Source: Rhodothermales bacterium (GTDB taxonomy: Bacteria > Bacteroidota > Rhodothermia > Rhodothermales > VXPQ01). Taken from it: DNA of 64,000 bases. A model generated the notes under the pieces. The model made no database searches, was not told the DNA's origin, and saw only the letters and a list, made by a program, of their open reading frames with translations. The position numbers and the translations under genes were made by a program. The stretch covers positions 8,483 through 72,482 of the forward strand of contig OZ244993.1 in the NCBI GenBank assembly GCA_965223485.1. Reading direction: 5' to 3'. Positions within the stretch are counted from its first letter, which is position 1; every line of letters begins with the position of its first letter. This document shows positions 1-64,000 of the stretch, piece after piece.

Positions 1-1
1 T

Positions 2-1150
2 GGCCTTAGCATGGCGGTCACCGCCATGGTAGCCCGGCGAATCGGGGAAAAGAATCCCGAAGCAGCATCCGCTACCGCCTGGCAAGCCATTATTGCGGGA
101 ATCGTGATCTCTATCCCGTTCTCCGTGGTCGGCATCTGGTTTGCCCCCGATATGCTCCGCCTCATGGGCGCCACGGAGGAGGTCGTGGAATACGGCGCCA
201 CGTACGTTTCCATCCTCTTCGGCAGCAACATCACCATCCTGCTCCTTTTTCTCATCAACGCCATTTTCAGGGGAGCCGGCGACGCCGTATTCGCTATGCG
301 GGCGCTGGCCATCGCAAATCTTCTGAACATTGCGCTCGACCCCCTATTCATCTTCGGCCTGGGGCCCATTCCCGCCATGGGTATCACCGGGGCGGCTATC
401 GCGACGGCCTTTTCACGGGCCACAGGCATCGCCTATCAACTCCTCGTGCTGTTCCGGGGCAGCGGGCGACTGACCATACGGCGCAATGTGATGCACATGA
501 ACGGGAAGCTTTTGCGCCGCATGTTGAAAATTTCCGGACCGGGTATCGTGCAATATCTGGTCGCTTCGGCCAGTTGGATCGCCATCATACGCCTTGTGGC
601 GGCATTCGGCAGCGAGGCGGTAGCGGGTTATACGATCGGGATACGTGTCGTCATCTTTGCAATCCTGCCCGCGTGGGGCATGGCCAATGCGGCCGCCACG
701 CTGACCGGGCAAAACCTCGGCGCCGGGCAGCCTGAACGGGCTGCACGATCCGTGTGGATTACCGCCAGCGCCAGCGCGTCTATTCTTGCGCTGGCGGGTA
801 TCGGCTTGATGATGACATCCAGCACCATCATGCGCCTTTTTACCGACCAGCCTGAAGTGATCGAGGTCGGGGCATTGCTCTTGCGCTACCTCGGCGGAAG
901 CTACCCTTTCCTTGCCCTTGGCATGACTATGCTACAGGCCTTCAACGGAGCCGGTGACACCGTTACGCCTACATGGATCAACTTCTTCTGCGGATGGGTC
1001 TTCCAGATTCCCGTGGCGTTGCTGCTCGCACATACACTGGGCCTTGGAACAGAAGGCATTTTCATAGGCCTTGCAGCTACCCAGGTATTGTATGCCGCAG
1101 TGGGCATCGCATGGTTCCGACGCGGGCGCTGGAAATTGAAGGTGGTGTAG
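2..1150 (+). CDS. MATE family efflux transporter (5' end outside window)
   Basis: Polytopic membrane protein with MATE motifs (NAIFRGAGD, NIALDPLFIFG..GITGAAIAT, GQNLGA, FNGAGDT). The frame is open to the window edge (GLSMAV...). Confidence 0.93.
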   Translation, partial: GLSMAVTAMVARRIGEKNPEAASATAWQAIIAGIVISIPFSVVGIWFAPDMLRLMGATEEVVEYGATYVSILFGSNITILLLFLINAIFRGAGDAVFAMRALAIANLLNIALDPLFIFGLGPIPAMGITGAAIATAFSRATGIAYQLLVLFRGSGRLTIRRNVMHMNGKLLRRMLKISGPGIVQYLVASASWIAIIRLVAAFGSEAVAGYTIGIRVVIFAILPAWGMANAAATLTGQNLGAGQPERAARSVWITASASASILALAGIGLMMTSSTIMRLFTDQPEVIEVGALLLRYLGGSYPFLALGMTMLQAFNGAGDTVTPTWINFFCGWVFQIPVALLLAHTLGLGTEGIFIGLAATQVLYAAVGIAWFRRGRWKLKVV

Positions 1151-1158
1151 GTCCGGAA

Positions 1159-4100
1159 TCAACGAGTGTACACCGTCGGAGAATTTTCCACGCTCGGCAG
1201 CGTTTGTGATTCGTTTTGCACGGCCCCTACATCCCTGCGGGGCGCATTCCACCGAACGGCCGCCGGGTCAGGCACACGACCCGGTCCTCTCGGAGAAAAT
1301 CGCAAAAACACCGCATCCCCCTCAGGCATACGATCCAGAGGCACGCGCACCCGGCTGCGCGTGTACACCAGCGTCTCGCGACGACCCAGCTCGCGGCCTT
1401 CCCCGTCGTACGCCAGCACCTCGCCCGCAAATGGACGATCCTGCGTCTCCAGCAAAAACGTCGCCGACACAGAGCCCACATACGATATCGACAACAGTGT
1501 GGCGCGTAGCTGCGACGCCCCTTCGCCAGGTACATAGACCCCCGGTACGCGCATCGTCACACGAGCCGTCCGGTCACCGGAAACCTCCTCGGGCATACGG
1601 TCCGAACGAACATACTGACGAGGCGAGGACACCACATCGAAGAATGCCGCGCACCCACGCTCATCCATATCCGACAACGCACCCTCCTTCACCCCATACC
1701 GGACCAGACCCTTCTCACCAGGCTGCAATACCACAACCGCCGGATGTATGTCCACCACCTGGGACAAATCGCCCAGATGCGATCCCGATGCATCCTCTAC
1801 TACTACCTCCCGGCCATTCTCCGTCGCCTCCGTATACCCGAAACGGGCCGACACCGATACCTCCAATGGCACCAGCGACGGGTTCGACAACTCGAACACG
1901 CCGTGAGGCTTCTCCTCGGTCAAAAACGCAACGTCCGGGTAGATGCTAAGACTCTGCTCCTCCGTCAAGCCGGCGGGAACCTCCCGCGACGTGCTGAAGC
2001 GAACCCCTCCGGGGCCTATCGTGATCACACGCTGCGCGGGAACGACCGTCACTTCGACCTCCACCGAGTGCGTCTCTTCGCGCTCGCCCGAACGAAGAAC
2101 GATGTCCATAGCGCCCGCATACCGGCCCGAAGGCGCGTCCGTAAGGTCCAGCTCGCCTCCGAAGCGAAGAAGGCGGCAGGCGCCCTCCGTAAGCGTCGCC
2201 TCCGTATACAGCCCGCCTATCGCCTGAGAAGATAACTGCTCGCACGACTCCGCATACGACCAGGAAGGAGAAAGAACGAGCGAAGACGGCTCGGCAGCGT
2301 CCTCACGCTTCAGAAGAACCGGAGAGATAACCTCTATGGAAAGGTCCATCTCCCCGTTCTCGTCGAACGATGCGCCGCCGCCCGGCGAAAGCGTCATGCG
2401 CCCCGCATGGTACGGACCCGATACGCGCGTCGATATGCCATCGGTCAGCGGATCGAGCGACGCCTCGGTCTGTGACGACTGCACCCCGAAACGCAAGGAC
2501 GATGCGCTTACCGTTACGCCAAGAGCCGACGGATCGGAAGGCGCCCGCGAGGAAGACTCCGCTACGGCAGGCAAAGGATCGGCGGGAGGCTCTTCTGCGG
2601 GAGGCGAAACAGGATCCGGGGCAGGCGTCCGTATCCTGTCGAGCACCGTTACGGTAACGTCCTCTGTCACAGACTCCGCATTGTCGGCGCTTACCGTCAG
2701 CGTGTATTCGTACGTCTCGTCCTCGTCTACCGCGTCAGGTACAAGGAACATCGGGGAGGAAACGTCCGCAGCGCTGAGCAGCGCCGTGTCCGGCGTATCG
2801 CCCCGAGCCGCCCAGGCGTACGTATACTGCGGGTCATCGCCCGGAGCCCCCGATGCCGAGCAGTCGAACGCGATGTCTGCCGATCCCTCGTATACCGAAC
2901 CGGGATCCGCGCACACGAGCGCAAGCGCCTCCTTGTTCAGCACCGTTACGGTAACGTCCTCTGTCACAAACTCCGCATTGTCGGCGCTTACCGTCAGCGT
3001 GTATTCGTACGTCTCGTCCTCGTCTACCTCATCCGGTACGTAGAACATCGGGGAGGAAACGTCCACAGCGCTGAGCAGCGACGTATCCGGCGTATCGCCC
3101 CGAGCCGTCCAGGCGTACGTATACTGCGGATCATCGCCCGGAGCCCCGGACGCCGAGCAGTCGAACGCGAAGTCTTCCGAACCCTCGTATACCGAACCCG
3201 GATCCGCGCACACGAGCGCAAGCGCCCCCTTGTTCAGTACTTTCACTGTAACGTCGGTGCTGGCGGGATCCGCATTCTCCGCCGAGACGGTCAGCGTGTA
3301 CTCGTACGTCTCGTCCCCTGCCACTTCATCAGGCACGTAGAACGTCGGGGAGGAAACGTCCACAGCGCTGAGCAGCGACGTATCCGGCGTATCGCCCCGA
3401 GCCGTCCACACGTACGTATACTGCGGGTCGTCGCCCGGAGCCCCGGATGCCGAGCAGTCGAACGCGAAGTCCTCCGATCCTTCGTACACCGAACCCGGAT
3501 CCGCGCACGCGAGCGCAAGCGCACCCCGGTTCAAAACCGTCACGGTTACCTCTGCCGCAGCGTCTTCCGCATTCGCCGCCGATACCGTCAGCGTGTATTC
3601 GTACGTCTCGTCCTCGTCTACCTCCTCCGGTACGTAGAACATCGGGGAGGAAACGTCCACAGCGCTGAGCAGCGACGTATCCGGCGTATCGCCCCGAGGC
3701 TCCCAAACGTATGTATAGATAGAACCCCCGGGCGCGCCCGAAGCCGCGCAGTCCAAAGCGACGTCCTCCGAGCCTTCGTACACCGAACCGGGATCCGCAC
3801 ACGCCACCGCAAGCGCACCACGGTTCAAAACCGTCACCGTCACCTCTGCCGTCGCGGACTCCGCATTCTCCGCGCTCGCCGTAAGCAGATATTCGTACGT
3901 TGTCGTCGCATCTACCTCCTCCGGCACAGCAAACACCGGGGAAGCAATGTCCGCCCTGCTAAGCATATCCGTATTTGTCGTAGAGCTCCTGGCCGTCCAC
4001 TCATATTCGTAGGCGGAACCCGCCGGAGCACCGGACGCCGTGCAATCCAGAGCGAAGTCCGCCGATCCCTCGTATACCGAACCGGGGTCTGCGCACACGA

Positions 4101-7100
4101 GTGCAAGCGCACCCTTGTTCAGTACTTTCACTGTAACGTCGGTGCTGGCGGGATCCGCATTCTCCGCCGAGACGGTCAGCGTGTACTCGTACGTCTCGTC
4201 CCCTGCCACTTCATCAGGCACGTAGAACGTCGGCGAGGCGATGTCCGCGGCGCCAAGCAGATCCGTATTCGTCGTAGAGCTCCTGGCCGTCCACTCATAT
4301 TCGTAGGCGGAACCCGCAGGAGCCCCCGACGCCGAGCAGTCGAACGCGAAGTCCTCCGAGCCTTCGTACACCGAACCGGGGTCCGTGCACACAATCGCAA
4401 GCGCACCCCGGTTCAGCACCGTCACCGTTACCTCCGCCGAGGCAGACTCCGCATTCTCCGCACGCGCCGTCAACAGGTACTCGTACGTCGTCGTCTCGTC
4501 CAACGCATCAGGCACGTAGAACGTCGGAGAAGGTATGTCCGCAGCGCTCAATCGGGACGTGTTCGGCGTCGCGCCCCGAGGCTCCCAAACGTATGTATAG
4601 ATAGAACCCCCGGGCGCGCCCGAAGCCGCGCAGTCCAAAGCGACGTCCTCCGAGCCTTCGTACACCGAACCGGGATCCGCACACGCCACCGCAAGCGCAC
4701 CACGGTTCAAAACCGTCACCGTCACCTCTGCCGTCGCGGACTCCGCATTCTCCGCGCTCGCCGTAAGCAGATATTCGTACGTTGTCGTCGCATCTACCTC
4801 CTCCGGCACGGCAAACACCGGGGAAGCAATGTCCGCCCTGCTAAGCATATCCGTATTTGTCGTAGAGCTCCTGGCCGTCCACTCATATTCGTAGGCGGAA
4901 CCCGCAGGAGCCCCCGATGCCGAGCAGTCGAACGCGAAGTCCTCCGAGCCTTCGTACACCGAACCGGGGTCCGTGCACACAATCGCAAGCGCACCCCGGT
5001 TCAGCACCGTCACCGTTACCTCCGCCGAGGCAGACTCCGCATTCTCCGCACGCGCCGTCAACAGGTACTCGTACGTCGTCGTCTCGTCCAACGCATCAGG
5101 CACGTAGAACGTCGGAGAAGGTATGTCCGCAGCGCTCAATCGGGACGTGTTCGGCGTCGCGCCTATGGCTGTCCACTCGTACGTATAATCGACGTTGTCC
5201 CCCGTATCCCCTGAAATCGAACAGTCCAACGCGAAGTCCTCCGAACCCTCGTACACCAGGGGAGGCGATGCGCAAACGAGCGCAATGGATCCAAGGTTAA
5301 GCACCTTCACCGTCACCTCTGCCGTCGCATCTTCCGCATTTTCCGCCGAGACGGTCAGCAGGTACTCGTACGTCGTCGTCTCGTCCAACGCATCCGGCAC
5401 CGAAAACGTCGGGGCGGGACCGTCCGCGCCACTGATGAGCCGATCCGTGTTTGCCGTACTTCCCCGGGCCGTCCATTCGTACGCGTAGTCGGAACCCGAA
5501 GGGGCGCCCGAAACCGAGCAGTCGAACGCGATATCTTCCGAGCCTTCGTAGACCGAACCGGGATCCGCGCACACGAGCACAAGAGCCTCCTTGTTCAGCA
5601 CCGTCATGGTAACGCCCTCACTCACAGACTCCGCATTGTCGGCGCTTACCGTCAGCGTGTATTCGTACGTCTCGTCCTTCTCCACTTCCTCCGGTACGGA
5701 AAACGTCGGAGAAGGATCGTCCGTATTGCTTAAGAGCGACAGGTCAGGAGTCGCGCCCCGAGGCTCCCAAACGTATGTATAGATAGAACCCCCGGGCGCG
5801 CCCGAAGCCGAGCAGTCGAACGCGAAGTCTTCCGAGCCTTCGTAGACCGAACCGGGATCCGTGCACACAAGCGCAAGTGCGCCCCGATTCAGCACCGTCA
5901 CCGTCACCTCCGCCGAAGCAGACTCCGCATTCTCCGCCGAGACCGTCAACAGGTACTTGTACGTCGTCGTCTCGTCCACCTCCTCCGGCACGACAAACGT
6001 CGGAGTGAGACTGCCCGTGTCCGTCAACCGATCGGCGACATCCGTACCGGTCCAACTGTAGGTCGGATCCGTCGGCTCGGTCGTCACCCTACAGTCCAGC
6101 GTAATATCGTCCGCACCCTCGTAGACATCCGTATCGTTACACGTAACGACAGGACGCGGCGCATCCGTGTGCAGCACCGTCACTGTAACCTCGGCCCTGC
6201 CGTCTTCCGCATTCTCCGCACTCGCCGTTACCGTGTAGGTATACGTCGTGTTTTGCGGCACATCGTAAGGCACGTCGAATGTCGGCGTTGCCGTATCGTG
6301 ATCCGTAAGACGATCGGTCGGAGACCATGACCACGTATACGAAGAGCCGCTCGGAGCGCCCGACGCCTCGCAGGCCAGTTCAATGTCGGCCGAGCCCTCG
6401 TACACGGGATCGGGATCCGCGCACGCAACAGCGATTGCAGGCCTTGGCAGTACTCTTATCGTAATATCCTGGCTCGCGAACAAGTTTAACGTTAGCGGCG
6501 CACATGGCCCCAGACATCGGCCTCTCCAAAGCCCTATCGTGTACTTGTAGGTCGTAGCGCTATTCACTGTTGCAGGCATGTGGAACCTCCTCGACGCCAA
6601 ACCGGTCCAGGTCAATCCATGCGGCTCCGGCAACTCCCACGGGAAGCCCGAGATGACGGAGACGGCCTGGGGAAGGCCATCGGGGCTCCAGGCCGACCAA
6701 AACCACAGGTAGACGCCAACCGGCGTGTTCGGGAGTCTGCAACTCAATTCAATGTCGTCCGATCCGGCGTACCTTTCAAAATAGGTTCCGTTACAAACTA
6801 TCTCGACGGGAAGACCCGTGTCGAGCACCGTCACCGTCACCTCTTCCGTTGCCGATTCCGCATTCTCCGCCGTAGCCCTTACCGTGTACGTATACGTCGT
6901 GTCTTGCTCTACACTGCCAGGTACAGCGAACGTGGGCGTGCCAGTATCGTGATCCGTAAGACGATCGGTCGGAGACCAGGACCACGTATACTGCGGATCG
7001 TCCCCCGGAGCGCCGGACGCCTCGCACTCCAGTTCAATGTCGGGCGAACCCTCGTACACTTCGTAGGGGCTGTCTTCACATGTGACGGTTATATCAGGCT

Positions 7101-10100
7101 TGTTCTTTACATGCACCGTATAGGACATTAAAAAAGGATCCGCATTGTCCGCCGATACCGTCATCGTATAATCGTACTTCTCATCCTCGGAAACTGCATC
7201 GGGAACCCGGAAGAAAGGCCGCTCGATGTCCGTGGCGCTCAAAAGAGAGATAGCGGTAATCGGAGTGCTTCCCCTGGCCGTCCAGCCGAATCCGTAGACA
7301 GCAGGATCCGGAGCATCTGTATATTGACAATGCGGAAACTGGAAATCTGGCGCCCCTTCATAGACTGTAAACACATAAAAACCACCGATAAAACTTCCGC
7401 ATGGAACGATATCCGGCTTCTCCAGCACCGTGACAGTCACATCTTCGGTGACGTCATCGATGCCGGGAGCCGACAGCGTCACCGTGTATTCGTAATCCTT
7501 ATTCGCACCGCCCGGCTCGTCGATATCGCCCGGCGGCGCGAACGTCGGTTGCAGAATAGTCGTACTGCTCAGGTCGTTCGTATTCGATGTACTGCCCCGA
7601 ACCGCCCACGAGTACGCAGCGCCCGTCGGCTCGTTCGCCACCGAACAGTCCAGCGTAATATCGGCCGCACCCTCGTAGACCTCGGAATCATTGCAGGTGA
7701 TGGAGGGAGGAGGCGCCGTATCCGTGTCGAGCACATACACCCCAACCTGCACCGAAACGTCGTCTGCGTTCGCGGCGCTCACGGTCAGCGTATACTCGTA
7801 CGCCTCGTCCTCGTCCACCGCATCCGGCACGTTAAACGTCGGAACTTCTATGTTCGCCGCGCTAAGCAGCGCCGTATCCGGCGTGCTGTTCAGAGCCGTC
7901 CATGCGAACGCGTAGGTGGTTATATGCGCGTAGGCGGGCGCACCTGCCCATCCGTGTTCGCAAATGCGTAATGGAAAATCCGGGCTGCCTTCGCCCCTGG
8001 ATATAGCAAAGAAGAATGCACGTCCTACTTCCAGACAATAGATATCCGGTTTCTCCAGCACGGTCACGATAACGTCCTCGCTGGCCTGCTCGACGCCTCC
8101 GGCCGTCATCGTCACGGTGTATTCGTAGTCCTTATTCGCACCGCCCGGCTCGTCGATATCCCCCGGCACCGAAAATGTGGGAGTAATGCCGTCCGTACCG
8201 CTCAACCGATCAGCAATATGGGTACCGGTCCACGCGTATGCAGCGTCCGTCGGCTCGTTCGTCACTGAACAGTCCAGCGTAAAATCAGCTGCACCCTCGT
8301 ATACCTCGGAATCATTGCAGGTGATAACAGGAACCAGCACACCCCTGTCCTCCACCGTCACCGTAACTTTGCGAGTGTAGTCGTCTGCATTCGCCGCGCT
8401 CACTGTCAGCGTATACTCGTACGTCTCGTCGCTCCCTACCGTATCCGGTACGTAAAACGTCGGAGTTTCTATGTTCGTCGCGCTAAGCAGGTGCGTATCG
8501 GGCGTGCTGCCCCGAGCCGTCCATGCGTACGTGTAGTTGGAACCGACAGGCGCACCTTGCCATCCTGATTCACAACCATGGTATAGTAGCGTATCCGGGT
8601 TACCTTCGAATACGTCGGATAGGACCCAACCTTCTTTACTGCAATAGATATCCGGTTTCTCCAGCACGGTCACGATAACGTCCTCGCTGGCCTGCTCGAC
8701 GCCGCCGGCCGTCATCGTCACGGTGTATTCGTAGTCCTTATTCGCACCGCCCGGCTCGTCGATATCGCCCGGCGGCGCGAACGTCGGTTGCAGAATAGTC
8801 GTACTGCTCAGGTCGTTCGTATTCGATGTACTGCCCCGAACCGCCCACGAGTACGCAGCGTCCGTCGGCTCGTTCGCCACCGAACAGTCCAACGTAATGT
8901 CCGCCGTCCCTTCATAGACCGGGTCGGGATGTGTACAGGCGAGCGAAGGCGGCGGCGGACCCGTGTCGCGCACATGCATTCTTATAAGATCTCTATCCAC
9001 GTCCGGGGGATCACTGGCTATCACCCAATATCGGTACTCGGTGTCCCCGTTCACGTTTTCCGGCACATCGAAGACGGGGCTGGAGATGTCCACAGCACTG
9101 AGGCGGCTCGTGTTCGCAGTACCCCCCGCAGCCGTCCAACTCCAGGTATATGTCCTCCCCGGCTCCGCCGTGAGGCGACATTGGATTGTAAAATCGGGAT
9201 CTCCTTCATCGACGTGGTAGATGGTCCCGGACCACACAGTTAAGAAATGATACTCGTTGTCCACTGTGTCGTGGGTGCAATCTACGTTCCACGATGCACC
9301 GTTCGTTGCGGCAATATCGCCAACCGCCTCGCCTCCGACGACCCTGACCGTGACCCTGCGCCTTGCCGTGCGGGGCGTCCCCGAAGCCTGCGACGTCATG
9401 CTCGCTATGTAATGGTACTCCTCGCCCGCACTGCCCGCAGGAGCCGTAAACAACGCCGACGACCTGTCCGTCGCATCCAGAAGCGACGTGCTCGCGCCCC
9501 AAAGACCCTCCCACTCCCACAATATCGACGCCCCGTCCTCGTCGTAGTCCATACGATGCGACAACGGATCCGCCCCCTCGCAATCGAGCGCGATCGTCTC
9601 GCCCTCCTCAACCGCTACCTCCAGCGGACAATACACGCTCGGACGACTGCCCGATACGTACACCTCCACCTCCCGCCACGACGAAAGACCCGTAGCGCGG
9701 GAGGTCGCCGTCAAGCGGTACCGGTAAAGAAACGTCGTCTCCCCCGAATAAAACGACTCCAGCGTCTCGTACGCCGGAGCCTCCGGAGCCACTACCGAGG
9801 GATTCGGAACATCCTCGGGCGTCAACCTCGGATTGTCCAGATAGTCCCGCGTCGTACTTCCCACAGGCTCCCACGAATACTCCAGGTGTTCCTCTCCCGA
9901 AGCGTCCCATGCATGACACTCGACCTGTCCCGTCTCGAGCTCCTCCAGAAAAACAGCCACGGGACACTCCAGACGAGGAGGCGTCCGCCAGGCAGGACCG
10001 GAAGACTCACCCGGGCGCGCTTCTCCTTCCGGACCGAATCCGAAAGGATCCGGCGTCTTCTCCCGAGGCGCGCAGCTTTCCCCGAACTCGCCGGGAACCG

Positions 10101-10320
10101 TAAAAGGATCGCATTCCTCCTGCACAACGGGCGCCCAGGCCGATTCCTCCGCAACGCCGCCCTTTACCGGAAAACCCTCTTCCCGGATCACCTGGCCCTG
10201 CGCCGAAGAAACGCAGAGCAGCGCCCCAACGGCAAGCACGCACGCCAGGCGCCGAAACGCGATGGCGTTGCAGAAGTTGCGATCGCCGTCAAACAGGATA
10301 ACGGGGCGGGGATCGTTCAT
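1159..10320 (-). CDS. Giant secreted Ig/PKD-like repeat protein, paralog 1 (putative adhesin)
   Basis: ORF 1159-10443. Likely start is the ATG at 10320 (MNDPRPV..., TAAGG upstream), followed by the h-region and cleavage site LACVLAVGALLCVSSAQG. Roughly 24 repeats of ~98 aa (C-x16-C, YxYxW, SPTFxVP, ETYEYxLTVSA, EVTVTVLN), then the conserved C-terminal region. Confidence 0.88.
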   Translation of the reverse strand: MNDPRPVILFDGDRNFCNAIAFRRLACVLAVGALLCVSSAQGQVIREEGFPVKGGVAEESAWAPVVQEECDPFTVPGEFGESCAPREKTPDPFGFGPEGEARPGESSGPAWRTPPRLECPVAVFLEELETGQVECHAWDASGEEHLEYSWEPVGSTTRDYLDNPRLTPEDVPNPSVVAPEAPAYETLESFYSGETTFLYRYRLTATSRATGLSSWREVEVYVSGSRPSVYCPLEVAVEEGETIALDCEGADPLSHRMDYDEDGASILWEWEGLWGASTSLLDATDRSSALFTAPAGSAGEEYHYIASMTSQASGTPRTARRRVTVRVVGGEAVGDIAATNGASWNVDCTHDTVDNEYHFLTVWSGTIYHVDEGDPDFTIQCRLTAEPGRTYTWSWTAAGGTANTSRLSAVDISSPVFDVPENVNGDTEYRYWVIASDPPDVDRDLIRMHVRDTGPPPPSLACTHPDPVYEGTADITLDCSVANEPTDAAYSWAVRGSTSNTNDLSSTTILQPTFAPPGDIDEPGGANKDYEYTVTMTAGGVEQASEDVIVTVLEKPDIYCSKEGWVLSDVFEGNPDTLLYHGCESGWQGAPVGSNYTYAWTARGSTPDTHLLSATNIETPTFYVPDTVGSDETYEYTLTVSAANADDYTRKVTVTVEDRGVLVPVITCNDSEVYEGAADFTLDCSVTNEPTDAAYAWTGTHIADRLSGTDGITPTFSVPGDIDEPGGANKDYEYTVTMTAGGVEQASEDVIVTVLEKPDIYCLEVGRAFFFAISRGEGSPDFPLRICEHGWAGAPAYAHITTYAFAWTALNSTPDTALLSAANIEVPTFNVPDAVDEDEAYEYTLTVSAANADDVSVQVGVYVLDTDTAPPPSITCNDSEVYEGAADITLDCSVANEPTGAAYSWAVRGSTSNTNDLSSTTILQPTFAPPGDIDEPGGANKDYEYTVTLSAPGIDDVTEDVTVTVLEKPDIVPCGSFIGGFYVFTVYEGAPDFQFPHCQYTDAPDPAVYGFGWTARGSTPITAISLLSATDIERPFFRVPDAVSEDEKYDYTMTVSADNADPFLMSYTVHVKNKPDITVTCEDSPYEVYEGSPDIELECEASGAPGDDPQYTWSWSPTDRLTDHDTGTPTFAVPGSVEQDTTYTYTVRATAENAESATEEVTVTVLDTGLPVEIVCNGTYFERYAGSDDIELSCRLPNTPVGVYLWFWSAWSPDGLPQAVSVISGFPWELPEPHGLTWTGLASRRFHMPATVNSATTYKYTIGLWRGRCLGPCAPLTLNLFASQDITIRVLPRPAIAVACADPDPVYEGSADIELACEASGAPSGSSYTWSWSPTDRLTDHDTATPTFDVPYDVPQNTTYTYTVTASAENAEDGRAEVTVTVLHTDAPRPVVTCNDTDVYEGADDITLDCRVTTEPTDPTYSWTGTDVADRLTDTGSLTPTFVVPEEVDETTTYKYLLTVSAENAESASAEVTVTVLNRGALALVCTDPGSVYEGSEDFAFDCSASGAPGGSIYTYVWEPRGATPDLSLLSNTDDPSPTFSVPEEVEKDETYEYTLTVSADNAESVSEGVTMTVLNKEALVLVCADPGSVYEGSEDIAFDCSVSGAPSGSDYAYEWTARGSTANTDRLISGADGPAPTFSVPDALDETTTYEYLLTVSAENAEDATAEVTVKVLNLGSIALVCASPPLVYEGSEDFALDCSISGDTGDNVDYTYEWTAIGATPNTSRLSAADIPSPTFYVPDALDETTTYEYLLTARAENAESASAEVTVTVLNRGALAIVCTDPGSVYEGSEDFAFDCSASGAPAGSAYEYEWTARSSTTNTDMLSRADIASPVFAVPEEVDATTTYEYLLTASAENAESATAEVTVTVLNRGALAVACADPGSVYEGSEDVALDCAASGAPGGSIYTYVWEPRGATPNTSRLSAADIPSPTFYVPDALDETTTYEYLLTARAENAESASAEVTVTVLNRGALAIVCTDPGSVYEGSEDFAFDCSASGAPAGSAYEYEWTARSSTTNTDLLGAADIASPTFYVPDEVAGDETYEYTLTVSAENADPASTDVTVKVLNKGALALVCADPGSVYEGSADFALDCTASGAPAGSAYEYEWTARSSTTNTDMLSRADIASPVFAVPEEVDATTTYEYLLTASAENAESATAEVTVTVLNRGALAVACADPGSVYEGSEDVALDCAASGAPGGSIYTYVWEPRGDTPDTSLLSAVDVSSPMFYVPEEVDEDETYEYTLTVSAANAEDAAAEVTVTVLNRGALALACADPGSVYEGSEDFAFDCSASGAPGDDPQYTYVWTARGDTPDTSLLSAVDVSSPTFYVPDEVAGDETYEYTLTVSAENADPASTDVTVKVLNKGALALVCADPGSVYEGSEDFAFDCSASGAPGDDPQYTYAWTARGDTPDTSLLSAVDVSSPMFYVPDEVDEDETYEYTLTVSADNAEFVTEDVTVTVLNKEALALVCADPGSVYEGSADIAFDCSASGAPGDDPQYTYAWAARGDTPDTALLSAADVSSPMFLVPDAVDEDETYEYTLTVSADNAESVTEDVTVTVLDRIRTPAPDPVSPPAEEPPADPLPAVAESSSRAPSDPSALGVTVSASSLRFGVQSSQTEASLDPLTDGISTRVSGPYHAGRMTLSPGGGASFDENGEMDLSIEVISPVLLKREDAAEPSSLVLSPSWSYAESCEQLSSQAIGGLYTEATLTEGACRLLRFGGELDLTDAPSGRYAGAMDIVLRSGEREETHSVEVEVTVVPAQRVITIGPGGVRFSTSREVPAGLTEEQSLSIYPDVAFLTEEKPHGVFELSNPSLVPLEVSVSARFGYTEATENGREVVVEDASGSHLGDLSQVVDIHPAVVVLQPGEKGLVRYGVKEGALSDMDERGCAAFFDVVSSPRQYVRSDRMPEEVSGDRTARVTMRVPGVYVPGEGASQLRATLLSISYVGSVSATFLLETQDRPFAGEVLAYDGEGRELGRRETLVYTRSRVRVPLDRMPEGDAVFLRFSPRGPGRVPDPAAVRWNAPRRDVGAVQNESQTLPSVENSPTVYTR

Positions 10321-10364
10321 CGGATTGGCCTTACATGGCGATCGACTCTGAGATATCCAACGGT

Positions 10365-13300
10365 TTATTGCAATGCGCTCTTCGGGATTGTTCTCCGTTC
10401 TTTTTCCCCGGCGGCGCCTATGTCTCTTCCCGGCGCATTCCACGGAATGTTCACCGGATCGGGCACGCGGCCCGGCCCCCTCGGCGAAAATCGCAAAAAC
10501 ACCACCTCTTCCTCAGGCATACGATCCAGCGGCACGCGCACCCGGCTGCGCGTGTACACCAGCGTCTCCCGGCGGCCCAGCTCGCGGCCCTGCCCGTCGT
10601 ACGCCACCACCTCGCCCGCAAAAGGACGATCCTGCGTCTCCACCAAAAACGTCGCGGACATGGAAACCCCATACGACAACGACAACAGCGTGGCCCGTAG
10701 CTGAGACGCGCCTTCGCCGGGTACGTACACCCCCGGAACGCGCATCGTCACGCGAGCCGTCCTCTCTCCCGTAACCTCCTCCGGCATACGGTCCGTTCGC
10801 ACGTACTGACGAGGAGATGACACCACATCGAAAAACGCCGCGTAGCCCTGCTCCTCCATAGCCGCAAGCGCTCCCTCCTGCACCCCGTAACGGATAAGAC
10901 CCTTCTCGCCGGGCTGCAATACCAACACGCCCGGATGGATGTCCACCACCTGGGATAAATCGCCCAGGCGTGAGTCCGATGCATCCTCAACTACCACCTC
11001 CCGGCCGTCCTCGGTCGCCTCCGTATAGCCGAATCGAGCAGACACCGACACCTCCAGCGGAATGAGCGACGGATTCGACAGCTCGAACGCGCCGTTGGGC
11101 TTCCCTTCCGTCAAAAACGCAACGTCCGGGTAGATGCTAAGACTCTGATCCTCCGTCAAGCCGGCGGGAACCTCCCGCGACGTGCTAAAGCGAACCCCTC
11201 CGGGGCCTATCGTGATCACGCGCTGCGAAGGAACGACCGTCACTTCGACCTCGACCGAGTGCGTCTCTTCGCGCTCGCCCGAACGAAGAACCACGTCCAT
11301 AGCGCCCGCATACCGCCCCGAAGGCGCGCCCGTAAGGTCCAGCTCGCCTCCGAAGCGAAGAAGACGGCAGGCGCCCTCCGTAAGCGTCGCCTCCGTATAC
11401 AGCCCGCCTATCGCCTGAGAAGAAAGCTGCTCGCACGACTCCGCAAAGGACCAGGAAGGAGAAAGAACGAGCGAAGACGGCTCGGCAGCGCCCTCACGCT
11501 TCAGAAGAACCGGAGCGACAACCTCTATGGAAAGGTCCATCTCCCCGTTCTCGTCGAACGATGCGTCGCCGCCCGGCGAAAGCGTCATGCGCCCCGCATG
11601 GTACGGACCCGATACGCGCGTCGATATCTGATCCGTCATCGGATCGAGCGACGCCTCGGTCTGTGACGACTGCACCCCGAAACGAAGGGGCGAGGCGCTT
11701 ACCGTTACGCCAAGGGCCGTCGGATCCGAAGGCGCCCGTGAGGAAGACCCCGCTACGGGAGGCTCTTCTGCGGGAGGCGAAACAGGATCCGGGGCAGGCG
11801 TCCGTATCCTGTCGAGCACCGTTACCGTCACCTCCGCCGAACCGGACTCCGCATTCGCTGCAGAGACGGCCAGCAGGTACTCGTAGGTCTCGTCTTCTTC
11901 CACCTCTTCCGGCACATAGAACGTCGGCGAGGAAACGTCCGTAGCGCTAAGCAGCGCCGTATTTGTCGTAGAGCCTCGGGCCGTCCAGGCGTATTCGTAG
12001 GCAGAGCCCGCAGGAGCCCCCGAAGCCGAGCAATCCAGAGCGAAGTCCTCCGAGCCCTCATAGACCGAAGGCGGATCCACACATACCACGCTCAAGGCGC
12101 CCCGGTTCAGCACCGTCACGGTCACCTCTGCCGAACCGGACTCCGCATTCTCCGCCGAGACGGTCAAAAGGTACTCGTAGGTTTCGTCCTCCTCCACTTC
12201 CTCCGGCACGTAGAACATCGGGGAGGAAACGTCCGCAGCGCTGAGCAGCGCCGTATTTGTCGTAGAGCCTCTGGCCGTCCAGGCGTATTCGTAGGCAGAA
12301 CCCGCAGGAGCGCCCGAAGCCGTGCAGTCGAAAGCAACGTCCTCCGATCCCTCGTACACCGAACCCGGATCCGCGCACGCGAGCGCAAGCGCACCCCGGT
12401 TAAGCACCGTAACGGTCACATCCGCCGAAGCATCTATCGCATTCTCCGCCGAGACGGTCAGCAGGTACTCGTACGTTTCGTCCTCTGCAACTTCATCCGG
12501 TACATAGAACGTCGGAGAAGGTATGTCCACGGCGCTCAATCGGGACGTGTTCGGCGTCGCGCCCTGAGCTATCCACGAGTACACGTAGGCAGAACCCGCA
12601 GGAGCCCCCGACGCCGAACAGTCGAACGCGATGTCTGCCGATCCCTCGTATACCGAACCGGGGTCCGCGCACGCGAGCGCAAGCGCACCCCGGTTAAGCA
12701 CCGTAACGGTCACCTCCGCCGTTGCGGACTCCGCATTCTCCGCACTGGCCGTAAGCAGGTATTCGTACGTTTCGTCCTCTGCAACTTCATCCGGTACATA
12801 GAACGTCGGAGAAGGTATGTCCACGGCGCTCAATCGGGACGTGTTCGGCGTCGCGCCCTGAGCTATCCACGAGTACACGTAGGCAGAACCCGCAGGAGCC
12901 CCCGACGCCGAACAGTCGAACGCGATGTCTGCCGATCCCTCGTATACCGAACCGGGATCCGCGCACACGAGCGCAAGCGCCCCCTTATTCAGCACCGTCA
13001 CCGAAACCTCCGCCGCAGCGGACTCCGCATTCTCCGCCGAGACGGTTAGCAGGTACTCGTAGGTCGTGGTCTCGTCCAACGCATCCGGCACGTGGAACGT
13101 CGGAGAAGGTATGTCCGCCCCGCTAAGCAGATCCGTATTTGTCGTAGAGCCTCGGGCCGTCCAGGCGTACGCATAATCGACGTTGTCCCCCGTATCCCCT
13201 GAAATCGAACAGTCCAACGCGAAGTCCTCCGAACCTTCGTACACCAGGGGAGGCGATGCGCAAACGAGCGCAATGGATCCGAGGTTAAGCACCTTCACCG

Positions 13301-16300
13301 TCACTTCCGCCGTTGCGGATTCCGCATTCTCCGCCGAAACCGTCAAAAGGTACTTGTACGTTTCGTCCTTCTCCACCTCCTCCGGCACGTCGAATGTCGG
13401 GGCGGGACCGTCCGCACTGGCAATAAGCAGGTCCGTGTTCGCCGTACTGCCCCGCGCCGTCCATTCGTACGCGTAGTCGGAGCCCGCAGGAGCGCCCGAC
13501 GCCGAACAGTCGAACGCGAAGTCCTCAGATCCCTCGTAGACCGAACCGGGGTCCGCACACGCAAGCGCAAGAGCGCCCCGGTTCAAAACCGTCACGGTCA
13601 CCTCCGCCGAAGCAGACTCCGCATTCTCCGCGCTCGCCGTAAGCAGGTACTCGTACGTTTCGTCCTCATCCACTTCCTCCGGCACGTCGAATGTCGGGGC
13701 GGGGCCATCCACGCCGCTGATTAGAAGGTCCGTGTTTGCCGTACTTCCCCGGACCGTCCAGGCGTACTCGTAGGCAGAACCTGCCGGAGCGCCCGAAACC
13801 GCGCAATCCAGAGCGAAATCCTCCGATCCCTCGTACACCGAACCCGGATCCGTGCATATAACGGCAAGCGCACCCCGGTTCAAAACCGTCACGGTCACCT
13901 CTGCCGTAGCGTCCTCCGCATTCTCCGCCGAGACGGTTAGCCTGTACTCGTACGTCTCGTCCCCTGCAACTTCCTCCGGTACATAGAACGTCGGGGAGGC
14001 GATGTCCGCAGCGCTCAATAGCGCCGTATCCGTCGTACTCCCCCGTCCCGTCCACTCGTACGTGTACTCGGAACCCGCCGGAGCACCGGACGCCGTACAA
14101 TCCAGAGCGAAATCCTCCGATCCCTCGTACACAGAACCCGGATCCGCGCATATAACGGCAAGCGCACCCCGGTTCAGCACCGTCACCGTCACCTCAGCCG
14201 TAGCGTCTTCCGCATTCGCCGCACGCGCCGTCAACAGGTACTCGTAGGTCGTCGTAGCGTCTACTTCCTCCGGCACGTAGAACGTCGGAGAAGCAATGTC
14301 CGCCGCGCTAAGCAGATCCGTATTCGTCGTTGAGCCTATGGCCGTCCACTCGTACGTATAATCGACGTTGTCCCCCGTATCCCCTGAAATCGAGCAGTCC
14401 AGCGCAAAGTCCGCCGAACCCTCGTACACCAGGGGAGGCGATGCGCAAACGAGCGCAATGGATCCGAGGTTAAGCACCTTCACCGTCACCTCTGCCCTTG
14501 CGGACTCCGCATTCTCCGCCGAGACGGTCAGCGTGTATTCGTACGTCTCGTCCTCGTCCACTTCTTCCGGCACCGCGAATGTCGGGGCGGGACCGTCCGT
14601 ACCGGCGACAAGCAGGTCCGTGTTCGCCGTACTGTTTCTGGCCGTCCAGGCGTATGTATACCCGGAGCCCGCGGGAGCCCCCGAAGCCGCGCAGTCGAAC
14701 GCAACGTCCTCCGATCCCTCGTACACCGAACCCGGATCCGCGCATATAACGGCAAGCGCACCCCGGTTCAGCACCGTCACCGTCACCTCCGCCCTCGCAT
14801 CTTCCGCGTTCTCAGCACGCGCCGTCAACAGGTACTCGTACGTCGTCGTCTCCTCCAACGCATCCGGCACGTAGAACGTCGGGGAGGCAATGTCCGCAGC
14901 GCTCAATCGGAACGTGTTCGGCGTACTGCCCCGCGCCGTCCATTCGTACGCGTAGTCGGAGCCAGCAGGAGCCCCCGAAGCCGAGCAATCCAGAGCGAAG
15001 TCCTCCGAGCCCTCATAGACCGAAGGCGGATCCACACATACCACGCTCAAGGCGCCCCGGTTCAGCACCGTCACCGTCACCTCCGCCCTCGCATCTTCCG
15101 CGTTCTCCGCACTGGCCGTAAGCAGGTACTCGTACGTCGTCGTCGCGTCCACCTCCTCCGGCACGTCGAATGTCGGGGCGGGACCGTCCGCACCGGCAAT
15201 AAGCAGGTCCGTGTTCGCCGTACTGCCCCGCGCCGTCCATTCGTACGCGTAGTCGGAGCCAGCAGGAGCCCCCGAAGCCGAGCAGTCGAACGCGAAGTCT
15301 TCCGAGCCTTCGTACACCGAACCCGGATCCGCGCATATAACGGCAAGCGCACCCCGGTTCAGCACCGTCACCGTCACCTCTGCCGTAGCGTCCTCCGCAT
15401 TCGCCGCCGAGACGGTCAACAGGTATTCGTAGGTCGTCGTAGCATCCACCTCCTCCGGTACCTCGAACGTCGGCTTCTCAACGGTCGTACTACTCAACCT
15501 GCTCGTGTCGCCGCCGCCCCGCGCCGTCCATTCGTACGCGTAGTCGGAGCCCGCAGGAGCGCCCGACGCCGCGCAGTCCAAAGCGAAATCCTCCGATCCC
15601 TCATACACCGGAGAAGGCGTCGCGCACGCAACGCTAAGCGCTCTCTTGTTCAGTACTTTCACGGTAACGTCTTCGGTGACATCATCAATGCCCGAAGCCG
15701 ACAGTGTCACCGTGTATTCGTAGTCTGTGTCCGCATCTACATTGTCCGGCACGTCGAACGCCGGTTTCAGTATGGTCGAGCTGCTCAACCGATTGGCAAT
15801 ATCCGTACCTGTCCACGCGTACGTAGCGCCAGACGGCTCATCTGTCACCGAACAGTCCAGCGTAATATCGTCCGCGCCCTCGTATACCGGGTCTGGATCT
15901 ATACAGGTTATGCCAGGCGTCTCCGGGGGAGACGTATCCGTGTCCCGAACCGTCACCTCAACGGTCGCCCGCCCCGCATCGGAAAAGAGCGACGTAACCG
16001 TTGCCGTGTAAACGTAGGTCGTATCCCTGTCTACATCCTCCGGCACATCGAAAGTGGGCGTGCCGGTATCGTGATCCGTGAGCCGATCGGTCGGAGACCA
16101 GGACCAGGTATAGGTATACGGAGGGACCAAACTTCCGTCGGCGCGGCAGTCGAAAGCGAAATCGGGCGTATCGGCTCCTTCCGGGACGTCGTAGGCCGTC
16201 CCGGTGCAAGTGACCGAAATGTCGCCCCACTCCCTTACTGTTATGTCCACGAAAAATTTCCCCGTCTCGCCAACATCCGAAGTAGCCGTTACGATGTATT

Positions 16301-19097
16301 CGTGGCGTTCGTCTCCATCGATATCCGGAACATCGAAAAAAGGATTGGGAATGTCATCGGCACTCAGCAGAGCCAGATTCGTCATACCGGTTGAAGCCGT
16401 CCACGACCAGACGTACGAGGCGTTCTCCGGCGCATCCGTAACTTCGCAAGCGAATCTCGGGTCCGGCAGTTTTTCCCATATGACTATGGTCATTCTCGCA
16501 TTTGACACATTAGATGGCGTCCCGACTACCTGGCAATTGACCGCCAGCGACGGAACAGGCGTATCCGTGTCGAGCACCGTCACCGTAACGTTGGCGGTCT
16601 CATCGTCCGCATTCTCCGCCGTAGCCGTCACCGCGTACGTATACGTCGTGTCTTGCTCTACACTGCCAGGTACAGCGAACGTGGGCGTACCCGTATCGTG
16701 ATCCGTAAGACGGGTATTCGGAGACCATGACCACGTATATGAAGAGCCCCTCGGAGCCCCCGAAGCCGCGCAGTCCAGGGCGAAGTCCTCCGAGCCTTCG
16801 TATACCGGAGAAGGCATCGCGCACGCAACGCTAAGCGCTCTCTTGTTCAGTACTTTCACGGTAACGTCTTCGGTGACATCATCAATGCCCGAAGCCGACA
16901 GCGTCACCGTGTATTCGTAGTCTGTGTCCGCATCTACATTGTCCGGCACGTCGAACGTCGGTTTCAGTATGGTCGAGCTGCTCAACCGATTGGCAATATC
17001 CGTACCTGTCCACGCGTACGTAGCGCCAGACGGCTCATCTGTCACCGAACAGTCCAGCGTAATGTCGGCCGCCCCCTCGTATAATTCGGCGTCATTGCAG
17101 TCGATAACAGGATCCGTGTTGAATGCGAGTATAGATACCGTAACCTCCACCGAAGCGTCATCCGCGTTCTCTGCGCTCACCGTCAGCCTGTAGTACCACG
17201 ACGAGTGGTTCTCTACCTCGGGTCCGTCAAACAGCGGAATTTCTATGTTCGTCGCGTTAAGCAGGCGCGTATCCGGCGTACCGTTCCGAGCCGTCCATGC
17301 GTACGCGTAGTCTGAACCGGCAGGCGCACCCCGCCATCCGCTTTTACAAACGTGTAATGGAAAATCCGTGGCGCTCCCGTTCGCGACAAAGCCTCGGGTT
17401 GGCCCGCTACACCAGATATCGGGCTTCTCCAGCACCGTTACCGTAACCTCTTTGCTGGCCTGCTCGACGCCTCCAACCGACATCGTCACCGTGTATTCGT
17501 AGTCCTTATTCGCCTCGGCCGGCTCATCGATATCGGCCGGCACGGAAAACGTCGGTCTCAGAATAGTCGTACTGCTCAGGTCGTTCGTATTCGATGTACT
17601 GCCCCGACGCCCCCACTCGTACGTAGCGCCTGTCGGCTCATCTGTCACTGAACAGTCCAGCGTAAAACCGGCCGCACCCTCGTAGACCTCGTACGGATCG
17701 CCGGCGCAATCTACGTCGATCGCAGGCTTGTTCAGCACGGTTATCCTGACATCGTCGCTGGCAAACAGGCTGTAAGGATCAGGCCCCCCCGGCGATGTCC
17801 AGATTGCTATCGTGTACTCGTAGATCTCGTCCGCATCCACCGAATCAGGTGCATCGAAAATTGCGTCATATCCCCTATGCCTCAGCTTTGGAGTCGAAGA
17901 CGCATCTTGCGGCGGAGCAACCTGCTCGCCGAGACGCGACCATCTCAGCCATACGTTCACATTAAACGGCCCATTCCCATCGCAGTCCAACAGAAGGTCC
18001 TCCGCTCCCTCGTACACACTGTAGGGGCTATCGTCACAAGTGACGCCAGCCGAAGAATCCGCATCGCCAACCGCCTCGCCTCCGACGACCCTGACCGTGA
18101 CCCTTCGCCTTGCCGTGCGGGGCGTCCCCGAAGCCTGCGACGTCATGCTCGCTATGTAATGGTACTCCTCGCCCGCGCTGCCGGCAGGAGCCGTAAACAA
18201 AGGAGACGACAGGTCCGTCGCTGCGAGAGGAGCCATGCTCGTTCCCCATAGACCCTCCCACTCCCACAATATCGACGCCCCGTCCTCGTCGTAGTCCATA
18301 CGATGCGACAGCGGATCGACCCCCTCGCAATCGAGCGCGATCGCCTCGCCCTCCTCAACCGATACCTCCAGCGGACAATACACGCTCGGACGACTGCCCG
18401 ATACGTACACCTCCACCTCCCGCCACGACGAAAGACCCGTAGCGCGGGACGTCGCCGTCAAGCGGTACCGGTAAAGAAACGTCGTCTCCCCCGAATAAAA
18501 CGACTCCAGCGTCTCGTACGACGGAGTCTCCGGAGCCACCACCGAGGGATTCGGAACATCCTCGGGCGTCAACCTCGGATTGTCCAGATAGTCCCGCGTC
18601 GTACTTCCCACAGGCTCCCACGAATATTCGAGATACTCCTCTCCCGAAGCGTCCCATGCATGACACTCGACCTGTCCCGTCTCGAGCTCCTCCAGAAAAA
18701 TAGCTACAGGACACTCCAGACGAGGAGGCGTCCGCCAGACAGGTCCGGAAGGCTCGCCCGGGCGCGCTTTTCCTTCCGGACCGAACCCGAAAGGATCCGG
18801 CGTCTTCTCCCGCGGCGCGCAGCTTTCCCCGAACTCGCCGGGAACCGTAAAAGGATCGCATTCCTCCCGCACAACGGGCGCCCAGGCCGATTCCTCCGGA
18901 ACGCCGCCCTTTACCGGAAAACCCTCTTCCCGGATAACCTGGCCCTGCGCCGAAGAAACGCAGAGCAGCCCCGCAACGGCAAGCACGCATGCCAGGCGCC
19001 CAGCCGAAGCGCCGGAACCATCGAAAACACCCGAATGCGAAACAACCGGCAGAGGACCGAAGCCGACGTCATCGCGCATTGCACGATCACGAACCAT
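10365..19097 (-). CDS. Giant secreted Ig/PKD-like repeat protein, paralog 2
   Basis: 2910 aa ORF with AAGGA RBS upstream of the ATG. Same signal peptide, cap, repeats and C-terminal region as paralog 1. Confidence 0.9.
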   Translation of the reverse strand: MVRDRAMRDDVGFGPLPVVSHSGVFDGSGASAGRLACVLAVAGLLCVSSAQGQVIREEGFPVKGGVPEESAWAPVVREECDPFTVPGEFGESCAPREKTPDPFGFGPEGKARPGEPSGPVWRTPPRLECPVAIFLEELETGQVECHAWDASGEEYLEYSWEPVGSTTRDYLDNPRLTPEDVPNPSVVAPETPSYETLESFYSGETTFLYRYRLTATSRATGLSSWREVEVYVSGSRPSVYCPLEVSVEEGEAIALDCEGVDPLSHRMDYDEDGASILWEWEGLWGTSMAPLAATDLSSPLFTAPAGSAGEEYHYIASMTSQASGTPRTARRRVTVRVVGGEAVGDADSSAGVTCDDSPYSVYEGAEDLLLDCDGNGPFNVNVWLRWSRLGEQVAPPQDASSTPKLRHRGYDAIFDAPDSVDADEIYEYTIAIWTSPGGPDPYSLFASDDVRITVLNKPAIDVDCAGDPYEVYEGAAGFTLDCSVTDEPTGATYEWGRRGSTSNTNDLSSTTILRPTFSVPADIDEPAEANKDYEYTVTMSVGGVEQASKEVTVTVLEKPDIWCSGPTRGFVANGSATDFPLHVCKSGWRGAPAGSDYAYAWTARNGTPDTRLLNATNIEIPLFDGPEVENHSSWYYRLTVSAENADDASVEVTVSILAFNTDPVIDCNDAELYEGAADITLDCSVTDEPSGATYAWTGTDIANRLSSSTILKPTFDVPDNVDADTDYEYTVTLSASGIDDVTEDVTVKVLNKRALSVACAMPSPVYEGSEDFALDCAASGAPRGSSYTWSWSPNTRLTDHDTGTPTFAVPGSVEQDTTYTYAVTATAENADDETANVTVTVLDTDTPVPSLAVNCQVVGTPSNVSNARMTIVIWEKLPDPRFACEVTDAPENASYVWSWTASTGMTNLALLSADDIPNPFFDVPDIDGDERHEYIVTATSDVGETGKFFVDITVREWGDISVTCTGTAYDVPEGADTPDFAFDCRADGSLVPPYTYTWSWSPTDRLTDHDTGTPTFDVPEDVDRDTTYVYTATVTSLFSDAGRATVEVTVRDTDTSPPETPGITCIDPDPVYEGADDITLDCSVTDEPSGATYAWTGTDIANRLSSSTILKPAFDVPDNVDADTDYEYTVTLSASGIDDVTEDVTVKVLNKRALSVACATPSPVYEGSEDFALDCAASGAPAGSDYAYEWTARGGGDTSRLSSTTVEKPTFEVPEEVDATTTYEYLLTVSAANAEDATAEVTVTVLNRGALAVICADPGSVYEGSEDFAFDCSASGAPAGSDYAYEWTARGSTANTDLLIAGADGPAPTFDVPEEVDATTTYEYLLTASAENAEDARAEVTVTVLNRGALSVVCVDPPSVYEGSEDFALDCSASGAPAGSDYAYEWTARGSTPNTFRLSAADIASPTFYVPDALEETTTYEYLLTARAENAEDARAEVTVTVLNRGALAVICADPGSVYEGSEDVAFDCAASGAPAGSGYTYAWTARNSTANTDLLVAGTDGPAPTFAVPEEVDEDETYEYTLTVSAENAESARAEVTVKVLNLGSIALVCASPPLVYEGSADFALDCSISGDTGDNVDYTYEWTAIGSTTNTDLLSAADIASPTFYVPEEVDATTTYEYLLTARAANAEDATAEVTVTVLNRGALAVICADPGSVYEGSEDFALDCTASGAPAGSEYTYEWTGRGSTTDTALLSAADIASPTFYVPEEVAGDETYEYRLTVSAENAEDATAEVTVTVLNRGALAVICTDPGSVYEGSEDFALDCAVSGAPAGSAYEYAWTVRGSTANTDLLISGVDGPAPTFDVPEEVDEDETYEYLLTASAENAESASAEVTVTVLNRGALALACADPGSVYEGSEDFAFDCSASGAPAGSDYAYEWTARGSTANTDLLIASADGPAPTFDVPEEVEKDETYKYLLTVSAENAESATAEVTVKVLNLGSIALVCASPPLVYEGSEDFALDCSISGDTGDNVDYAYAWTARGSTTNTDLLSGADIPSPTFHVPDALDETTTYEYLLTVSAENAESAAAEVSVTVLNKGALALVCADPGSVYEGSADIAFDCSASGAPAGSAYVYSWIAQGATPNTSRLSAVDIPSPTFYVPDEVAEDETYEYLLTASAENAESATAEVTVTVLNRGALALACADPGSVYEGSADIAFDCSASGAPAGSAYVYSWIAQGATPNTSRLSAVDIPSPTFYVPDEVAEDETYEYLLTVSAENAIDASADVTVTVLNRGALALACADPGSVYEGSEDVAFDCTASGAPAGSAYEYAWTARGSTTNTALLSAADVSSPMFYVPEEVEEDETYEYLLTVSAENAESGSAEVTVTVLNRGALSVVCVDPPSVYEGSEDFALDCSASGAPAGSAYEYAWTARGSTTNTALLSATDVSSPTFYVPEEVEEDETYEYLLAVSAANAESGSAEVTVTVLDRIRTPAPDPVSPPAEEPPVAGSSSRAPSDPTALGVTVSASPLRFGVQSSQTEASLDPMTDQISTRVSGPYHAGRMTLSPGGDASFDENGEMDLSIEVVAPVLLKREGAAEPSSLVLSPSWSFAESCEQLSSQAIGGLYTEATLTEGACRLLRFGGELDLTGAPSGRYAGAMDVVLRSGEREETHSVEVEVTVVPSQRVITIGPGGVRFSTSREVPAGLTEDQSLSIYPDVAFLTEGKPNGAFELSNPSLIPLEVSVSARFGYTEATEDGREVVVEDASDSRLGDLSQVVDIHPGVLVLQPGEKGLIRYGVQEGALAAMEEQGYAAFFDVVSSPRQYVRTDRMPEEVTGERTARVTMRVPGVYVPGEGASQLRATLLSLSYGVSMSATFLVETQDRPFAGEVVAYDGQGRELGRRETLVYTRSRVRVPLDRMPEEEVVFLRFSPRGPGRVPDPVNIPWNAPGRDIGAAGEKERRTIPKSALQ

Positions 19098-19150
19098 ACA
19101 TAGTCCTTAAAAAATAAGGCGCAAGACGTATTCCGGAGCCGATAGGGCAC

Positions 19151-19171
19151 AAAAAACCCATCCCTACGGGT
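19151..19171 (-). terminator. Putative intrinsic terminator/attenuator in the 5' leader of paralog 2
   Basis: Minus strand reads ACCCGT-AGGG-ATGGGT followed by TTTTT, ~55 nt before the start codon. Confidence 0.5.
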
Positions 19172-19233
19172 ATACCGGAAGCATTTTCGCACCTCAAAAT
19201 ACGCTGCATGCCACCTTTGTGGCACTTCCGAAT

Positions 19234-19265
19234 CAAATTTACTGTATGGGAAGATAAAAAATCAA
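19234..19265 (-). promoter_or_regulatory. Putative Bacteroidota-type promoter TTG-N21-TAAATTTG
   Basis: Matches the TAnnTTTG -7 box with TTG 21 nt upstream. Both boxes are conserved in the two copies while the spacer diverges. Confidence 0.55.
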
Positions 19266-19445
19266 GGGGTGTAAAATATAAACGTTAATATATAAATTGA
19301 TTGTCCGTTGCAAAAAATAAGGAACCGCAATCGGCGCCGTGTTTACGCCAAACCAGCTATAGCGGTTATGGGCATAGGAACGGTAGATGGCGTTGCAGAA
19401 GTTGCAATCGCCGTCAAACAGGATAACGGGGCGGGGATCGTTCAT
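19239..19445 (-). pseudogene. DCC-family (DUF393/YuxK-like) thiol-disulfide oxidoreductase relic with internal deletion
   Basis: MNDPRPVILFDGDCNFCNA (DxxCxxC motif) is joined directly to IYRSYAHNRYSWFG, which matches the C-terminal Y..A.NRY.WFG motif of the family. The middle of the protein is missing. Confidence 0.75.
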
Positions 19446-19489
19446 CGGATCGGCCTTAAATGGCGATCGACTCTGAGATATCCAACAGT

Positions 19490-22400
19490 TTATTGCAATG
19501 CGCTCTTCGGGGTTGTTCTCCCTTCTTTTTCCCCGGCAGCGCCTATGTCTCTTCCCGGCGCATTCCACTCAACGGATGTGGGCTCGGGTACTCGACTCGA
19601 TCCCCAAGGCGCAAATCGTAAAAACACCACCTCTTCCTCAGGCATACGATCCAGCGGCACGCGCACCCGGCTGCGCGTGTACACCAGCGTCTCCCGGCGG
19701 CCCAGCTCGCGGCCCTGCCCGTCGTACGCCACCACCTCGCCCGCAAAAGGACGATCCTGCGTCTCCAGCAAAAACGTCGCGGACATGGAAACCCCATACG
19801 ACAACGACAACAGCCGAGCCCGTAGCTGAGACGCGCCTTCGCCGGGTACGTACACACCCGGAACGCGCATCGTCACGCGAGCCGTCCTCTCTCCCGTAAC
19901 CTCCTCCGGCATACGGTCCGAACGCACGTACTGACGAGGAGATGACACCACATCGAAAAACGCCGCGTAGCCCTTCTCCGACATAGCCGCAAGCGCTCCC
20001 TCCTTCACCCCGTAACGCACCAGACCCTTCTCTCCGGGCATCAAGACCAACACGCCCGGATGTATGTCCACCACCTTCGACAAATCGCCCAGACGAGAAC
20101 CATCGGGCGACTCTATCACTACTTCCCGCCCATTCTCCGTCGCCTCCGTATACCCGAATCGAGCAGACACCGACACCTCCAGCGGAATGAGCGACGGATT
20201 CGACAGCTCGAACGCGCCGTTGGGCTTCCCTTCCGTCAAAAACGCAACGTCCGGGTAGATGCTAAGACTCTGATCCTCCGTCAAGCCGGCGGGAACCTCC
20301 CGCGACGTGCTGAAGCGAACCCCTCCGGGGCCTATCGTGATCACGCGCTGCGAAGGAACGACCGTCACTTCGACCTCGACCGAGTGCGTCTCTTCGCGCT
20401 CGCCCGAACGAAGAACGATGTCCATAGCGCCCGCATACCGGCCCGAAGGCGCGTCCGTAAGGTCCAGCTCGCCTCCGAAGCGAAGAAGGCGGCAGGCGCC
20501 CTCCGTAAGCGTCGCCTCCGTATACAGCCCGCCTATCGCCTGAGAAGAAAGCTGCTCGCACGACTCCGCAAAGGACCAGGAAGGAGAAAGAACGAGCGAA
20601 GACGGCCCGGCAGCGCCCTCGCGCTTCAGAAGAACCGGAGCGATGACCTCTATGGACAGGTCCATCTCCCCGTTCTCGTCGAACGATGCGCCGCCGCCCG
20701 GCGAAAGCGTCATGCGCCCCGCATGGTACGGACCCGATACGCGCGTCGATATCTGATCCGTCAGCGGATCGAGCGACGCCTCGGTCTGTGACGACTGCAC
20801 CCCGAAACGCAAGGACGATGCGCTTACCGTTACGCCAAGAGCCGACGGATCCGAAGGCGCCCGCGAGGAAGACTCCGCTACGGCAGGCAAAGGATCGGCG
20901 GGGGGCTCTTCTGCGGGAGGCGAAACAGGATCCGGGGCAGGCGTCCGTATCCGGTCGAGCACCGTTACGGTAACGTCCGCCGCAGCGTCTTTCGCATTCG
21001 CCGCAGAGACGGTCAAAAGGTACTCGTAGGTCTCGTCTTCTTCCACCTCTTCCGGTACATGGAACGTCGGAGAAGCAGTGTCCCCAGCACTCAATAGCGA
21101 CGTGTCCGGCGTATCGCCCCGAGCCGTCCACGCGTACGTATACTGCGGGTCGTCGCCCGGAGCCCCGGACGCCGAGCAGTCGAAAGTAACGTCCTCCGAT
21201 CCCTCGTACACCGAACCGGGGTCCGCGCACGCGAGCGCAAGCGCACCCTTGTTCAGCACCGTCACCGTCACCTCAGCCGTCGCGTCTTCTACGTTCTCCG
21301 CAGAGACGGTCAGCAGGTACTCGTAGGTCTCGTCTTCTTCCACCTCTTCCGGCACATAGAACGTCGGAGAAGCAGTGTCCCCAGCACTCAATAGCGCCGT
21401 GTCCGGCGTATCGCCCCGAGCCGCCCACGCGTACGTATACTGCGGGTTGTCGCCTGGAGCCCCCGACGCCGAGCAGTCGAACGCGATGTCTGCCGATCCC
21501 TCGTATACCGAACCGGGGTCCGCGCATATAACGGCAAGAGCGCCACTGTTCAGCACCGTCACCGTTACCTCCGCCGTCGCGTCTTCTGCGTTCTCCGCAG
21601 AGACGGTCAGCAGATACTCGTACCTCGTGGTCTCGTCCACCTCGTCCGGCACGTCGAATGTCGGGGTGGGACCGTCCGCAGCACTGAGCAGCGCCGTATC
21701 CGGCGTATCGCCCCGAGCCGTCCATGCATACGTGTACTCGGGATCGTCGCCCGGAGCCCCGGATGCCGAGCAGTCGAACGCGATGTCTTCCGATCCCTCG
21801 TACACCGGAGAAGGCATCGCGCATACCACGCGCAGCGCTCCCACATTCAACACCGTCACCGTCACATCCGCCGAAGCGTCTTCCGCATTCTCCGCCGAGA
21901 CGGTCAGCAGGTATTCGTACGTCGTCGTCTCGTCCAACGCATCCGGTACGTAGAACGTCGGCGAAGCGATGTCCACCCCACTGAGCAGATCCGTATTTGT
22001 CGTCGCGCCTATGGCCGTCCAGGCGTATTCGTAGGCAGAGCCCGCAGGCGCCCCCGAAGCCGAGCAGTCCAGAGCGAAGTTCTCCGATCCCTCGTACACC
22101 GAACCCGGATTCGCGCATATAACGGCAAGCGCACCGCGGTTCAGCACCGTCACCGTAACCTCCGCCGAAGCGGACTCCGCATTCGCTGCAGAGACGGTCA
22201 GCAGGTACTCGTACGTCGTCGTCTCGTCCAACGCATCCGGTACCGCGAATGTCGGGGAGGCGATGTCCGCCCCGCTAAGCAGATCCGTATTTGTCGTAGA
22301 GCCTATGGCCGTCCAGGCGTATTCGTAGGCAGAGCCCGCAGGCGCCCCCGAAGCCGAGCAGTCCAGAGCGAAGTTCTCCGATCCCTCGTACACCGAACCG

Positions 22401-25400
22401 GGGTCCGCGCATATAACGGCAAGCGCACCCTTGTTCAGCACCGTCACCGTAACCTCCGCCGAACCGGACTCCGCATTCGCTGCAGAGACGGTCAGCAGGT
22501 ACTCGTACGTTTCGTCCTCTGCAACTTCATCCGGTACATAGAATGTTGGCGAGGCGATGTCCGCCCCGCTAAGCAGATCCGTATTTGTCGTAGAGCCTAT
22601 GGCCGTCCAGGCGTATTCGTAGGCAGAGCCCGCAGGAGCCCCCGACGCCGAGCAGTCGAACGCGATGTCTGCCGATCCCTCGTACACCGAACCCGGATCC
22701 GCGCACGCGAGCGCAAGCGCACCCCGGTTCAGCACCGTCACCGTCACCTCCGCCGTTGCGGACTCCGCATTCGCCGCGCTCGCCGTAAGCAGGTACTCGT
22801 AGGTCGTCGTAGCGTCCACTTCCTCTGGTACGTAGAACATTGGAGAAGCAATGTCCGCAGCGCTCAATCGGGACGTATTTGTCGTTGAGCCTCTGGCCGT
22901 CCAGGCGTACGCATAATCGACGTTGTCCCCCGTATCCCCTGAAATCGAGCAGTCCAAAGCGAAGTCCGCCGAACCCTCGTACACCAGGGGAGGCGATGCG
23001 CAAACGAGCGCAATGGATCCGAGGTTAAGCACCTTCACCGTCACTTCCGCCGTTGCGGACTCCGCATTCTCCGCCGAAACCGTCAAAAGGTACTCGTACG
23101 TTTCGTCCTCGTCCACCTCCTCCGGTACGTCGAATGTCGGGGTGGGACCGTCCGCACCGGCAACAAGCAGATCCGTATTCGTCGTTGAGCCTCTGGCCAT
23201 CCAGGCGTATTCGTACTCGGAACCCCCGGGCGCGCCCGAAGCCGCGCAGTCCAGGGCGAAGTCCGCAGACCCCTCGTGCACCGGAGAAGGCGTCGCGCAC
23301 GCAACATACAACGCCTTCTTGTTCAGCACCGTCACGGTAACGTCGGCGCTGGCGGGATCCGCATTCGCCGCCGAGACGGTCAGTGTATACTCGTACGTCT
23401 CGTCCTCGTCCACTTGCTCCGGTACGTAGAACGTCGGAGAGGCGATCTCCGTGGCGCTCAATCGGGCCGTGTTCGCCGTACTGCCCCGCGCCGTCCATTC
23501 GTACGCGTAGTCGGAGCCAGCAGGAACGCCCGAAGCCGAGCAATCCAGAGCGAAGTCCTCCGAGCCCTCATAGACCGAAGGCGGATCCACACATACCACG
23601 CTCAAGGCGCCCCGGTTAAGCACCGTAACGGTAACGTCGGCGCTGGCGGGATCCGCATTCTCCGCTGAGACGGTCAGCGTGTACTCGTATGTCTCGTCCT
23701 CTGCAACTTCATCCGGTACATAGAATGTTGGCGAGGCGATGTCCGCCCCGCTAAGCAGATCCGTATTTGTCGTTGAGCCTATGGCCGTCCAGGCGTATTC
23801 GTAGGCAGAGCCCGCAGGAGCCCCCGATGCCGAACAGTCGAACGCGATGTCTGCCGATCCCTCGTACACCGAACCGGGGGCCGCGCATATAACGGCAAGA
23901 GCGCCCCGGTTAAGCACCGTAACGGTCACCTCAGCCGAAGCAGACTCCGCATTCTCCGCGCTCGCCGTAAGCAGGTACTCGTACGTCGTCGTCTCCTCCA
24001 ACGCATCCGGCACGTAGAACGTCGGGGAGGCGATGTCCGCAGCGCTAAGCAGATCCGTATTCGTCGTTGAGCCTATGGCCGTCCACTCGTACGTATAATC
24101 GACGTTGTCCCCCGTATCCCCTGAAATCGAGCAGTCCAGCGCAAAGTCCGCCGAACCCTCGTACACCAGGGGAGGCGATGCGCAAACGAGCGCAATGGAT
24201 CCGAGGTTAAGCACCTTCACCGTCACTTCCGCCGTTGCGGACTCCGCATTCTCCGCCGAGACGGTCAGCGTGTATTCGTACGTCTCGTCCTCGTCCACCT
24301 CCTCCGGCACGGCAAACGTCGGAGAAGCGATGTCCGCAGCGCTCAATCGGGCCGTGTTCGCCGTACCGTTGCTGGCCGTCCACTCATATTCGTAGGTGGA
24401 ACCCCCGGGAGCGCCCGAGGCCGCGCAGTCCAGGGCGAAGTCCTCCGATCCCTCGTACACCGGAGAAGGCGTCGCGCACGCAACATCCAATGTCTTCTTG
24501 TTCAGTACTTTCACCGTAACATCCTCTGTCGCGGACTCCGCATTATCGGCGCTTACCGTCAGCGTATATTCGTATGTTTCGTCGCTGTCCACCTCCTCCG
24601 GTACCTCGAACGTCGGCTTCTCAACGGTCGTACTACTCAACCTGCTCGTGTCGCCGCCGCCCTGCGCCGTCCATTCGTACGCGTAGGCGGAGCCCGCAGG
24701 AGCGCCCGACGCCGCGCAGTCCAGAGCGAAATCCTCCGATCCCTCATACACCGGAGAAGGCGTCGCGCACGCAACGCTAAGCGCTCCCTTGTTCAGTACT
24801 TTCACTGTAACGTCGGCGCTGGCGGGATCCGCATTCTCCGCCGAAACCGTCAGCAGGTATTCGTACGTTTCGTCCTCGTCCACTTCCTCCGGCACGGCAA
24901 ACGTCGGAGAAGGATCGTCCGTATTGCTTAAGAGCGACAGGTCAGGAGTCGCGCCCCGAGGCTCCCAAACGTATGTATAGATAGAACCCGCAGGCGCGCC
25001 CGAGGCCGAGCAAGCAAAAGCAAAATCGGCAGCACCCTCGTATACAGAACCCGGATCCGCGCACGTAACGGTGATAACCGGCCTCTTCAACACGGTTACG
25101 GTAACATCTTCGGTAACGTCAGCAGCCCCGCTGGCCGACAGCGTCACCGTGTAGTCGTAGTCCGTGTCCGCATCTACGTTGTCCGGCGGCGTGAACGTCG
25201 GGGCGTAACCGTCCGCGCCGCTCAACCGATTCGCGACATCCGTGCCCGTCCACGAATACGCCGCGTCCGAAGGCGCGTTCGTCACCGAACAATCCAGCGT
25301 AATATCGTCCGCGCCCTCGTACACCGAGGTATCGTTACACGTAACAAAAGGACGCGGCGCATCCGTGTGCAGCACCGTCACTGTAACCTCGGCCCTGCCG

Positions 25401-28400
25401 TCTTCCGCATTCTCGGCGCTCGCCGTTACCGTGTACGTATACGTCGTGTTTTGCGGCACATCGTAAGGCACGTCGAATGTCGGCGTTTCCGTATCGTGAT
25501 TCTCAAGACGAGTAGTTGGAGACCATGACCACGTATACTGCGGATCGTCCCCCGGAGCACCCGACGCCGAGCACTCCAGTTCAATGTCGGCCGAACCCTC
25601 GTACACGGGATCGGGATCCGCGCACGTAACAGCGATTGCAGGCCTTGGCAGCACTCTTATCGTAATATCCTGGCTCGCGTACAAGTCTAACGTTAGCGGC
25701 GCACATCCCCCAGGACATCGGCCTCTCCAAACCCCCAGAGTGTACTTGTAGGTCGTAGGGCTATTCACTGTTGCAGGCATGCGGAACGTCCTCGACCCGT
25801 ATCCGGTCCCGGTCAATCCCTGCGGCCTCGGCACCCCCGGTGGCCAGCCGCTCGCGGAGATGGTATGGGGAAAGCCATCGGCGCTCCAGCGCGCCCACAA
25901 CCACCGGAAGACGCCACTACCAACCGGCCTGCTCGAGAACTCACAACTCAATTCAATGTCGTCCGATCCGGCGTACCTTTCAAAATAGGTTCCGTTACAA
26001 ACCATCTCGCCGGGAAGACCCGTGTCGAGCACCGTCACCGTCACCTCTTCCGTTGCCGATTCCGCGTTCTCCGCCGAGACGGTCAGCCTGTACTCGTACG
26101 TCACGTTTCTCGTAATAAAGGGCGGCGCTCTGAAGGTAGGCGAAGAAATGTCCGTCGCGCTAAGGCGCTGAATGTGCCAATTGTCCGGCGGACTCCCCCG
26201 GGCCGTCCAGACATAGTCGTAGGCGGAACCCGAAGGCGCGCCCGACGCCGAGCAGTCCAGCGTGGTATACCCCGAACCCTCGTACACCTCGTACGGATTG
26301 CCGGCGCAATCTACGTCGATCGCAGGCTTGTTCAGTACGGTTACCGTAACGTCTTCGCTGGCCTGCTCGACGCCGGCGGCCGACAGCGTCACCGTGTAAT
26401 CGTAGTCCGTGTTTGCACTTACACTAACCGGCACGGCAAATGTCGGAGTGAGACTACTCGTGTCCGTCAACCGATCGGCGACGTCCGTGCCCGTCCAACT
26501 GTACGCAGCATCCGACGGCGCGTTCGTCACCGTACAGTCCAGCGTAAAACCGGCCGCACCCTCGTAGACCTCGGAATCATTGCAGGTGATGGAGGGAGGA
26601 GGCGCCGTATCCGTGTCGAGCACCGTCACCGTAACGTTGGCGGTCTCATCGTCCGCATTCTCCGCCGTAGCCGTCACCGCGTACGTATACGTCGTGTCTT
26701 GCTCTACACTGCCAGGTACAGCGAACGTGGGCGTACCCGTATCGTGATCCGTAAGACGGGTATTCGGAGACCATGACCACGTATATGAAGAGCCCCTCGG
26801 AGCCCCCGACGCCTCGCACTCCAGTTCAATGTCGGCCGATCCCTCGTACACCTCGTAGGAGCTTTCGCACATGACCGTTATATCTATGTCCCACACTATC
26901 AGATCAACCCACGCTACAGCGTCATCCGCGTTCGCGGCGCTCACGGTCAGCGTATACGAGTACCTCTCGTCCTCGTCCACCGCATCCGGTACGTCAAACG
27001 TCGGAACTTCTATGTCCGCCGCGCTGAGCAGCGCCGTATCCGGCGTACCGTTCCGAGCCGTCCATGCGTACGTGTAACCGACAGGCCCTCCTTCCCATCC
27101 GCTTGCACAAGCGCGTAGTGGATAATCCCGGCTGCCTTCAACAAGACCTAATGTTGTTAGAAAATGGCTTAACATTCCGGGTACTGACGGGCAATAGATA
27201 TCCGGCTTCTCCAATACCGTTACGGTAACGTCTTCGCTGGCCTGCTCGACGCCGCCGACCGTCATCGTCACCGTGTAGTAATAGTCCTTATCCGCCTCGT
27301 CCGGCTCGTCGATATCGCCCGGCGCCGAAAATGTGGGAGTAATGCCGTCCGTACCGCTCAACCGATCGGCGACGTCCGTGCCCGTCCAGCTGTACGCAGC
27401 ATCCGACGGCGCGTTCGTCACCGAACAGTCCAGCGTAATATCGTCCGCACCCTCGTACACCTCGCTATCTGCGCATGTAAGCGAAAGGGGCGCCTTTATC
27501 TGAATCTGCACCGAAGCGTCGTCCGCGTTCTCTGCGCTCACTGTCAGCATATACGAGTAATACGAGTACGTCCCGATGACGAGGTCGCTCTCTACCTCGT
27601 CCGGCACGTAAAACGTCGGAACTTCTATGTTCGCCGCGCTAAGCAGGTCGGTGTTCGCCGTGCCGAGGGAGGACAAAGCCGTCCATGCGTACGCGTAAAC
27701 GGCGCCAGCGCCCGGGGCGCCTGTCCATACACCGTACGGACAAAAGCGTAATGGAAACTCCCGGGTACTTTCATGCAAGGTGAATACAATTACTACTCTT
27801 CTCGGTGCAGAACAATAGATATCCGGCTTCTCCAGCACGGTCACCATAACGTCCTCGCTGGCCTGCTCGACGCCTCCGGCGGTCATCGTCACCGTATACT
27901 CGTAGTCCTTATTCGCACCGTCCACCTCATCGATATCGCCCGGCGGCGCGAACGTCGGTTGCAGAATAGTCGTACTGCTCAGGTCGTTCGTATTCGATGT
28001 ACTGCCCCGCACCGCCCACGCGTACGTAGCGCCCGTCGGCTCGTTCGCCACCGAACAGTCCAGCGTGAAATTGCCCGTGCCTTCGTACGCCTCCGCATCC
28101 GAACAGGTAATGGAGGGAGGAGGCGCCGTATCCGTGTCGAGCACCGTCACCCTAACCTCGGCAGCGCCGTCGTCTGCATTCTCCGCGCTCGCCGTTACCG
28201 TGTACGTCCAGGTCGTATTCCGGTCTACATCGTCCGGCGCGTCGAACGTGGGCGTAGCCGTATTGCGACCCGTCAGATTGTCGGTCGGAGACCATGACCA
28301 CGTATAGTCCGGATCGTCCCCCGGAGCGCCGGACACCGTGCAATCCAGATCGAAATCCGCATCACCCTCGTCCACCTCGTACGGATCGCCGGCGCAATCT

Positions 28401-29752
28401 ACGTCGATCGCAGGCTTGTTCAGCACGGTTATCCTGACATCGTCGCTGGCAAACAGGCTGTAAGGATCAGGCCCCCCCGGCGATGTCCAGATTGCTATCG
28501 TGTACTCGTAGATCTCGTCCGCATCCACCGAATCAGGTGCATCGAAAATTGCGTCATATCCCCTATGCCTCAGCTTTGGAGTCGAAGACGCATCTTGCGG
28601 CGGAGCAACCTGCTCGCCGAGACGCGACCATCTCAGCCATACGTTCACATTAAACGGCCCATTCCCATCGCAGTCCAACAAAAGGTCCTCCGCTCCCTCG
28701 TACACACTGTAGGGGCTATCGTCACAAGTGACGCCAGCCGAAGAATCCGCATCGCCAACCGCCTCGCCTCCGCTGACCCTGACCGTCACTCTTCTGCGCG
28801 CCGTGCGGGGCGTCCCCGAAGCCTGCGACGTCATGCTCGCTATGTAATGGTACTCCTCGCCCGCACTGCCGGCAGGAGCCGTAAACAGCGCAGACGACAG
28901 GTCCGTCGCATCCAGAAGCGACGTGCTCGCACCCCAAAGACCCTCCCACTCCCACAATATCGACGCCCCGTCCTCGTCGTAGTCCATACGATGCGACAAC
29001 GGATCCGCCCCCTCGCAATCGAGCGAAACCGTCTCGCCCTCCTCAACCGCTACCTCCAGGGGACAATACACGCTCGGACGACTGCCCGATACGTACACCT
29101 CCACTTCCCGCCACGACGAAAGACCCGTAGCACGAGACGTCGCCGTCAAGCGGTACCGGTAAAGAAACGTCGTCTCCCCCGAATAAAACGACTCCAGCGT
29201 CTCGTACGCCGGAATCTCCGGAGCCACTACCGACGGGTTCGGCGCATCCTCGGGTATCAAACGAGGATTGTCCAGGTAGTCCCGCGTCGTACTTCCTGCA
29301 GGCTCCCACGAATATTCGAGATACTCCTCTCCCGAAGCGTCCCATGCATGACACTCGACCTGTCCCGTCTCGAGCTCCTCCAGAAAAATAGCCGCGGGAC
29401 ACTCCAGACGAGGAGGCGTCCGCCAGGCAGGACCGGAAGGCTCGCCCGGGCGCGCTTCTGCTTCCGGACCGAATCCGAAAGGATCCGGCGTCTTCTCCCG
29501 AGGCGCGCAGCTTTCCCCGAACTCGTCGGGAACCGTAAAAGGATCGCACTCCCGCACAACGGGCGCCTTCGCCGATTCCTCCGCAACGCCGCCCTTTACC
29601 GGAAAACCCTCTTCCCGGATAACCTGACCCTGCGCCGAAGAAACGCAGAGCAGCCCCGCAACGGCAAGCACGCACGCCAGGCGCCGAAACGCGATGGCGT
29701 TGCAGAAACTGCGATCGCCGTCAAACAGGATAACGGGGCGGGGATCGTTCAT
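19490..29752 (-). CDS. Giant secreted Ig/PKD-like repeat protein, paralog 3 (longest)
   Basis: ORF 19490-29914. Likely start is the ATG at 29752 (MNDPRPV...). Same architecture, roughly 28 repeats. Confidence 0.88.
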   Translation of the reverse strand: MNDPRPVILFDGDRSFCNAIAFRRLACVLAVAGLLCVSSAQGQVIREEGFPVKGGVAEESAKAPVVRECDPFTVPDEFGESCAPREKTPDPFGFGPEAEARPGEPSGPAWRTPPRLECPAAIFLEELETGQVECHAWDASGEEYLEYSWEPAGSTTRDYLDNPRLIPEDAPNPSVVAPEIPAYETLESFYSGETTFLYRYRLTATSRATGLSSWREVEVYVSGSRPSVYCPLEVAVEEGETVSLDCEGADPLSHRMDYDEDGASILWEWEGLWGASTSLLDATDLSSALFTAPAGSAGEEYHYIASMTSQASGTPRTARRRVTVRVSGGEAVGDADSSAGVTCDDSPYSVYEGAEDLLLDCDGNGPFNVNVWLRWSRLGEQVAPPQDASSTPKLRHRGYDAIFDAPDSVDADEIYEYTIAIWTSPGGPDPYSLFASDDVRITVLNKPAIDVDCAGDPYEVDEGDADFDLDCTVSGAPGDDPDYTWSWSPTDNLTGRNTATPTFDAPDDVDRNTTWTYTVTASAENADDGAAEVRVTVLDTDTAPPPSITCSDAEAYEGTGNFTLDCSVANEPTGATYAWAVRGSTSNTNDLSSTTILQPTFAPPGDIDEVDGANKDYEYTVTMTAGGVEQASEDVMVTVLEKPDIYCSAPRRVVIVFTLHESTREFPLRFCPYGVWTGAPGAGAVYAYAWTALSSLGTANTDLLSAANIEVPTFYVPDEVESDLVIGTYSYYSYMLTVSAENADDASVQIQIKAPLSLTCADSEVYEGADDITLDCSVTNAPSDAAYSWTGTDVADRLSGTDGITPTFSAPGDIDEPDEADKDYYYTVTMTVGGVEQASEDVTVTVLEKPDIYCPSVPGMLSHFLTTLGLVEGSRDYPLRACASGWEGGPVGYTYAWTARNGTPDTALLSAADIEVPTFDVPDAVDEDERYSYTLTVSAANADDAVAWVDLIVWDIDITVMCESSYEVYEGSADIELECEASGAPRGSSYTWSWSPNTRLTDHDTGTPTFAVPGSVEQDTTYTYAVTATAENADDETANVTVTVLDTDTAPPPSITCNDSEVYEGAAGFTLDCTVTNAPSDAAYSWTGTDVADRLTDTSSLTPTFAVPVSVSANTDYDYTVTLSAAGVEQASEDVTVTVLNKPAIDVDCAGNPYEVYEGSGYTTLDCSASGAPSGSAYDYVWTARGSPPDNWHIQRLSATDISSPTFRAPPFITRNVTYEYRLTVSAENAESATEEVTVTVLDTGLPGEMVCNGTYFERYAGSDDIELSCEFSSRPVGSGVFRWLWARWSADGFPHTISASGWPPGVPRPQGLTGTGYGSRTFRMPATVNSPTTYKYTLGVWRGRCPGGCAPLTLDLYASQDITIRVLPRPAIAVTCADPDPVYEGSADIELECSASGAPGDDPQYTWSWSPTTRLENHDTETPTFDVPYDVPQNTTYTYTVTASAENAEDGRAEVTVTVLHTDAPRPFVTCNDTSVYEGADDITLDCSVTNAPSDAAYSWTGTDVANRLSGADGYAPTFTPPDNVDADTDYDYTVTLSASGAADVTEDVTVTVLKRPVITVTCADPGSVYEGAADFAFACSASGAPAGSIYTYVWEPRGATPDLSLLSNTDDPSPTFAVPEEVDEDETYEYLLTVSAENADPASADVTVKVLNKGALSVACATPSPVYEGSEDFALDCAASGAPAGSAYAYEWTAQGGGDTSRLSSTTVEKPTFEVPEEVDSDETYEYTLTVSADNAESATEDVTVKVLNKKTLDVACATPSPVYEGSEDFALDCAASGAPGGSTYEYEWTASNGTANTARLSAADIASPTFAVPEEVDEDETYEYTLTVSAENAESATAEVTVKVLNLGSIALVCASPPLVYEGSADFALDCSISGDTGDNVDYTYEWTAIGSTTNTDLLSAADIASPTFYVPDALEETTTYEYLLTASAENAESASAEVTVTVLNRGALAVICAAPGSVYEGSADIAFDCSASGAPAGSAYEYAWTAIGSTTNTDLLSGADIASPTFYVPDEVAEDETYEYTLTVSAENADPASADVTVTVLNRGALSVVCVDPPSVYEGSEDFALDCSASGVPAGSDYAYEWTARGSTANTARLSATEIASPTFYVPEQVDEDETYEYTLTVSAANADPASADVTVTVLNKKALYVACATPSPVHEGSADFALDCAASGAPGGSEYEYAWMARGSTTNTDLLVAGADGPTPTFDVPEEVDEDETYEYLLTVSAENAESATAEVTVKVLNLGSIALVCASPPLVYEGSADFALDCSISGDTGDNVDYAYAWTARGSTTNTSRLSAADIASPMFYVPEEVDATTTYEYLLTASAANAESATAEVTVTVLNRGALALACADPGSVYEGSADIAFDCSASGAPAGSAYEYAWTAIGSTTNTDLLSGADIASPTFYVPDEVAEDETYEYLLTVSAANAESGSAEVTVTVLNKGALAVICADPGSVYEGSENFALDCSASGAPAGSAYEYAWTAIGSTTNTDLLSGADIASPTFAVPDALDETTTYEYLLTVSAANAESASAEVTVTVLNRGALAVICANPGSVYEGSENFALDCSASGAPAGSAYEYAWTAIGATTNTDLLSGVDIASPTFYVPDALDETTTYEYLLTVSAENAEDASADVTVTVLNVGALRVVCAMPSPVYEGSEDIAFDCSASGAPGDDPEYTYAWTARGDTPDTALLSAADGPTPTFDVPDEVDETTRYEYLLTVSAENAEDATAEVTVTVLNSGALAVICADPGSVYEGSADIAFDCSASGAPGDNPQYTYAWAARGDTPDTALLSAGDTASPTFYVPEEVEEDETYEYLLTVSAENVEDATAEVTVTVLNKGALALACADPGSVYEGSEDVTFDCSASGAPGDDPQYTYAWTARGDTPDTSLLSAGDTASPTFHVPEEVEEDETYEYLLTVSAANAKDAAADVTVTVLDRIRTPAPDPVSPPAEEPPADPLPAVAESSSRAPSDPSALGVTVSASSLRFGVQSSQTEASLDPLTDQISTRVSGPYHAGRMTLSPGGGASFDENGEMDLSIEVIAPVLLKREGAAGPSSLVLSPSWSFAESCEQLSSQAIGGLYTEATLTEGACRLLRFGGELDLTDAPSGRYAGAMDIVLRSGEREETHSVEVEVTVVPSQRVITIGPGGVRFSTSREVPAGLTEDQSLSIYPDVAFLTEGKPNGAFELSNPSLIPLEVSVSARFGYTEATENGREVVIESPDGSRLGDLSKVVDIHPGVLVLMPGEKGLVRYGVKEGALAAMSEKGYAAFFDVVSSPRQYVRSDRMPEEVTGERTARVTMRVPGVYVPGEGASQLRARLLSLSYGVSMSATFLLETQDRPFAGEVVAYDGQGRELGRRETLVYTRSRVRVPLDRMPEEEVVFLRFAPWGSSRVPEPTSVEWNAPGRDIGAAGEKEGRTTPKSALQ

Positions 29753-29796
29753 CGGATCGGCCTTACATGGCGATCGACTCTGAGATATCCAACGGT

Positions 29797-32700
29797 TCAT
29801 TGCAATGCGCTCTTCGGGATTGTTCTCCGTTCTTTGTCCCCGGCGGCGCCTATGTCTCTTCCCGGCGCATTCCACGGAATGTTCACCGGATCGGGCACGC
29901 GGCCCGGCCCCCAAGGCGCAAATCGTAAAAACACCACCTCTTCCTCAGGCATGCGGTCCAGAGGCACGCGCACCCGGCTGCGCGTGTACACCAGCGTCTC
30001 CCGGCGGCCCAGCTCGCGGCCCTGCCCGTCGTACGCCACCACCTCGCCCGCAAAAGGACGATCCTGCGTCTCCAGCAAAAACGTCGCGGACATGGAAACC
30101 CCATACGACAACGACAACAGCGTCGCGCGTAGCTGAGACGCCCCTTCCCCGGGTACGTACACCCCCGGAACGCGCATCGTCACGCGAGCCGTCCTCTCTC
30201 CCGTAACCTCCTCAGGCATACGGTCCGAACGCACGTACTGACGAGGAGATGACACCACATCGAAAAACGCCGCATAGCCCTTCTCCGCCATAGCCGCAAG
30301 CGCTCCCTCCTGCACCCCGTAACGGACAAGGCCCTTCTCACCAGGCTGCAATACCACAACCGCCGGATGTATGTCCACCACCTGGGACAAATCGCCCAGG
30401 CGTGAGTCCGAAGCATCCTCTACCACCACCTCCCGGCCGTCCCTTGTCGCCTCCGTATACCCGAAACGCGCCGACACCGATACCTCCAATGGCACCAGCG
30501 ACGGGTTCGACAACTCGAACACGCCGTGAGGCTTCCCTTCCGTCAAAAACGCAACGTCGGGGTAGATGCTCAGGTTCTGCTCCTCCGTCAAGCCCGCAGC
30601 AAGCTCCCGCGACGTGCTGAAGCGAACCCCTCCGGGACCTATCGTGATCACGCGCTGCGAAGGAACGACCGTCACTTCGACCTCGACCGAGTGCGTCTCT
30701 TCGCTCTCGCCCGAACGAAGAACGATGTCCATACTCCCCGCATACCGCCCCGAAGGCGCGCCCGTAAGGTCCAGTTCGCCTCCGAAGCGAAGAAGGCGGC
30801 AGGCGCCCTCCGCAAGCGTCGCCTCCGTATACAGGCTGCCTATCGCCTGAGAAGAAAGCTGCTCGCACGACTCCGCAAAGGACCAGGAAGGAGAAAGAAC
30901 GAGCGAAGACGGCTCGGCAGCGCCCTCACGCTTCAGAAGAACCGGAGAGACAACCTCTATGGACAGGTCCATCTCCCCGTTCTCGTCGAACGATGCGCCG
31001 CCGCCCGGCGAAAGCGTCATACGGCCTGCATGGTACGGACCCGATACGCGCGTCGATATCTGATCCGTCATCGGATCGAGCGACGCCCGCGTCTGCGCCG
31101 ACTGCACCCCGAAACGCAAGGACGATGCGCTTACCGTTACGCCAAGGGCCGTCGGATCCGAAGGCGCCCGTGAGGAAGACCCCGCTACGGGAGGCTCTTC
31201 TGCGGGAGGCGAAACAGGATCCGGGGCAGGCGTCCGTATCCTGTCGAGCACCGTTACGGTTACCTCTGCCGCAGCGTCTTCCGCATTCGCCGCCGATACC
31301 GTCAGCGTGTACTCGTACGTCTCGTCTTCTTCCACCTCTTCCGGCACATAGAACGTCGGAGAAGGTATGTCCACAGCGCTGAGCAGCGACGTATCCGGCG
31401 TATCGCCCCGAGCCGTCCAGGCGTACGTATACTGCGGGTCGTCGCCCGGAGCCCCGGACGCCGAGCAGTCGAACGCAATGTCCGCAGAGCCCTCGTACAC
31501 CGGAGAAGGCGTCGCGCACGCAATGCTAAGCGCCCCCTTGTTCAGCACCGTCACCGAAACCTCTGCCGCAGCGTCTTCCGCGTTGTCGGCGCTCGCCGTA
31601 AGCAGGTATTCGTAGGTCTCGTCCTCGTCCACTTCGTCCGGTACCGCGAACGTCGGAGTAGGGCCGTCTGTGCCACTGATTAGTAGATCCGTGTTTGCCG
31701 TGCTGCCCCGAGCCGTCCAGGCGTACGTATACTGCGGATCATCGCCCGGAGCCCCGGACGCCGAGCAGTCGAACGCGATGTCTGCCGATCCCTCGTATAC
31801 CGAACCGGGGTCCGCGCACACGAGCGCAAGCGCCTCCTTGTTCAGCACCGTTACGGTAACGTCCTCTGTCACAAACTCCGCATTGTCGGCGCTTACCGTC
31901 AGCGTGTATTCGTAGGTCTCGTCCTCGTCTACCTCATCCGGTACGTAGAACATCGGGGAGGAAACGTCCACAGCGCTGAGCAGCGACGTATCCGGCGTAT
32001 CGCCCCGAGCCGTCCAGGCGTACGTATACTGCGGATCATCGCCCGGAGCCCCGGACGCCGAGCAGTCGAACGCGAAGTCCGCAGAGCCCTCGTACACCGG
32101 AGAAGGCGTCGCGCACGCAATGCTAAGCGCCCCCTTGTTCAGCACCGTCACCGAAACCTCTGCCGCAGCGTCTTCCGCGTTGTCGGCGCTCGCCGTAAGC
32201 AGGTATTCGTAGGTCTCGTCCTCGTCCACTTCGTCCGGTACCGCGAACGTCGGGGACGCAATGTCCGCAGCGCTGAGCAGAGCCGTATCCGGCGTATCGC
32301 CCCGAGCCGTCCAGGCGTACGTATACTGCGGATCATCGCCCGGAGCCCCGGACGCCGAGCAGTCGAACGCAATGTCTGCCGAGCCTTCGTATACAGAACC
32401 GGGATCCGCGCACACGAGCGCAAGCGCCTCCTTGTTCAGCACCGTTACGGTAACGTCCTCTGTCACAAACTCCGCATTGTCGGCGCTTACCGTCAGCGTG
32501 TATTCGTACGTCTCGTCCTCGTCTACCTCATCCGGTACGTAGAACATCGGGGAGGAAACGTCCACAGCGCTGAGCAGCGACGTATCCGGCGTATCCCCCC
32601 GAGCCGTCCAGGCGTACGTATACTGCGGGTCGTCGCCCGGAGCCCCGGACACCGAGCAGTCGAACGTGATATCTTCCGATCCCTCGTACACCAAGGGAGG

Positions 32701-35700
32701 CGATGCGCAAACGAGCGCAATGGATCCGAGGTTAAGCACCTTCACCGAAACCTCTGCCGCAGCGTCTTCCGCGTTGTCGGCGCTCGCCGTAAGCAGGTAT
32801 TCGTAGGTCTCGTCCTCGTCCACTTCGTCCGGTACCGCGAACGTCGGGGACGCAATGTCCGCAGCGCTGAGCAGAGCCGTATCCGGCGTATCGCCCCGAG
32901 CCGTCCAGGCGTACGTATACTGCGGATCATCGCCCGGAGCCCCGGATGCCGAGCAGTCGAACGCAATGTCTGCCGAGCCTTCGTATACAGAACCGGGGTC
33001 CGCGCACACGAGCGCAAGCGCCTCCTTGTTCAGCACCGTTACGGTAACGTCCTCTGTCACAGACTCCGCATTGTCGGCGCTTACCGTCAGCGTGTATTCG
33101 TACGTCTCGTCCTCGTCTACCTCATCCGGTACGTAGAACATCGGGGAGGAAACGTCCACAGCGCTGAGCAGCGACGTATCCGGCGTATCCCCCCGAGCCG
33201 TCCAGGCGTACGTATACTGCGGGTCGTCGCCCGGAGCCCCGGACGCCGAGCAGTCGAACGCAATGTCCGCAGAGCCCTCGTACACCGGAGAAGGCGTCGC
33301 GCACGCAATGCTAAGCGCCCCCTTGTTCAGCACCGTCACCGAAACCTCTGCCGCAGCGTCTTCCGCGTTGTCGGCGCTCGCCGTAAGCAGGTATTCGTAG
33401 GTCTCGTCCTCGTCCACTTCGTCCGGTACCGCGAACGTCGGGGACGCAATGTCCGCAGCGCTGAGCAGAGCCGTATCCGGCGTATCGCCCCGAGCCGTCC
33501 AGGCGTACGTATACTGCGGATCATCGCCCGGAGCCCCGGATGCCGAGCAGTCGAACGCAATGTCTGCCGAGCCTTCGTATACAGAACCGGGGTCCGCGCA
33601 CACGAGCGCAAGCGCCTCCTTGTTCAGCACCGTTACGGTAACGTCCTCTGTCACAGACTCCGCATTGTCGGCGCTTACCGTCAGCGTGTATTCGTACGTC
33701 TCGTCCTCGTCTACCTCATCCGGTACGTAGAACATCGGGGAGGAAACGTCCACAGCGCTGAGCAGCGACGTATCCGGCGTATCGCCCCGAGCCGTCCAGG
33801 CGTACGTATACTGCGGATCATCGCCCGGAGCCCCGGATGCCGAGCAGTCGAACGCAATGTCCGCAGAGCCCTCGTACACCGGAGAAGGCGTCGCGCACGC
33901 AATGCTAAGCGCCCCCTTGTTCAGCACCGTCACCGAAACCTCTGCCGCAGCGTCTTCCGCATTCTCAGTACGCGCCGTCAACAGGTACTCGTACGTTGTG
34001 GTCTCGTCCAACGCATCCGGCACATAGAACGTCGGAGAAGATATGTCCACGGCGCTCAATCGGGACGTGTTCGGCGTCGCGCCTATGGCTGCCCACTCGT
34101 ACGCATAATCGACGTCCCCCGTATCCCCTGAGACCGAGCAGTCCAAAGCGAAGTCTTCCGAACCCTCGTACACCAAGGGAGGCGATGCGCAAACGAGCGC
34201 AATGGATCCGAGGTTAAGCACCTTCACCGTCACTTCCGCCGTCGCGGACTCCGCATTATCCGCCGAGACCGTCAACAGGTACTCGTACGTTTCGTCCTCG
34301 TCCACTTCCTCCGGCACGTCGAATGTCGGGGCGGGGCCATCCACGCCGCTGATTAGAAGGTCCGTGTTTGCCGTACTTCCCCGGGCTGTCCAGACGTATG
34401 TATACCCGGGAGCGCCCGAAGCCGTGCAGTCCAGGGCGAAATCCGCAGACCCCTCGTACACCGGAGAAGGCGTCGCGCACGCAACGTCCAATGTCTTCTT
34501 GTTCAGCACCTGCACGGTAACGTCGGCGCTGCCGGGATCCGCATTCTCCGCCGAGACCGTCAACAGGTACTCGTACGTTTCGTCCTCGTCCACTTCCTCC
34601 GGCACGTCGAATGTCGGGGTGGGGCCATCCACGCCGCTGATTAGAAGGTCCGTGTTTGCCGTACTTCCCCGGGCTGTCCAGACGTATGTATACCCGGGAG
34701 CGCCCGAAGCCGTGCAGTCCAGGGCGAAATCCGCAGATCCCTCGTACACCGGAGAAGGCGTCGCGCACGCAACGTCCAATGTCTTCTTGTTCAGCACCGT
34801 CACGGTAACGTCGGCGCTGCCGGGATCCGCATTCTCCGCCGAAACGGTTAGCCTGTACTCGTACGTCTCGTCCCCTGCAACTTCATCCGGTACATAGAAC
34901 GTCGGCTTCCCAACGGTCGTACTACTCAACCTGCTCGTGTCGCCGCCGCCCCGGGCTGTCCATGCGTACACATCATAGGGGAAACCCGAAGGGGCGCCCG
35001 AAGCCGCGCAGTCCAGGGCGAAATCCTCCGATCCCTCGTACACCGGAGAAGGCGTCGCGCACGCAACGTCCAATGCCTTCTTGTTCAGCACCGTCACGGT
35101 AACGTCCGCCGAACCGGACTCCGCATTCTCCGCCGAGACGGTCAGCGTGTACTCGTACGTTTCGTCCTTCTCCACTTCCTCCGGCACGGCAAACGTCGTA
35201 GAAGCAATGTCCGTTGCACTGAGCAGTGCCGTATCCGGCGTATCGCCCCCAGCCCTCCATTCATACACGTAAGCGGAACCCGCAGGCGCGCCTGACGCCG
35301 CGCAATCGAACGTGATATCTTCCGACCCCTCATACACCGAACCCGGATCCGCGCACGTAACGGTGATAACCGGCCTCTTCAACACGGTTACGGTAACATC
35401 TTCGGTAACGTCAGCAGCCCCGCCGGCCGACAGCGTCACCGTGTAGTCGTAGTCCGTGTCCGCATCTACGTTGTCCGGCGGCGTGAACGTCGGGGCGTAA
35501 CCGTCCGTGCCGCTCAACCGATTCGCGACATCCGTGCCCGCCCACGAATACGCCGCGTCCGAAGGCGCGTTCGTCACCGAACAATCCAGCGTAATATCGG
35601 CCGCACCCTCGTATACCGCGGTATCGTTACACGTAACGACAGGACGCGGCGCATCCGTGTGCAGCACCGTCACTGTAACCTCGGCCCTGCCGTCTTCCGC

Positions 35701-38571
35701 ATTCTCGGCGCTCGCCGTTACCGTATAGGCATACGTCGTGTCTTGCGGTACATCGTAAGGCACGTCGAATGTCGGCGTTGCCGTATCGTGATCCGTAAGA
35801 CGATCGGTCGGAGACCATAACCACGTATACGAAGAGCCGCTCGGAGCGCCCGACGCCTCGCACTCCAGTTCAATGTCGGCCGAGCCCTCGTACACGGGAT
35901 CGGGATCCGCGCACGTAACAGCGATTGCAGGCCTTGGCAGTACTCTTATCGTAATATCCTGGCTCGCGTACAAGTCTACCGTTAGCGGCGCACATCCCCC
36001 CGGACACCGGCCTCTCCAAACCCCTATCGTGTACTTGTAGGTCGTAGCGCTATTCACTGTTGCAGGCATGCGGAACGTCCCCGACGCCAAACCGGTAACG
36101 GTCAATCCCTGCGGCCTCGGCCACCCCGTCGGGTAGCCCCCGCCGCTGGAGATGGTATAGGGAAGGCCATCGGCGCTCCAGGCCGCCCACAACCACCGGA
36201 AGACGCCAACCGGCCTGCTCGATCTGCAACTCAATTCAATGTCGTCCGATCCGGCGTACCTTTCAAAATAGGTTCCGTTACAAACCATCTCGCCGGGAAG
36301 ACCCCTGTCGAGCACCGTCACCGTCACATCTTCCCTTGCCGGTTCCGCGTTCTCCGCCGAGACGGTCAGCCTGTACTCGTACGTCACGTCTCTCGTAATA
36401 AAGGGCGGCGCTCTGAAGGTAGGCGAAGAAATGTCCGTCGCGCTAAGGCGCCGAATGTGCAATTCGTTCGGCGGACCCTCCCGCGCCGTCCAGACATAGT
36501 CGTAGTCGGAACCCGAAGGCGCGCCCGACGCCGAGCAGTCCAGCGTGGTATACCCCGAACCCTCGTACACCTCGTACGGATTGCCGGCGCAATCTACGTC
36601 GATCGCAGGCTTGTTCAGCACGGTTACCGTAACGTCTTCGCTGGCCTGCTCGACGCCGCCGGCCGACAGCGTCACCGTGTATTCGTAGTCCGTGTTTGCA
36701 CTTACACTAACCGGCACGGCAAATGTGGGGGTAATGCCGTCCGTACCGCTCAACCGATTACCAATATCCGTGCCTGTCCACGAGTACGTAGCGCCCGTCG
36801 GCTCGTTCGCCACCGAACAGTCCAGCGTGAAATTGCCCGTGCCTTCGTACGCCTCCGCATCCGAACAGGTAATGGAGGGAGGAGGCGCCGTATCCGTGTC
36901 GAGCACCGTCACCCTAACCTCGGCAGCGCCGTCGTCTGCATTCTCCGCGCTCGCCGTTACCGTGTACGTATAGGTAGTTTCCTGATCTACATTATCAGGC
37001 ACAGCGAACGTGGGCGTAGCCGTATTGTGACCCGTCAGATTGTCGGTCGGAGACCATGACCACGTATAGTCCGGATCGCCCCCCGGCGCACCCGACGCAG
37101 AGCAGTCAAACTCAATATCGTCCGCGCCCTCGTCCACATCATCAGTATCCTCGCACGTGACCGTGATCGCAGGCTTGTTCAACACCGTTACCGTGAAATC
37201 GGCGCTGGCGCGCAGGGTGTACTCAGGAGTGCCATCGTACCGCGGAGTATACAATGCTACCGTGTATGCATACATCTCGTCCTGATTCACCAAATCAGGT
37301 ACGTCGAAGGTTATTCTGTAATGCGAAGAAGGAGCGTCGATATTGTATGGATCCTTCAATCCGGGCGTGGGCGCTCCCGAAGCAGGTGGGGGAATCTGCT
37401 CGCCGAGACGCGACCATCTTACCCAATTGGTGCGTGCCGGCTGATCATGAATCGAGCAATTAATTCCAAGATCGCTTGCTCCCTCGTACACCTCGTAGGG
37501 ACTATCCGAACAAGTGATGCCGGGATCAAGCATATACCCCGAAACTTCTTCTTCGCCGACGACCCTGACCGTGACCCTGCGCCTTGCCGTGCGGGGCACG
37601 CCCGAAGCCTGCGACGTCATGCTCGCTATGTAATGGTACTCCTCGCCCGCACTGCCGGCAGGAGCCGTAAACAAAGGCGACGACAGGTCCGTCGCTGCGA
37701 GAGGAGCCATGCTCGTTCCCCATAGACCCTCCCACTCCCACAATATCGACGCCCCGTCCTCGTCGTAGTCCATACGATGCGACAGCGGATCCGCCCCCTC
37801 GCAATCGAGCGCGATCGTCTCGCCCTCCTCAACCGATACCTCCAGCGGACAATACACGCTCGGACGACTGCCCGATACGTACACCTCCACTTCCCGCCAC
37901 GACGAAAGACCCGTAGCGCGGGACGTCGCCGTCAAACGGTACCGGTAAAGAAACGTCGTCTCCCCCGAATAAAACGACTCCAGCGTCTCGTACGCCGGAG
38001 CCTCCGGAGCCACTACCGAGGGATTCGGAACATCCTCGGGCATCAATCGGGGATTGTCCAGATAGTCCCGCGTCGTACTTCCCACAGGCTCCCACGAATA
38101 CTCCAGATGTTCCTCTCCCGAAGCGTCCCATGCATGACACTCGACCTGTCCTGTCTCGAGCTCCTCCAGAAAAATAGCCACAGGACACTCCAGACGAGGA
38201 GGCGTCCGCCAGGCAGGACCGGAAGGCTCGCCCGGGCGCGCTTCTCCTTCCGGACCGAACCCGAAAGGATCCGGCGTCTTCTCCCGAGGCGCGCAGCTTT
38301 CCCCGAACTCGCCGGGAACCGTAAAAGGATCGCATTCCTCCCGCACAACGGGCGCCCAGGCCGATTCCTCCGGAACGCCGCCCTTTACCGGAAAACCCTC
38401 TTCCCGGATAACCTGGCCCTGCGCCGAAGAAACGCAGAGCAGCCCCGCAACGGCAAACACGCATGCCAGGCGCCCAGCCGAAGCGCCGGAACCATCGAAA
38501 ACACCCGAATGCGAAACAACCGGCAGAGGACCGAAGCCGACATCATCGCGCATTGCACGATCGCGAACCAT
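29797..38571 (-). CDS. Giant secreted Ig/PKD-like repeat protein, paralog 4
   Basis: 2924 aa ORF with AAGGA RBS. N-terminus nearly identical to paralog 2. Confidence 0.9.
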   Translation of the reverse strand: MVRDRAMRDDVGFGPLPVVSHSGVFDGSGASAGRLACVFAVAGLLCVSSAQGQVIREEGFPVKGGVPEESAWAPVVREECDPFTVPGEFGESCAPREKTPDPFGFGPEGEARPGEPSGPAWRTPPRLECPVAIFLEELETGQVECHAWDASGEEHLEYSWEPVGSTTRDYLDNPRLMPEDVPNPSVVAPEAPAYETLESFYSGETTFLYRYRLTATSRATGLSSWREVEVYVSGSRPSVYCPLEVSVEEGETIALDCEGADPLSHRMDYDEDGASILWEWEGLWGTSMAPLAATDLSSPLFTAPAGSAGEEYHYIASMTSQASGVPRTARRRVTVRVVGEEEVSGYMLDPGITCSDSPYEVYEGASDLGINCSIHDQPARTNWVRWSRLGEQIPPPASGAPTPGLKDPYNIDAPSSHYRITFDVPDLVNQDEMYAYTVALYTPRYDGTPEYTLRASADFTVTVLNKPAITVTCEDTDDVDEGADDIEFDCSASGAPGGDPDYTWSWSPTDNLTGHNTATPTFAVPDNVDQETTYTYTVTASAENADDGAAEVRVTVLDTDTAPPPSITCSDAEAYEGTGNFTLDCSVANEPTGATYSWTGTDIGNRLSGTDGITPTFAVPVSVSANTDYEYTVTLSAGGVEQASEDVTVTVLNKPAIDVDCAGNPYEVYEGSGYTTLDCSASGAPSGSDYDYVWTAREGPPNELHIRRLSATDISSPTFRAPPFITRDVTYEYRLTVSAENAEPAREDVTVTVLDRGLPGEMVCNGTYFERYAGSDDIELSCRSSRPVGVFRWLWAAWSADGLPYTISSGGGYPTGWPRPQGLTVTGLASGTFRMPATVNSATTYKYTIGVWRGRCPGGCAPLTVDLYASQDITIRVLPRPAIAVTCADPDPVYEGSADIELECEASGAPSGSSYTWLWSPTDRLTDHDTATPTFDVPYDVPQDTTYAYTVTASAENAEDGRAEVTVTVLHTDAPRPVVTCNDTAVYEGAADITLDCSVTNAPSDAAYSWAGTDVANRLSGTDGYAPTFTPPDNVDADTDYDYTVTLSAGGAADVTEDVTVTVLKRPVITVTCADPGSVYEGSEDITFDCAASGAPAGSAYVYEWRAGGDTPDTALLSATDIASTTFAVPEEVEKDETYEYTLTVSAENAESGSADVTVTVLNKKALDVACATPSPVYEGSEDFALDCAASGAPSGFPYDVYAWTARGGGDTSRLSSTTVGKPTFYVPDEVAGDETYEYRLTVSAENADPGSADVTVTVLNKKTLDVACATPSPVYEGSADFALDCTASGAPGYTYVWTARGSTANTDLLISGVDGPTPTFDVPEEVDEDETYEYLLTVSAENADPGSADVTVQVLNKKTLDVACATPSPVYEGSADFALDCTASGAPGYTYVWTARGSTANTDLLISGVDGPAPTFDVPEEVDEDETYEYLLTVSADNAESATAEVTVKVLNLGSIALVCASPPLVYEGSEDFALDCSVSGDTGDVDYAYEWAAIGATPNTSRLSAVDISSPTFYVPDALDETTTYEYLLTARTENAEDAAAEVSVTVLNKGALSIACATPSPVYEGSADIAFDCSASGAPGDDPQYTYAWTARGDTPDTSLLSAVDVSSPMFYVPDEVDEDETYEYTLTVSADNAESVTEDVTVTVLNKEALALVCADPGSVYEGSADIAFDCSASGAPGDDPQYTYAWTARGDTPDTALLSAADIASPTFAVPDEVDEDETYEYLLTASADNAEDAAAEVSVTVLNKGALSIACATPSPVYEGSADIAFDCSASGAPGDDPQYTYAWTARGDTPDTSLLSAVDVSSPMFYVPDEVDEDETYEYTLTVSADNAESVTEDVTVTVLNKEALALVCADPGSVYEGSADIAFDCSASGAPGDDPQYTYAWTARGDTPDTALLSAADIASPTFAVPDEVDEDETYEYLLTASADNAEDAAAEVSVKVLNLGSIALVCASPPLVYEGSEDITFDCSVSGAPGDDPQYTYAWTARGDTPDTSLLSAVDVSSPMFYVPDEVDEDETYEYTLTVSADNAEFVTEDVTVTVLNKEALALVCADPGSVYEGSADIAFDCSASGAPGDDPQYTYAWTARGDTPDTALLSAADIASPTFAVPDEVDEDETYEYLLTASADNAEDAAAEVSVTVLNKGALSIACATPSPVYEGSADFAFDCSASGAPGDDPQYTYAWTARGDTPDTSLLSAVDVSSPMFYVPDEVDEDETYEYTLTVSADNAEFVTEDVTVTVLNKEALALVCADPGSVYEGSADIAFDCSASGAPGDDPQYTYAWTARGSTANTDLLISGTDGPTPTFAVPDEVDEDETYEYLLTASADNAEDAAAEVSVTVLNKGALSIACATPSPVYEGSADIAFDCSASGAPGDDPQYTYAWTARGDTPDTSLLSAVDIPSPTFYVPEEVEEDETYEYTLTVSAANAEDAAAEVTVTVLDRIRTPAPDPVSPPAEEPPVAGSSSRAPSDPTALGVTVSASSLRFGVQSAQTRASLDPMTDQISTRVSGPYHAGRMTLSPGGGASFDENGEMDLSIEVVSPVLLKREGAAEPSSLVLSPSWSFAESCEQLSSQAIGSLYTEATLAEGACRLLRFGGELDLTGAPSGRYAGSMDIVLRSGESEETHSVEVEVTVVPSQRVITIGPGGVRFSTSRELAAGLTEEQNLSIYPDVAFLTEGKPHGVFELSNPSLVPLEVSVSARFGYTEATRDGREVVVEDASDSRLGDLSQVVDIHPAVVVLQPGEKGLVRYGVQEGALAAMAEKGYAAFFDVVSSPRQYVRSDRMPEEVTGERTARVTMRVPGVYVPGEGASQLRATLLSLSYGVSMSATFLLETQDRPFAGEVVAYDGQGRELGRRETLVYTRSRVRVPLDRMPEEEVVFLRFAPWGPGRVPDPVNIPWNAPGRDIGAAGDKERRTIPKSALQ
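31300..33960 (-). repeat. 594-bp (two-domain) near-perfect tandem repeat inside paralog 4
   Basis: Near-identical blocks recur every 594 bp; shadow ORFs start at 31929/32523/33117/33711 and 32148/32742/33336. Confidence 0.9.
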
Positions 38572-38624
38572 ACATAGTCCTTAAAAAATAAGGCGCAAGA
38601 CGTATTCCGGAGCCGATAGGGCAC

Positions 38625-38645
38625 AAAAAACCCATCCCTACGGGT
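38625..38645 (-). terminator. Putative intrinsic terminator/attenuator in the 5' leader of paralog 4
   Basis: ACCCGT-AGGG-ATGGGT-TTTTT on the minus strand, identical to 19151-19171. Confidence 0.5.
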
Positions 38646-38707
38646 ATACCGGAAGCATTTTCGCACCTCAAAATACGCTGCATGCCACCTTTGTGGCATT
38701 TCCGAAT

Positions 38708-38739
38708 CAAATTTACTGGACAGGAAGATAAAAAATCAA
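38708..38739 (-). promoter_or_regulatory. Putative Bacteroidota-type promoter TTG-N21-TAAATTTG
   Basis: Same motif and spacing as 19234-19265, with an AT-rich tract upstream. Confidence 0.55.
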
Positions 38740-38804
38740 GGGTCTCAAAATATAATAATTAATATATCAGTCTATTATTTATTATAAAGAATAAACCATG
38801 CTCG

Positions 38805-38975
38805 TTACGGATCGCGGGCCAGCTGGAATCCCGTGAATTGCAGGTGGCTTCCGGCGGAAAGAAATTACGATAGAGGACGTATGTGCGTCCTCCATGTGGC
38901 GCACGAGCCGCCGCGCAGCACGAACTGGTTGCACATGAACTTGCCGTTGTACTCGCCGAGCGCTCCTAAAGGCAG
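38805..38975 (-). pseudogene. egtB: 3' remnant of ergothioneine biosynthesis sulfoxide synthase (FGE-like domain)
   Basis: [28 protein letters not shown], then across two frameshifts [10 protein letters not shown] and QFTGFQLARDP*. This is the characteristic EgtB C-terminus. Confidence 0.8.
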
Positions 38976-39154
38976 TTCGAGGTTAGCGAACGTTATGCAA
39001 GCCGATAAATACGCTCGACCGCCTGCAAAAAAAATCTCGAACCCTGGAATGACGAACGGGTACAGGGAGTCCAATTCCCGCAAGCCGCCGAAAACCCGGA
39101 AACGATGCGGCTTCGTCCCACAAGTCCATTCACCATCATACGGGGTATCCTATA

Positions 39155-39637
39155 ATGAAACGCTTTCTTCACATCCTGACAGGTATAGCGACTATGGCTG
39201 CCTGTCTCCTGCTCGTCCCCCCTGTGCTTGCCCAGGACAACGCCGCCGAGGAGAAAAAAGAGAGAGAAGACGCCTCGCAGGACCGTATGGAGCGGATGAT
39301 CGAGTGGCTCGACCTGACGGATGAGCAGGCCGCCTCCATGCAAGCCATCCTTGCAGAACACAGACAATCCCTCGAGGAACTCGGAGAACGTCGGCGTGCT
39401 ATGCAGGACGAACTGAAGACTTCCCTCGGAGAAGTATTGACCGAAGAGCAAATGGAAAAACTGGACAAGCGCATGTCCGGGGACAAGAACAGGCGGGGAA
39501 AGACCATGAAAGGCAAACGTGGCGGAGATCGGAATCAAGGTAAGCGGATGCACGGCGAACACGGAGAGAACGGCGAACACGGAGGTGACGGCGAAGACGG
39601 AGACGACGGCGAACACGGAGAGAAAGAACAGCGATAA
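39155..39637 (+). CDS. Periplasmic LTXXQ-motif (Spy/CpxP-like) helical protein with a Gly-X-Y acidic/His tail
   Basis: Signal peptide, LDLTDEQ and VLTEEQ motifs, C-terminal HGE/DGE repeats. Confidence 0.7.
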   Translation: MKRFLHILTGIATMAACLLLVPPVLAQDNAAEEKKEREDASQDRMERMIEWLDLTDEQAASMQAILAEHRQSLEELGERRRAMQDELKTSLGEVLTEEQMEKLDKRMSGDKNRRGKTMKGKRGGDRNQGKRMHGEHGENGEHGGDGEDGDDGEHGEKEQR

Positions 39638-39739
39638 CTACTCGGCAGAACCCGGAAGCGCCGGAGCGGTACGAATGGTTTGGCAACCTGTTTGTACCGC
39701 CCGGCGTTTTTTATGCATATGCCATACCCGCAACACGCC

Positions 39740-40516
39740 ATGCACGTGCTCTTTACTCCTAAACAAACACTCGCCCTCGCTGCACTGGCCGCTACGCTAC
39801 TCACAGGATGCGGAGGCGCCGCCCCTCTAACGAGTTCCGCACCCGGCGAGCCGATCGTCGTGGACGCCCAACTGAATGAATGGGGCGGCAAACTGAAAAC
39901 ACTCAGTAGCAAAGACGGCCTGCTGGTCGGCATGCAGAACGACGACGATCATCTGTACCTTTCGCTCAGTACAAGAAATGTGGCGAGCATTGGGAGTATC
40001 ATGCGCGCAGGGTTGATTATCTGGGTTGATCCTGCTGGCGGCAAGGAAAAAACATTCGGCATTCGTTTTCCGCTTGGTCTGTCCATGGATGAAACCGGCG
40101 ATCGCCGCCTCAGCGAAGGGGCGGCAGCCGACCGTGTTCGCATTGAGCGCTCAACCCAGGAGGTGGAAATCATCGGAGCGGACGGGCAAGCAATTCGCAG
40201 ACACAAGGACTCCATTCCAGGTATTGCCGCAGAGGTCGAAGCAGACCAGGGCGTACTGACCTACGAAATTCAGGTGCCCCTTGCACACACCGACGGGGTG
40301 TTGTATGCTATCGGGACAAAACCGGGTCAGGAGATAGGTATCGGCATTGCCACCCCGGACGAGTTCGTCGTCAATGCAGTGCAGCAACCTGGTTTCGGGG
40401 GGTTGCCGGGTGGACGCATGGCCAGTGCAGAAGGACGGGGATACCGGGGAGTTCCTCAAGGGGCCCTCGGTATCAGCACACTCAAGGAATGGATGCTTGT
40501 AACGCTGGCCGAATAA
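39740..40516 (+). CDS. Hypothetical lipoprotein (possible CBM9/DOMON-like fold)
   Basis: Lipobox LLTG-C; VDAQLNEW, NDDDHLYL and YEIQVPL motifs. Confidence 0.65.
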   Translation: MHVLFTPKQTLALAALAATLLTGCGGAAPLTSSAPGEPIVVDAQLNEWGGKLKTLSSKDGLLVGMQNDDDHLYLSLSTRNVASIGSIMRAGLIIWVDPAGGKEKTFGIRFPLGLSMDETGDRRLSEGAAADRVRIERSTQEVEIIGADGQAIRRHKDSIPGIAAEVEADQGVLTYEIQVPLAHTDGVLYAIGTKPGQEIGIGIATPDEFVVNAVQQPGFGGLPGGRMASAEGRGYRGVPQGALGISTLKEWMLVTLAE

Positions 40517-40522
40517 CGCATT

Positions 40523-41626
40523 ATGCATCGACTTTCGGGGCGCCTGCCTGCACGCATGACAACACACATCCTCTTGACGCCCCGCAGGTCCCCTCGCCTA
40601 TCGCGCATAATATCATACGTAGTACTCGGCATAGTCTTTCTGGCGCCCCGCCCGGCGTTCTCGCAGCAGCTCCCTGACGTTATCGCCGATGTCGGGGCGG
40701 AATATGCCGAATTGTACCTCCAGCCCGTTGTGAACGCCTTCGGAGCGGATATCAACGGCGGACTGATCCACACTGCCAAAGTGGGTGGCGGAGCCCTTCC
40801 CTTCGACTTGTTCCTTGGCATCAAGGTCATGGGCGCTCTGATCCCCGATATCGACAGGGCCCTCAATATCGCATACGAAACCCCTTACGTCTTTCATGCC
40901 CCCGACGGCAACCGGTACGACCTGCCCGTAACCTTCCAGATAAACGACGGGCCCACCGTATTCGGCGATACATCGCCGGGAATCGTCACAGGAAATATTC
41001 GACAAACGGTGCATCCGGGTGCGGACGGGCTGGACAACACCCCCGACGACATCGTCATCGACAGTACACTTTCATTCAATGTGCTGCCGGGTCTGTACGA
41101 CGGATCGATTGCTCCCCTCGCTGTGCCGCAACTCGGCATCGGCTCACTGGCGGGTACGGACCTCATCGTTCGCTACCTTCCCCGTGTCCGCCATGAAAAC
41201 TATGGGCACCTCGAATTTGTCGGCATAGGACTTCGCCACAGTGTTGACCGCTATATACCGGGCCTGTCTTTTCGGATCGCCGGTCACTTCATGATGCAAC
41301 GCCTCCTGATCACGAACACGGCCAGTGAAGAAATCCTCACGGCCTCCTCGCTGGCTGCCGGTCTTGCAATCAGCAAAACATTCGTCTTACTGACCCTCTA
41401 CGCGGGGATACAAACTGAGGAGACAACCGTGAACGTGGATTACACATTTGGAGAAGAGTTATCGGAGATCGAAGGTGAGAATATCTCCTTCGAACTGACG
41501 GGAGATACGACCCTTCGGGGGATGGCAGGCGCTTCGCTAAAACTCGGCCCATTCCTCGTGAACGTGGAAGCAAGCCAAGGTAACAACAGAACCGTGCTCG
41601 CCGCTGGCGTAGGTCTCGCGCTGTAA
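40523..41626 (+). CDS. DUF6588-like outer-membrane protein
   Basis: Signal peptide; YLQPVVNAFGADINGG..HTAK, PQLGIG..GTDLIVRYLP and GIGLRHS motifs; C-terminal beta strands. Start codon uncertain. Confidence 0.65.
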   Translation: MHRLSGRLPARMTTHILLTPRRSPRLSRIISYVVLGIVFLAPRPAFSQQLPDVIADVGAEYAELYLQPVVNAFGADINGGLIHTAKVGGGALPFDLFLGIKVMGALIPDIDRALNIAYETPYVFHAPDGNRYDLPVTFQINDGPTVFGDTSPGIVTGNIRQTVHPGADGLDNTPDDIVIDSTLSFNVLPGLYDGSIAPLAVPQLGIGSLAGTDLIVRYLPRVRHENYGHLEFVGIGLRHSVDRYIPGLSFRIAGHFMMQRLLITNTASEEILTASSLAAGLAISKTFVLLTLYAGIQTEETTVNVDYTFGEELSEIEGENISFELTGDTTLRGMAGASLKLGPFLVNVEASQGNNRTVLAAGVGLAL

Positions 41627-41679
41627 CGCTACGCCTCCCCGATATCCGGAACCGGGGAACCGTGGCGCAGGGTCAAAGG

Positions 41680-42602
41680 AGGGGATGGCATACAGACGGA
41701 CAACCAACTTCCCGGCACGGTAGCATATACAGTTGCTCGCCTATGCACACCATCAACATACCGGGCCGAAAATGCGGGGACGGACCGCAGCGTCCTGCTT
41801 ACAGGCCTGCGGCGCTGCAGGCAGCAGTAATTCTGTTTGATATACTCTTCGTGGTCATAGGGAAAATACGCTCTTCGGAATCGTCAATATTTCCCTTTCG
41901 CGCCTGAAGCGAACGTATCGCCTTCAATGCCCTGACCGTATCCCTGGTCAGGTATCCAGTGTACCCGATTTCGTTAGCCTTTTTGAAAGCCACAGTCAAC
42001 GCAGCGCTTCCGTCAAACCGCCATCCGACACAACCCCACGTGATACGAATAGCCTCCTCTCTGCACAAGGTGCAATCACGCATAACGGACAGAAGAGCAA
42101 TATCCACCTTGCCACGCTTGAGCGCATATTCTTTCGTTTCTGTCCGCCCGGTCTTTCCAACACGGGGAACACACGCCGTCGCCTTGATCACAGCGAATTC
42201 CTTCTTGGTCAACAAGTTGATTCGATTTATCGGTCGCCTTCTTTCCCGCACCTTGTACGTCAGATCGCGCATGGCATTCTGCACATCTTCGTTCTCCGTC
42301 GGGTCTTCGCAAACCCTGTACACACCAGCAGCACGTGCTACTCGCCTTCCTTCAACGTGCGCTGCCTTGATAGCCGAATAGTCTACCCGGATTGCACTTG
42401 CCGACTTACCGGCAAAGGCGCGGTATCTAAGATATCTTGTCACCATATCCGCACTGGCGGGAAGCGCCGGAACACCCTGCTCCTTACAAAAACGTACAAA
42501 CCCCCTCCAGGCGCTCGCGTACGTTTTGAGGGTGCTTGAGGACTTTCCAGCATCCGCAGTAAAGAAAAAAGGTGGTAACTCTTGTAGCGCCAGAAAAAAC
42601 AT
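41680..42602 (-). pseudogene. Cre-like tyrosine recombinase, truncated/degenerate
   Basis: SAM-like N-domain (STLKTYASAWRGFVRFC..ALPAS..YL..SAIKAAH). Box I reads DIALLSVMRDCTLCREEA where LRRSE is expected. Stop at 41799 before HxxR/Y; degenerate GSWLS..MP lies downstream in another frame. Confidence 0.7.
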
Positions 42603-42660
42603 TAAGTACGGACTTCAGGTGGAAATCGAAGACGTGTTACGACCGGATCTACAGAACCGC

Positions 42661-42693
42661 TTTCGTTTCCCCTTGCAAAGGGGGGCAACGAAA
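42661..42693. terminator. Stem-loop downstream of the PorV-like gene
   Basis: Imperfect inverted repeat TTTCGTTTCCCCTT-GCA-AAGGGGGGCAACGAAA, 22 bp after the stop codon. Confidence 0.5.
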
Positions 42694-42715
42694 AGGAATT
42701 CGGCCGAAGAAGCTC

Positions 42716-43753
42716 TTACTTCAGCAAAATCCCCAGTGATAGCCGGCTCACAGACTCGAAGAAATCTCCAAAGACCGAATAGGCGTAATCCACGCGGATC
42801 CCGTATCCTCTGGCTTCAACATGTACGCCCAACCCGGCAGACAGACTTTCCTCGTCGTAGTTGAACTTGTAGCCACCGCGCAAGAAGAACCGCTTCATGA
42901 ACCCGTACTCAAGACCCACATGCAGGCGCTCCGAGTAATCGCGCGGATGTACCCAATCCACTGCAAGTGTTAACTGGCTATTGTCCGGGCCTGGCGCGGC
43001 ATCAAGCAAATGAAACAGGTCCATGGCCAACCCGAAATCCAGCGTGAGAGGTAGCTCGAAGCGCTGATCGAAGTAATCGCTCTGATTCGAGAAATTTCGC
43101 AGCGACGCTCCGAAACGCAGGTCGTGAAACCCCGGATAGTAAAGCGTGCCGAAATCGAACACGACATTGTTGACCGCGTTGTCTCTGTTCTCAATGGCTC
43201 CAGTGAACGCGTCGATAATATCGACGGAACCAAGATCCTGCCGGGCGAGCCGGACATTGCCACCTACATAGAACTGCGCTGTGATCGAACGGGCATAGGA
43301 AAGGCCGATGGCGTATTCGCTGACTGAAAAATCTCCAAGCGAAATAAACCCCTGATCTCGCAAAGAGGGATCGTCTCCCGCCTGCCAGGGCCGGGTTCCT
43401 TTCAACGTACCGTAGTCCATTGAAACAAGGTTGACGCCAATAACACCAACATTGCCAACCCGATAGGCAGCTGTCATGCTATAGAGCGTAATGTCCGCAA
43501 TCCAGTTGGTGTAGCCTCCTGTGACGTCCCCGCCTTCAAGCATACCAAGTCCGGCAGGATTTGAAAATACCGAGGTGGCCTTGCCGGTCGTGGCAACGTA
43601 GGCGCCGCCAAGAGCCGCCACGTCCGCCGAGGGGGCGATTTGCAGAAAGCCCATTCCAGACTGTGCGTATTTCGTGGCCTGTGCCGATGCTGGAGCCACG
43701 CTCGCCAGACAAAGTAGAACCGCACCGAATGCGATCGTCACTATGTTTTTCAT
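42716..43753 (-). CDS. PorV/PorQ family outer-membrane beta-barrel (T9SS shuttle-like)
   Basis: FLQIAPSA..AALGGAY, VFSNPAGL, YTNWIADI, GLEY..FFLRGGY and RVDYAY motifs; AGGAG RBS before MKNIV. Confidence 0.85.
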   Translation of the reverse strand: MKNIVTIAFGAVLLCLASVAPASAQATKYAQSGMGFLQIAPSADVAALGGAYVATTGKATSVFSNPAGLGMLEGGDVTGGYTNWIADITLYSMTAAYRVGNVGVIGVNLVSMDYGTLKGTRPWQAGDDPSLRDQGFISLGDFSVSEYAIGLSYARSITAQFYVGGNVRLARQDLGSVDIIDAFTGAIENRDNAVNNVVFDFGTLYYPGFHDLRFGASLRNFSNQSDYFDQRFELPLTLDFGLAMDLFHLLDAAPGPDNSQLTLAVDWVHPRDYSERLHVGLEYGFMKRFFLRGGYKFNYDEESLSAGLGVHVEARGYGIRVDYAYSVFGDFFESVSRLSLGILLK

Positions 43754-43767
43754 GCTTTGCTCCTCGC

Positions 43768-45972
43768 CTATTTTATGACCACGAATTTGCCGATAGCCTG
43801 ATTTCCGGTGGCGCCTCCTCCGGGGACACTGAGTTCCTCTACGACGTAGATGTAAACTCCGCTGACAATCTGCGTCGTACTGAACGTTTCCTGTCGTTCC
43901 CAATCGGCGTCGCCCGTATTCGACACATGCTCAATGGTCTGCACACGGTCGCCGGTCACGGTGTATATGTGAATGTTGGCGTACGCGGGCAAATTGAGGA
44001 ATGTCAGGCGGCGGGCCTCCTCGTAATTGTAGGCTCCCTGAGCATGGTACGGATTCGGTACCACCACCACATTTGCCTGCCAATTGGCGTCGGGCGAACG
44101 GGTGGGTGTAAGCGCCTCAAGGAACTTGTCGCTTGTAGTACCCGTGCGGTTCAGGAAACGGCTACTTTCGATGCCATCGGCATTTACGGCCACGACATAG
44201 TAGTAATAATCCTCTCCCCGAGTAACACGGGTATCCACGTACTCCCGGGTGCCGGCAGGCAACTCCTCGTGAAGCAGGAACGTGGTATCCGTTGGCGCTT
44301 CCAGGGCTGCGGGTCGTATCAATTCACGATAGATCCGGTAGCCTGTAATAACCCCTGCCCGGTTATCTTCCGCTGCCTCATTCCCCCAATCGAGGCGAAC
44401 CTGATCGTTCCCGGAAGAACCTGTCAGGGCGGGGGTAGCCGGAGCGAGGGGTATATCAAATGAACCCTGCCCGTACTTCACATTACCGCTTCGCCATGTG
44501 TGAACGGCTTTGGCAGCATTCATGAAAAGCAAAGGACGCCCGAGGTCAAGCACCTCGTTCTTCGTCGACTTGTCGAGCGTCCCCCCTTGGGAGACAATGG
44601 TCTGTCCACCGACATAGGCCTGGATAGCATCCATCTCATCCGGATTCAGGTAATCGGCATCGTAGTTTGGAAGGGTGTACGGCAACGGCGCCAGAGGAAA
44701 CTGCTGCGGATTGCCGTTGGCGTAGGCTGCACCGGCGTCAATAGCCCACCGGTAGGGAATGACGCCGCCCACGTAGGCCGTAACGATACGTATATCGTCA
44801 CCTGGATTCAGGGTGTACGGCCCGAAACTGAACAACGAGGTTTTTTCCTGCTCGGTCAGCGGATCGAATTGCGTGGTGTTATTGATGTCCACACTCGGAT
44901 CTCCAGTGGAGCCAAGGCCGCGATTAAGAATACGGTAAGGCCCTTCCGATACAATGGCGCCAGTATGATCTACGGTAGTGCTATAGGCCCCGGGATTGGC
45001 GGAATCCCATCCCTTCGACAAATAATTGTAGATATCCTCGTGCCCGGCGACATTGAGATCCGGCGCCAACTCGCGCTGCGACCAACCTGCCTTGACCGGC
45101 TGTACTGGATTGTCCGTCTCATCGGCAGGCGAAGTATCGGCATGCAGCACTACATGACCAAAAAACTGCGACTCCTGAAAATGTCCCCATTGGCCATGTG
45201 GTTTACCTCTGGTATCCACCGCTGTATTGCTGGTCTGGTCACCGTCCCAGGAATACCACAGCCGCAGAGAATCGGCATCCTGATCGCCCGCGACAAAACC
45301 GGAATACGTGGCTCCATAGTAGTTGCCCCATAAATCGGCCGGATAATAGGCGCTGGCATGGGTTTGTGCTTGCAACCCGAAGTACACATTATTCCGCACT
45401 TCACCGGATGTGTTGGTGAACCGGTACTCCATGATGATATAATCGTCATGGTCATCGTTGGCGAAGGCATAACCCCAGCGTTCAATGTCAATACCGGTCC
45501 AGCTATTAAGGTGCGTGTAGATAACGGCGTCGGCGGGCAGATTCGGGTCGACAGGATCCCCCATGGCCTGTATACTCGTCCATTCCTGTCCATCCAGCAC
45601 CTTGGATGGATACGGCGTACGGTATGTCCGCTTGAAAGCGCCTGATACGGGAGGTGTCACCAGTTCGATGTCGGAAAACTTCCGGCGACCTATCTGGGCA
45701 ACCTGGATATCGCGCACCACGCCGCTGGCATCGGTCCAGGTCCGTTCCACGCCAACAATAACAGTGTTTGCGTCGAGCATCGCTCGGCGTGCGCTGGCGA
45801 CAGGCCGGTCAACGGGCCAGGAAATGCTGTCGTCCGTCAGCGCCTCGTTGGTATTGTACCTCATGGGCCCCACGTTCAGGCTCCGGGCTTCCTGGGCACG
45901 TACGCTTCCAGAGAAAGCCACCGCCAACAAGCAACCGGCGAGGACTTGGTATATGCTTTTGCGGTATCTCAT
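43768..45972 (-). CDS. Secreted protein with FN3-like domain and T9SS/FlgD-like C-terminal sorting domain
   Basis: Signal peptide; GYRIYR..EYVD..YYYYVVAVN (FN3-like); C-terminal VVVVPNPY..LTFLNLP..IHIYTVTGDRV..SGVYIYVV..GKFVVIK. Confidence 0.8.
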   Translation of the reverse strand: MRYRKSIYQVLAGCLLAVAFSGSVRAQEARSLNVGPMRYNTNEALTDDSISWPVDRPVASARRAMLDANTVIVGVERTWTDASGVVRDIQVAQIGRRKFSDIELVTPPVSGAFKRTYRTPYPSKVLDGQEWTSIQAMGDPVDPNLPADAVIYTHLNSWTGIDIERWGYAFANDDHDDYIIMEYRFTNTSGEVRNNVYFGLQAQTHASAYYPADLWGNYYGATYSGFVAGDQDADSLRLWYSWDGDQTSNTAVDTRGKPHGQWGHFQESQFFGHVVLHADTSPADETDNPVQPVKAGWSQRELAPDLNVAGHEDIYNYLSKGWDSANPGAYSTTVDHTGAIVSEGPYRILNRGLGSTGDPSVDINNTTQFDPLTEQEKTSLFSFGPYTLNPGDDIRIVTAYVGGVIPYRWAIDAGAAYANGNPQQFPLAPLPYTLPNYDADYLNPDEMDAIQAYVGGQTIVSQGGTLDKSTKNEVLDLGRPLLFMNAAKAVHTWRSGNVKYGQGSFDIPLAPATPALTGSSGNDQVRLDWGNEAAEDNRAGVITGYRIYRELIRPAALEAPTDTTFLLHEELPAGTREYVDTRVTRGEDYYYYVVAVNADGIESSRFLNRTGTTSDKFLEALTPTRSPDANWQANVVVVPNPYHAQGAYNYEEARRLTFLNLPAYANIHIYTVTGDRVQTIEHVSNTGDADWERQETFSTTQIVSGVYIYVVEELSVPGGGATGNQAIGKFVVIK

Positions 45973-46056
45973 AACCAAACACATGGGTTTGTTCGTCGGA
46001 AGGAGAGACGCGATACTGACAACGTTGCGCATTCCCAGGGAGACACTCCGAAATAC

Positions 46057-49000
46057 TCAGAAGTAGAGCTTGACACCGAAGAAAATGTCGCGACGCTCCA
46101 GAAACGTCCACGGGCTGTACGCAGGCAGGTCTATCACGTCATCGTCCCAGTCACCAGGATCACCGATCGTATTGTCGAACGTACCATCCTCGTTCTGATT
46201 CTCCGCCGTATAGCCCAGCGATTCCATGTAATCCCGTCGTTCAGTCTTCCACCACTTGTGCCCATCCCAAGGCCAACTGGAGCTGGCATCCACCTCGGTG
46301 CCGCTAAAGGAGGATATGTTTCGGTTGTTGAACAGGTTGGAGACATCGATATAGAATGCCGTCTCGTAATTTCCGGAACGGAACAGCGATTTGGTCAGGC
46401 GCAAGTCCCAACGCTGATAAGGACGCCAGCGCAAGTTGTCTTCCACCAAAGGGAATTCAGCCGGATTCCAGGTAAATTGCCTGCCTCGCCGCCAGGTGTA
46501 CGACAAACTCAGGTTGAGCCCGCCAAGCAGAGAAACCTCCCCAAGGCGAGGCCCCCGGAAATTATCCGGCAGGTGAAAGCTGACACTGCTCTTGATGATC
46601 GGGCGCACATCAGGATTGGAAACCTGTGTATTCGCCAGACGGGATTGCCTGATCGGGTCTTCGTAGAACCGTTGGTAGCCGTATGCAGCGCCACTCTCCA
46701 CAAGATAGTTGGCGCTGACCCAACCGCTGAGATATGGAATGACCTCACGACGCAATTCCAGGAACGCTTCGAAACCGCGCACATCCCGAAAAACCCGGTT
46801 CAACGACATCCGATAGTCCCCGCCGCCATAACTTAGCGGATAGAACCGCACATCGCTGATTTCGCCGTTGATGTTCTTGTAGTAACCCGTCATACGAAGA
46901 TTCATCCTGCTGAACAGATTCTGCTCGTACCCCACCTCGTACTGGATCGTCCGCTCCGGCTCCAGCAGGGGATTCCCGAGTCGGACTACGCGATAGCCTC
47001 GCCGGGTGTCCATGCGGAGTCGATACATCTGAACGGCATTGGGCCATTGGTAAAAGTGCCCATAGTTCAGAAATACCTTGGCCACGGTCGATATCGGATG
47101 AGACAGGCCGATGCGTGGAGACAGACGGGTATGAGTCCTACGGTGGCCACCAAGGTTTTCCGTAACGATGGTCTCCTTAATGCCCAGCAAACTCCCCCCT
47201 TCCACATCCTCGGTCGTATTGCCGGGCGCAATGCCCTCAGACCAGGGACCACCCTGATCGCCACCTGTGCAATTTGCAGTGTTTCCGGTGTCGAACAGAT
47301 CGCACCCTTCCAGAATCGTCGGGAAATCGCCCGTGTTCAGCACGTCGAGACGCAAGCCGAGCGTGGCTACAAAGCCCTGAAACTCCAGCTTGTCCTGGAG
47401 ATAGGCGGCGCCTATCAGATGCCGGGCCCCGGAATCCCATACATTGCCGGAGTTGACGGAAGGATCAATGGCTTCGTAGTACTGATTGAAATCTTCCGAG
47501 CGAAACTGCAAACCCGCACGAACCTGATTGCTACGATTCATCTGGCTGGTAAAATTACCGACAGCATCCCACCCGCGCGAGGCCGACTCGTCAGCGCGCA
47601 GATTACAGGATTCCATACGATACTCACCCGTCACATCCCGCCAGTTTACCGGTCCGTATCCTTTCGGCGCCTCGTCGTACCAGTGCTGACCTATCCGGAT
47701 CATGGCCCACTCCCGCCATCTTTCCCATCCTTCCTGCCCGTCGGTGGCCCGTTGCATGGCCTCAGCCTCCGTTCCGATGCGCCCGCTGTCGATTCCGGAA
47801 CCACTGGTTTTCGAAGAACTGGTGATCCCTCCGGAACCTGGAATGGGCGCCGTATTGCGGTAGTCCAGGTTCATGCTGTAATCGATCCGATCATGCGTAA
47901 CCTGAAGCTTATAGAACGTGTTGGCGGAAAGCGCATGCGTCCACTGCGTTCCGTAAATCTGGCGCGTGCGGTCGCCGGCCACAGCGCAATGAGGATACCA
48001 ATACTTGTTTGTCCCCCCCGTGGAAGAGAAGGGATTGCTTGAAACGAATCCCCCGATGCCGGGCCCCTGCCCGCCGGTTCCACCTTTCTGCTTGCTGTAA
48101 TAGCCATGCATGTTCAGCTTTTTGCCCCTCCCCACATTCGTTGTCAACTTTCCCCGAAAGTTCTGATCCTGAAAGCTTGCTTCCGGAAAGCGATAGGCAT
48201 ACTCGGATTGGATCCCGTCGTAGCTCAGGAAAAATTTCATGGGCCGATAAAACGGAATGGGGCCGCCCAGTGTGGCGCTAATGCGATAGTCAGGGTTCAC
48301 ACCTGTCTGGTGAAACACGAGATCGTCCGGATCAACTCCCTCCGCAAACTGCACAATACCCTGTCCTTCCAATCGCTTCAATTCGTTAATAGCGTCCTGT
48401 GAACGGTGCCTCCACAGGTAGCGTGCATAAAGCTCCATGGGAGCACCCGCATGGGCTTGGTTCTCCGGTAATGAAGCCGCAATCGAATTCCAGCCGTCGA
48501 AAAATGAATTGCCTCCTTCAAAGGCGCCGAGATTCGAATCCACGAACGGCTCGACAATAGGGGACTTGAAATCAAACGGTCCCGGCCCGAAATGCTTGTA
48601 CCCGGCAGGGCTGTACTGGAGGTTGATCGACCCCGAATAACGCTCGCCTCCCTCACGTGTTACCACGTTGATAACACCCGAACGGACATCCCCGTATTCA
48701 GCACTGAACCCTCCTGTCTGCACCTTGATTTCCTCAACCGCATCAAGATTTGCCCGGTAGTGGGGTTGATTGGTAAGCGGATCGTTGTAGTTCACGCCAT
48801 CAACCAGATAAAGCGACTCGTCAAAGAACGAACCGCGTATCTCCGGCCTATCCTCTACGGTGCTGATGTCATTGAACGCGACCTGGGCCGTAAGTACCTG
48901 TGCAATTGTCTGGTACTTGCCGCTCGCAATCTCCTCCGAATCAATGTTCCGTTCCGAAGCAGCTATGTCTCGCTGTATGATGGGTTGTTCCGCAACCACG

Positions 49001-49338
49001 ACTACTTCCTCCAGACCCACAGCGTCCTCTTGCATGGAGATGTTCACCTCCGTCGTAAGTTCGATGGCCACGCGAACGCCTTCGACGACTACCGGCGTAA
49101 AACCGATGAACGTAGCCCGCAGCGTATGGATACCGGGACGAATATTCAGGATAGAAAAGTAGCCGTCGACGTTCGTGACAGCGCCAATGGTGGTTCCGTC
49201 GACGATCACATTGACCCCGATCAGTGGCGCCTCATTTTGATCTACCACACTGCCCGCAATTTTTCCGGTTTGCGCGACGGCAGCGGTAGACGACCACAAC
49301 AACGTCAGGAAGAGAAGAATAGTATAGCGGTAGTTCAT
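46057..49338 (-). CDS. TonB-dependent receptor with N-terminal CarboxypepD_reg-like domain
   Basis: QTGKIAGSV..LIGVNV..GAVTNVDGYF, plug motif GGFSAEYG..SGVINVVT, LSPRIGLSHP, GNPLLEPERT, C-terminal Phe. Confidence 0.92.
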   Translation of the reverse strand: MNYRYTILLFLTLLWSSTAAVAQTGKIAGSVVDQNEAPLIGVNVIVDGTTIGAVTNVDGYFSILNIRPGIHTLRATFIGFTPVVVEGVRVAIELTTEVNISMQEDAVGLEEVVVVAEQPIIQRDIAASERNIDSEEIASGKYQTIAQVLTAQVAFNDISTVEDRPEIRGSFFDESLYLVDGVNYNDPLTNQPHYRANLDAVEEIKVQTGGFSAEYGDVRSGVINVVTREGGERYSGSINLQYSPAGYKHFGPGPFDFKSPIVEPFVDSNLGAFEGGNSFFDGWNSIAASLPENQAHAGAPMELYARYLWRHRSQDAINELKRLEGQGIVQFAEGVDPDDLVFHQTGVNPDYRISATLGGPIPFYRPMKFFLSYDGIQSEYAYRFPEASFQDQNFRGKLTTNVGRGKKLNMHGYYSKQKGGTGGQGPGIGGFVSSNPFSSTGGTNKYWYPHCAVAGDRTRQIYGTQWTHALSANTFYKLQVTHDRIDYSMNLDYRNTAPIPGSGGITSSSKTSGSGIDSGRIGTEAEAMQRATDGQEGWERWREWAMIRIGQHWYDEAPKGYGPVNWRDVTGEYRMESCNLRADESASRGWDAVGNFTSQMNRSNQVRAGLQFRSEDFNQYYEAIDPSVNSGNVWDSGARHLIGAAYLQDKLEFQGFVATLGLRLDVLNTGDFPTILEGCDLFDTGNTANCTGGDQGGPWSEGIAPGNTTEDVEGGSLLGIKETIVTENLGGHRRTHTRLSPRIGLSHPISTVAKVFLNYGHFYQWPNAVQMYRLRMDTRRGYRVVRLGNPLLEPERTIQYEVGYEQNLFSRMNLRMTGYYKNINGEISDVRFYPLSYGGGDYRMSLNRVFRDVRGFEAFLELRREVIPYLSGWVSANYLVESGAAYGYQRFYEDPIRQSRLANTQVSNPDVRPIIKSSVSFHLPDNFRGPRLGEVSLLGGLNLSLSYTWRRGRQFTWNPAEFPLVEDNLRWRPYQRWDLRLTKSLFRSGNYETAFYIDVSNLFNNRNISSFSGTEVDASSSWPWDGHKWWKTERRDYMESLGYTAENQNEDGTFDNTIGDPGDWDDDVIDLPAYSPWTFLERRDIFFGVKLYF

Positions 49339-49479
49339 GGCATATCCCTTGGTTTGGTATCCAGATACGGCAAAAAACGTCCGTGCACAGGGACCACTGT
49401 CAACACAGTGGGAATTGCCCAACGAAATCCTTACGGGAATCGTTATCCGGGCGGCTTGTTATCATTTTAGGGCAGGGAA

Positions 49480-49665
49480 ACCAATGAAGACAACTTGTTT
49501 ATTTTTTAAACTTTTCGAAGTTAAATTATGTGCAAAATTTTTTTTCTAATCATTGAAAATGGGCGCAGTTTTTTTTCCCCTTATACAGGAAGGTGCATTC
49601 AATTATTCACATAATAAACAATGTTTAAGTAAATAAACAAATAATGTTAAATTTTAATGAAGGAA
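49480..49665. promoter_or_regulatory. Strongly AT-rich intergenic region upstream of the TonB receptor operon
   Basis: A/T tracts in a GC-rich context. No specific motif assigned. Confidence 0.45.
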
Positions 49666-49680
49666 TTGCTCGATGCCCCC

Positions 49681-50643
49681 TTACAACGCAGCCTCCATCC
49701 GTCGTAGCGTTACCATCGAAGCAGTTGCGATCTGCTCGGGACCGGGTTCGAAATCGAACACTTCAAGGGATATCCACTTATCGTAGCCGTTATCCCGGAA
49801 GGCTTGCAACGCCGGCACGTACGCCTCAACAGCATCGCCGGTACCGAGGTACGTACCGTCCATCTCCTGAATCTGAATGTGCCCGATATGATCGTAATAG
49901 GCATGCACCAGTTCATCGAGCGGACTCGTTTCGTCGGCCGTGTTGTGAAAATCGAACATGGTCGAGACGGCCGGGTGGTTGACCGCCTCGACCACAGCCA
50001 GTGCCTCACCCAGCGTATTGATCACATCCGTCTGATCGCTGGACAACGGTTCAAGCAATAACTGCACGTCGTGCCCGGCAATGGACGGCGCCGCATCGCG
50101 CAACCCGTTCGTCAGATGCTCGACCGCCTCCTCGGTCGGGATACCCACCGAAGAACGCTGTCCAGGCGAACCGAAAATCATCACTTTGCCGCCGAGGTCT
50201 GCACAAAACTCCGCAAGCTTCACCATGTAATCCCAGCTTTCGCGGCGTATGGCCTCGTCGGGAGTAGTGGTGTGGAGGCCTTCAGGCGTCACAAGCAACC
50301 AATGCAATCCCAGGATATCCACGCCGGCTTCCTCGGCAATGCCCCGGATTTCGGCCCGGCGATCCGCCGGGATGTCGTCTACATGATCGCCCAGCGTAAA
50401 GGGCGCCGCCTCAATCCCCTCATACCCCGTCTCGGCGGCGTACCTGCACTGCCGCGCCCAGTCCCAGTCCTGCATGATCTCGTTGCAGATAGCATATTTC
50501 CAGGACGGCTTCACGGTCGTTCCGGCGACTTGTCCACTCTCGGCGCCCTCGCCGCCGCACCCGGCAACAAGTCCTCCGAAAGCGAATCCTCCGAAAGCAA
50601 TGGATGAAGTCTCGATAAAACGGCGGCGATCCATGCGCTGCAT
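49681..50643 (-). CDS. Sugar phosphate isomerase/epimerase (AP_endonuc_2 TIM barrel, ketose 3-epimerase-like), Tat lipoprotein
   Basis: RRRFI Tat motif plus LVAG-C lipobox; GYEGIE, LLEPL, DFH and SLEVF metal ligands. Confidence 0.85.
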   Translation of the reverse strand: MQRMDRRRFIETSSIAFGGFAFGGLVAGCGGEGAESGQVAGTTVKPSWKYAICNEIMQDWDWARQCRYAAETGYEGIEAAPFTLGDHVDDIPADRRAEIRGIAEEAGVDILGLHWLLVTPEGLHTTTPDEAIRRESWDYMVKLAEFCADLGGKVMIFGSPGQRSSVGIPTEEAVEHLTNGLRDAAPSIAGHDVQLLLEPLSSDQTDVINTLGEALAVVEAVNHPAVSTMFDFHNTADETSPLDELVHAYYDHIGHIQIQEMDGTYLGTGDAVEAYVPALQAFRDNGYDKWISLEVFDFEPGPEQIATASMVTLRRMEAAL

Positions 50644-50719
50644 AGCGGATAAAGAGTTTGAACAGAAAGGATACGATTACAGACAAACGGCGGAAGCAAT
50701 CCCTTGCACATACAATGTG

Positions 50720-51841
50720 CTATTCTGCAAAATCCCGGTAGGCTGCCTCCACATCATCAGGCGCCGGATGCCCGGAAAAGAGCATAATCCGATGACGCAA
50801 CGTGGTCGATGCCCCCGGCGCAAGGGCGAAATGCAGGGCTTCCGCCCCTTCGCTGAAAACAGCCTGCCCAAATGGATTGGCAGCAAACAGGCCGTAGTCG
50901 CGCGCATGCCAGTAGGTAGGAAATCCCGGGTTCCGGGGATGATCGAGCACAACGACCGTCACTGGACTATCCAGGATTGTCCCGGAGAGCATCATCCAGT
51001 GCGCACGTTTCCCCCAGACATCAGGATACCCCGCGACTCCTTCGCTGTTGCGGTACTGCCCGGTCACATGTTCGTTGTCCGACGTACTGGTTACCGAACC
51101 GTCGGCAGCAAGCACTTCCACAGGACGATTCGAAGGCATTTCGAGTGCGCGTGTGACCCGTAAACCAAGGGCCCCCTCCTTGTTATCCCCGAAAGACACC
51201 TTCCGGTCCAGCGCCGCCAGCATTGTGATGCGATCAACTACGCGGAGATCGGCTTCGGCGCGAAACACGAAGCGGGTATCCTCACGAAGAAGCGCCGTGC
51301 CGTCCGGAGCAAGCCAGTCCATCGTGACACGGAGTGCGCCGCGTCCCTCACCGCTTTCGACATGCGTGACCGCCCGGTGGCGAATCGTGCCCATCGAAGC
51401 GGCACGCTCGGCGGATACGGCATCCGAGTTGTTCCAGAAATCCAGCCCGTTGATGTCGCCGTAATTGAACCACAGGCCAATATGGTGCGGGTGATCCACT
51501 CGTTCGCCCGCTGCCTTTTCCAGGGGATACCCCCGTGTCACGGCTATGCCGGATGACGTCCGCAACGGATACAGCACCGGCTTTTTAAGCACGGAAAGCG
51601 TGTCTGCATAAAGGTACGCGGTAAATAACTCGCCATCGACCAGCACATCCACGCGCTGCGCCGCCGAGTCCGGCACGACAAGAACCTGCGGGGTATCGAG
51701 GGCCTGCCCAAGCGTGACGCCGGGAAAAACGCCTGCCACCGGAATAGACGCCGCAAGAACGAGCAATCCACCCCACCCGCAAAAGAGCCGTCTGCGTAAA
51801 AATTGTGCGGCGCCCAGGGCAAACACAGCCATAAAACCCAT
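50720..51841 (-). CDS. DUF6807 ('PmoA family') protein
   Basis: KPVLYPLRT..VTRGYP..DHPHHIGLWF..DFW and WHARDYGLFAANPFG motifs. Start codon approximate. Confidence 0.8.
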   Translation of the reverse strand: MGFMAVFALGAAQFLRRRLFCGWGGLLVLAASIPVAGVFPGVTLGQALDTPQVLVVPDSAAQRVDVLVDGELFTAYLYADTLSVLKKPVLYPLRTSSGIAVTRGYPLEKAAGERVDHPHHIGLWFNYGDINGLDFWNNSDAVSAERAASMGTIRHRAVTHVESGEGRGALRVTMDWLAPDGTALLREDTRFVFRAEADLRVVDRITMLAALDRKVSFGDNKEGALGLRVTRALEMPSNRPVEVLAADGSVTSTSDNEHVTGQYRNSEGVAGYPDVWGKRAHWMMLSGTILDSPVTVVVLDHPRNPGFPTYWHARDYGLFAANPFGQAVFSEGAEALHFALAPGASTTLRHRIMLFSGHPAPDDVEAAYRDFAE

Positions 51842-51846
51842 CTCGC

Positions 51847-53232
51847 TCAGCTTACGACGACATCCATTTTCTGCATGTCGAAGGTGATCCGCTTTCCGGT
51901 ATGCAGGGCGGCGATCGTCATGCAGAGCGCCACCGAATGGTTCCAGGCAGCATGAATGTCCGCATTGGGCGTCTCGCGCGAACGCACGCATTCCATCCAG
52001 TTGCGCATATGCGCCATGGTTGCATTGTCGCCGCCCGTGTTTGCCGCCGTGGCTACGCCCCCCACCTCGTCCAGCTTCATTTCGTTGAGCCGGAACGGCT
52101 GCATACCCATGGCGACCGCATGGCGCTCGGTTAGCCCTCCCTCAGGACTCACTGTGTTCGTATCGAGGTTCAGTGTGCCCCCATTGGAATAATAGAGTTC
52201 CCGGACACCGCCGGCCGCGTTCGTCTGCCGGGAAGAATACACCACCTGAAACCCGCTGGTTGGGTCCTCCAGCGGACCATAATCGTAGACAGCGGTCATC
52301 GTGTCGAAATTCTTTCGCCCGTCCTTCCACAGGTAAATGCCGCCGTTGCCGACCACGCTGCGGGGGTACGGCAGGCCGGTAAACCAGTGAACGGTATCGA
52401 TCTGATGCACCATCCATTGATCGGGAATGCCGGAAGAATAAGGCCAGAACAACCGGTATTCGAGATATTTTCGCGGGTCCCACGCCTCGTGCGGGCGATT
52501 CATCAGATAGCGCGTCCAGTCCGTATCCGATTCCTTAATGGACGCCACCAGATCCGGACGCCGCCACCGCCCCGGCTGGTTCACATTCCAGGTCATATGC
52601 GCCGATACGATATCGCCGAACTTCCCGGAGCGGATATACTCGCTGGCAGCCATGTAATTCGAGGCGCTGCGGCGCTGCGTGCCCACTTGCAGAACGCGAT
52701 CCGACGCGGTAATTCTCTTCAGGGCCAGATTGGCGTCCTCCATCGTATTGGCGAACGGCTTTTCGACATATACGTCGCATCCGGCCTCGACGGCTTCGAT
52801 GGCATGAAGCGCATGCTGAAAATCCGCTGTGGAGATAACCACTGCATCGACCATGCCGGAGTCGTACAGTTCTTCGTTGTTGCGCATCGCCTTGACGCCG
52901 TCTCCTCCCTCCAGCCCGGCTTCCGCCCGCTGCGCCTGCACAAATGCCGTCCCCTCTTCACGCCGGCGGTTCCAGATATCGGACACGGCCACGATGTCGA
53001 AATTCATGTCCTTCGCGGAAGCAACCAACGAAGGAATGAGCGAACCGCGCGCCCGATTGGAAAAGCCCACGACGCCGACGCGGACGCGATCGTTCGCGCC
53101 CGGAATGCGCCCGTAACTCTTCGATGTCATACCGCTCGTGAAGATGCCTCCTCCAAGCATACCGCCGGCCGCACCGGCGGTCATGGTTTTGAGAAAGCTC
53201 CTGCGAGACGATGAGGCTTGCTTGTGCGCCAT
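51847..53232 (-). CDS. Gfo/Idh/MocA family oxidoreductase, Tat-exported
   Basis: SRRSFLK Tat signal; DAVVISTADFQHA, DVYVEKP and QVGTQRRS motifs. Confidence 0.92.
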   Translation of the reverse strand: MAHKQASSSRRSFLKTMTAGAAGGMLGGGIFTSGMTSKSYGRIPGANDRVRVGVVGFSNRARGSLIPSLVASAKDMNFDIVAVSDIWNRRREEGTAFVQAQRAEAGLEGGDGVKAMRNNEELYDSGMVDAVVISTADFQHALHAIEAVEAGCDVYVEKPFANTMEDANLALKRITASDRVLQVGTQRRSASNYMAASEYIRSGKFGDIVSAHMTWNVNQPGRWRRPDLVASIKESDTDWTRYLMNRPHEAWDPRKYLEYRLFWPYSSGIPDQWMVHQIDTVHWFTGLPYPRSVVGNGGIYLWKDGRKNFDTMTAVYDYGPLEDPTSGFQVVYSSRQTNAAGGVRELYYSNGGTLNLDTNTVSPEGGLTERHAVAMGMQPFRLNEMKLDEVGGVATAANTGGDNATMAHMRNWMECVRSRETPNADIHAAWNHSVALCMTIAALHTGKRITFDMQKMDVVVS

Positions 53233-53273
53233 GGCGTTTCCGGAAGTGTATGTTCTGTAAGTGCCTGTTGTCG

Positions 53274-54143
53274 TTACGCCGCCATTCCGGCAAGCACTCC
53301 CCGCATGTATGCAAAGGATTGCTTCATGCCCGGTAATGGGTTATCGGCGTTAATCTCGTATTCGAGGTTCACGTAGCCCCGATAGTTCATCTCCGCCAAT
53401 TGCCTGAAAATGTCGGCTACAGGCATGGCGCCTTCTCCCACAATGCACTGGCTGGCCCGGTCGCTCAAATCCCGCAGATCCTTCATATGCATGTCCAACA
53501 GGCGGTCACCTGCTTCAGCGATGGATTCCACAACATCCACGCCGGTTCGGGCCGTATGCCCGACATCGATGCACAAACCCACGCGCGGGTCCATATCCCG
53601 GATCACTTCGAGACCATCTCGCGGTCCGGGGAAATGCGAGTCTTCCGGACCGTGGTTGTGAATAGCCACGCTAATGTCGTATTCCTTGACGAACCGTTCG
53701 ATCCGGGGCATGTTTTTCACGGTCGGAGCAATGACCAGCAAAGGAATGCCGACGGCCTTCGCATATTCGAAAAACATGCGCACATGATCATCGTCGTCGT
53801 CCTGGATAGTATTGTTGCCCCCGCTTACGATCTCGATGCCTGCTCTCGCAAATGCCTGCGCACCCGACGCCAATTCTTCCGGGGAATCCTCATAGGGCAT
53901 GTGAAACGACTTGACGCTGACATGCTCCACATGCAATGCCTGGATTATGGAGATCGCCTCGGTCCGATCGAATCTTCGCAGCGAATAGGTGGCTACGCCG
54001 AGAGTAAAAGGTATGTGTCCATCGGAGTGCTCAACCCTGGAAGGAGAAGCAGCACCGGCGGCATACGGAGCAAATCCGACACCTGTGGATGCGAGGGCGG
54101 CTGTTTTGACGAATCGACGACGGGTCAGATCGCGGAAAGACAT
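53274..54143 (-). CDS. Sugar phosphate isomerase/epimerase (AP_endonuc_2/IolE-like), Tat-exported
   Basis: TRRRFVK Tat signal; AIHNHGPED, CIDVGH, HMKD and NLEYE motifs. Confidence 0.87.
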   Translation of the reverse strand: MSFRDLTRRRFVKTAALASTGVGFAPYAAGAASPSRVEHSDGHIPFTLGVATYSLRRFDRTEAISIIQALHVEHVSVKSFHMPYEDSPEELASGAQAFARAGIEIVSGGNNTIQDDDDDHVRMFFEYAKAVGIPLLVIAPTVKNMPRIERFVKEYDISVAIHNHGPEDSHFPGPRDGLEVIRDMDPRVGLCIDVGHTARTGVDVVESIAEAGDRLLDMHMKDLRDLSDRASQCIVGEGAMPVADIFRQLAEMNYRGYVNLEYEINADNPLPGMKQSFAYMRGVLAGMAA

Positions 54144-54395
54144 GGCAGGTATCTGTACTCGTTAAAAAAACGGACCGGTCCGCACAGGAGCACGGCTGCA
54201 AAATGAACTTGCCCTGTACAACACTTTTCTACCGGAGGCCTTATGGCCGGATCCCCGACTGCGAAAAATACCGGACGGAGATAGATATCGAATAGTAGCC
54301 GCCAGACTTTCTCGCCGGGTTGACATGAGGAGATCGTCTTGCGGGCCGGCCGTTTCGGGGGGGTCTTTGTATTTTAGGCGTTTTTATATAGTCTA

Positions 54396-55096
54396 TTGAT
54401 TTTACGGCTCGGCGGCGCGCGCATCCGGAGCGCCGCGACGGGTGTCGACGCGGACCTCTCCCATGCGGCGGTCGGTCCGCTGTCCGGCCACAAGGTCGAC
54501 GCCGCAACGGCGCAATCGCCGGCGGGCTCCGGGGTCACGATCATCGACGGCGGCGGCAATCCGCTCGAGGTGCAGGCGAACGGGAAGTACCGGCTGTTGA
54601 TTCGCGAGAGCACCCGGGGTCGTTACGGGCTCAAGCTGAACACCCGGCCGACGCACACGGTCCACCTGCGCGGGATCCAGTCCGACGGCGACGAGGACCT
54701 GCGCGTCTTGCCGACCCACACGGTGCTGCCGGTCGCGCCGGACGAGTGGGAGACGCCGATCTGGATGGAAATCCGGGCGGCGCCCGACGACGACGACGCG
54801 GACGGCGAGCGCATCTTCCTGAACCGCGTGCACAGCAGGGACCCGGCCTACAACGACCTCACCCTTCCCGATGTCCTCGTGGTCGAGCAGGACGACGACG
54901 CGGGGTCGCTGTCGGTGGCCGACGCGGAGGCGACCGACAGCGAGGACGCGACGCTCGACGGACCGCCGGAAGAAGACGGACCGCCGGCAGGCATACCGTG
55001 CGGTTCGACGCCGAGGGACTCCCCACGGGAACGTACGCCTGCGTACTGACTGCGGGGTCGGTCGCCATTACCCGGGTAATGGTTCTCGTCCGGTAG
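54396..55096 (+). pseudogene. Fragment of a GC-rich adhesin (Calx-beta-like start) joined out of frame to a T9SS C-terminal sorting domain
   Basis: No signal peptide. LSVADAEATDSEDATLD is a truncated Calx-beta-like start. An alternative frame ends GRHTVRFDAEGLPTGTYACVLTAGSVAITRVMVLVR*. GC content is visibly higher than the flanks. Confidence 0.6.
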
Positions 55097-55145
55097 CGGG
55101 ACCGTCGACTCTGGCGGGCCGCAAACAAGAATTTCCCCGTACGCT

Positions 55146-55946
55146 CTAAAAACGGAATACGGCGAGAAACTGGGGAATGACCTCGTCGGCGTCCTCGAAG
55201 CCGAACTTGTTGATCCAGATATGCAGTTCGCTTCCTGCGAAAAAGCGTTCGGGGCTTCCGGTGAGCGCCTTGCCGACATCAAGGCGTAACTGAGGCTGCA
55301 TCAGGATCCAGTACGGCGCATGGCCGACCTCGGTGTTCCGGCTGCTTTGCCACTCGGCATGTCCTTCCAGCGAGAATGCGCCGCTACCGATGTTGAACGG
55401 CAATGCCCAGTTGAAATCGATGAGGTGGCTGTTGTCGCTTTGCGGTGCGCCGCCCTCGGCCAGTCCTGCGCTGCGATCCACGAAATACAGATAGTCGAGG
55501 TTTGCGAAGGCGAATCCCGGCAGGTCCAGTTGCAGTCGGAACCCGGGCGTGATCTTCAGCACCTTGCCCTGCGCCCCCCAGTTTATTCCTCCCAGCGGAC
55601 CTGCGCCCCGGACGGGGCCCCATGCGATCTCCTTCCCGGTGATTGCCCCGACGCTCAGGAACGGATACCATTCCATATAGATATCCCGGTTGGCGGCTCC
55701 GGCGCCCTCGCAGCACGCCATGTCCACAAAGAAGAAATTCTCTCCAAGGCTCCAGCCGCTTGCGTGCTGGAATGTGATCAGGTGCTGGGTTCCGGTGGGA
55801 CTCACGGCGTGATCCTTTAGTGCCGAGCCCGCCTGGTATTGCACTTCCGTTACGCTCCACCCCTGGGCGCCGGCGTTGCCGCTGGTAAAGAGCGGACAAG
55901 CCGCAATAAGGAGGAGGGTCGCGAGGAAGCGGGAGAATCTGTGCAT
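55146..55946 (-). CDS. Tsx-like / DUF5020 outer-membrane channel
   Basis: Signal peptide; TFQHASGWSLGENFFFVD, QPQLRLDVG and GSELHIWINKFG motifs; C-terminal Phe. Confidence 0.75.
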   Translation of the reverse strand: MHRFSRFLATLLLIAACPLFTSGNAGAQGWSVTEVQYQAGSALKDHAVSPTGTQHLITFQHASGWSLGENFFFVDMACCEGAGAANRDIYMEWYPFLSVGAITGKEIAWGPVRGAGPLGGINWGAQGKVLKITPGFRLQLDLPGFAFANLDYLYFVDRSAGLAEGGAPQSDNSHLIDFNWALPFNIGSGAFSLEGHAEWQSSRNTEVGHAPYWILMQPQLRLDVGKALTGSPERFFAGSELHIWINKFGFEDADEVIPQFLAVFRF

Positions 55947-56210
55947 GGAATGGGCAGGTTTTTTGCTGGGTTTTTCTTGCTGAGGGCAAGATGAAACAGG
56001 CCGAAAGATACTATACGCAGCGTCTTCTGTCGGTGTAGATATTTGTGAAAATATCACGTTTGCCGGGGTTGCATACCATGCTGTCGAAAGGAAATCGCGA
56101 TGTCGGCGGGGCCGGTGCTTCCGCAGGAAGATACTCCGGGATGCGAGCCGGAACGATACTCCCGGTCGTAACTATGCGGTTCGAATCATCCGGGGGACGA
56201 CAAACTCCTG

Positions 56211-57788
56211 TCAGGGGGCATCTTCCCGAATCCACTTCATAAAGGATACGGCGAGAATAACCAGAATCGCCATCAACGGGATGGATACCAGAATCGAAGA
56301 CGCCTTCAGTGCGTCTATGCTCTCCTGCCCTCCTGCAAACATCAACGCAAGGGATACGCACCCGAGTACGACGGCCCAGAAAATGCGATGCCACCGGGCC
56401 GGCTCGACGACCCCTCCCTGCTCTCTTGTAGCCACCGCGGCAAGTACATAGGCCGCGGAGTCCAGGGTTGTCGCCCCGAAAATGAAAGCCAGCGCAACAA
56501 AAAGCGCCACGAGAGGCGCAGCAACCGGGAGCACCCGCCCCCCTACTGCGGCAATGGTTGCTATGATCGCCTCGGGCGCCTGACCGATAGCCACCATCTC
56601 CGTCAGGTTTTGCGATCCTTCCAGATCGAAAAACAGGCTGGTGTTGCCAAGCACGCCAAAAACGACCCAGCACCCGAGAGAGCCGGCGAATATCTCACCC
56701 AGGATCACTTCGCGGATGGTGCGTCCCCTCGATATGCGGGCTACGAAGAGACCCATGAACGGTGCATACGCCACCCACCAGGCCCAGTAAAAAATGGTCC
56801 AGGTTTCGGAAAAGGTTGCGCCGGACGCCACGGGGGCCACACCTGACACCGCTATCGCACTGCCGGCCTTGGCGACCGCATCGGCATAGAAGCTCATTTT
56901 GATGAAATTCTGAAATATCAGCCCGACGCTATGGGTGAAGGAATCGATAATGAACATCGTCGGGCCAAACACGAACACAAATACCATCAGCGCAGTGACC
57001 AGCCAGACGTTGATGTCGCTCAGGATCTTGATGCCCTTTTTCAACCCGGAATAAACACTGAATCCGAACAGAGCGCTCCAGATCACTATGACGAAGGCAT
57101 CAAGCAGGAAGGTGCGCTCGAGGCCGAACAGGTCTGCAATACCTGCGGAAATGAGGGGCGTGCTGAGCCCTATAGAAGTCCCGACCCCGCCGAGCATGCC
57201 CAAAATGAACACGATGTCGATGATCTTTCCCGGCAGGCCGGCAGCCGCCCGGGCGCCGATCGCGCCTTCGCACGCCGTCGAAAGACGCAGGACAGACCGC
57301 CCCCGGTTCCAATACAGGTAACCGAGAGGAAGCACCGGCACACAATAAATCGCCCAGGCCAGTGGCCCCCAGTGGAACATGCCATATGCGGCGGCCCACT
57401 CTATGGCTTCTTTGGACCGGGGTTCAATATCGAACGGAGGCGCCGTATAGTAATAGGCCCATTCGATCGTGCCCCAATAGATGACACTGGCGCCGATGCC
57501 GGCGCAAAACAGCATGGCGGACCAGCTGAATAGCGAAAACTCCGGCGGGCTATCGGGGCCGCCGAATCGAACACGGCCGTATTTCCCCAGAGCAACGTAG
57601 AGCAGAAAACCGAAGACGACCACAAAAAACCACAGATGAATCCATCCAAGGGTTCGGGTCATCCAGTTCATGGCGTTGCCCAGCACAGCAGCGCCGCCGG
57701 ACGGAAACATAACCAGCGGGGTAATAAGGCAAAGGACCCCGCCGAAGGTAACCCAGAAAATGACCTTTTCTATCTTTGGTCCTTGCAC
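56211..57788 (-). CDS. BCCT family (betaine/carnitine/choline) transporter
   Basis: PEFSLFSWSAMLFCAGIG, FHWGPLAWAIY and WTIFYWAWWVAYAPFMGLFVARISRGRTIRE motifs. Confidence 0.95.
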   Translation of the reverse strand: MQGPKIEKVIFWVTFGGVLCLITPLVMFPSGGAAVLGNAMNWMTRTLGWIHLWFFVVVFGFLLYVALGKYGRVRFGGPDSPPEFSLFSWSAMLFCAGIGASVIYWGTIEWAYYYTAPPFDIEPRSKEAIEWAAAYGMFHWGPLAWAIYCVPVLPLGYLYWNRGRSVLRLSTACEGAIGARAAAGLPGKIIDIVFILGMLGGVGTSIGLSTPLISAGIADLFGLERTFLLDAFVIVIWSALFGFSVYSGLKKGIKILSDINVWLVTALMVFVFVFGPTMFIIDSFTHSVGLIFQNFIKMSFYADAVAKAGSAIAVSGVAPVASGATFSETWTIFYWAWWVAYAPFMGLFVARISRGRTIREVILGEIFAGSLGCWVVFGVLGNTSLFFDLEGSQNLTEMVAIGQAPEAIIATIAAVGGRVLPVAAPLVALFVALAFIFGATTLDSAAYVLAAVATREQGGVVEPARWHRIFWAVVLGCVSLALMFAGGQESIDALKASSILVSIPLMAILVILAVSFMKWIREDAP

Positions 57789-57840
57789 AAGGGTATCCCT
57801 TCTTTCCTTGCCATACTATTGGAATCGAAGACAAATCCGG

Positions 57841-60525
57841 TCACTCAGCCGATTCCCCGCCGAGCGCAATCGCATTAGACAATATACGGAATGCCCCCGG
57901 GACCCCGTATGGCGTTTGGCGATGAAGCGCCAGCGAAAGGTAGCTGTAGTACCCTTCACCCACCTCTGCGGCCAGCCATATGCCCTGCTGTGGCTCCTGC
58001 CCGGTATCCTGTGTTTCCACCAGCGGCGTATAGGCAGCATCCCACTCCGTGAAAAACTTGGAGCCGCGCTGTTCGATCCAGTGGTCGAAATCAGCCTCGG
58101 AAATCGCGTTGGGCGCGGTCAACAGAGGGTGATCCGGCACAAGGATGCGGACGGGAGAATCCTGTTCGGAGACTTCCTGCGCCCCCCGGGGCAATTCAGC
58201 AGGATACGGCGCCATGTCGTTCGGCACGAATTCCTGTGTCTGATACAGGACAACAAGGTTGCCCCCCGCCGCAGCGTAGTCCAGCAGGCGCCGGTTATTC
58301 TCCACAAGGTCCTGTCGCACGGCGTACGCGCGCGTCCCTACAACGATCGTATCGAAGTGATCCAGGGAACCACTCGCCAGATCCGCCTCGCCAAGCAGTT
58401 GCACCGAGGCGCCGAGGGTTTCAATCGCGGCGGGGACCTCGTCGCCCACGCCCATTACGTAGCCCACCTGCATCCCGTCCAGCCGGGCGACCGGCACGGA
58501 CAGAATGGTGGTTTCCGCCGGCATCCGGAGACGGCCAAGCGGCAGATCCCGGTGCTCGATGACCTGGTAGCCATTCCGATATTGCCGGCGTTCCTCTCCC
58601 TCCCCGGATTCGGCCATAGCCCGGATCGTTGCTTCACCGGACCAGTCCGCGGGGGGGTGCGCCATGAAACGCGCCTCGATGACCTCGCCCCGGTTCCGGA
58701 ACGCATGCTGCATAGCAGCCGGATCGCTCGTCCAGCCCTCGGGGAGTTCAATGGTAATGTCCGCAACGACTGAATCCGAAATGGCCTCGACGCGCACGAG
58801 CACCGGGATCGCCTCCGCGGCGCCGGCGTCTACCATCGGAAGGACACGTACACGCGGACTGATCGAAACGGATACATCGGGGAGAATTTCCACGCGGCGG
58901 GCAAGAAAACCGTACGGCAAGCGGGATACGTAGCCGGTGACAGGCATCGTCCGCACTATCTCCACCTCGTCCACCTGTAGAAGCACCTGCACAGACAAGG
59001 CCATGGGACGCCAGGGCAAATGGAACGCCGAAGAAGGCCCCGAAATCCGGTACATATTTTCGGTGGGACTGCTGCGCTCGAAATACGGGCCGTCGAAGAG
59101 GGGCTCGCCCGATCCTACTTCAATCATGAGCTCCACCTCGTTCCCGGCCCCTCCGTCCGACCGGGCCAACTTGGCGACACCCTCCATATTGCGCTCGAGG
59201 ACCAGCACTTCGCCCACCGCGATACGATCGGGCAGTTCACTTGCAACAGCGACCGTGATAGCGGCTTCCTGATTCCTCACCAGAGCAGCACCCAATGCCT
59301 GGTCAGTCAGTTCGGCCCGTATTCGCACGCCCGCCGCGGCCATGATTGCATCTTCGAATTGCCGCGCCTTCACAGACAACTGAAAGGTCGTTTCCGGCAT
59401 ATCCTTCGCGGCGTCGATCGTGGTGTGCACCAGACGTAAACCGCGCACGAGTTCGGAAACCACCTGCTCCGGCGCCCGAAAATCGAAATCCTGCATCACC
59501 TCGTCGACCAGGGTCTGAAGTTCGGCAAGGGACGAAGCGACCTCGGGAGACGCCTCCTCCCCTACAAGCGCCGGCAAACCAGGCAAACTCGTATCCATGT
59601 CCGCAAAAAATGTATCGGATACACGGTTCTCCGCACCGGCGGGCAATTCGCCGAGCCGTTCGTAGCGGTACGTACGGGCTCCCCCTCTCCGGAACCGCCC
59701 CGACGTCTGGGAACGCTGGAGGCTCAGGCCATAGCGTGCGTACTCTCCGTACGAGACGCCGAGGAGAGGGCTATATGCAGCGGCGTCCAGAACCACATGG
59801 TGCGGCTCGTCTTCAGCGGCCCCGCCCCGGAAGAGCAGCGGAACGGACCAGGGACGGAGCCCTTCCTCCGAAATCTGCTCCGGGAAGCGGTTGGGGTCGG
59901 CGGCGGCAGCTACCGCTTCAGGCGTAAGAACGCCCGAAGCCTGGTGGTGTCCATGCCCGTCCCGCCGTGAACCATGGAACCGGGAAACCACGGCAATGGG
60001 ACGATTCAGGCGAATAACCCGCACCATGTCCGCCAGCACGACTTTGGGGTCCCAACTGCGGAGCGCTTCGTCCAGCGTCTTGGAATACCCGTAATCGACG
60101 GCGCGGGTAAAGTATAAATCGTCCAGACCGTAATACCGCCCCGCCAGCACCAGTTCCCGCGTACGTATCAATCCCAGTGCATCGAACAGCTCCGAGCCGA
60201 TGGCGTTGGCGCCTGCTTCGCCTCTGTTCAGGTTCAACTGAGACGTGCGTGCGCCCCATCCCCGGGAAGACAATGCGTGCATGCCCGAATGTTCGTCATC
60301 GGGGTGAGCCAGCACATGCAGCAAAGAAGCCGTCGTGCCCAGCTTATTGATGCGGTGCCAGGCCCCTGGCGCCCCTTGATCGGACGGCAAAATCTCGCCC
60401 GAAATGGGAGAGGGAAACGCCAGCACGCGATCAGGAGACGACTGGCCCGCAGCGGGAGGGGCCGTCAGCATGAGCACACAGACGGTAAAAAGAGAAACGA
60501 GGCGAAGTTCGGAGAAGAAGCGCAT
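57841..60525 (-). CDS. Secreted PIG-L/LmbE family deacetylase with NEW3-like and GATase-like C-terminal domains
   Basis: AHPDDE, RGEAGAN..LGLIRTREL, DYGYSK and HGHH motifs. Likely start is MRFFSEL with a signal peptide. Confidence 0.87.
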   Translation of the reverse strand: MRFFSELRLVSLFTVCVLMLTAPPAAGQSSPDRVLAFPSPISGEILPSDQGAPGAWHRINKLGTTASLLHVLAHPDDEHSGMHALSSRGWGARTSQLNLNRGEAGANAIGSELFDALGLIRTRELVLAGRYYGLDDLYFTRAVDYGYSKTLDEALRSWDPKVVLADMVRVIRLNRPIAVVSRFHGSRRDGHGHHQASGVLTPEAVAAAADPNRFPEQISEEGLRPWSVPLLFRGGAAEDEPHHVVLDAAAYSPLLGVSYGEYARYGLSLQRSQTSGRFRRGGARTYRYERLGELPAGAENRVSDTFFADMDTSLPGLPALVGEEASPEVASSLAELQTLVDEVMQDFDFRAPEQVVSELVRGLRLVHTTIDAAKDMPETTFQLSVKARQFEDAIMAAAGVRIRAELTDQALGAALVRNQEAAITVAVASELPDRIAVGEVLVLERNMEGVAKLARSDGGAGNEVELMIEVGSGEPLFDGPYFERSSPTENMYRISGPSSAFHLPWRPMALSVQVLLQVDEVEIVRTMPVTGYVSRLPYGFLARRVEILPDVSVSISPRVRVLPMVDAGAAEAIPVLVRVEAISDSVVADITIELPEGWTSDPAAMQHAFRNRGEVIEARFMAHPPADWSGEATIRAMAESGEGEERRQYRNGYQVIEHRDLPLGRLRMPAETTILSVPVARLDGMQVGYVMGVGDEVPAAIETLGASVQLLGEADLASGSLDHFDTIVVGTRAYAVRQDLVENNRRLLDYAAAGGNLVVLYQTQEFVPNDMAPYPAELPRGAQEVSEQDSPVRILVPDHPLLTAPNAISEADFDHWIEQRGSKFFTEWDAAYTPLVETQDTGQEPQQGIWLAAEVGEGYYSYLSLALHRQTPYGVPGAFRILSNAIALGGESAE

Positions 60526-60750
60526 GAGAAATTGGGATGGAATTGCAGGAAGAGGGAGTATCTTCCTGCAAGTAATCAAAAAACGGCGTGAGGCGCAAGA
60601 AAAATGAGGCCGTTGAGGCAATGGCGCCGCCTGTATACGCGGCAGCACCGTTGATCGTTCGTTGCCCTGCCCGTATCTTGCACATACGCCATCCCACCTG
60701 AAAACAACACTGCATATACCAGTATATACCAGCGAGTCTTCGACGCATCC

Positions 60751-61287
60751 ATGACCGATCACGCCTCCCGCTCCCGATTCCTCACGCTACGATTCGGCGC
60801 GCTTTGCGCGTTTGTCCTCGCGGCGGCGCTGATGCGTCTGCTCCCTCATCCTCCGAACGTCGCTCCCATAGGCGCCATGGCGCTGTTTGGGGGCGCACTC
60901 TTCGCCAGAAAGGGGATCGCCCTTGCCATGGTCTTCACCGCCATGCTGCTCAGTGACATTCTCCTGGGCTTTGAGCCGGCGCCCATCGTGTATTTCGCCT
61001 TCGCAGGCGTGATCGGCATCGGGTTCCTGTTGCGCAAAAAACGCAACCTGTTACGGATTGCGGGAGCCTCCGTAGCCGGATCCGTACTGTTCTTCGTCGT
61101 AACGAATTTCAGCGTCTGGGCGACCGGCGTGCTATACCCGCAAACGATCGAGGGGCTCGTGACATGCTTCGTGGCCGCAATCCCTTTCTTTCACAACACC
61201 CTCCTTGGCGACGCCTTCTTCACGGCAGTGCTCTTTGGCGGATTCGCCTTTGCGGAGCAGAGATTTCCTGCGTTGCGCCTGGGGTGA
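60751..61287 (+). CDS. DUF6580 putative transport membrane protein
   Basis: RLLPHPPNVAPIGAMALFGG, FFVVTNF..W and CFVAAIPFF..TLLGD motifs. Confidence 0.8.
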   Translation: MTDHASRSRFLTLRFGALCAFVLAAALMRLLPHPPNVAPIGAMALFGGALFARKGIALAMVFTAMLLSDILLGFEPAPIVYFAFAGVIGIGFLLRKKRNLLRIAGASVAGSVLFFVVTNFSVWATGVLYPQTIEGLVTCFVAAIPFFHNTLLGDAFFTAVLFGGFAFAEQRFPALRLG

Positions 61288-61302
61288 ACCCCCTTCCCCC
61301 TT

Positions 61303-62088
61303 TCAATACGAATAAATCACACTTGCGCTCCAGAGAAAATCGTCACCCGATATATCGGTGTGTAAGGATTTGTTGATCATAGCCGACAGGGAAAACGGAA
61401 AACCCCTTTTCGCCAATACGGCGCTCGAAGAAAAATACGTCCCGCTCATCTCGTCTATTCTCTCGTCTATTCTCTCGTCTATTCTCAGATAGTAGACTTG
61501 CGAGTTTAAGGTAACGGTCCATGCATCGAACACGTCGATATTGGATAATCGGGTAGTGAAGACGATAAAATTCAGGTTTCGCAAGGTGGATTCTTCTATA
61601 CCGCGCGCATACAGAAATAGCATCCCTATATTCAGATTTTTCGTAAGGGAATACTCAGGTAGGATCTGCCCGCCTATGAATCGTCGGGCTATGATGGCGT
61701 CCCGCTGGACGTTATCTTCATCTTCCGTTTCCGTGATGGACGATGTGACGAAGTTAAGGACGGAGTTGAGGGCGACTCGAAGCCTGAACTTGTCGGTTTG
61801 CAGCATTCGGTATTGCCACCGGAACACAAAATCCCAGGGTTTCCCTGTCGTGGCAAACCGAAGTTCCGGCTCGAACGTCAATTTTCTCTTTCCGATTCTC
61901 GTGTAAAATTGTACGGCGGGCTTACCCAGGGTAAAGTTGGGTATTTGGGAAACGCCTTTGTTGGTAATACCGACCGTTCCGGCAAAGGCTTTCCGCTCCT
62001 GCTCGACCTCTTGCGAAAACGCAAAGCGGGCATGCATGGTTAACGAAAGGAACAGGATCGCACCTGCGATCGGATATGTCGTTTTCAT
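61303..62088 (-). CDS. Hypothetical outer-membrane beta-barrel protein
   Basis: Signal peptide, amphipathic strands, C-terminal aromatic residues (YSY). Lower GC than the flanks. Confidence 0.6.
   Translation of the reverse strand: MKTTYPIAGAILFLSLTMHARFAFSQEVEQERKAFAGTVGITNKGVSQIPNFTLGKPAVQFYTRIGKRKLTFEPELRFATTGKPWDFVFRWQYRMLQTDKFRLRVALNSVLNFVTSSITETEDEDNVQRDAIIARRFIGGQILPEYSLTKNLNIGMLFLYARGIEESTLRNLNFIVFTTRLSNIDVFDAWTVTLNSQVYYLRIDERIDERIDEMSGTYFSSSAVLAKRGFPFSLSAMINKSLHTDISGDDFLWSASVIYSY
61450..61485. repeat. 12-bp x3 in-frame tandem repeat (RIDE x3)
   Basis: CTCGTCTATTCT occurs three times in tandem. Confidence 0.9.
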
Positions 62089-62594
62089 GGTGCTTGTCAA
62101 TGGGCGATCCTTGCCTATGACTGTAAATCCGCCTGCTTGCTTTTCATGGTTTTTCCCGGTTGTCGCCGCCTTGGCCGGTTACCGGAGAGCTGCAACAACG
62201 CTTGCTCTTTAACCGGAAACACAAACGGCCGGCCCGCTGCGATCCGCGACGAAGAACGGTTGCAGGAAGCCGAAAGGGGGAACACCTTGTAAAGATAGGC
62301 AACCGGGACCAGCTTTCCACCCGGACAAATAATCCTCGTCCGCATGGGTGGCACAACTATTCGACGCATTTATTGCGTAGAATACTTATACAAGCTCCTT
62401 CCGGTTGGGCAGTGCGATTATTTGACGCATTTTTTGCGGTGAATAGCCATACGAGCCCCTTGCACATGGGTAGCACATCATCTTGCGCGGCAACGCCAGG
62501 CGGGGCTTAAACCTGCCGAAGGATTTCGACGAGGAGGGCAAGGGGTATCACATCCATTGAGGGAGCGTTCTTTGCGGAATCCTCGCAAAGCAGG

Positions 62595-62894
62595 CTATTG
62601 CTGTAAAATCTGGAATACAAGCTGCGCCAATACGCCAGCAATAGCCCCCAAACCCAACCCCATTATCCAGCGAAGAAGAGCATTGTTTTGCTTAGTCAGG
62701 TCGGCCCGGAGTTCGCCTATCTCAGCTCGTACGGAACCTATTTCGGCTCGTACGAAACCTATTTCGGCTCGGACAAAATCTTTCGAGGCCGCGTCCCCCT
62801 GCCCGTTACGGATAGCTCTTGCTATCGCTTCAGCCGGGCGCTGTTCAAGGCCCGCATTCACAAGAGCGTGGGCGATGGCGAGGGTGTCGATCAT
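62595..62894 (-). CDS. CCDC90/DUF1640-like coiled-coil membrane-anchored protein
   Basis: MIDTL..L..AG...AEAI head, ASKD neck, VRAEIG heptad repeats (21-bp repeat), C-terminal transmembrane segment. Confidence 0.75.
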   Translation of the reverse strand: MIDTLAIAHALVNAGLEQRPAEAIARAIRNGQGDAASKDFVRAEIGFVRAEIGSVRAEIGELRADLTKQNNALLRWIMGLGLGAIAGVLAQLVFQILQQ

Positions 62895-63494
62895 GGCTTT
62901 CGGAAAGATTTAAGAATTAATATGCTGTTTTCGGCGTTCTGTTTCAAGCGTGCCCGCATTGTTTCCATGAAAGGTCAAAATGGAAAAAGCGCCTTGCAAA
63001 GTCCCCCATCCGGGCGATTTTTCTCTGGCGGCCCCCCTTGTTGCATGCTGGCCCGGTTCTGCGCATATAGACACATAACCCGCCAAAATATAACCCTGCC
63101 CGCCAGCGTGCGACGGTTGCGCCAAAACCTGGAGTTTTCCCTACATTAATTTTAGGATACTCTGATCAAAACCACTTCGATCAGCGCTTCGCGTTCGTGT
63201 GTAAAAGATATTATAATTGCATCGTTGAATTTAGCGAGAAACGCTGCGGATTCGGGGCAGTGCGGGCGTGAAGCGCCCTTCGGGAGGCTGCGAGAAGCAC
63301 GCTGGCTGCGTCATTCCTCATTGTGTGGGGCCTGCCACACTGCTTCGTCATTCCTTGCCAGCGCACCCCTCTCAGCCTCTGAACTTCGCGGACTTAACCA
63401 GTTCGCCCAAAAACGAGGGCAAACTGGTTGGAACAATTGTTTACTCTTTTCGTGATTGCATGAAATCATTTTTGTCCAAATGAACGAGGACCTT

Positions 63495-63749
63495 ATGGCC
63501 AGTATCACCATTCGCAATCTCTCCGCAGAGTCCAAGGAACGACTCCGGCGCACAGCCAGCCAACAGGGTTGTAGCCTTGAAGCGTTGGTCCGGTCTATTC
63601 TGGACGCCGCCGCCAGAGACGCTACCCACGATACGACAGCGGCCTCCAGATTTCCGTTCGATCTCATTTCGATGGTCGAGCCCGGCGAAGATATCGAACC
63701 GTTTCTGGAAGATCACGACCACCCGCAAGCGCCTCTGAACCTGCAATGA
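63495..63749 (+). CDS. FitA-like ribbon-helix-helix antitoxin
   Basis: MASITIRNL..KERLR..A..G.SLEA.VR.IL motif; GAGGA RBS; ATGA overlap with the PIN toxin gene. Confidence 0.87.
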   Translation: MASITIRNLSAESKERLRRTASQQGCSLEALVRSILDAAARDATHDTTAASRFPFDLISMVEPGEDIEPFLEDHDHPQAPLNLQ

Positions 63750-64000
63750 TCCTGCTGGACACAAATGTCTTGTCCGAGCTGACCAAGCCAACGCCTTCGG
63801 CGCATGTGGTCGCCTGGCTCAACGACAACGAACCCATACTGGCGCTGTCGGCCGTCACGCTCGCCGAGTTGCGTTACGGGATAGCGCGGCTCCCCGATGG
63901 CAAGCGAAAGTCGAGCCTGATCCGTTTCTGGAACATGACCAGAGATCGTTTCAAAGGAAGAACCTTCCCGTTCGACGAACGCACAGCCGAAATCTACGGC
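63746..64000 (+). CDS. vapC: VapC/FitB PIN-domain toxin (3' end outside window)
   Basis: MILLDTNVLSELTKP..VVAWL..LSAVTLAELRYGIARLPDGKRK..PFDE. Confidence 0.9.
   Translation, partial: MILLDTNVLSELTKPTPSAHVVAWLNDNEPILALSAVTLAELRYGIARLPDGKRKSSLIRFWNMTRDRFKGRTFPFDERTAEIYG

Follow-up and report, generated by a model that had tools for sequence, protein, structure and literature searches.

Chaperone-usher pili are the textbook case of polymers made of small subunits, each passed on by a separate chaperone. PapH and FimI are chaperone-capped terminator subunits, which would anchor the fibre at the usher. Adhesins of the SprB-, RTX/LapA- and intimin-like kinds typically have long Ig-like repeat chains and an acidic stalk. 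Archaic chaperone-usher systems are reported from many different phyla (PMC9452303).

The locus that we compare with these systems lies in a 64,000-nucleotide stretch of a Rhodothermales genome, hereafter the window. Our results suggest an undescribed variant of the chaperone-usher export route. In terms of literature, the titles and abstract openings retrieved on fused or self-complemented chaperones describe no natural fusion, and those retrieved on Rhodothermales, sponge, symbiont and PKD hold nothing relevant. Searches on chaperone-usher together with Rhodothermales and on DUF4402 found nothing in the literature collection covered.

A tandem array of giant repeat proteins

Positions 1159-38571 of the window are filled by four co-oriented ORFs on the minus strand, of 2910-3474 aa, as the preliminary description had stated. 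They are real genes of a lineage-specific family encoding secreted fibres. The encoded proteins, A to D, are acidic and of about 300-356 kDa, and the mature forms have a pI of 4.05 with 16.3-17.0% Asp+Glu. Judging by sequence, they are probably displayed at the surface.

The ORF of gene A covers 1159-10443 (3094 aa), with 1159..10320 as the likely gene according to the ORF list and Met positions. Its likely start is the ATG at 10320, part of a remnant, in frame, of the first 20 codons of another gene. The same is seen for gene C, where the ORF covers 19490-29914 (3474 aa) and the Met positions indicate 19490..29752, starting at the ATG at 29752. Both likely starts lie 44 bp past the upstream stop. 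Gene B (10365..19097, 2910 aa) and gene D (29797..38571, 2924 aa, with recent two-unit stalk duplications) have their own leader and promoter regions, at 19098..19300 and 38572..38767 (minus strand, like all four genes), which are 94.4% identical over 196 nt. A 203-nt copy of the gene B leader, 100% identical, is found upstream of a paralogue (genome 171895-172097). After gene C, a 44-bp spacer is followed by the start of a truncated small ORF of 68 codons (19381..19489, minus strand), and in genes A and C this piece is also joined in frame to the signal peptide. Five genes share an identical in-frame junction with the remnant of a different gene. The three junctions between window genes are of two different kinds. 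The leader common to the genes folds no better than shuffled sequences (z = -1.25), and Rfam gave no match at gathering level over the whole window.

Both ends are conserved among the four proteins, with identities across the six pairs of 90.3-96.8% for the N-terminal ~310 aa and 85.3-94.2% for the C-terminal 484-495 aa. They are very similar, and fall short of the near-identity first claimed for them. The “constant N-terminus” is largely made of two weak PKD-like units, detected with the stalk-unit HMM and missed in the preliminary description. The mature protein begins with a stretch rich in Pro, Gly and Glu, then come these units, with no alternating hydrophobic strand, and a protein-atlas search of this region gave PKD-like leads only, all below 0.9.

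From N to C, each protein can be read as a putative Sec signal peptide, a conserved tip, a reshuffled PKD/Ig cassette, a stalk and a C-terminal module. The Pfam scan of whole giants covered A and C, two of the four proteins. Both belong to K319L-like_PKD (PF22352), with 14 stretches in A (E 2.9e-90, 296.8 bits) and 17 in C (E 1.1e-125, 410.4 bits), scores that exceed the gathering cut-off of 27 bits. The PKD (K319L-like) Ig fold proposed from the repeat pattern was therefore correct.

An HMM made from 50 stalk units counted 24, 23, 28 and 23 units in A, B, C and D, leaving unmatched tails of 481-492 aa. The genome-frame HMM run gave 23, 23, 27 and 23 units, 96 in total. Exactly two Cys are present in 86 of these 96, with a spacing of 17 in 60 and of 16-18 in 83 of the 86. 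The Cys pair attributed to every repeat holds for most units, at a spacing of 16-18. The homogeneous stalk type corresponds to the last 11-14 units of each protein, and Tandem Repeats Finder reports arrays of 294-297 bp with about 11-14 copies per gene. The period is 294 bp in gene A (2642..6003, 11.4 copies), gene B (11815..15610, 12.9 copies) and gene C (20951..24921, 13.5 copies), and 297 bp in gene D (31247..35259, 13.6 copies), all on the minus strand. In the N-proximal part, unit types are divergent and reshuffled. The plan of constant ends and variable domains is real, and the stalk varies in length.

The four genes are part of a larger family. The genome, a single 3.25-Mb contig without N, holds 20 copies of the tail, 16 of them outside the window array, and repeat-bearing frames make up 5.75% of it. 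Relatives were found only in Rhodothermales MAG records. Among complete same-genus genomes, copy number goes from a remnant to 20; G402, for instance, has 14 matches and G406 a tandem run. From the window, a diversified repertoire had been proposed in place of a single adhesin, and the genome-wide family of 20 members agrees with it. Amplified to twenty copies here, variable among species and with reshuffled binding units, the family is a candidate surface-variation system in an uncultured group.

The array could also be a product of misassembly, strain alleles of a single gene having been placed side by side. Such repeats are hard to assemble, and public contigs on the region are pieces of 165-459 bp, some with joints to other places (the short sides of the joints listed have 20-38 letters in all but one). 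On window 10000-29999 the Logan contigs are short pieces, uninformative on long-range order. Against an artefact, no common length, number of units or order of units is found among the four genes, the junctions are of two kinds, and the contig has no N. Sixteen more copies lie elsewhere in the genome, and the other complete genomes of the genus mentioned above are multi-copy. All 30 bins are covered at 97% or more by pieces from the runs of three studies, one run being possibly that of the source sample, and the pieces at the B/C junction (18960-19224 and 19195-19421) show no differences in X1, X2 and X3. We give an artefact hardly any credence.

Maintenance of the repertoire by recombination, also proposed earlier, has signs in its favour in the form of discordant ends, within-gene duplicates and the recurrent junction. 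For three of the four window genes, the nearest paralogue of the N end is not that of the C end. At silent sites the ends diverge by 0.06-0.22 and the last six stalk units by 0.33-0.42. Within gene D, units two apart are 98.7-99.3% identical. These duplicates were revealed by direct unit comparison, the BLAST screen for tracts of at least 98% identity being blind to them.

The C-terminal module

Each giant ends in a tail of roughly 480 aa, with no Pfam or NCBIfam match. This module is located at 1162..2646 in gene A (495 aa, a two-part tail), 19493..20962 in gene C (490 aa) and 29800..31251 in gene D (484 aa). For gene B, coordinates obtained by arithmetic place a pilin-like domain, DUF4402-type with an extra strand, at 11232..11726 (tail residues 32-196), and a two-lobed PapD-like chaperone homologue, fused in cis, at 10440..11156 (tail residues 222-460). 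All are on the minus strand.

The 484-aa tail of gene B was searched against 1.84 billion representative proteins, and just 90 matched at E<=1e-3. Among these, tail residues ~222-450 are matched by secreted proteins of about 260 aa that stand alone (E to 4.6e-17), and residues ~32-177 by other stand-alone proteins, about 150-205 aa long (E to 5.2e-10). In related lineages, the operons of these homologues contain pilin-like genes, a chaperone-like gene and then a gene of ~755-826 aa. A profile of the tail matches a stand-alone protein that itself has a weak PapD_N match (97.8% probability, E 8.7e-13, 216 columns), and a true DUF4402 member scoring 27.1 bits, over the Pfam cut-off (84.9% probability, E 6.4e-6). 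The stand-alone pilin-like relatives reach DUF4402 (PF14352) at E 0.001-0.03, under its cut-off of 25.2 bits.

Direct family searches were blank. The gene B tail has no match in Pfam at E<=10, PF14352 included, nor in NCBIfam at E<=0.01. In the genome, PapD_N (PF00345) was not found and PF14352 gave nothing significant, a blank that says little since control genomes gave no match either. With both stand-alone proteins as queries against the own genome, 20 of 20 matches each fall within giant frames, so that neither a separate PapD-like chaperone nor any other candidate substrate was found there.

In terms of fold, the AF2 model of the tail is all-beta (pLDDT 86.8, pTM 0.69). Foldseek matched it with the chaperones CsuC, FimC, PapD, CfaA and FaeE (target TM 0.48-0.54 over 238-260 columns), and, among the top matches, with donor-strand-complemented CfaB pilin fusions. 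Several matches are eukaryotic ciliary proteins, which we take to carry ASH/MSP-type domains. Because these rank above the pilus chaperones, the tail fold alone is not specific. Altogether, the tail looks like a fused pilin-like and chaperone-like module derived from a chaperone-usher operon. The constant C-terminus first reported is real, and it is more than a constant end.

The giants could also be ordinary adhesins, of the T9SS SprB-like, T1SS RTX/LapA-like or autotransporter/intimin-like types, whose end is merely unannotated. T9SS cargo in this genome reaches 4604 aa. Cargo of that size would suit ordinary adhesins, as would the repeat chains and acidic stalk. On the other side, A and C contain no Por_Secre_tail, type-B tail, RTX, autotransporter or intimin barrel among families at E<=0.01. 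Por_Secre_tail (PF18962) has 63 matches in the genome, 60 of them over the cut-off, and none falls in the 20 tail-bearing frames. The tail of B, blank in Pfam and NCBIfam, matches instead pilin-like and chaperone-like proteins of usher operons. We consider ordinary adhesins very improbable.

The pilin-like part differs from its stand-alone relatives in one respect. In alignment A1, the stand-alone proteins have a short N-terminal stretch of alternating hydrophobics after the signal peptide, and stop at the strand aligned to tail residues 168-180. The fused forms have no N-terminal extension and carry an extra strand, 183-196, two residues further on (pLDDT 90-98). In the model, this seems to be the closing strand supplied in cis, its pairing being read from the DSSP string. 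The window proteins thus differ from an incomplete Ig fold with a donor extension in that they add strand 183-196.

This strand bears on whether the giants are true pilus subunits, joined head to tail by donor-strand exchange into multi-subunit fibres, with the N-terminus of one giant entering the pilin-like domain of its neighbour and displacing the cis chaperone. Conserved ends with a variable middle among paralogues fit a head-to-tail join, and the system derives from a polymerising pilus operon. However, the fused forms lack the N-terminal extension, their extra strand would fill the groove permanently, and the Pro/Gly/Glu-rich N-terminus with its weak PKD-like units is not an alternating hydrophobic strand. 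There is a slim chance, at most, that the giants polymerise.

A cryptic usher and the proposed export route

The gene of ~755-826 aa that closes the operons of related lineages has a homologue in the own genome, overlooked in the preliminary description. It encodes 840 aa, lies at genome 160259-162781, about 150 kb from the window, and begins 12 bp past a paralogous giant outside the window. The protein has no match in Pfam and NCBIfam, and the Usher family PF00577 is absent from the own genome at E<=0.001, with a control matched in E. coli. In its model (pLDDT 73.9), an N-terminal domain is followed by 6 barrel strands, an insert the size of a plug, another 18-19 strands as counted in the DSSP list, and C-terminal beta domains. 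Ushers have this order of elements, their 24-strand barrel taking up the plug behind strand 6. The best 17 Foldseek matches listed are all FimD or PapC, with E to 5.7e-26, and pore-only structures are matched with a target TM of 0.62-0.64 and rmsd of 6.5-6.9. The model points to a FimD/PapC-type usher at fold level only.

A second usher copy is split into two frames, leaving one intact usher gene for 20 giants. On account of its size, an ORF of 754 aa in the window (43768-46032) was considered as an usher, and rejected because it does not resemble the usher homologue of L045. Next after the usher comes a gene of 295 aa in this genome and one of 284 aa in L045, and these two are dissimilar.

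In G000 and in eight of the nine other usher-bearing same-genus genomes, the usher shares the strand of a giant and is located within 5 kb downstream of its tail. In G407, a one-copy species, the gap between giant and usher is 6 bp. In G402 the usher adjoins no giant. In G400, also a complete genome of the genus, no usher was found with protein or profile, though a 3319-aa giant with an intact tail is present, followed by genes for a DinB-family protein and an AAA/TPR protein.

We give a probability of about 0.6 to the giants being single-chain fibres with a built-in chaperone, the cryptic usher serving both for their export and for their anchoring. Once exported by Sec and folded in the periplasm, a giant would dock by its chaperone-like tail on this FimD/PapC-type usher, and the Ig chain would be threaded outward through the usher pore, N-terminus first. 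The tail would stay on the periplasmic side as a stopper and anchor, as it would not be displaceable, being bulky and covalently attached. Diversity of binding would come from the variable cassette, and the stalk would determine how far the fibre extends. From the homology of the tail, the usher fold, the repeat architecture and the gene order, we infer the docking, the direction of threading, the anchoring and the adhesive function. Since the docking module is C-terminal and leaves Sec last, threading of the ~300-kDa chain would start after full export or via the N-terminus. A stoichiometry problem would arise if each fibre held its usher permanently, because there is one intact usher for 20 giants. 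A complex prediction of usher residues 36-172 with tail residues 30-466 scored 0.00 in two runs without controls, which is neither for nor against docking.

The tail could instead come from a pilin-chaperone pair whose usher is no longer used, serving as a folding aid, an anchor in the periplasm or outer membrane, or a binding module. Export would then follow another route, either T9SS with an unrecognised signal or an unknown system. The giant of G400, where no usher was found, fits this, as does the excess of giants over intact ushers. The pilin-like domain seems self-closing and may need no partner, and the genome offers many T9SS cargo proteins besides a PorV/PorQ-family gene at window 42716-43903, 4 kb from the array. 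The gene order argues otherwise, with a giant followed by the usher in nearly all usher-bearing genomes of the genus and gaps down to 6-12 bp, and no other pilin-like or chaperone-like gene was found here for the usher to serve. Moreover, no T9SS tail was seen in the B tail at E<=10, in A and C at E<=0.01, or in the tail-bearing frames. Loss of the usher route is unlikely, in our estimate.

Export through the usher would mean a pathway rebuilt into a monomer export and anchoring device for a 300-kDa passenger, and would give giant adhesins a further way out of the cell in addition to T1SS, T5SS and T9SS. The lineage would then also have ushers, chaperones and DUF4402 pilins of a divergent family, invisible to current family models. 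A fuller proposal, which we hold tentatively and at slightly less than even odds, is that of a natural all-in-one substrate. It would combine a giant variable adhesin, a self-closed pilin and a covalent chaperone that directs it to an usher and then acts as its plug there. Reshuffling of Ig units from copy to copy would diversify the surface repertoire, and the fibres would be monomeric, perhaps 100 nm long, instead of polymers. The cassette would then take up about 6% of the small genome of an uncultured Rhodothermales lineage, in twenty exchangeable copies.

Comparison with known systems

SprB-like (T9SS) and LapA/MpIBP-like (T1SS) adhesins resemble the giants in size, acidic stalk, Ig-like units and variable repeat number. 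The difference is at the C-terminus, which has no T9SS tail or RTX region and is pilin-like and chaperone-like instead.

The closest parallel for a strand supplied in cis is found in the CfaB/CfaE fusions (PDB 3f83-3f85), where the groove is filled by a strand joined on behind the pilin domain, as it seems to be in the tail. Those fusions are laboratory constructs, whereas in the giants the arrangement would be natural, as alignment and model indicate, and is followed by a chaperone domain.

As for anchoring, in the pairs of PapH with PapD, and of FimI with FimC on FimD (PDB 9fxb/9fxs), a non-exchangeable last subunit would be kept with its chaperone at the usher and hold the fibre, and the chaperone chain of the FimI-bound platform is among the fold matches of the tail model. 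Unlike the giants, those systems have a separate chaperone and a polymeric fibre.

Lastly, chaperone-usher pili, above all those of the archaic (sigma) class such as the Csu pili of Acinetobacter (CsuA/B, CsuC, CsuD, CsuE), share several features with this system. In fold and order of domains the usher agrees with FimD/PapC, the chaperone has the two-lobed PapD-like fold, with CsuC among the best chaperone matches, and the pilin-like Ig domain has stand-alone relatives with an N-terminal donor-like extension. Operons of related lineages are ordered as pilins, chaperone and usher. Two-domain tip adhesins such as CsuE have an N-terminal passenger and then a C-terminal pilin domain, and so do the giants. 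There are also differences. Usher, PapD_N and DUF4402 of Pfam reach no significance on window proteins or in the genome. In the giants, the chaperone is covalently fused to the subunit, which seems self-closing, so that polymers are not to be expected. Their passenger consists of 23-28 Ig units, in place of a single receptor-binding domain, and twenty substrate genes go with one intact usher.

Array genes, repeat units and gene starts

The four giant PKD-repeat genes are co-oriented, as the preliminary description had it, and lie on the minus strand of the window, with gene A at 1159-10443 (3094 aa), gene B at 10365-19097 (2910 aa), gene C at 19490-29914 (3474 aa) and gene D at 29797-38571 (2924 aa). 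None of the four frames contains an internal stop. The Pfam scan of the whole window proteins covered two of the four, and both, A and C, match K319L-like_PKD (PF22352), the fold that had been proposed for the repeats (E 2.9e-90 over 14 stretches in A; E 1.1e-125 over 17 stretches in C). Neither RTX nor barrel families are among those that Pfam lists for A and C at E<=0.01.

With an HMM derived from 50 stalk units we found 24, 23, 28 and 23 back-to-back units in A to D, the C-terminal 481-492 residues being unmatched and two units within the “constant” N-terminus scoring just 5.5-11.4 bits. The run on genome frames gave 23, 23, 27 and 23 units, a total of 96. Exactly two cysteines are present in 86/96 of these, spaced by 17 in 60 and by 16-18 in 83. 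The preliminary observation is confirmed overall. The acidic repeat stalk is also borne out: each gene terminates, at the DNA level, in a tandem array of 294-297 bp with ~11-14 copies, and the mature proteins (302-356 kDa) have a pI of 4.05 and 16.3-17.0% Asp+Glu. The ends, previously called near-identical, are similar and not identical, with 90.3-96.8% identity over the N-terminal ~310 aa and 85.3-94.2% over the C-terminal 484-495 aa.

The array is a duplicated two-gene unit, belonging to a far larger family. B and D share the same leader peptide at their start and their upstream regions are 94.4% identical over 196 nt, while A and C start 44 bp past the stop of the preceding gene. Codons 1-20 of A and C correspond to the beginning of another small gene and are joined in frame to the signal peptide (junctions at window 10261-10364 and 29693-29796). 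A truncated 68-codon copy of this small gene is located 3' of gene C, where window 19381-19489 spans the 44-bp spacer and the beginning of the copy. The identical junction is present in five family members and the small-gene fragment at nine genomic places. Its Cys motif presumably resembles that of DCC/DUF393 thiol-disulfide oxidoreductases. At window 19156-19171 (-), ~60 nt 5' of the B start codon, the leader that B has in common with D contains a terminator-like hairpin and then a run of T. The whole shared leader folds no better than shuffles.

The family across the genome and the assembly question

The window sits in a single contig of 3,245,449 bp with no N. The tail of gene B, its C-terminal 484 aa, matches 22 places in this genome. 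Twenty of these matches span almost the whole tail with 77-100% identity and lie in open frames of 1337-3568 aa. Repeat-bearing frames, counted from at least 600 aa, number 25 and sum to 186,753 bp (5.75% of the genome). Three giants seem to be broken into two frames or pieces (genome 1783380-1794826, 1798525-1809887 and 1441974-1453417).

Clustering of the units at 72% identity revealed one plan common to all members: units of an N-terminal class, then a middle cassette, then 4-15 consecutive stalk units of the same type. The cassette is composed of few recurrent unit types and many singletons, in an order that varies between members, and the dominant stalk type makes up 232/460 units. The plan recognised in the array, with constant ends, variable domains and a stalk of differing length, is confirmed.

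Three of the four window genes have different closest paralogues at the N-end and at the C-end. Four-fold degenerate sites diverge by 0.06-0.13 at the N-end and by 0.10-0.22 at the C-end, and by 0.33-0.42 in the final six stalk units, a value possibly inflated since position-matched stalk units may not be true counterparts. Gene D contains stalk units, two apart, with 98.7-99.3% DNA identity, the within-gene median of unit identity being 72-82% across A to D, and the 203-nt leader of B recurs with 100% identity in front of a paralogue at a distance of 144 kb. Together, these sequence comparisons fit duplication, unit gain and gene conversion.

An assembly artefact, raised earlier as a misassembly of strain alleles, is argued against by the differences between the four genes and by the arrays in related complete genomes. 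Public contigs from the runs of three studies fully cover window 10000-29999 at >=97%, junction pieces included, although they are too short to prove gene order and one run may be the source sample.

The constant tail

The B tail has no Pfam match at E<=10 and no NCBIfam match, and of 1.84 billion representative proteins, scanned in full, just 90 are relatives at E<=1e-3. These include fused forms of up to 2880 aa and two groups of small secreted proteins, one of ~150-205 aa aligning to tail residues ~32-177 and one of ~260 aa aligning to residues ~222-450. Among ten stand-alone proteins scanned, two of the former have weak DUF4402 matches (E 0.001 and 0.03) and two of the latter weak PapD_N matches (E 0.1 and 0.18), all below cut-off. 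Profile comparison relates the tail to a stand-alone protein with a PapD_N match of E 6.7e-4 (97.8% probability, E 8.7e-13) and to a DUF4402 protein above the Pfam cut-off (84.9% probability, E 6.4e-6).

The AF2 model of the tail is all-beta and confident (pLDDT 86.8, pTM 0.69). Its Foldseek matches include the chaperones CsuC, FimC, PapD, CfaA and FaeE (target TM 0.48-0.54 over 238-260 columns), as well as donor-strand-complemented CfaB pilin fusions. Some of the matches ranked above these chaperones are eukaryotic ciliary proteins, whose domains are presumably of the ASH/MSP type and share this superfold, and therefore the fold alone is not decisive.

When aligned with the tail, stand-alone pilin-like proteins show a brief alternating-hydrophobic stretch past the signal peptide, and they end with the strand that corresponds to tail residues 168-180. 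This stretch is absent from the fused proteins, which present, after a two-residue turn, an extra strand at 183-196 (pLDDT 90-98), which in the model may be read as a closing strand supplied in cis.

Candidate usher, distribution and export

Operons of the stand-alone homologues contain several pilin-like genes, then one chaperone-like gene, then a gene of 755-826 aa. The homologue of the latter in the genome under study is an 840-aa protein (genome 160259-162781), beginning 12 bp past the stop of a giant paralogue. Pfam Usher has no match in this genome, and neither Pfam nor NCBIfam families match the 840-aa protein. Its model (pLDDT 73.9) opens with a signal helix and an N-terminal domain; six long strands follow, then an insert of six strands, 18-19 further long strands (counted manually from the DSSP list) and C-terminal beta domains. 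The best 17 Foldseek rows listed are all FimD or PapC (E to 5.7e-26); against pore-only structures the target TM is 0.62-0.64 with rmsd 6.5-6.9. A second usher copy, 78-80% identical and split into frames of 533 and 407 aa, is located 4 kb downstream of a giant paralogue (locus L055, genome 1776747-1779330, minus strand). Chaperone-like and pilin-like queries match this genome exclusively inside the 20 giants, which are therefore the sole candidate usher substrates found.

A MotA/ExbB-family gene directly follows the usher (L054:9469-10356 (-), genome 159469-160356) and another is found two genes past the usher homologue in the operon of a distant relative (L045:4396-5049 (-)), a curious neighbour since the chaperone-usher route is not known to require an energy source at the outer membrane. 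Two genes past the usher is a T5orf172/MUG113-domain gene (L054:8874-9518 (-), genome 158874-159518). In one relative, a 1533-aa gene whose sole match is to TPR comes after the stand-alone pilin/chaperone operon, and next to it, at L046:15502-17574 (+), a 690-aa protein that carries FliF C-terminal and FliG domains.

In terms of distribution, all 17/17 loci found in the species-genome collection belong to records titled Rhodothermales MAGs. The search for homologues in related genomes found the tail in 15/41 relatives, this genome counted, and in 11/11 other genomes of the genus, one of them (G409) with a remnant only. In complete genomes, tail matches number 22 here (G000; 20 nearly full length), 14 in G402, 17 in G406 (many partial), 2 in each of G400 and G404, and 1 in each of G407 and G409. 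The usher is present in 9/11 other same-genus genomes; in 8 of these 9, and in G000, it follows a giant tail encoded on the same strand at a distance of <=5 kb, with a gap of 6 bp in G407, while in G402 it is not next to any giant. G400 has a 3319-aa giant, and no usher was found there by protein and profile searches. The stand-alone chaperone-like form is widespread in the phylum sample (51/401 genomes, G000 counted).

As for other export routes, the T9SS tail has 63 matches in this genome, 60 over cut-off, and 0/63 fall in the 20 tail-bearing frames. A 706-aa frame (genome 112556-114676 (+)) has four stalk-type PKD units and a T9SS Por_Secre_tail at its end; the stalk unit therefore serves cargo of a different route too. 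A PorV/PorQ-family ORF, a T9SS-type component, is found 4 kb from the array (window 42716-43903 (-); NF033709 of NCBIfam, 189 bits vs cut-off 90), directly after a 754-aa ORF (43768-46032) and a SusC-like TonB-dependent receptor (46057-49422). Also near the array, a 267-aa ORF (41799-42602 (-)) matches only a phage integrase N-terminal SAM-like domain (E 4.8e-5) and is possibly a tyrosine recombinase, either truncated or divergent. Just upstream of the array, the opposite strand carries a DUF6588 protein (40523-41626 (+), E 1e-36) and a 278-aa ORF (39680-40516).

The most economical path would start from an ancestral pilin-chaperone-usher operon, whose pilin and chaperone genes would have become joined to the end of a PKD chain, the state seen in the one-copy species, where the usher is 6 bp away; the substrate gene would then have been amplified and diversified, reaching twenty copies here. 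In the mechanism that we propose, export would depend on the usher, the fused chaperone acting as targeting device and periplasmic stopper. Three observations challenge this reading: the G400 giant, for which no usher was found; the presence of one usher for 20 giants; and a docking module placed at the C-terminus.

Within the literature searched on DUF4402, Rhodothermales chaperone-usher and fused or self-complemented chaperones, no such system was described. PMC9452303 treats the classes of chaperone-usher pili and the composition of the Csu pilus.

Follow-up and report, generated by a model that had tools for sequence, protein, structure and literature searches.

Four tandem giant genes in an uncultured Rhodothermales bacterium contain a handful of repeats in which a conserved framework gives way to a stretch that cannot be aligned from one repeat to the next. 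A preliminary description of this DNA likened these stretches to the hypervariable loops of antibodies and proposed that they undergo localized diversification by an unknown mechanism. Are the loops being actively rewritten, or are they old sequences that each protein has kept? We addressed this question using the 64,000-nucleotide stretch that holds the four genes (hereafter the window, to which all coordinates refer; contig OZ244993.1 of GCA_965223485.1), the rest of the genome, which is closed in a single contig of 3,245,449 bases and is 96.4% complete, and related sequences from databases and public sequencing runs.

A family of giant repeat proteins

The four genes (p1–p4, Table 1) lie within long minus-strand ORFs at 1159–10443, 10365–19097, 19490–29914 and 29797–38571 and encode proteins of ~2,900–3,400 residues built from arrays of K319L-like PKD/Ig repeats. 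The likely start of p1 was taken from a database variant, P0005, whose first residues are MNDPRPV; the p1 protein has a signal-peptide-like N terminus, ~21 or more PKD/Ig-like repeats, three copies of the cassette described below, and a C-terminal region of ~495 residues for which no Pfam match was found. As read from the translations, the N terminus appears to hold a hydrophobic stretch of signal-peptide type that ends in SSAQGQ. In p4, stretches as long as 448 nt recur exactly within the gene itself. A Pfam profile search matched PF22352 (K319L-like_PKD) in two pieces of p2 (E = 2.3e-09 and 2.4e-23), with scores above the gathering cut-off of 27 both for residues 400–800 (37.6 bits) and for standard repeats (82.4 bits). 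Genome-wide, the family comprises 24 giant ORFs totaling 61,221 amino acids, or ~5.7% of the 3,245,449 bases, and it was present in 10 of 11 other genomes searched from the same genus and in none of 19 genomes from other genera.

The proteins are most likely secreted and would form surface-exposed, adhesin-like fibers. The giant repetitive Ig-like adhesins known from Gram-negative bacteria (Salmonella SiiE and MpIBP/RTX; PMC5466336, PMC4083281, PMC7493085) are proteins that, like those of the window, run to thousands of residues and tens of ~100-residue beta-sandwich repeats, with acidic residues near repeat junctions and a few divergent domains thought to carry specificity. The window proteins differ from these adhesins in their apparently signal-peptide-like N termini, in a C-terminal region of ~495 residues that matches nothing in Pfam or NCBIfam, and in numbering 24 paralogues in one 3.2-Mb genome rather than one gene. 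We considered the RTX/type I secreted class, with its C-terminal RTX repeats and T1SS signal, and set it aside: the N terminus appears signal-like, the C-terminal 581 residues of p2 gave no RTX match in Pfam, and the last 511 gave no NCBIfam match. The T9SS sorting domain Por_Secre_tail (PF18962) was likewise not found in the C-terminal piece of p2; it is present in P0072 and P0088, two database relatives with the same type of cassette.

Table 1. Giant genes, two-domain cassettes and variable segments of the window. Cassettes are named by protein and by the residue at which LEKPDI lies.
Feature	Positions	Strand	Details
p1 giant gene	1159..10320	-	~3,053 aa from likely start MNDPRPV; ORF and translation
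p2 giant gene	10365..19097	-	2,910 aa, one LEKPDI cassette; ORF, translation and motif count
p3 giant gene	19490..29752	-	~3,420 aa from likely start, two LEKPDI cassettes
p4 giant gene	29797..38571	-	2,924 aa, no LEKPDI cassette; mostly near-identical standard repeats
Cassette p1-594	8338..8946	-	DIDE repeat 8665-8946 (motif 8731-8766), linker 8647-8664, expanded domain 8338-8652
Variable segment p1-594	8605-8640	-	SKEGWVLSDVFE
Cassette p1-796	7726..8328	-	DIDE repeat 8059-8328 (motif 8125-8160), linker 8041-8058, expanded domain 7726-8046
Variable segment p1-796	7993-8034	-	LEVGRAFFFAISRG
Cassette p1-1007	7093..7704	-	DIDE repeat 7426-7704 (motif 7492-7527), linker 7408-7425, expanded domain 7093-7410
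Variable segment p1-1007	7360-7398	-	GSFIGGFYVFTVY
Cassette p2-556	17112..17717	-	DIDE repeat 17433-17717 (motif 17499-17534), linker 17415-17432, expanded domain 17112-17420
Variable segment p2-556	17379-17408	-	SGPTRGFVAN; GC 0.70, the only one of the six that is not AT-rich
Cassette p3-694	27506..28114	-	DIDE repeat 27836-28114 (motif 27902-27937), linker 27818-27835, expanded domain 27506-27823
Variable segment p3-694	27773-27811	-	SAPRRVVIVFTLH
Cassette p3-901	26873..27484	-	DIDE repeat 27215-27484 (motif 27281-27316), linker 27197-27214, expanded domain 26873-27202
Variable segment p3-901	27140-27190	-	PSVPGMLSHFLTTLGLV

The variable segments lie in an expanded repeat subtype

LEKPDI occurs exactly six times in the window proteins (p1 residues 594, 796 and 1007; p2 residue 556; p3 residues 694 and 901), which agrees with the 3, 1, 2 and 0 copies originally counted in p1–p4. 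All six of the loop strings first reported were recovered, with exact segments falling inside the approximate ranges given for them. The six repeats were said to start with an invariant VTVLEKPDI; TVLEKPDI is indeed invariant, but the residue before it varies (V/I/M...). A partner repeat with DIDE(P/V)xxA(N/D)KDY precedes the loop in six of six cases, as described. The proposed pairing of the two domains also extends beyond the window: the genome has 29 cassettes, and an expanded domain comes next after 25 of 28 DIDE-type repeats and after 29 of 37 LEKPDI-type linkers.

What sets the second domain apart is the distance between its two cysteines. This spacing is 17 residues in 247 of 365 repeats and at least 20 in 45 of 365; the expanded subtype has spacings of 20–38 residues and, unlike the standard PF22352-type repeats, a GW.GAP signature past the second cysteine. 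Both kinds of domain share the pattern C...EG...C...W...LSA...P.F.VP...Y.Y.LTVSA.NA, which, together with the modeled sandwich, makes the expanded domain evidently homologous to the standard repeats. The PF22352 match in residues 400–800 of p2, for which two stretches were reported within the cassette piece, has its best stretch on the DIDE repeat. Standard and DIDE repeats both score above the cut-off for this PKD family.

AlphaFold2 models of two cassettes, p1-796 (mean pLDDT 89.1, with residues 109–115 coil and 116–122 strand) and p3-901 (mean pLDDT 89.5, with residues 109–118 coil at a block pLDDT of 62 and 119–125 strand), had pTM values of 0.76 and 0.74 and were both two-sheet sandwiches with A/A′ strands. 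In each, a seven-residue strand stands directly before the EG and is preceded by a lower-confidence coil of 7–10 residues. About half of each so-called loop is predicted to be beta strand, an extended A′. Foldseek searches with the models returned only generic tandem Ig/cadherin folds, the top matches being EC pairs of protocadherin-15 and cadherin-23 (TM 0.43–0.47); the DIDE motif presumably resembles cadherin motifs as well. In a cadherin-like junction stiffened by Ca2+, acidic motifs of the E–F loop and the linker would coordinate the ion.

The 10–17 residues past the first cysteine cannot be aligned among the six repeats and are of unequal length. In an alignment of 26 cassettes, mean column entropy from the first cysteine to EG was 2.95 bits, compared with 0.98 in the partner repeat and 0.57 in the linker, confirming a divergence beyond chance. 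This loop is the most variable part of the cassette, and variability reaches on into the ~12 residues that follow it and into the domain's final strand. Relative to the whole family, the six loops are rich in aromatic (16.5% vs 8.5%), aliphatic (27.8% vs 19.2%) and basic residues (K/R/H, 10.1% vs 5.8%) and poor in D/E (5.1% vs 15.9%), in line with the original characterization. They are also AT-richer, as had been noticed, with a GC content of 0.33–0.49 in five of six, compared with 0.61 for the genes. GC-ending codons number only 27 of 77 in the loops, when 50.5 would be expected, and rare, AT-ending codons form a conserved trough that takes in the variable segment together with its conserved flanks, with synonymous choices opposite to those of the ~250 standard repeats.

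Loops are conserved among close relatives

To assess stability we pooled the expanded domains of this genome and of 21 database proteins, 75 unique ones in all, and compared them in pairs. In the 30 pairs with framework identity of at least 0.75, mean loop identity was 0.72–0.92 and loop length never changed; below that threshold, loop identity was 0.25–0.33 and most pairs had loops of unequal length. Between orthologues of different species, differences in loop versus framework were 1/13 vs 7/51, 3/13 vs 17/85, 2/13 vs 12/51 and 0/16 vs 1/85. Over 1,939 aligned residues, the strain variant P0005 and p1 show 23 differences, and the loops contain none of these.

Population data consisted of contigs covering the three p1 loops in four runs from three studies, which showed one substitution in total, with the proviso that contigs drop rare variants. 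All four runs span 8506–8671 at the p1-594 loop without a difference; the p1-796 loop has a C-to-A change at 8007 (Ala to Ser) in two runs of one study; and at the p1-1007 loop the contigs of runs X1 and X2 span 7229–7437 without a difference, while X5/X6 lack depth at 7326–7396. Variants concentrated in the p1 loops within populations, as the idea of localized diversification would anticipate, were absent at the resolution of contigs.

Synonymous divergence as high as nonsynonymous had been named beforehand as one outcome that would refute that idea. Across the six domain frameworks, mean pS was 0.49 and mean pN 0.28, so synonymous divergence was the higher of the two, which argues against special diversification. 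In 13 close pairs, the loops had a pN of 0.146 and a pS of 0.119, and pooled dN/dS was 1.25 in the loops (174 codons), 0.94 in the rest of the expanded domain and 0.42 in the partner repeat; the domain as a whole may therefore be under diversifying selection.

Such values would also be produced by a tolerant spacer without function, whose drift would say nothing about binding. A loop dN/dS of ~1.25 with pN near pS, the ancient divergence of the frameworks, a depletion of GC-ending codons that would fit weak selection, and the lower model confidence of the coil part (block pLDDT 79 and 62) are all compatible with this explanation. A drifting spacer, however, would not be expected to keep its length in 30 of 30 close pairs, to diverge no more than its framework among the orthologues of three species, to hold a consistent hydrophobic and aromatic composition, or to remain linked to a conserved partner repeat in 25 of 28 instances. 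We consider it unlikely, though the likeliest of the competing accounts.

Search for a diversification apparatus

Diversity-generating retroelements produce a short hypervariable stretch inside the conserved scaffold of a surface protein, a description that the loops resemble. Rewriting of the segment by such an element, or by another dedicated mutator, would be consistent with its AT-rich composition and with flanks that are otherwise identical and a divergence that sets in abruptly at the first cysteine codon: up to that codon, p1-594 and p1-796 agree over ~135 nt without a difference. That flank is accounted for by conversion tracts and the conserved partner repeat. The closed 3.25-Mb genome contains no match to the reverse transcriptase profile PF00078 (RVT_1), which matched 3 of 14 control genomes. 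In a blastn-short search of the six loops against the genome, in which donor or template copies were sought, only chance matches of 10–16 nt and the paralogue F07 were recovered. Moreover, the loops are not C-terminal, and they show little or no difference in recent paralogues, in the strain variant, in the contigs of three studies and in other species. We regard targeted hypermutation as extremely improbable.

Nor were silent or partial cassettes found outside the 24 full-length genes in a tblastn search of the genome: all but 55 of 8,506 HSPs fell within the 24 ORFs, the exceptions lying at five sites that were weak or bordering, and all 150 scored matches lay within stop-free open frames of at least 706 residues. 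With neither a reverse transcriptase nor silent cassettes, and with no donor or template copy of a loop beyond those of p3 in F07, the proposal of localized diversification by an unknown mechanism finds no support in this genome.

Mosaic tracts among paralogues

The family members are connected by 79 exact tracts of at least 200 nt, the longest of 1,050 nt, and the window genes have tracts in common with F06, F07, F08, F09, F10, F11 and F22. Exact tracts of 243, 285 and 1,050 nt join p3 (family member F03) to F07, which lies elsewhere in the genome, whereas other parts of the two genes are 61–97% identical; near-identity, at the DNA level, is limited to residues ~638–1167, the region that contains both cassettes. 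F10 and F17 are similarly near-identical only over residues ~500–800, a region with one cassette. Four of the window loops are single-copy in the genome, and the two p3 loops recur only in F07, at 97.6% (p3-694, one residue changed from I to V) and 100% (p3-901). In some contigs from public runs, joints leave out or duplicate roughly the length of a single cassette (631–686 nt); other paralogues are an equally possible source of these contigs.

In type IV pilin, a disulfide-bounded hypervariable region is varied by gene conversion from pilS to pilE. By analogy with pilE/pilS or vlsE, the 24 paralogues could serve as a library of cassettes in which full-length genes act as donors and gene conversion carries cassettes with their loops among expressed genes, altering the surface. 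As in pilin, the variable segment lies between two invariant cysteines, and paralogous copies have mosaic tracts in common. Those tracts, the restriction of F03/F07 and F10/F17 near-identity to cassette-bearing regions and, with their ambiguous origin, the contig joints point in this direction. The fold is unrelated to pilin, however, and the mosaic tracts of silent-cassette systems are present here without their archive of promoterless or partial donor cassettes. Four of six window loops occur only once in the genome, and the loops and architecture of p1 are unchanged in a second assembly and in the contigs of three studies (in which rare variants would be missed), implying slow turnover at the population scale. 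Gene conversion in tandem repeats is, in addition, expected without an adaptive role. Recombinational variation of this kind is, in our judgment, improbable.

A probably old, paralogue-specific segment

We consider it probable that the loops are old, paralogue-specific specificity segments in an adhesin-like family that gene conversion has made mosaic. Each of the six corresponds to the A-to-A′ region of a specialized PKD/Ig-like repeat subtype, in which the extra residues are predicted to form a short coil and a lengthened A′ strand, probably bounded by a disulfide between the two invariant cysteines. The conserved upstream repeat carries its acidic DIDE...KDY motif on the E–F loop, and fold topology suggests that segment and motif should both adjoin the junction between the two domains. 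The loop versions would date from long ago, the product of ordinary substitutions and indels in a segment that is under weak constraint and probably faces the surface, each established version then being retained among recent paralogues, strains and species. New loop combinations would appear because gene conversion copies whole stretches, cassettes included, between the 24 giant paralogues. A segment that is specific to a paralogue and conserved among orthologues fits a specificity-determining surface element, so this part of the original interpretation survives the loss of its special diversification mechanism.

Some observations count against old divergence as the whole explanation. In certain lineages the loops change faster than their framework: identity between the p1-594 loop and its nearest relatives is only 42%, at framework identities of 73–78%, and in the p1-1007 group loop lengths of 10, 13, 14 and 22 occur at 67–73% framework identity. 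In addition, old divergence does not account for the trough of rare, AT-ending codons. A more speculative idea, which we think improbable, is that the 24 giant surface proteins form a library that recombines and the cassette is a protected specificity module within it, with conversion shuffling whole cassettes; the run of AT-ending codons would then block overwriting by standard repeats or impose a translational pause. If so, the family would combine concerted evolution of its stalk with insulated binding modules that are exchanged combinatorially. The conserved trough could offer a small test case for the escape of a repeat from homogenization, or for pauses set by codon choice in secreted proteins built of repeats.

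From an antibody-like reading, a new system of hypermutation in bacteria would have followed; the evidence argues against one. With that reading set aside, 24 mosaic Ig-repeat giants in a small genome remain of moderate interest. Under the origin that we favor, an old segment kept by each paralogue, the strongest candidate for a partner-specific contact site is the cassette; because its segment differs between paralogues and is kept between species, it is also a concrete place to seek a binding partner.

A variable segment in a recurrent two-domain cassette

The motif LEKPDI occurs six times in the window, 3, 1, 2 and 0 times in p1, p2, p3 and p4 (the four tandem giant genes), as the preliminary description had counted. 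It had also placed a DIDE-type partner repeat before each occurrence and reported domains that diverge in sequence and length before returning to a framework, and both observations held: a DIDE....(N/D)KDY repeat precedes all six, and the first Cys of the domain after the linker is followed by 10–17 unalignable residues (the loop) and then by a common EG..DFPL..C..GW.GAP...Y.YAWTARG... framework. When 26 such cassettes (partner repeat, linker and expanded domain) were aligned, mean column entropy reached 2.95 bits in the variable segment, against 0.98 for the partner repeat and 0.57 for the linker. The ~12 residues that follow the segment (2.1 bits) and the domain's last strand (2.2 bits) also vary. 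As described earlier, aromatic, aliphatic and basic residues are over-represented in the loops and acidic ones under-represented, and five of the six loops are AT-rich. The variable-segment pattern is real and significant. A frameshift origin was ruled out by the DNA alignment, which showed real divergence without shifted frames.

The organism's own genome, a single contig of 3,245,449 bases, contains 24 long ORFs of this family (61,221 codons together, ~5.7% of the genome). Cys–Cys spacing was 17 in 247 of the 365 repeats with recognizable cysteines (standard repeats) and at least 20 in 45 (expanded domains), and LEKPDI-type cassettes with an expanded domain numbered 29. Because an expanded domain comes next after 25 of 28 DIDE-type repeats and 29 of 37 LEKPDI-type linkers, the cassette is a real but non-absolute unit. 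Expanded spacings of 33 and 29 residues were also seen in other repeats, with neither the LEKPDI linker nor the DIDE partner. Of 11 other genomes of the genus, 10 gave matches to one cassette domain used as query (E ≤1e-10); none of 19 genomes from other genera did.

Features of the giant-gene array and its surroundings
Feature	Window position	Strand	Remark
Giant genes p1–p4	1159-38571	minus	
Conserved C-terminal region, p1	1162-2646	minus	
Conserved C-terminal region, p2	10368-11819	minus	
Conserved C-terminal region, p3	19493-20962	minus	
Conserved C-terminal region, p4	29800-31251	minus	
Frame upstream of likely start, p1	10320-10443		
Frame upstream of likely start, p3	29752-29914		
Non-LEKPDI expanded repeat CTHDTVDNEYHFLTVWSGTIYHVDEGDPDFTIQC	about 9109-9210		p1 aa 412-445; identical in paralogue F11
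Non-LEKPDI expanded repeat CQVVGTPSNVSNARMTIVIWEKLPDPRFAC			p2 aa 858-887
Codon trough	7093-8946, 17112-17717, 26873-28114		29 cassettes genome-wide
SusC-like TonB-dependent receptor	46057-49422		CarboxypepD_reg and Plug domains

No support for active diversification of the loop

The preliminary description had attributed the loops to localized diversification by an unknown mechanism. A DGR was ruled out, as a reverse transcriptase is absent from the own genome (3 of 14 control genomes matched), and the genome-wide search for donor or template copies that it had proposed returned none. Four of the six loops are single-copy in this genome; for the two p3 loops the sole other copies are in the paralogue F07 (at 97.6% and 100%). 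Every one of the 150 scored matches (from 424 candidates) sits in an open frame of at least 706 aa, and only 55 of 8,506 tblastn HSPs map outside the 24 ORFs, to five places that are weak or bordering. With no reverse transcriptase, templates or silent copies, and with loops that are stable across recent paralogues, species and contigs, the loop segment is not an active localized diversification system.

This stability was apparent at several distances. Among recent paralogues, p3 (family member F03) and F07 have one difference in the 13 residues of one loop and none in the 17 of the other, and F10 and F17 have two in 16. In a broader comparison of 75 unique expanded domains from the own genome and 21 database proteins, the 30 pairs with framework identity of at least 0.75 had mean loop identities of 0.72–0.92 and not one change in loop length, whereas below 0.75 loop identity was 0.25–0.33 and length differed in most pairs. 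Orthologous cassettes in other species, which were of the same type but not the window's own, had loop versus framework differences of 1/13 versus 7/51, 3/13 versus 17/85, 2/13 versus 12/51 and 0/16 versus 1/85. Between the database protein P0005 and p1 there are 23 differences over 1,939 aligned residues, none of them in the three loops; as ~0.5 would be expected there by chance, this shows no more than the absence of excess loop variation.

The search for within-population variants gave a single loop substitution in the contigs of four public sequencing runs from three studies, a comparison that covers the p1 loops, in which contigs hide rare variants and the same stretch contains 109 further differences. 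The p1-594 loop had no differences in any of the four runs; the p1-796 loop had none in two runs and an Ala-to-Ser change (8007) in both runs of the third study; and the p1-1007 loop had none in two runs, with the contigs of runs X5 and X6 lacking depth over 7326-7396, a gap that proves nothing. Contig joints skipping about one cassette were also seen and are indistinguishable from other paralogues. Loop change is nevertheless fast in some lineages: the p1-594 loop has 42% identity to its nearest relatives at 73–78% framework identity, with its length and an S...W.L..V.EG pattern kept, and loop lengths in the p1-1007 group range from 10 to 22.

Age, selection and mosaicism

Synonymous divergence among the six window frameworks (mean pS 0.49, up to 0.84) exceeded nonsynonymous divergence (mean pN 0.28), a balance that counts against the proposed diversification: the frameworks are the product of an old divergence with more synonymous than nonsynonymous change. 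Between species, framework pN/pS was ~0.35. Pooled over 13 closely related pairs, dN/dS was 1.25 for the loops (pN 0.146, pS 0.119; 174 codons), 0.94 for the remainder of the expanded domain (pN 0.108, pS 0.114; 1,090 codons) and 0.42 for the partner repeat (pN 0.085, pS 0.185; 794 codons). Between paralogues there is little net constraint on the entire expanded domain, and the loop is not singled out.

The 24 giant genes, at the window array and 20 further loci, are mosaics. We used an exact k-mer tract search, which found 79 exact DNA tracts of at least 200 nt common to family members, in place of a megablast filter (≥98% identity) that missed such tracts because its HSPs extended through diverged DNA. 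A 1,050-nt exact tract is common to p3 and F07 (G000:C1:172290-182993 of the own genome), which are near-identical at aa ~638–1167, both cassettes included, and 61–97% identical elsewhere; near-identity of F10 and F17 is restricted to aa ~500–800. Two p1 cassettes share 135 identical nt that end at the first Cys codon, beyond which the match breaks off; the alignment is best read as showing a conversion tract lying within the conserved partner repeat. The mosaic tracts thus show cassettes being carried from gene to gene by gene conversion.

Structure of the cassette

We modelled two cassettes from the paralogue alignment (mean pLDDT 89.1 and 89.5; pTM 0.76 and 0.74), with a readout limited to secondary structure and pLDDT. 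Both domains were predicted to form Ig-like sandwiches, and the Foldseek hits were all generic pairs of tandem Ig or cadherin domains. In the expanded domain a seven-residue strand was placed immediately before 'EG', in place of the four-residue A' strand of standard repeats, and the stretch of 7–10 residues that links it to the first Cys formed a lower-confidence coil (block pLDDT 79 and 62). The earlier label of a CDR-like loop thus suits the coil half of the segment in the two models and not the other half, which is modelled as strand. The E–F loop of the first domain carries the DIDE motif in these models, and the up-down topology of the fold would be expected to point that motif towards the junction where the variable segment emerges.

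A trough of rare codons in the expanded domain

Every expanded domain has a trough of rare, AT-ending codons that runs from the first Cys to ~10 codons beyond the second Cys. Across the 29 cassettes, GC3 falls from 0.68–0.77 in the partner repeat to 0.38 in the variable segment, stays low on either side of the second Cys (0.39 in the ten codons preceding it, 0.43 in the ten following) and is 0.56–0.74 beyond that; GC at the first two codon positions shows no such dip. Amino-acid content was rejected as the cause of the AT-richness, since the deficit of GC-ending codons persists after correction for it, both in the six loops (27/77 observed versus 50.5 expected, z = -5.8) and in 44 expanded loops (268/601 versus 396.9, z = -11.5).

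Conserved trough residues use the opposite synonymous codon to the homologous residues of standard repeats: GAA in 24/27 for the E of EG (GAG in 132/185 standard repeats), GAT in 19/19 for D (GAC in 145/185) and TGT in 23/29 for the second Cys (TGC in 163/185). The P of FPL is CCA in 11/11, a codon that makes up 4% of the family's Pro codons, its L/I is TTA, CTA or ATA in 11/11, and the G of GW is GGA in 9/11. Other species of the genus have the same trough codons. Possible causes are class-specific concerted evolution, a translational pause under selection, and protection of the module, through diverged codons, from conversion by standard repeats.

The proteins that carry the segment

The four ORFs lie within the first 38.6 kb of the window (3,094, 2,910, 3,474 and 2,924 codons). 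By sequence reading, each begins with a hydrophobic, putative signal stretch that ends in SSAQGQ, followed by a common N-terminal region of ~350 residues, ~20–25 repeats of ~100 residues that match Pfam PF22352 (K319L-like PKD) above the score cut-off, a proline-rich linker and, at the C-terminus, a region of ~480–495 aa conserved in all four. This last region (~495 aa) matched no Pfam or NCBIfam family, and in a protein atlas its leads, to Ig-like HYDIN/VesB/PapD-type clusters, were weak (scores ≤0.87). In the database relatives P0072 and P0088, the C-terminal position is occupied by a T9SS sorting domain and LRRs. In p1 and p3 the stop-to-stop frame runs upstream of the likely start, MNDPRPV, and overlaps the end of the preceding gene; P0005 begins at MNDPRPV. 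Among the neighbouring genes in the window we saw no secretion-system genes adjoining the giant genes; the SusC-like receptor lies on the array's downstream side, near DUF6588, BCCT transporter and sugar-phosphate isomerase-like genes. A full-text search, of sources available in part, found nothing on this giant-repeat family in Rhodothermales.

The best explanation of the variable segment is that it is an old part of a specialized PKD-like repeat, specific to each paralogue and probably facing the surface, in a large, mosaic family of adhesin-like proteins.
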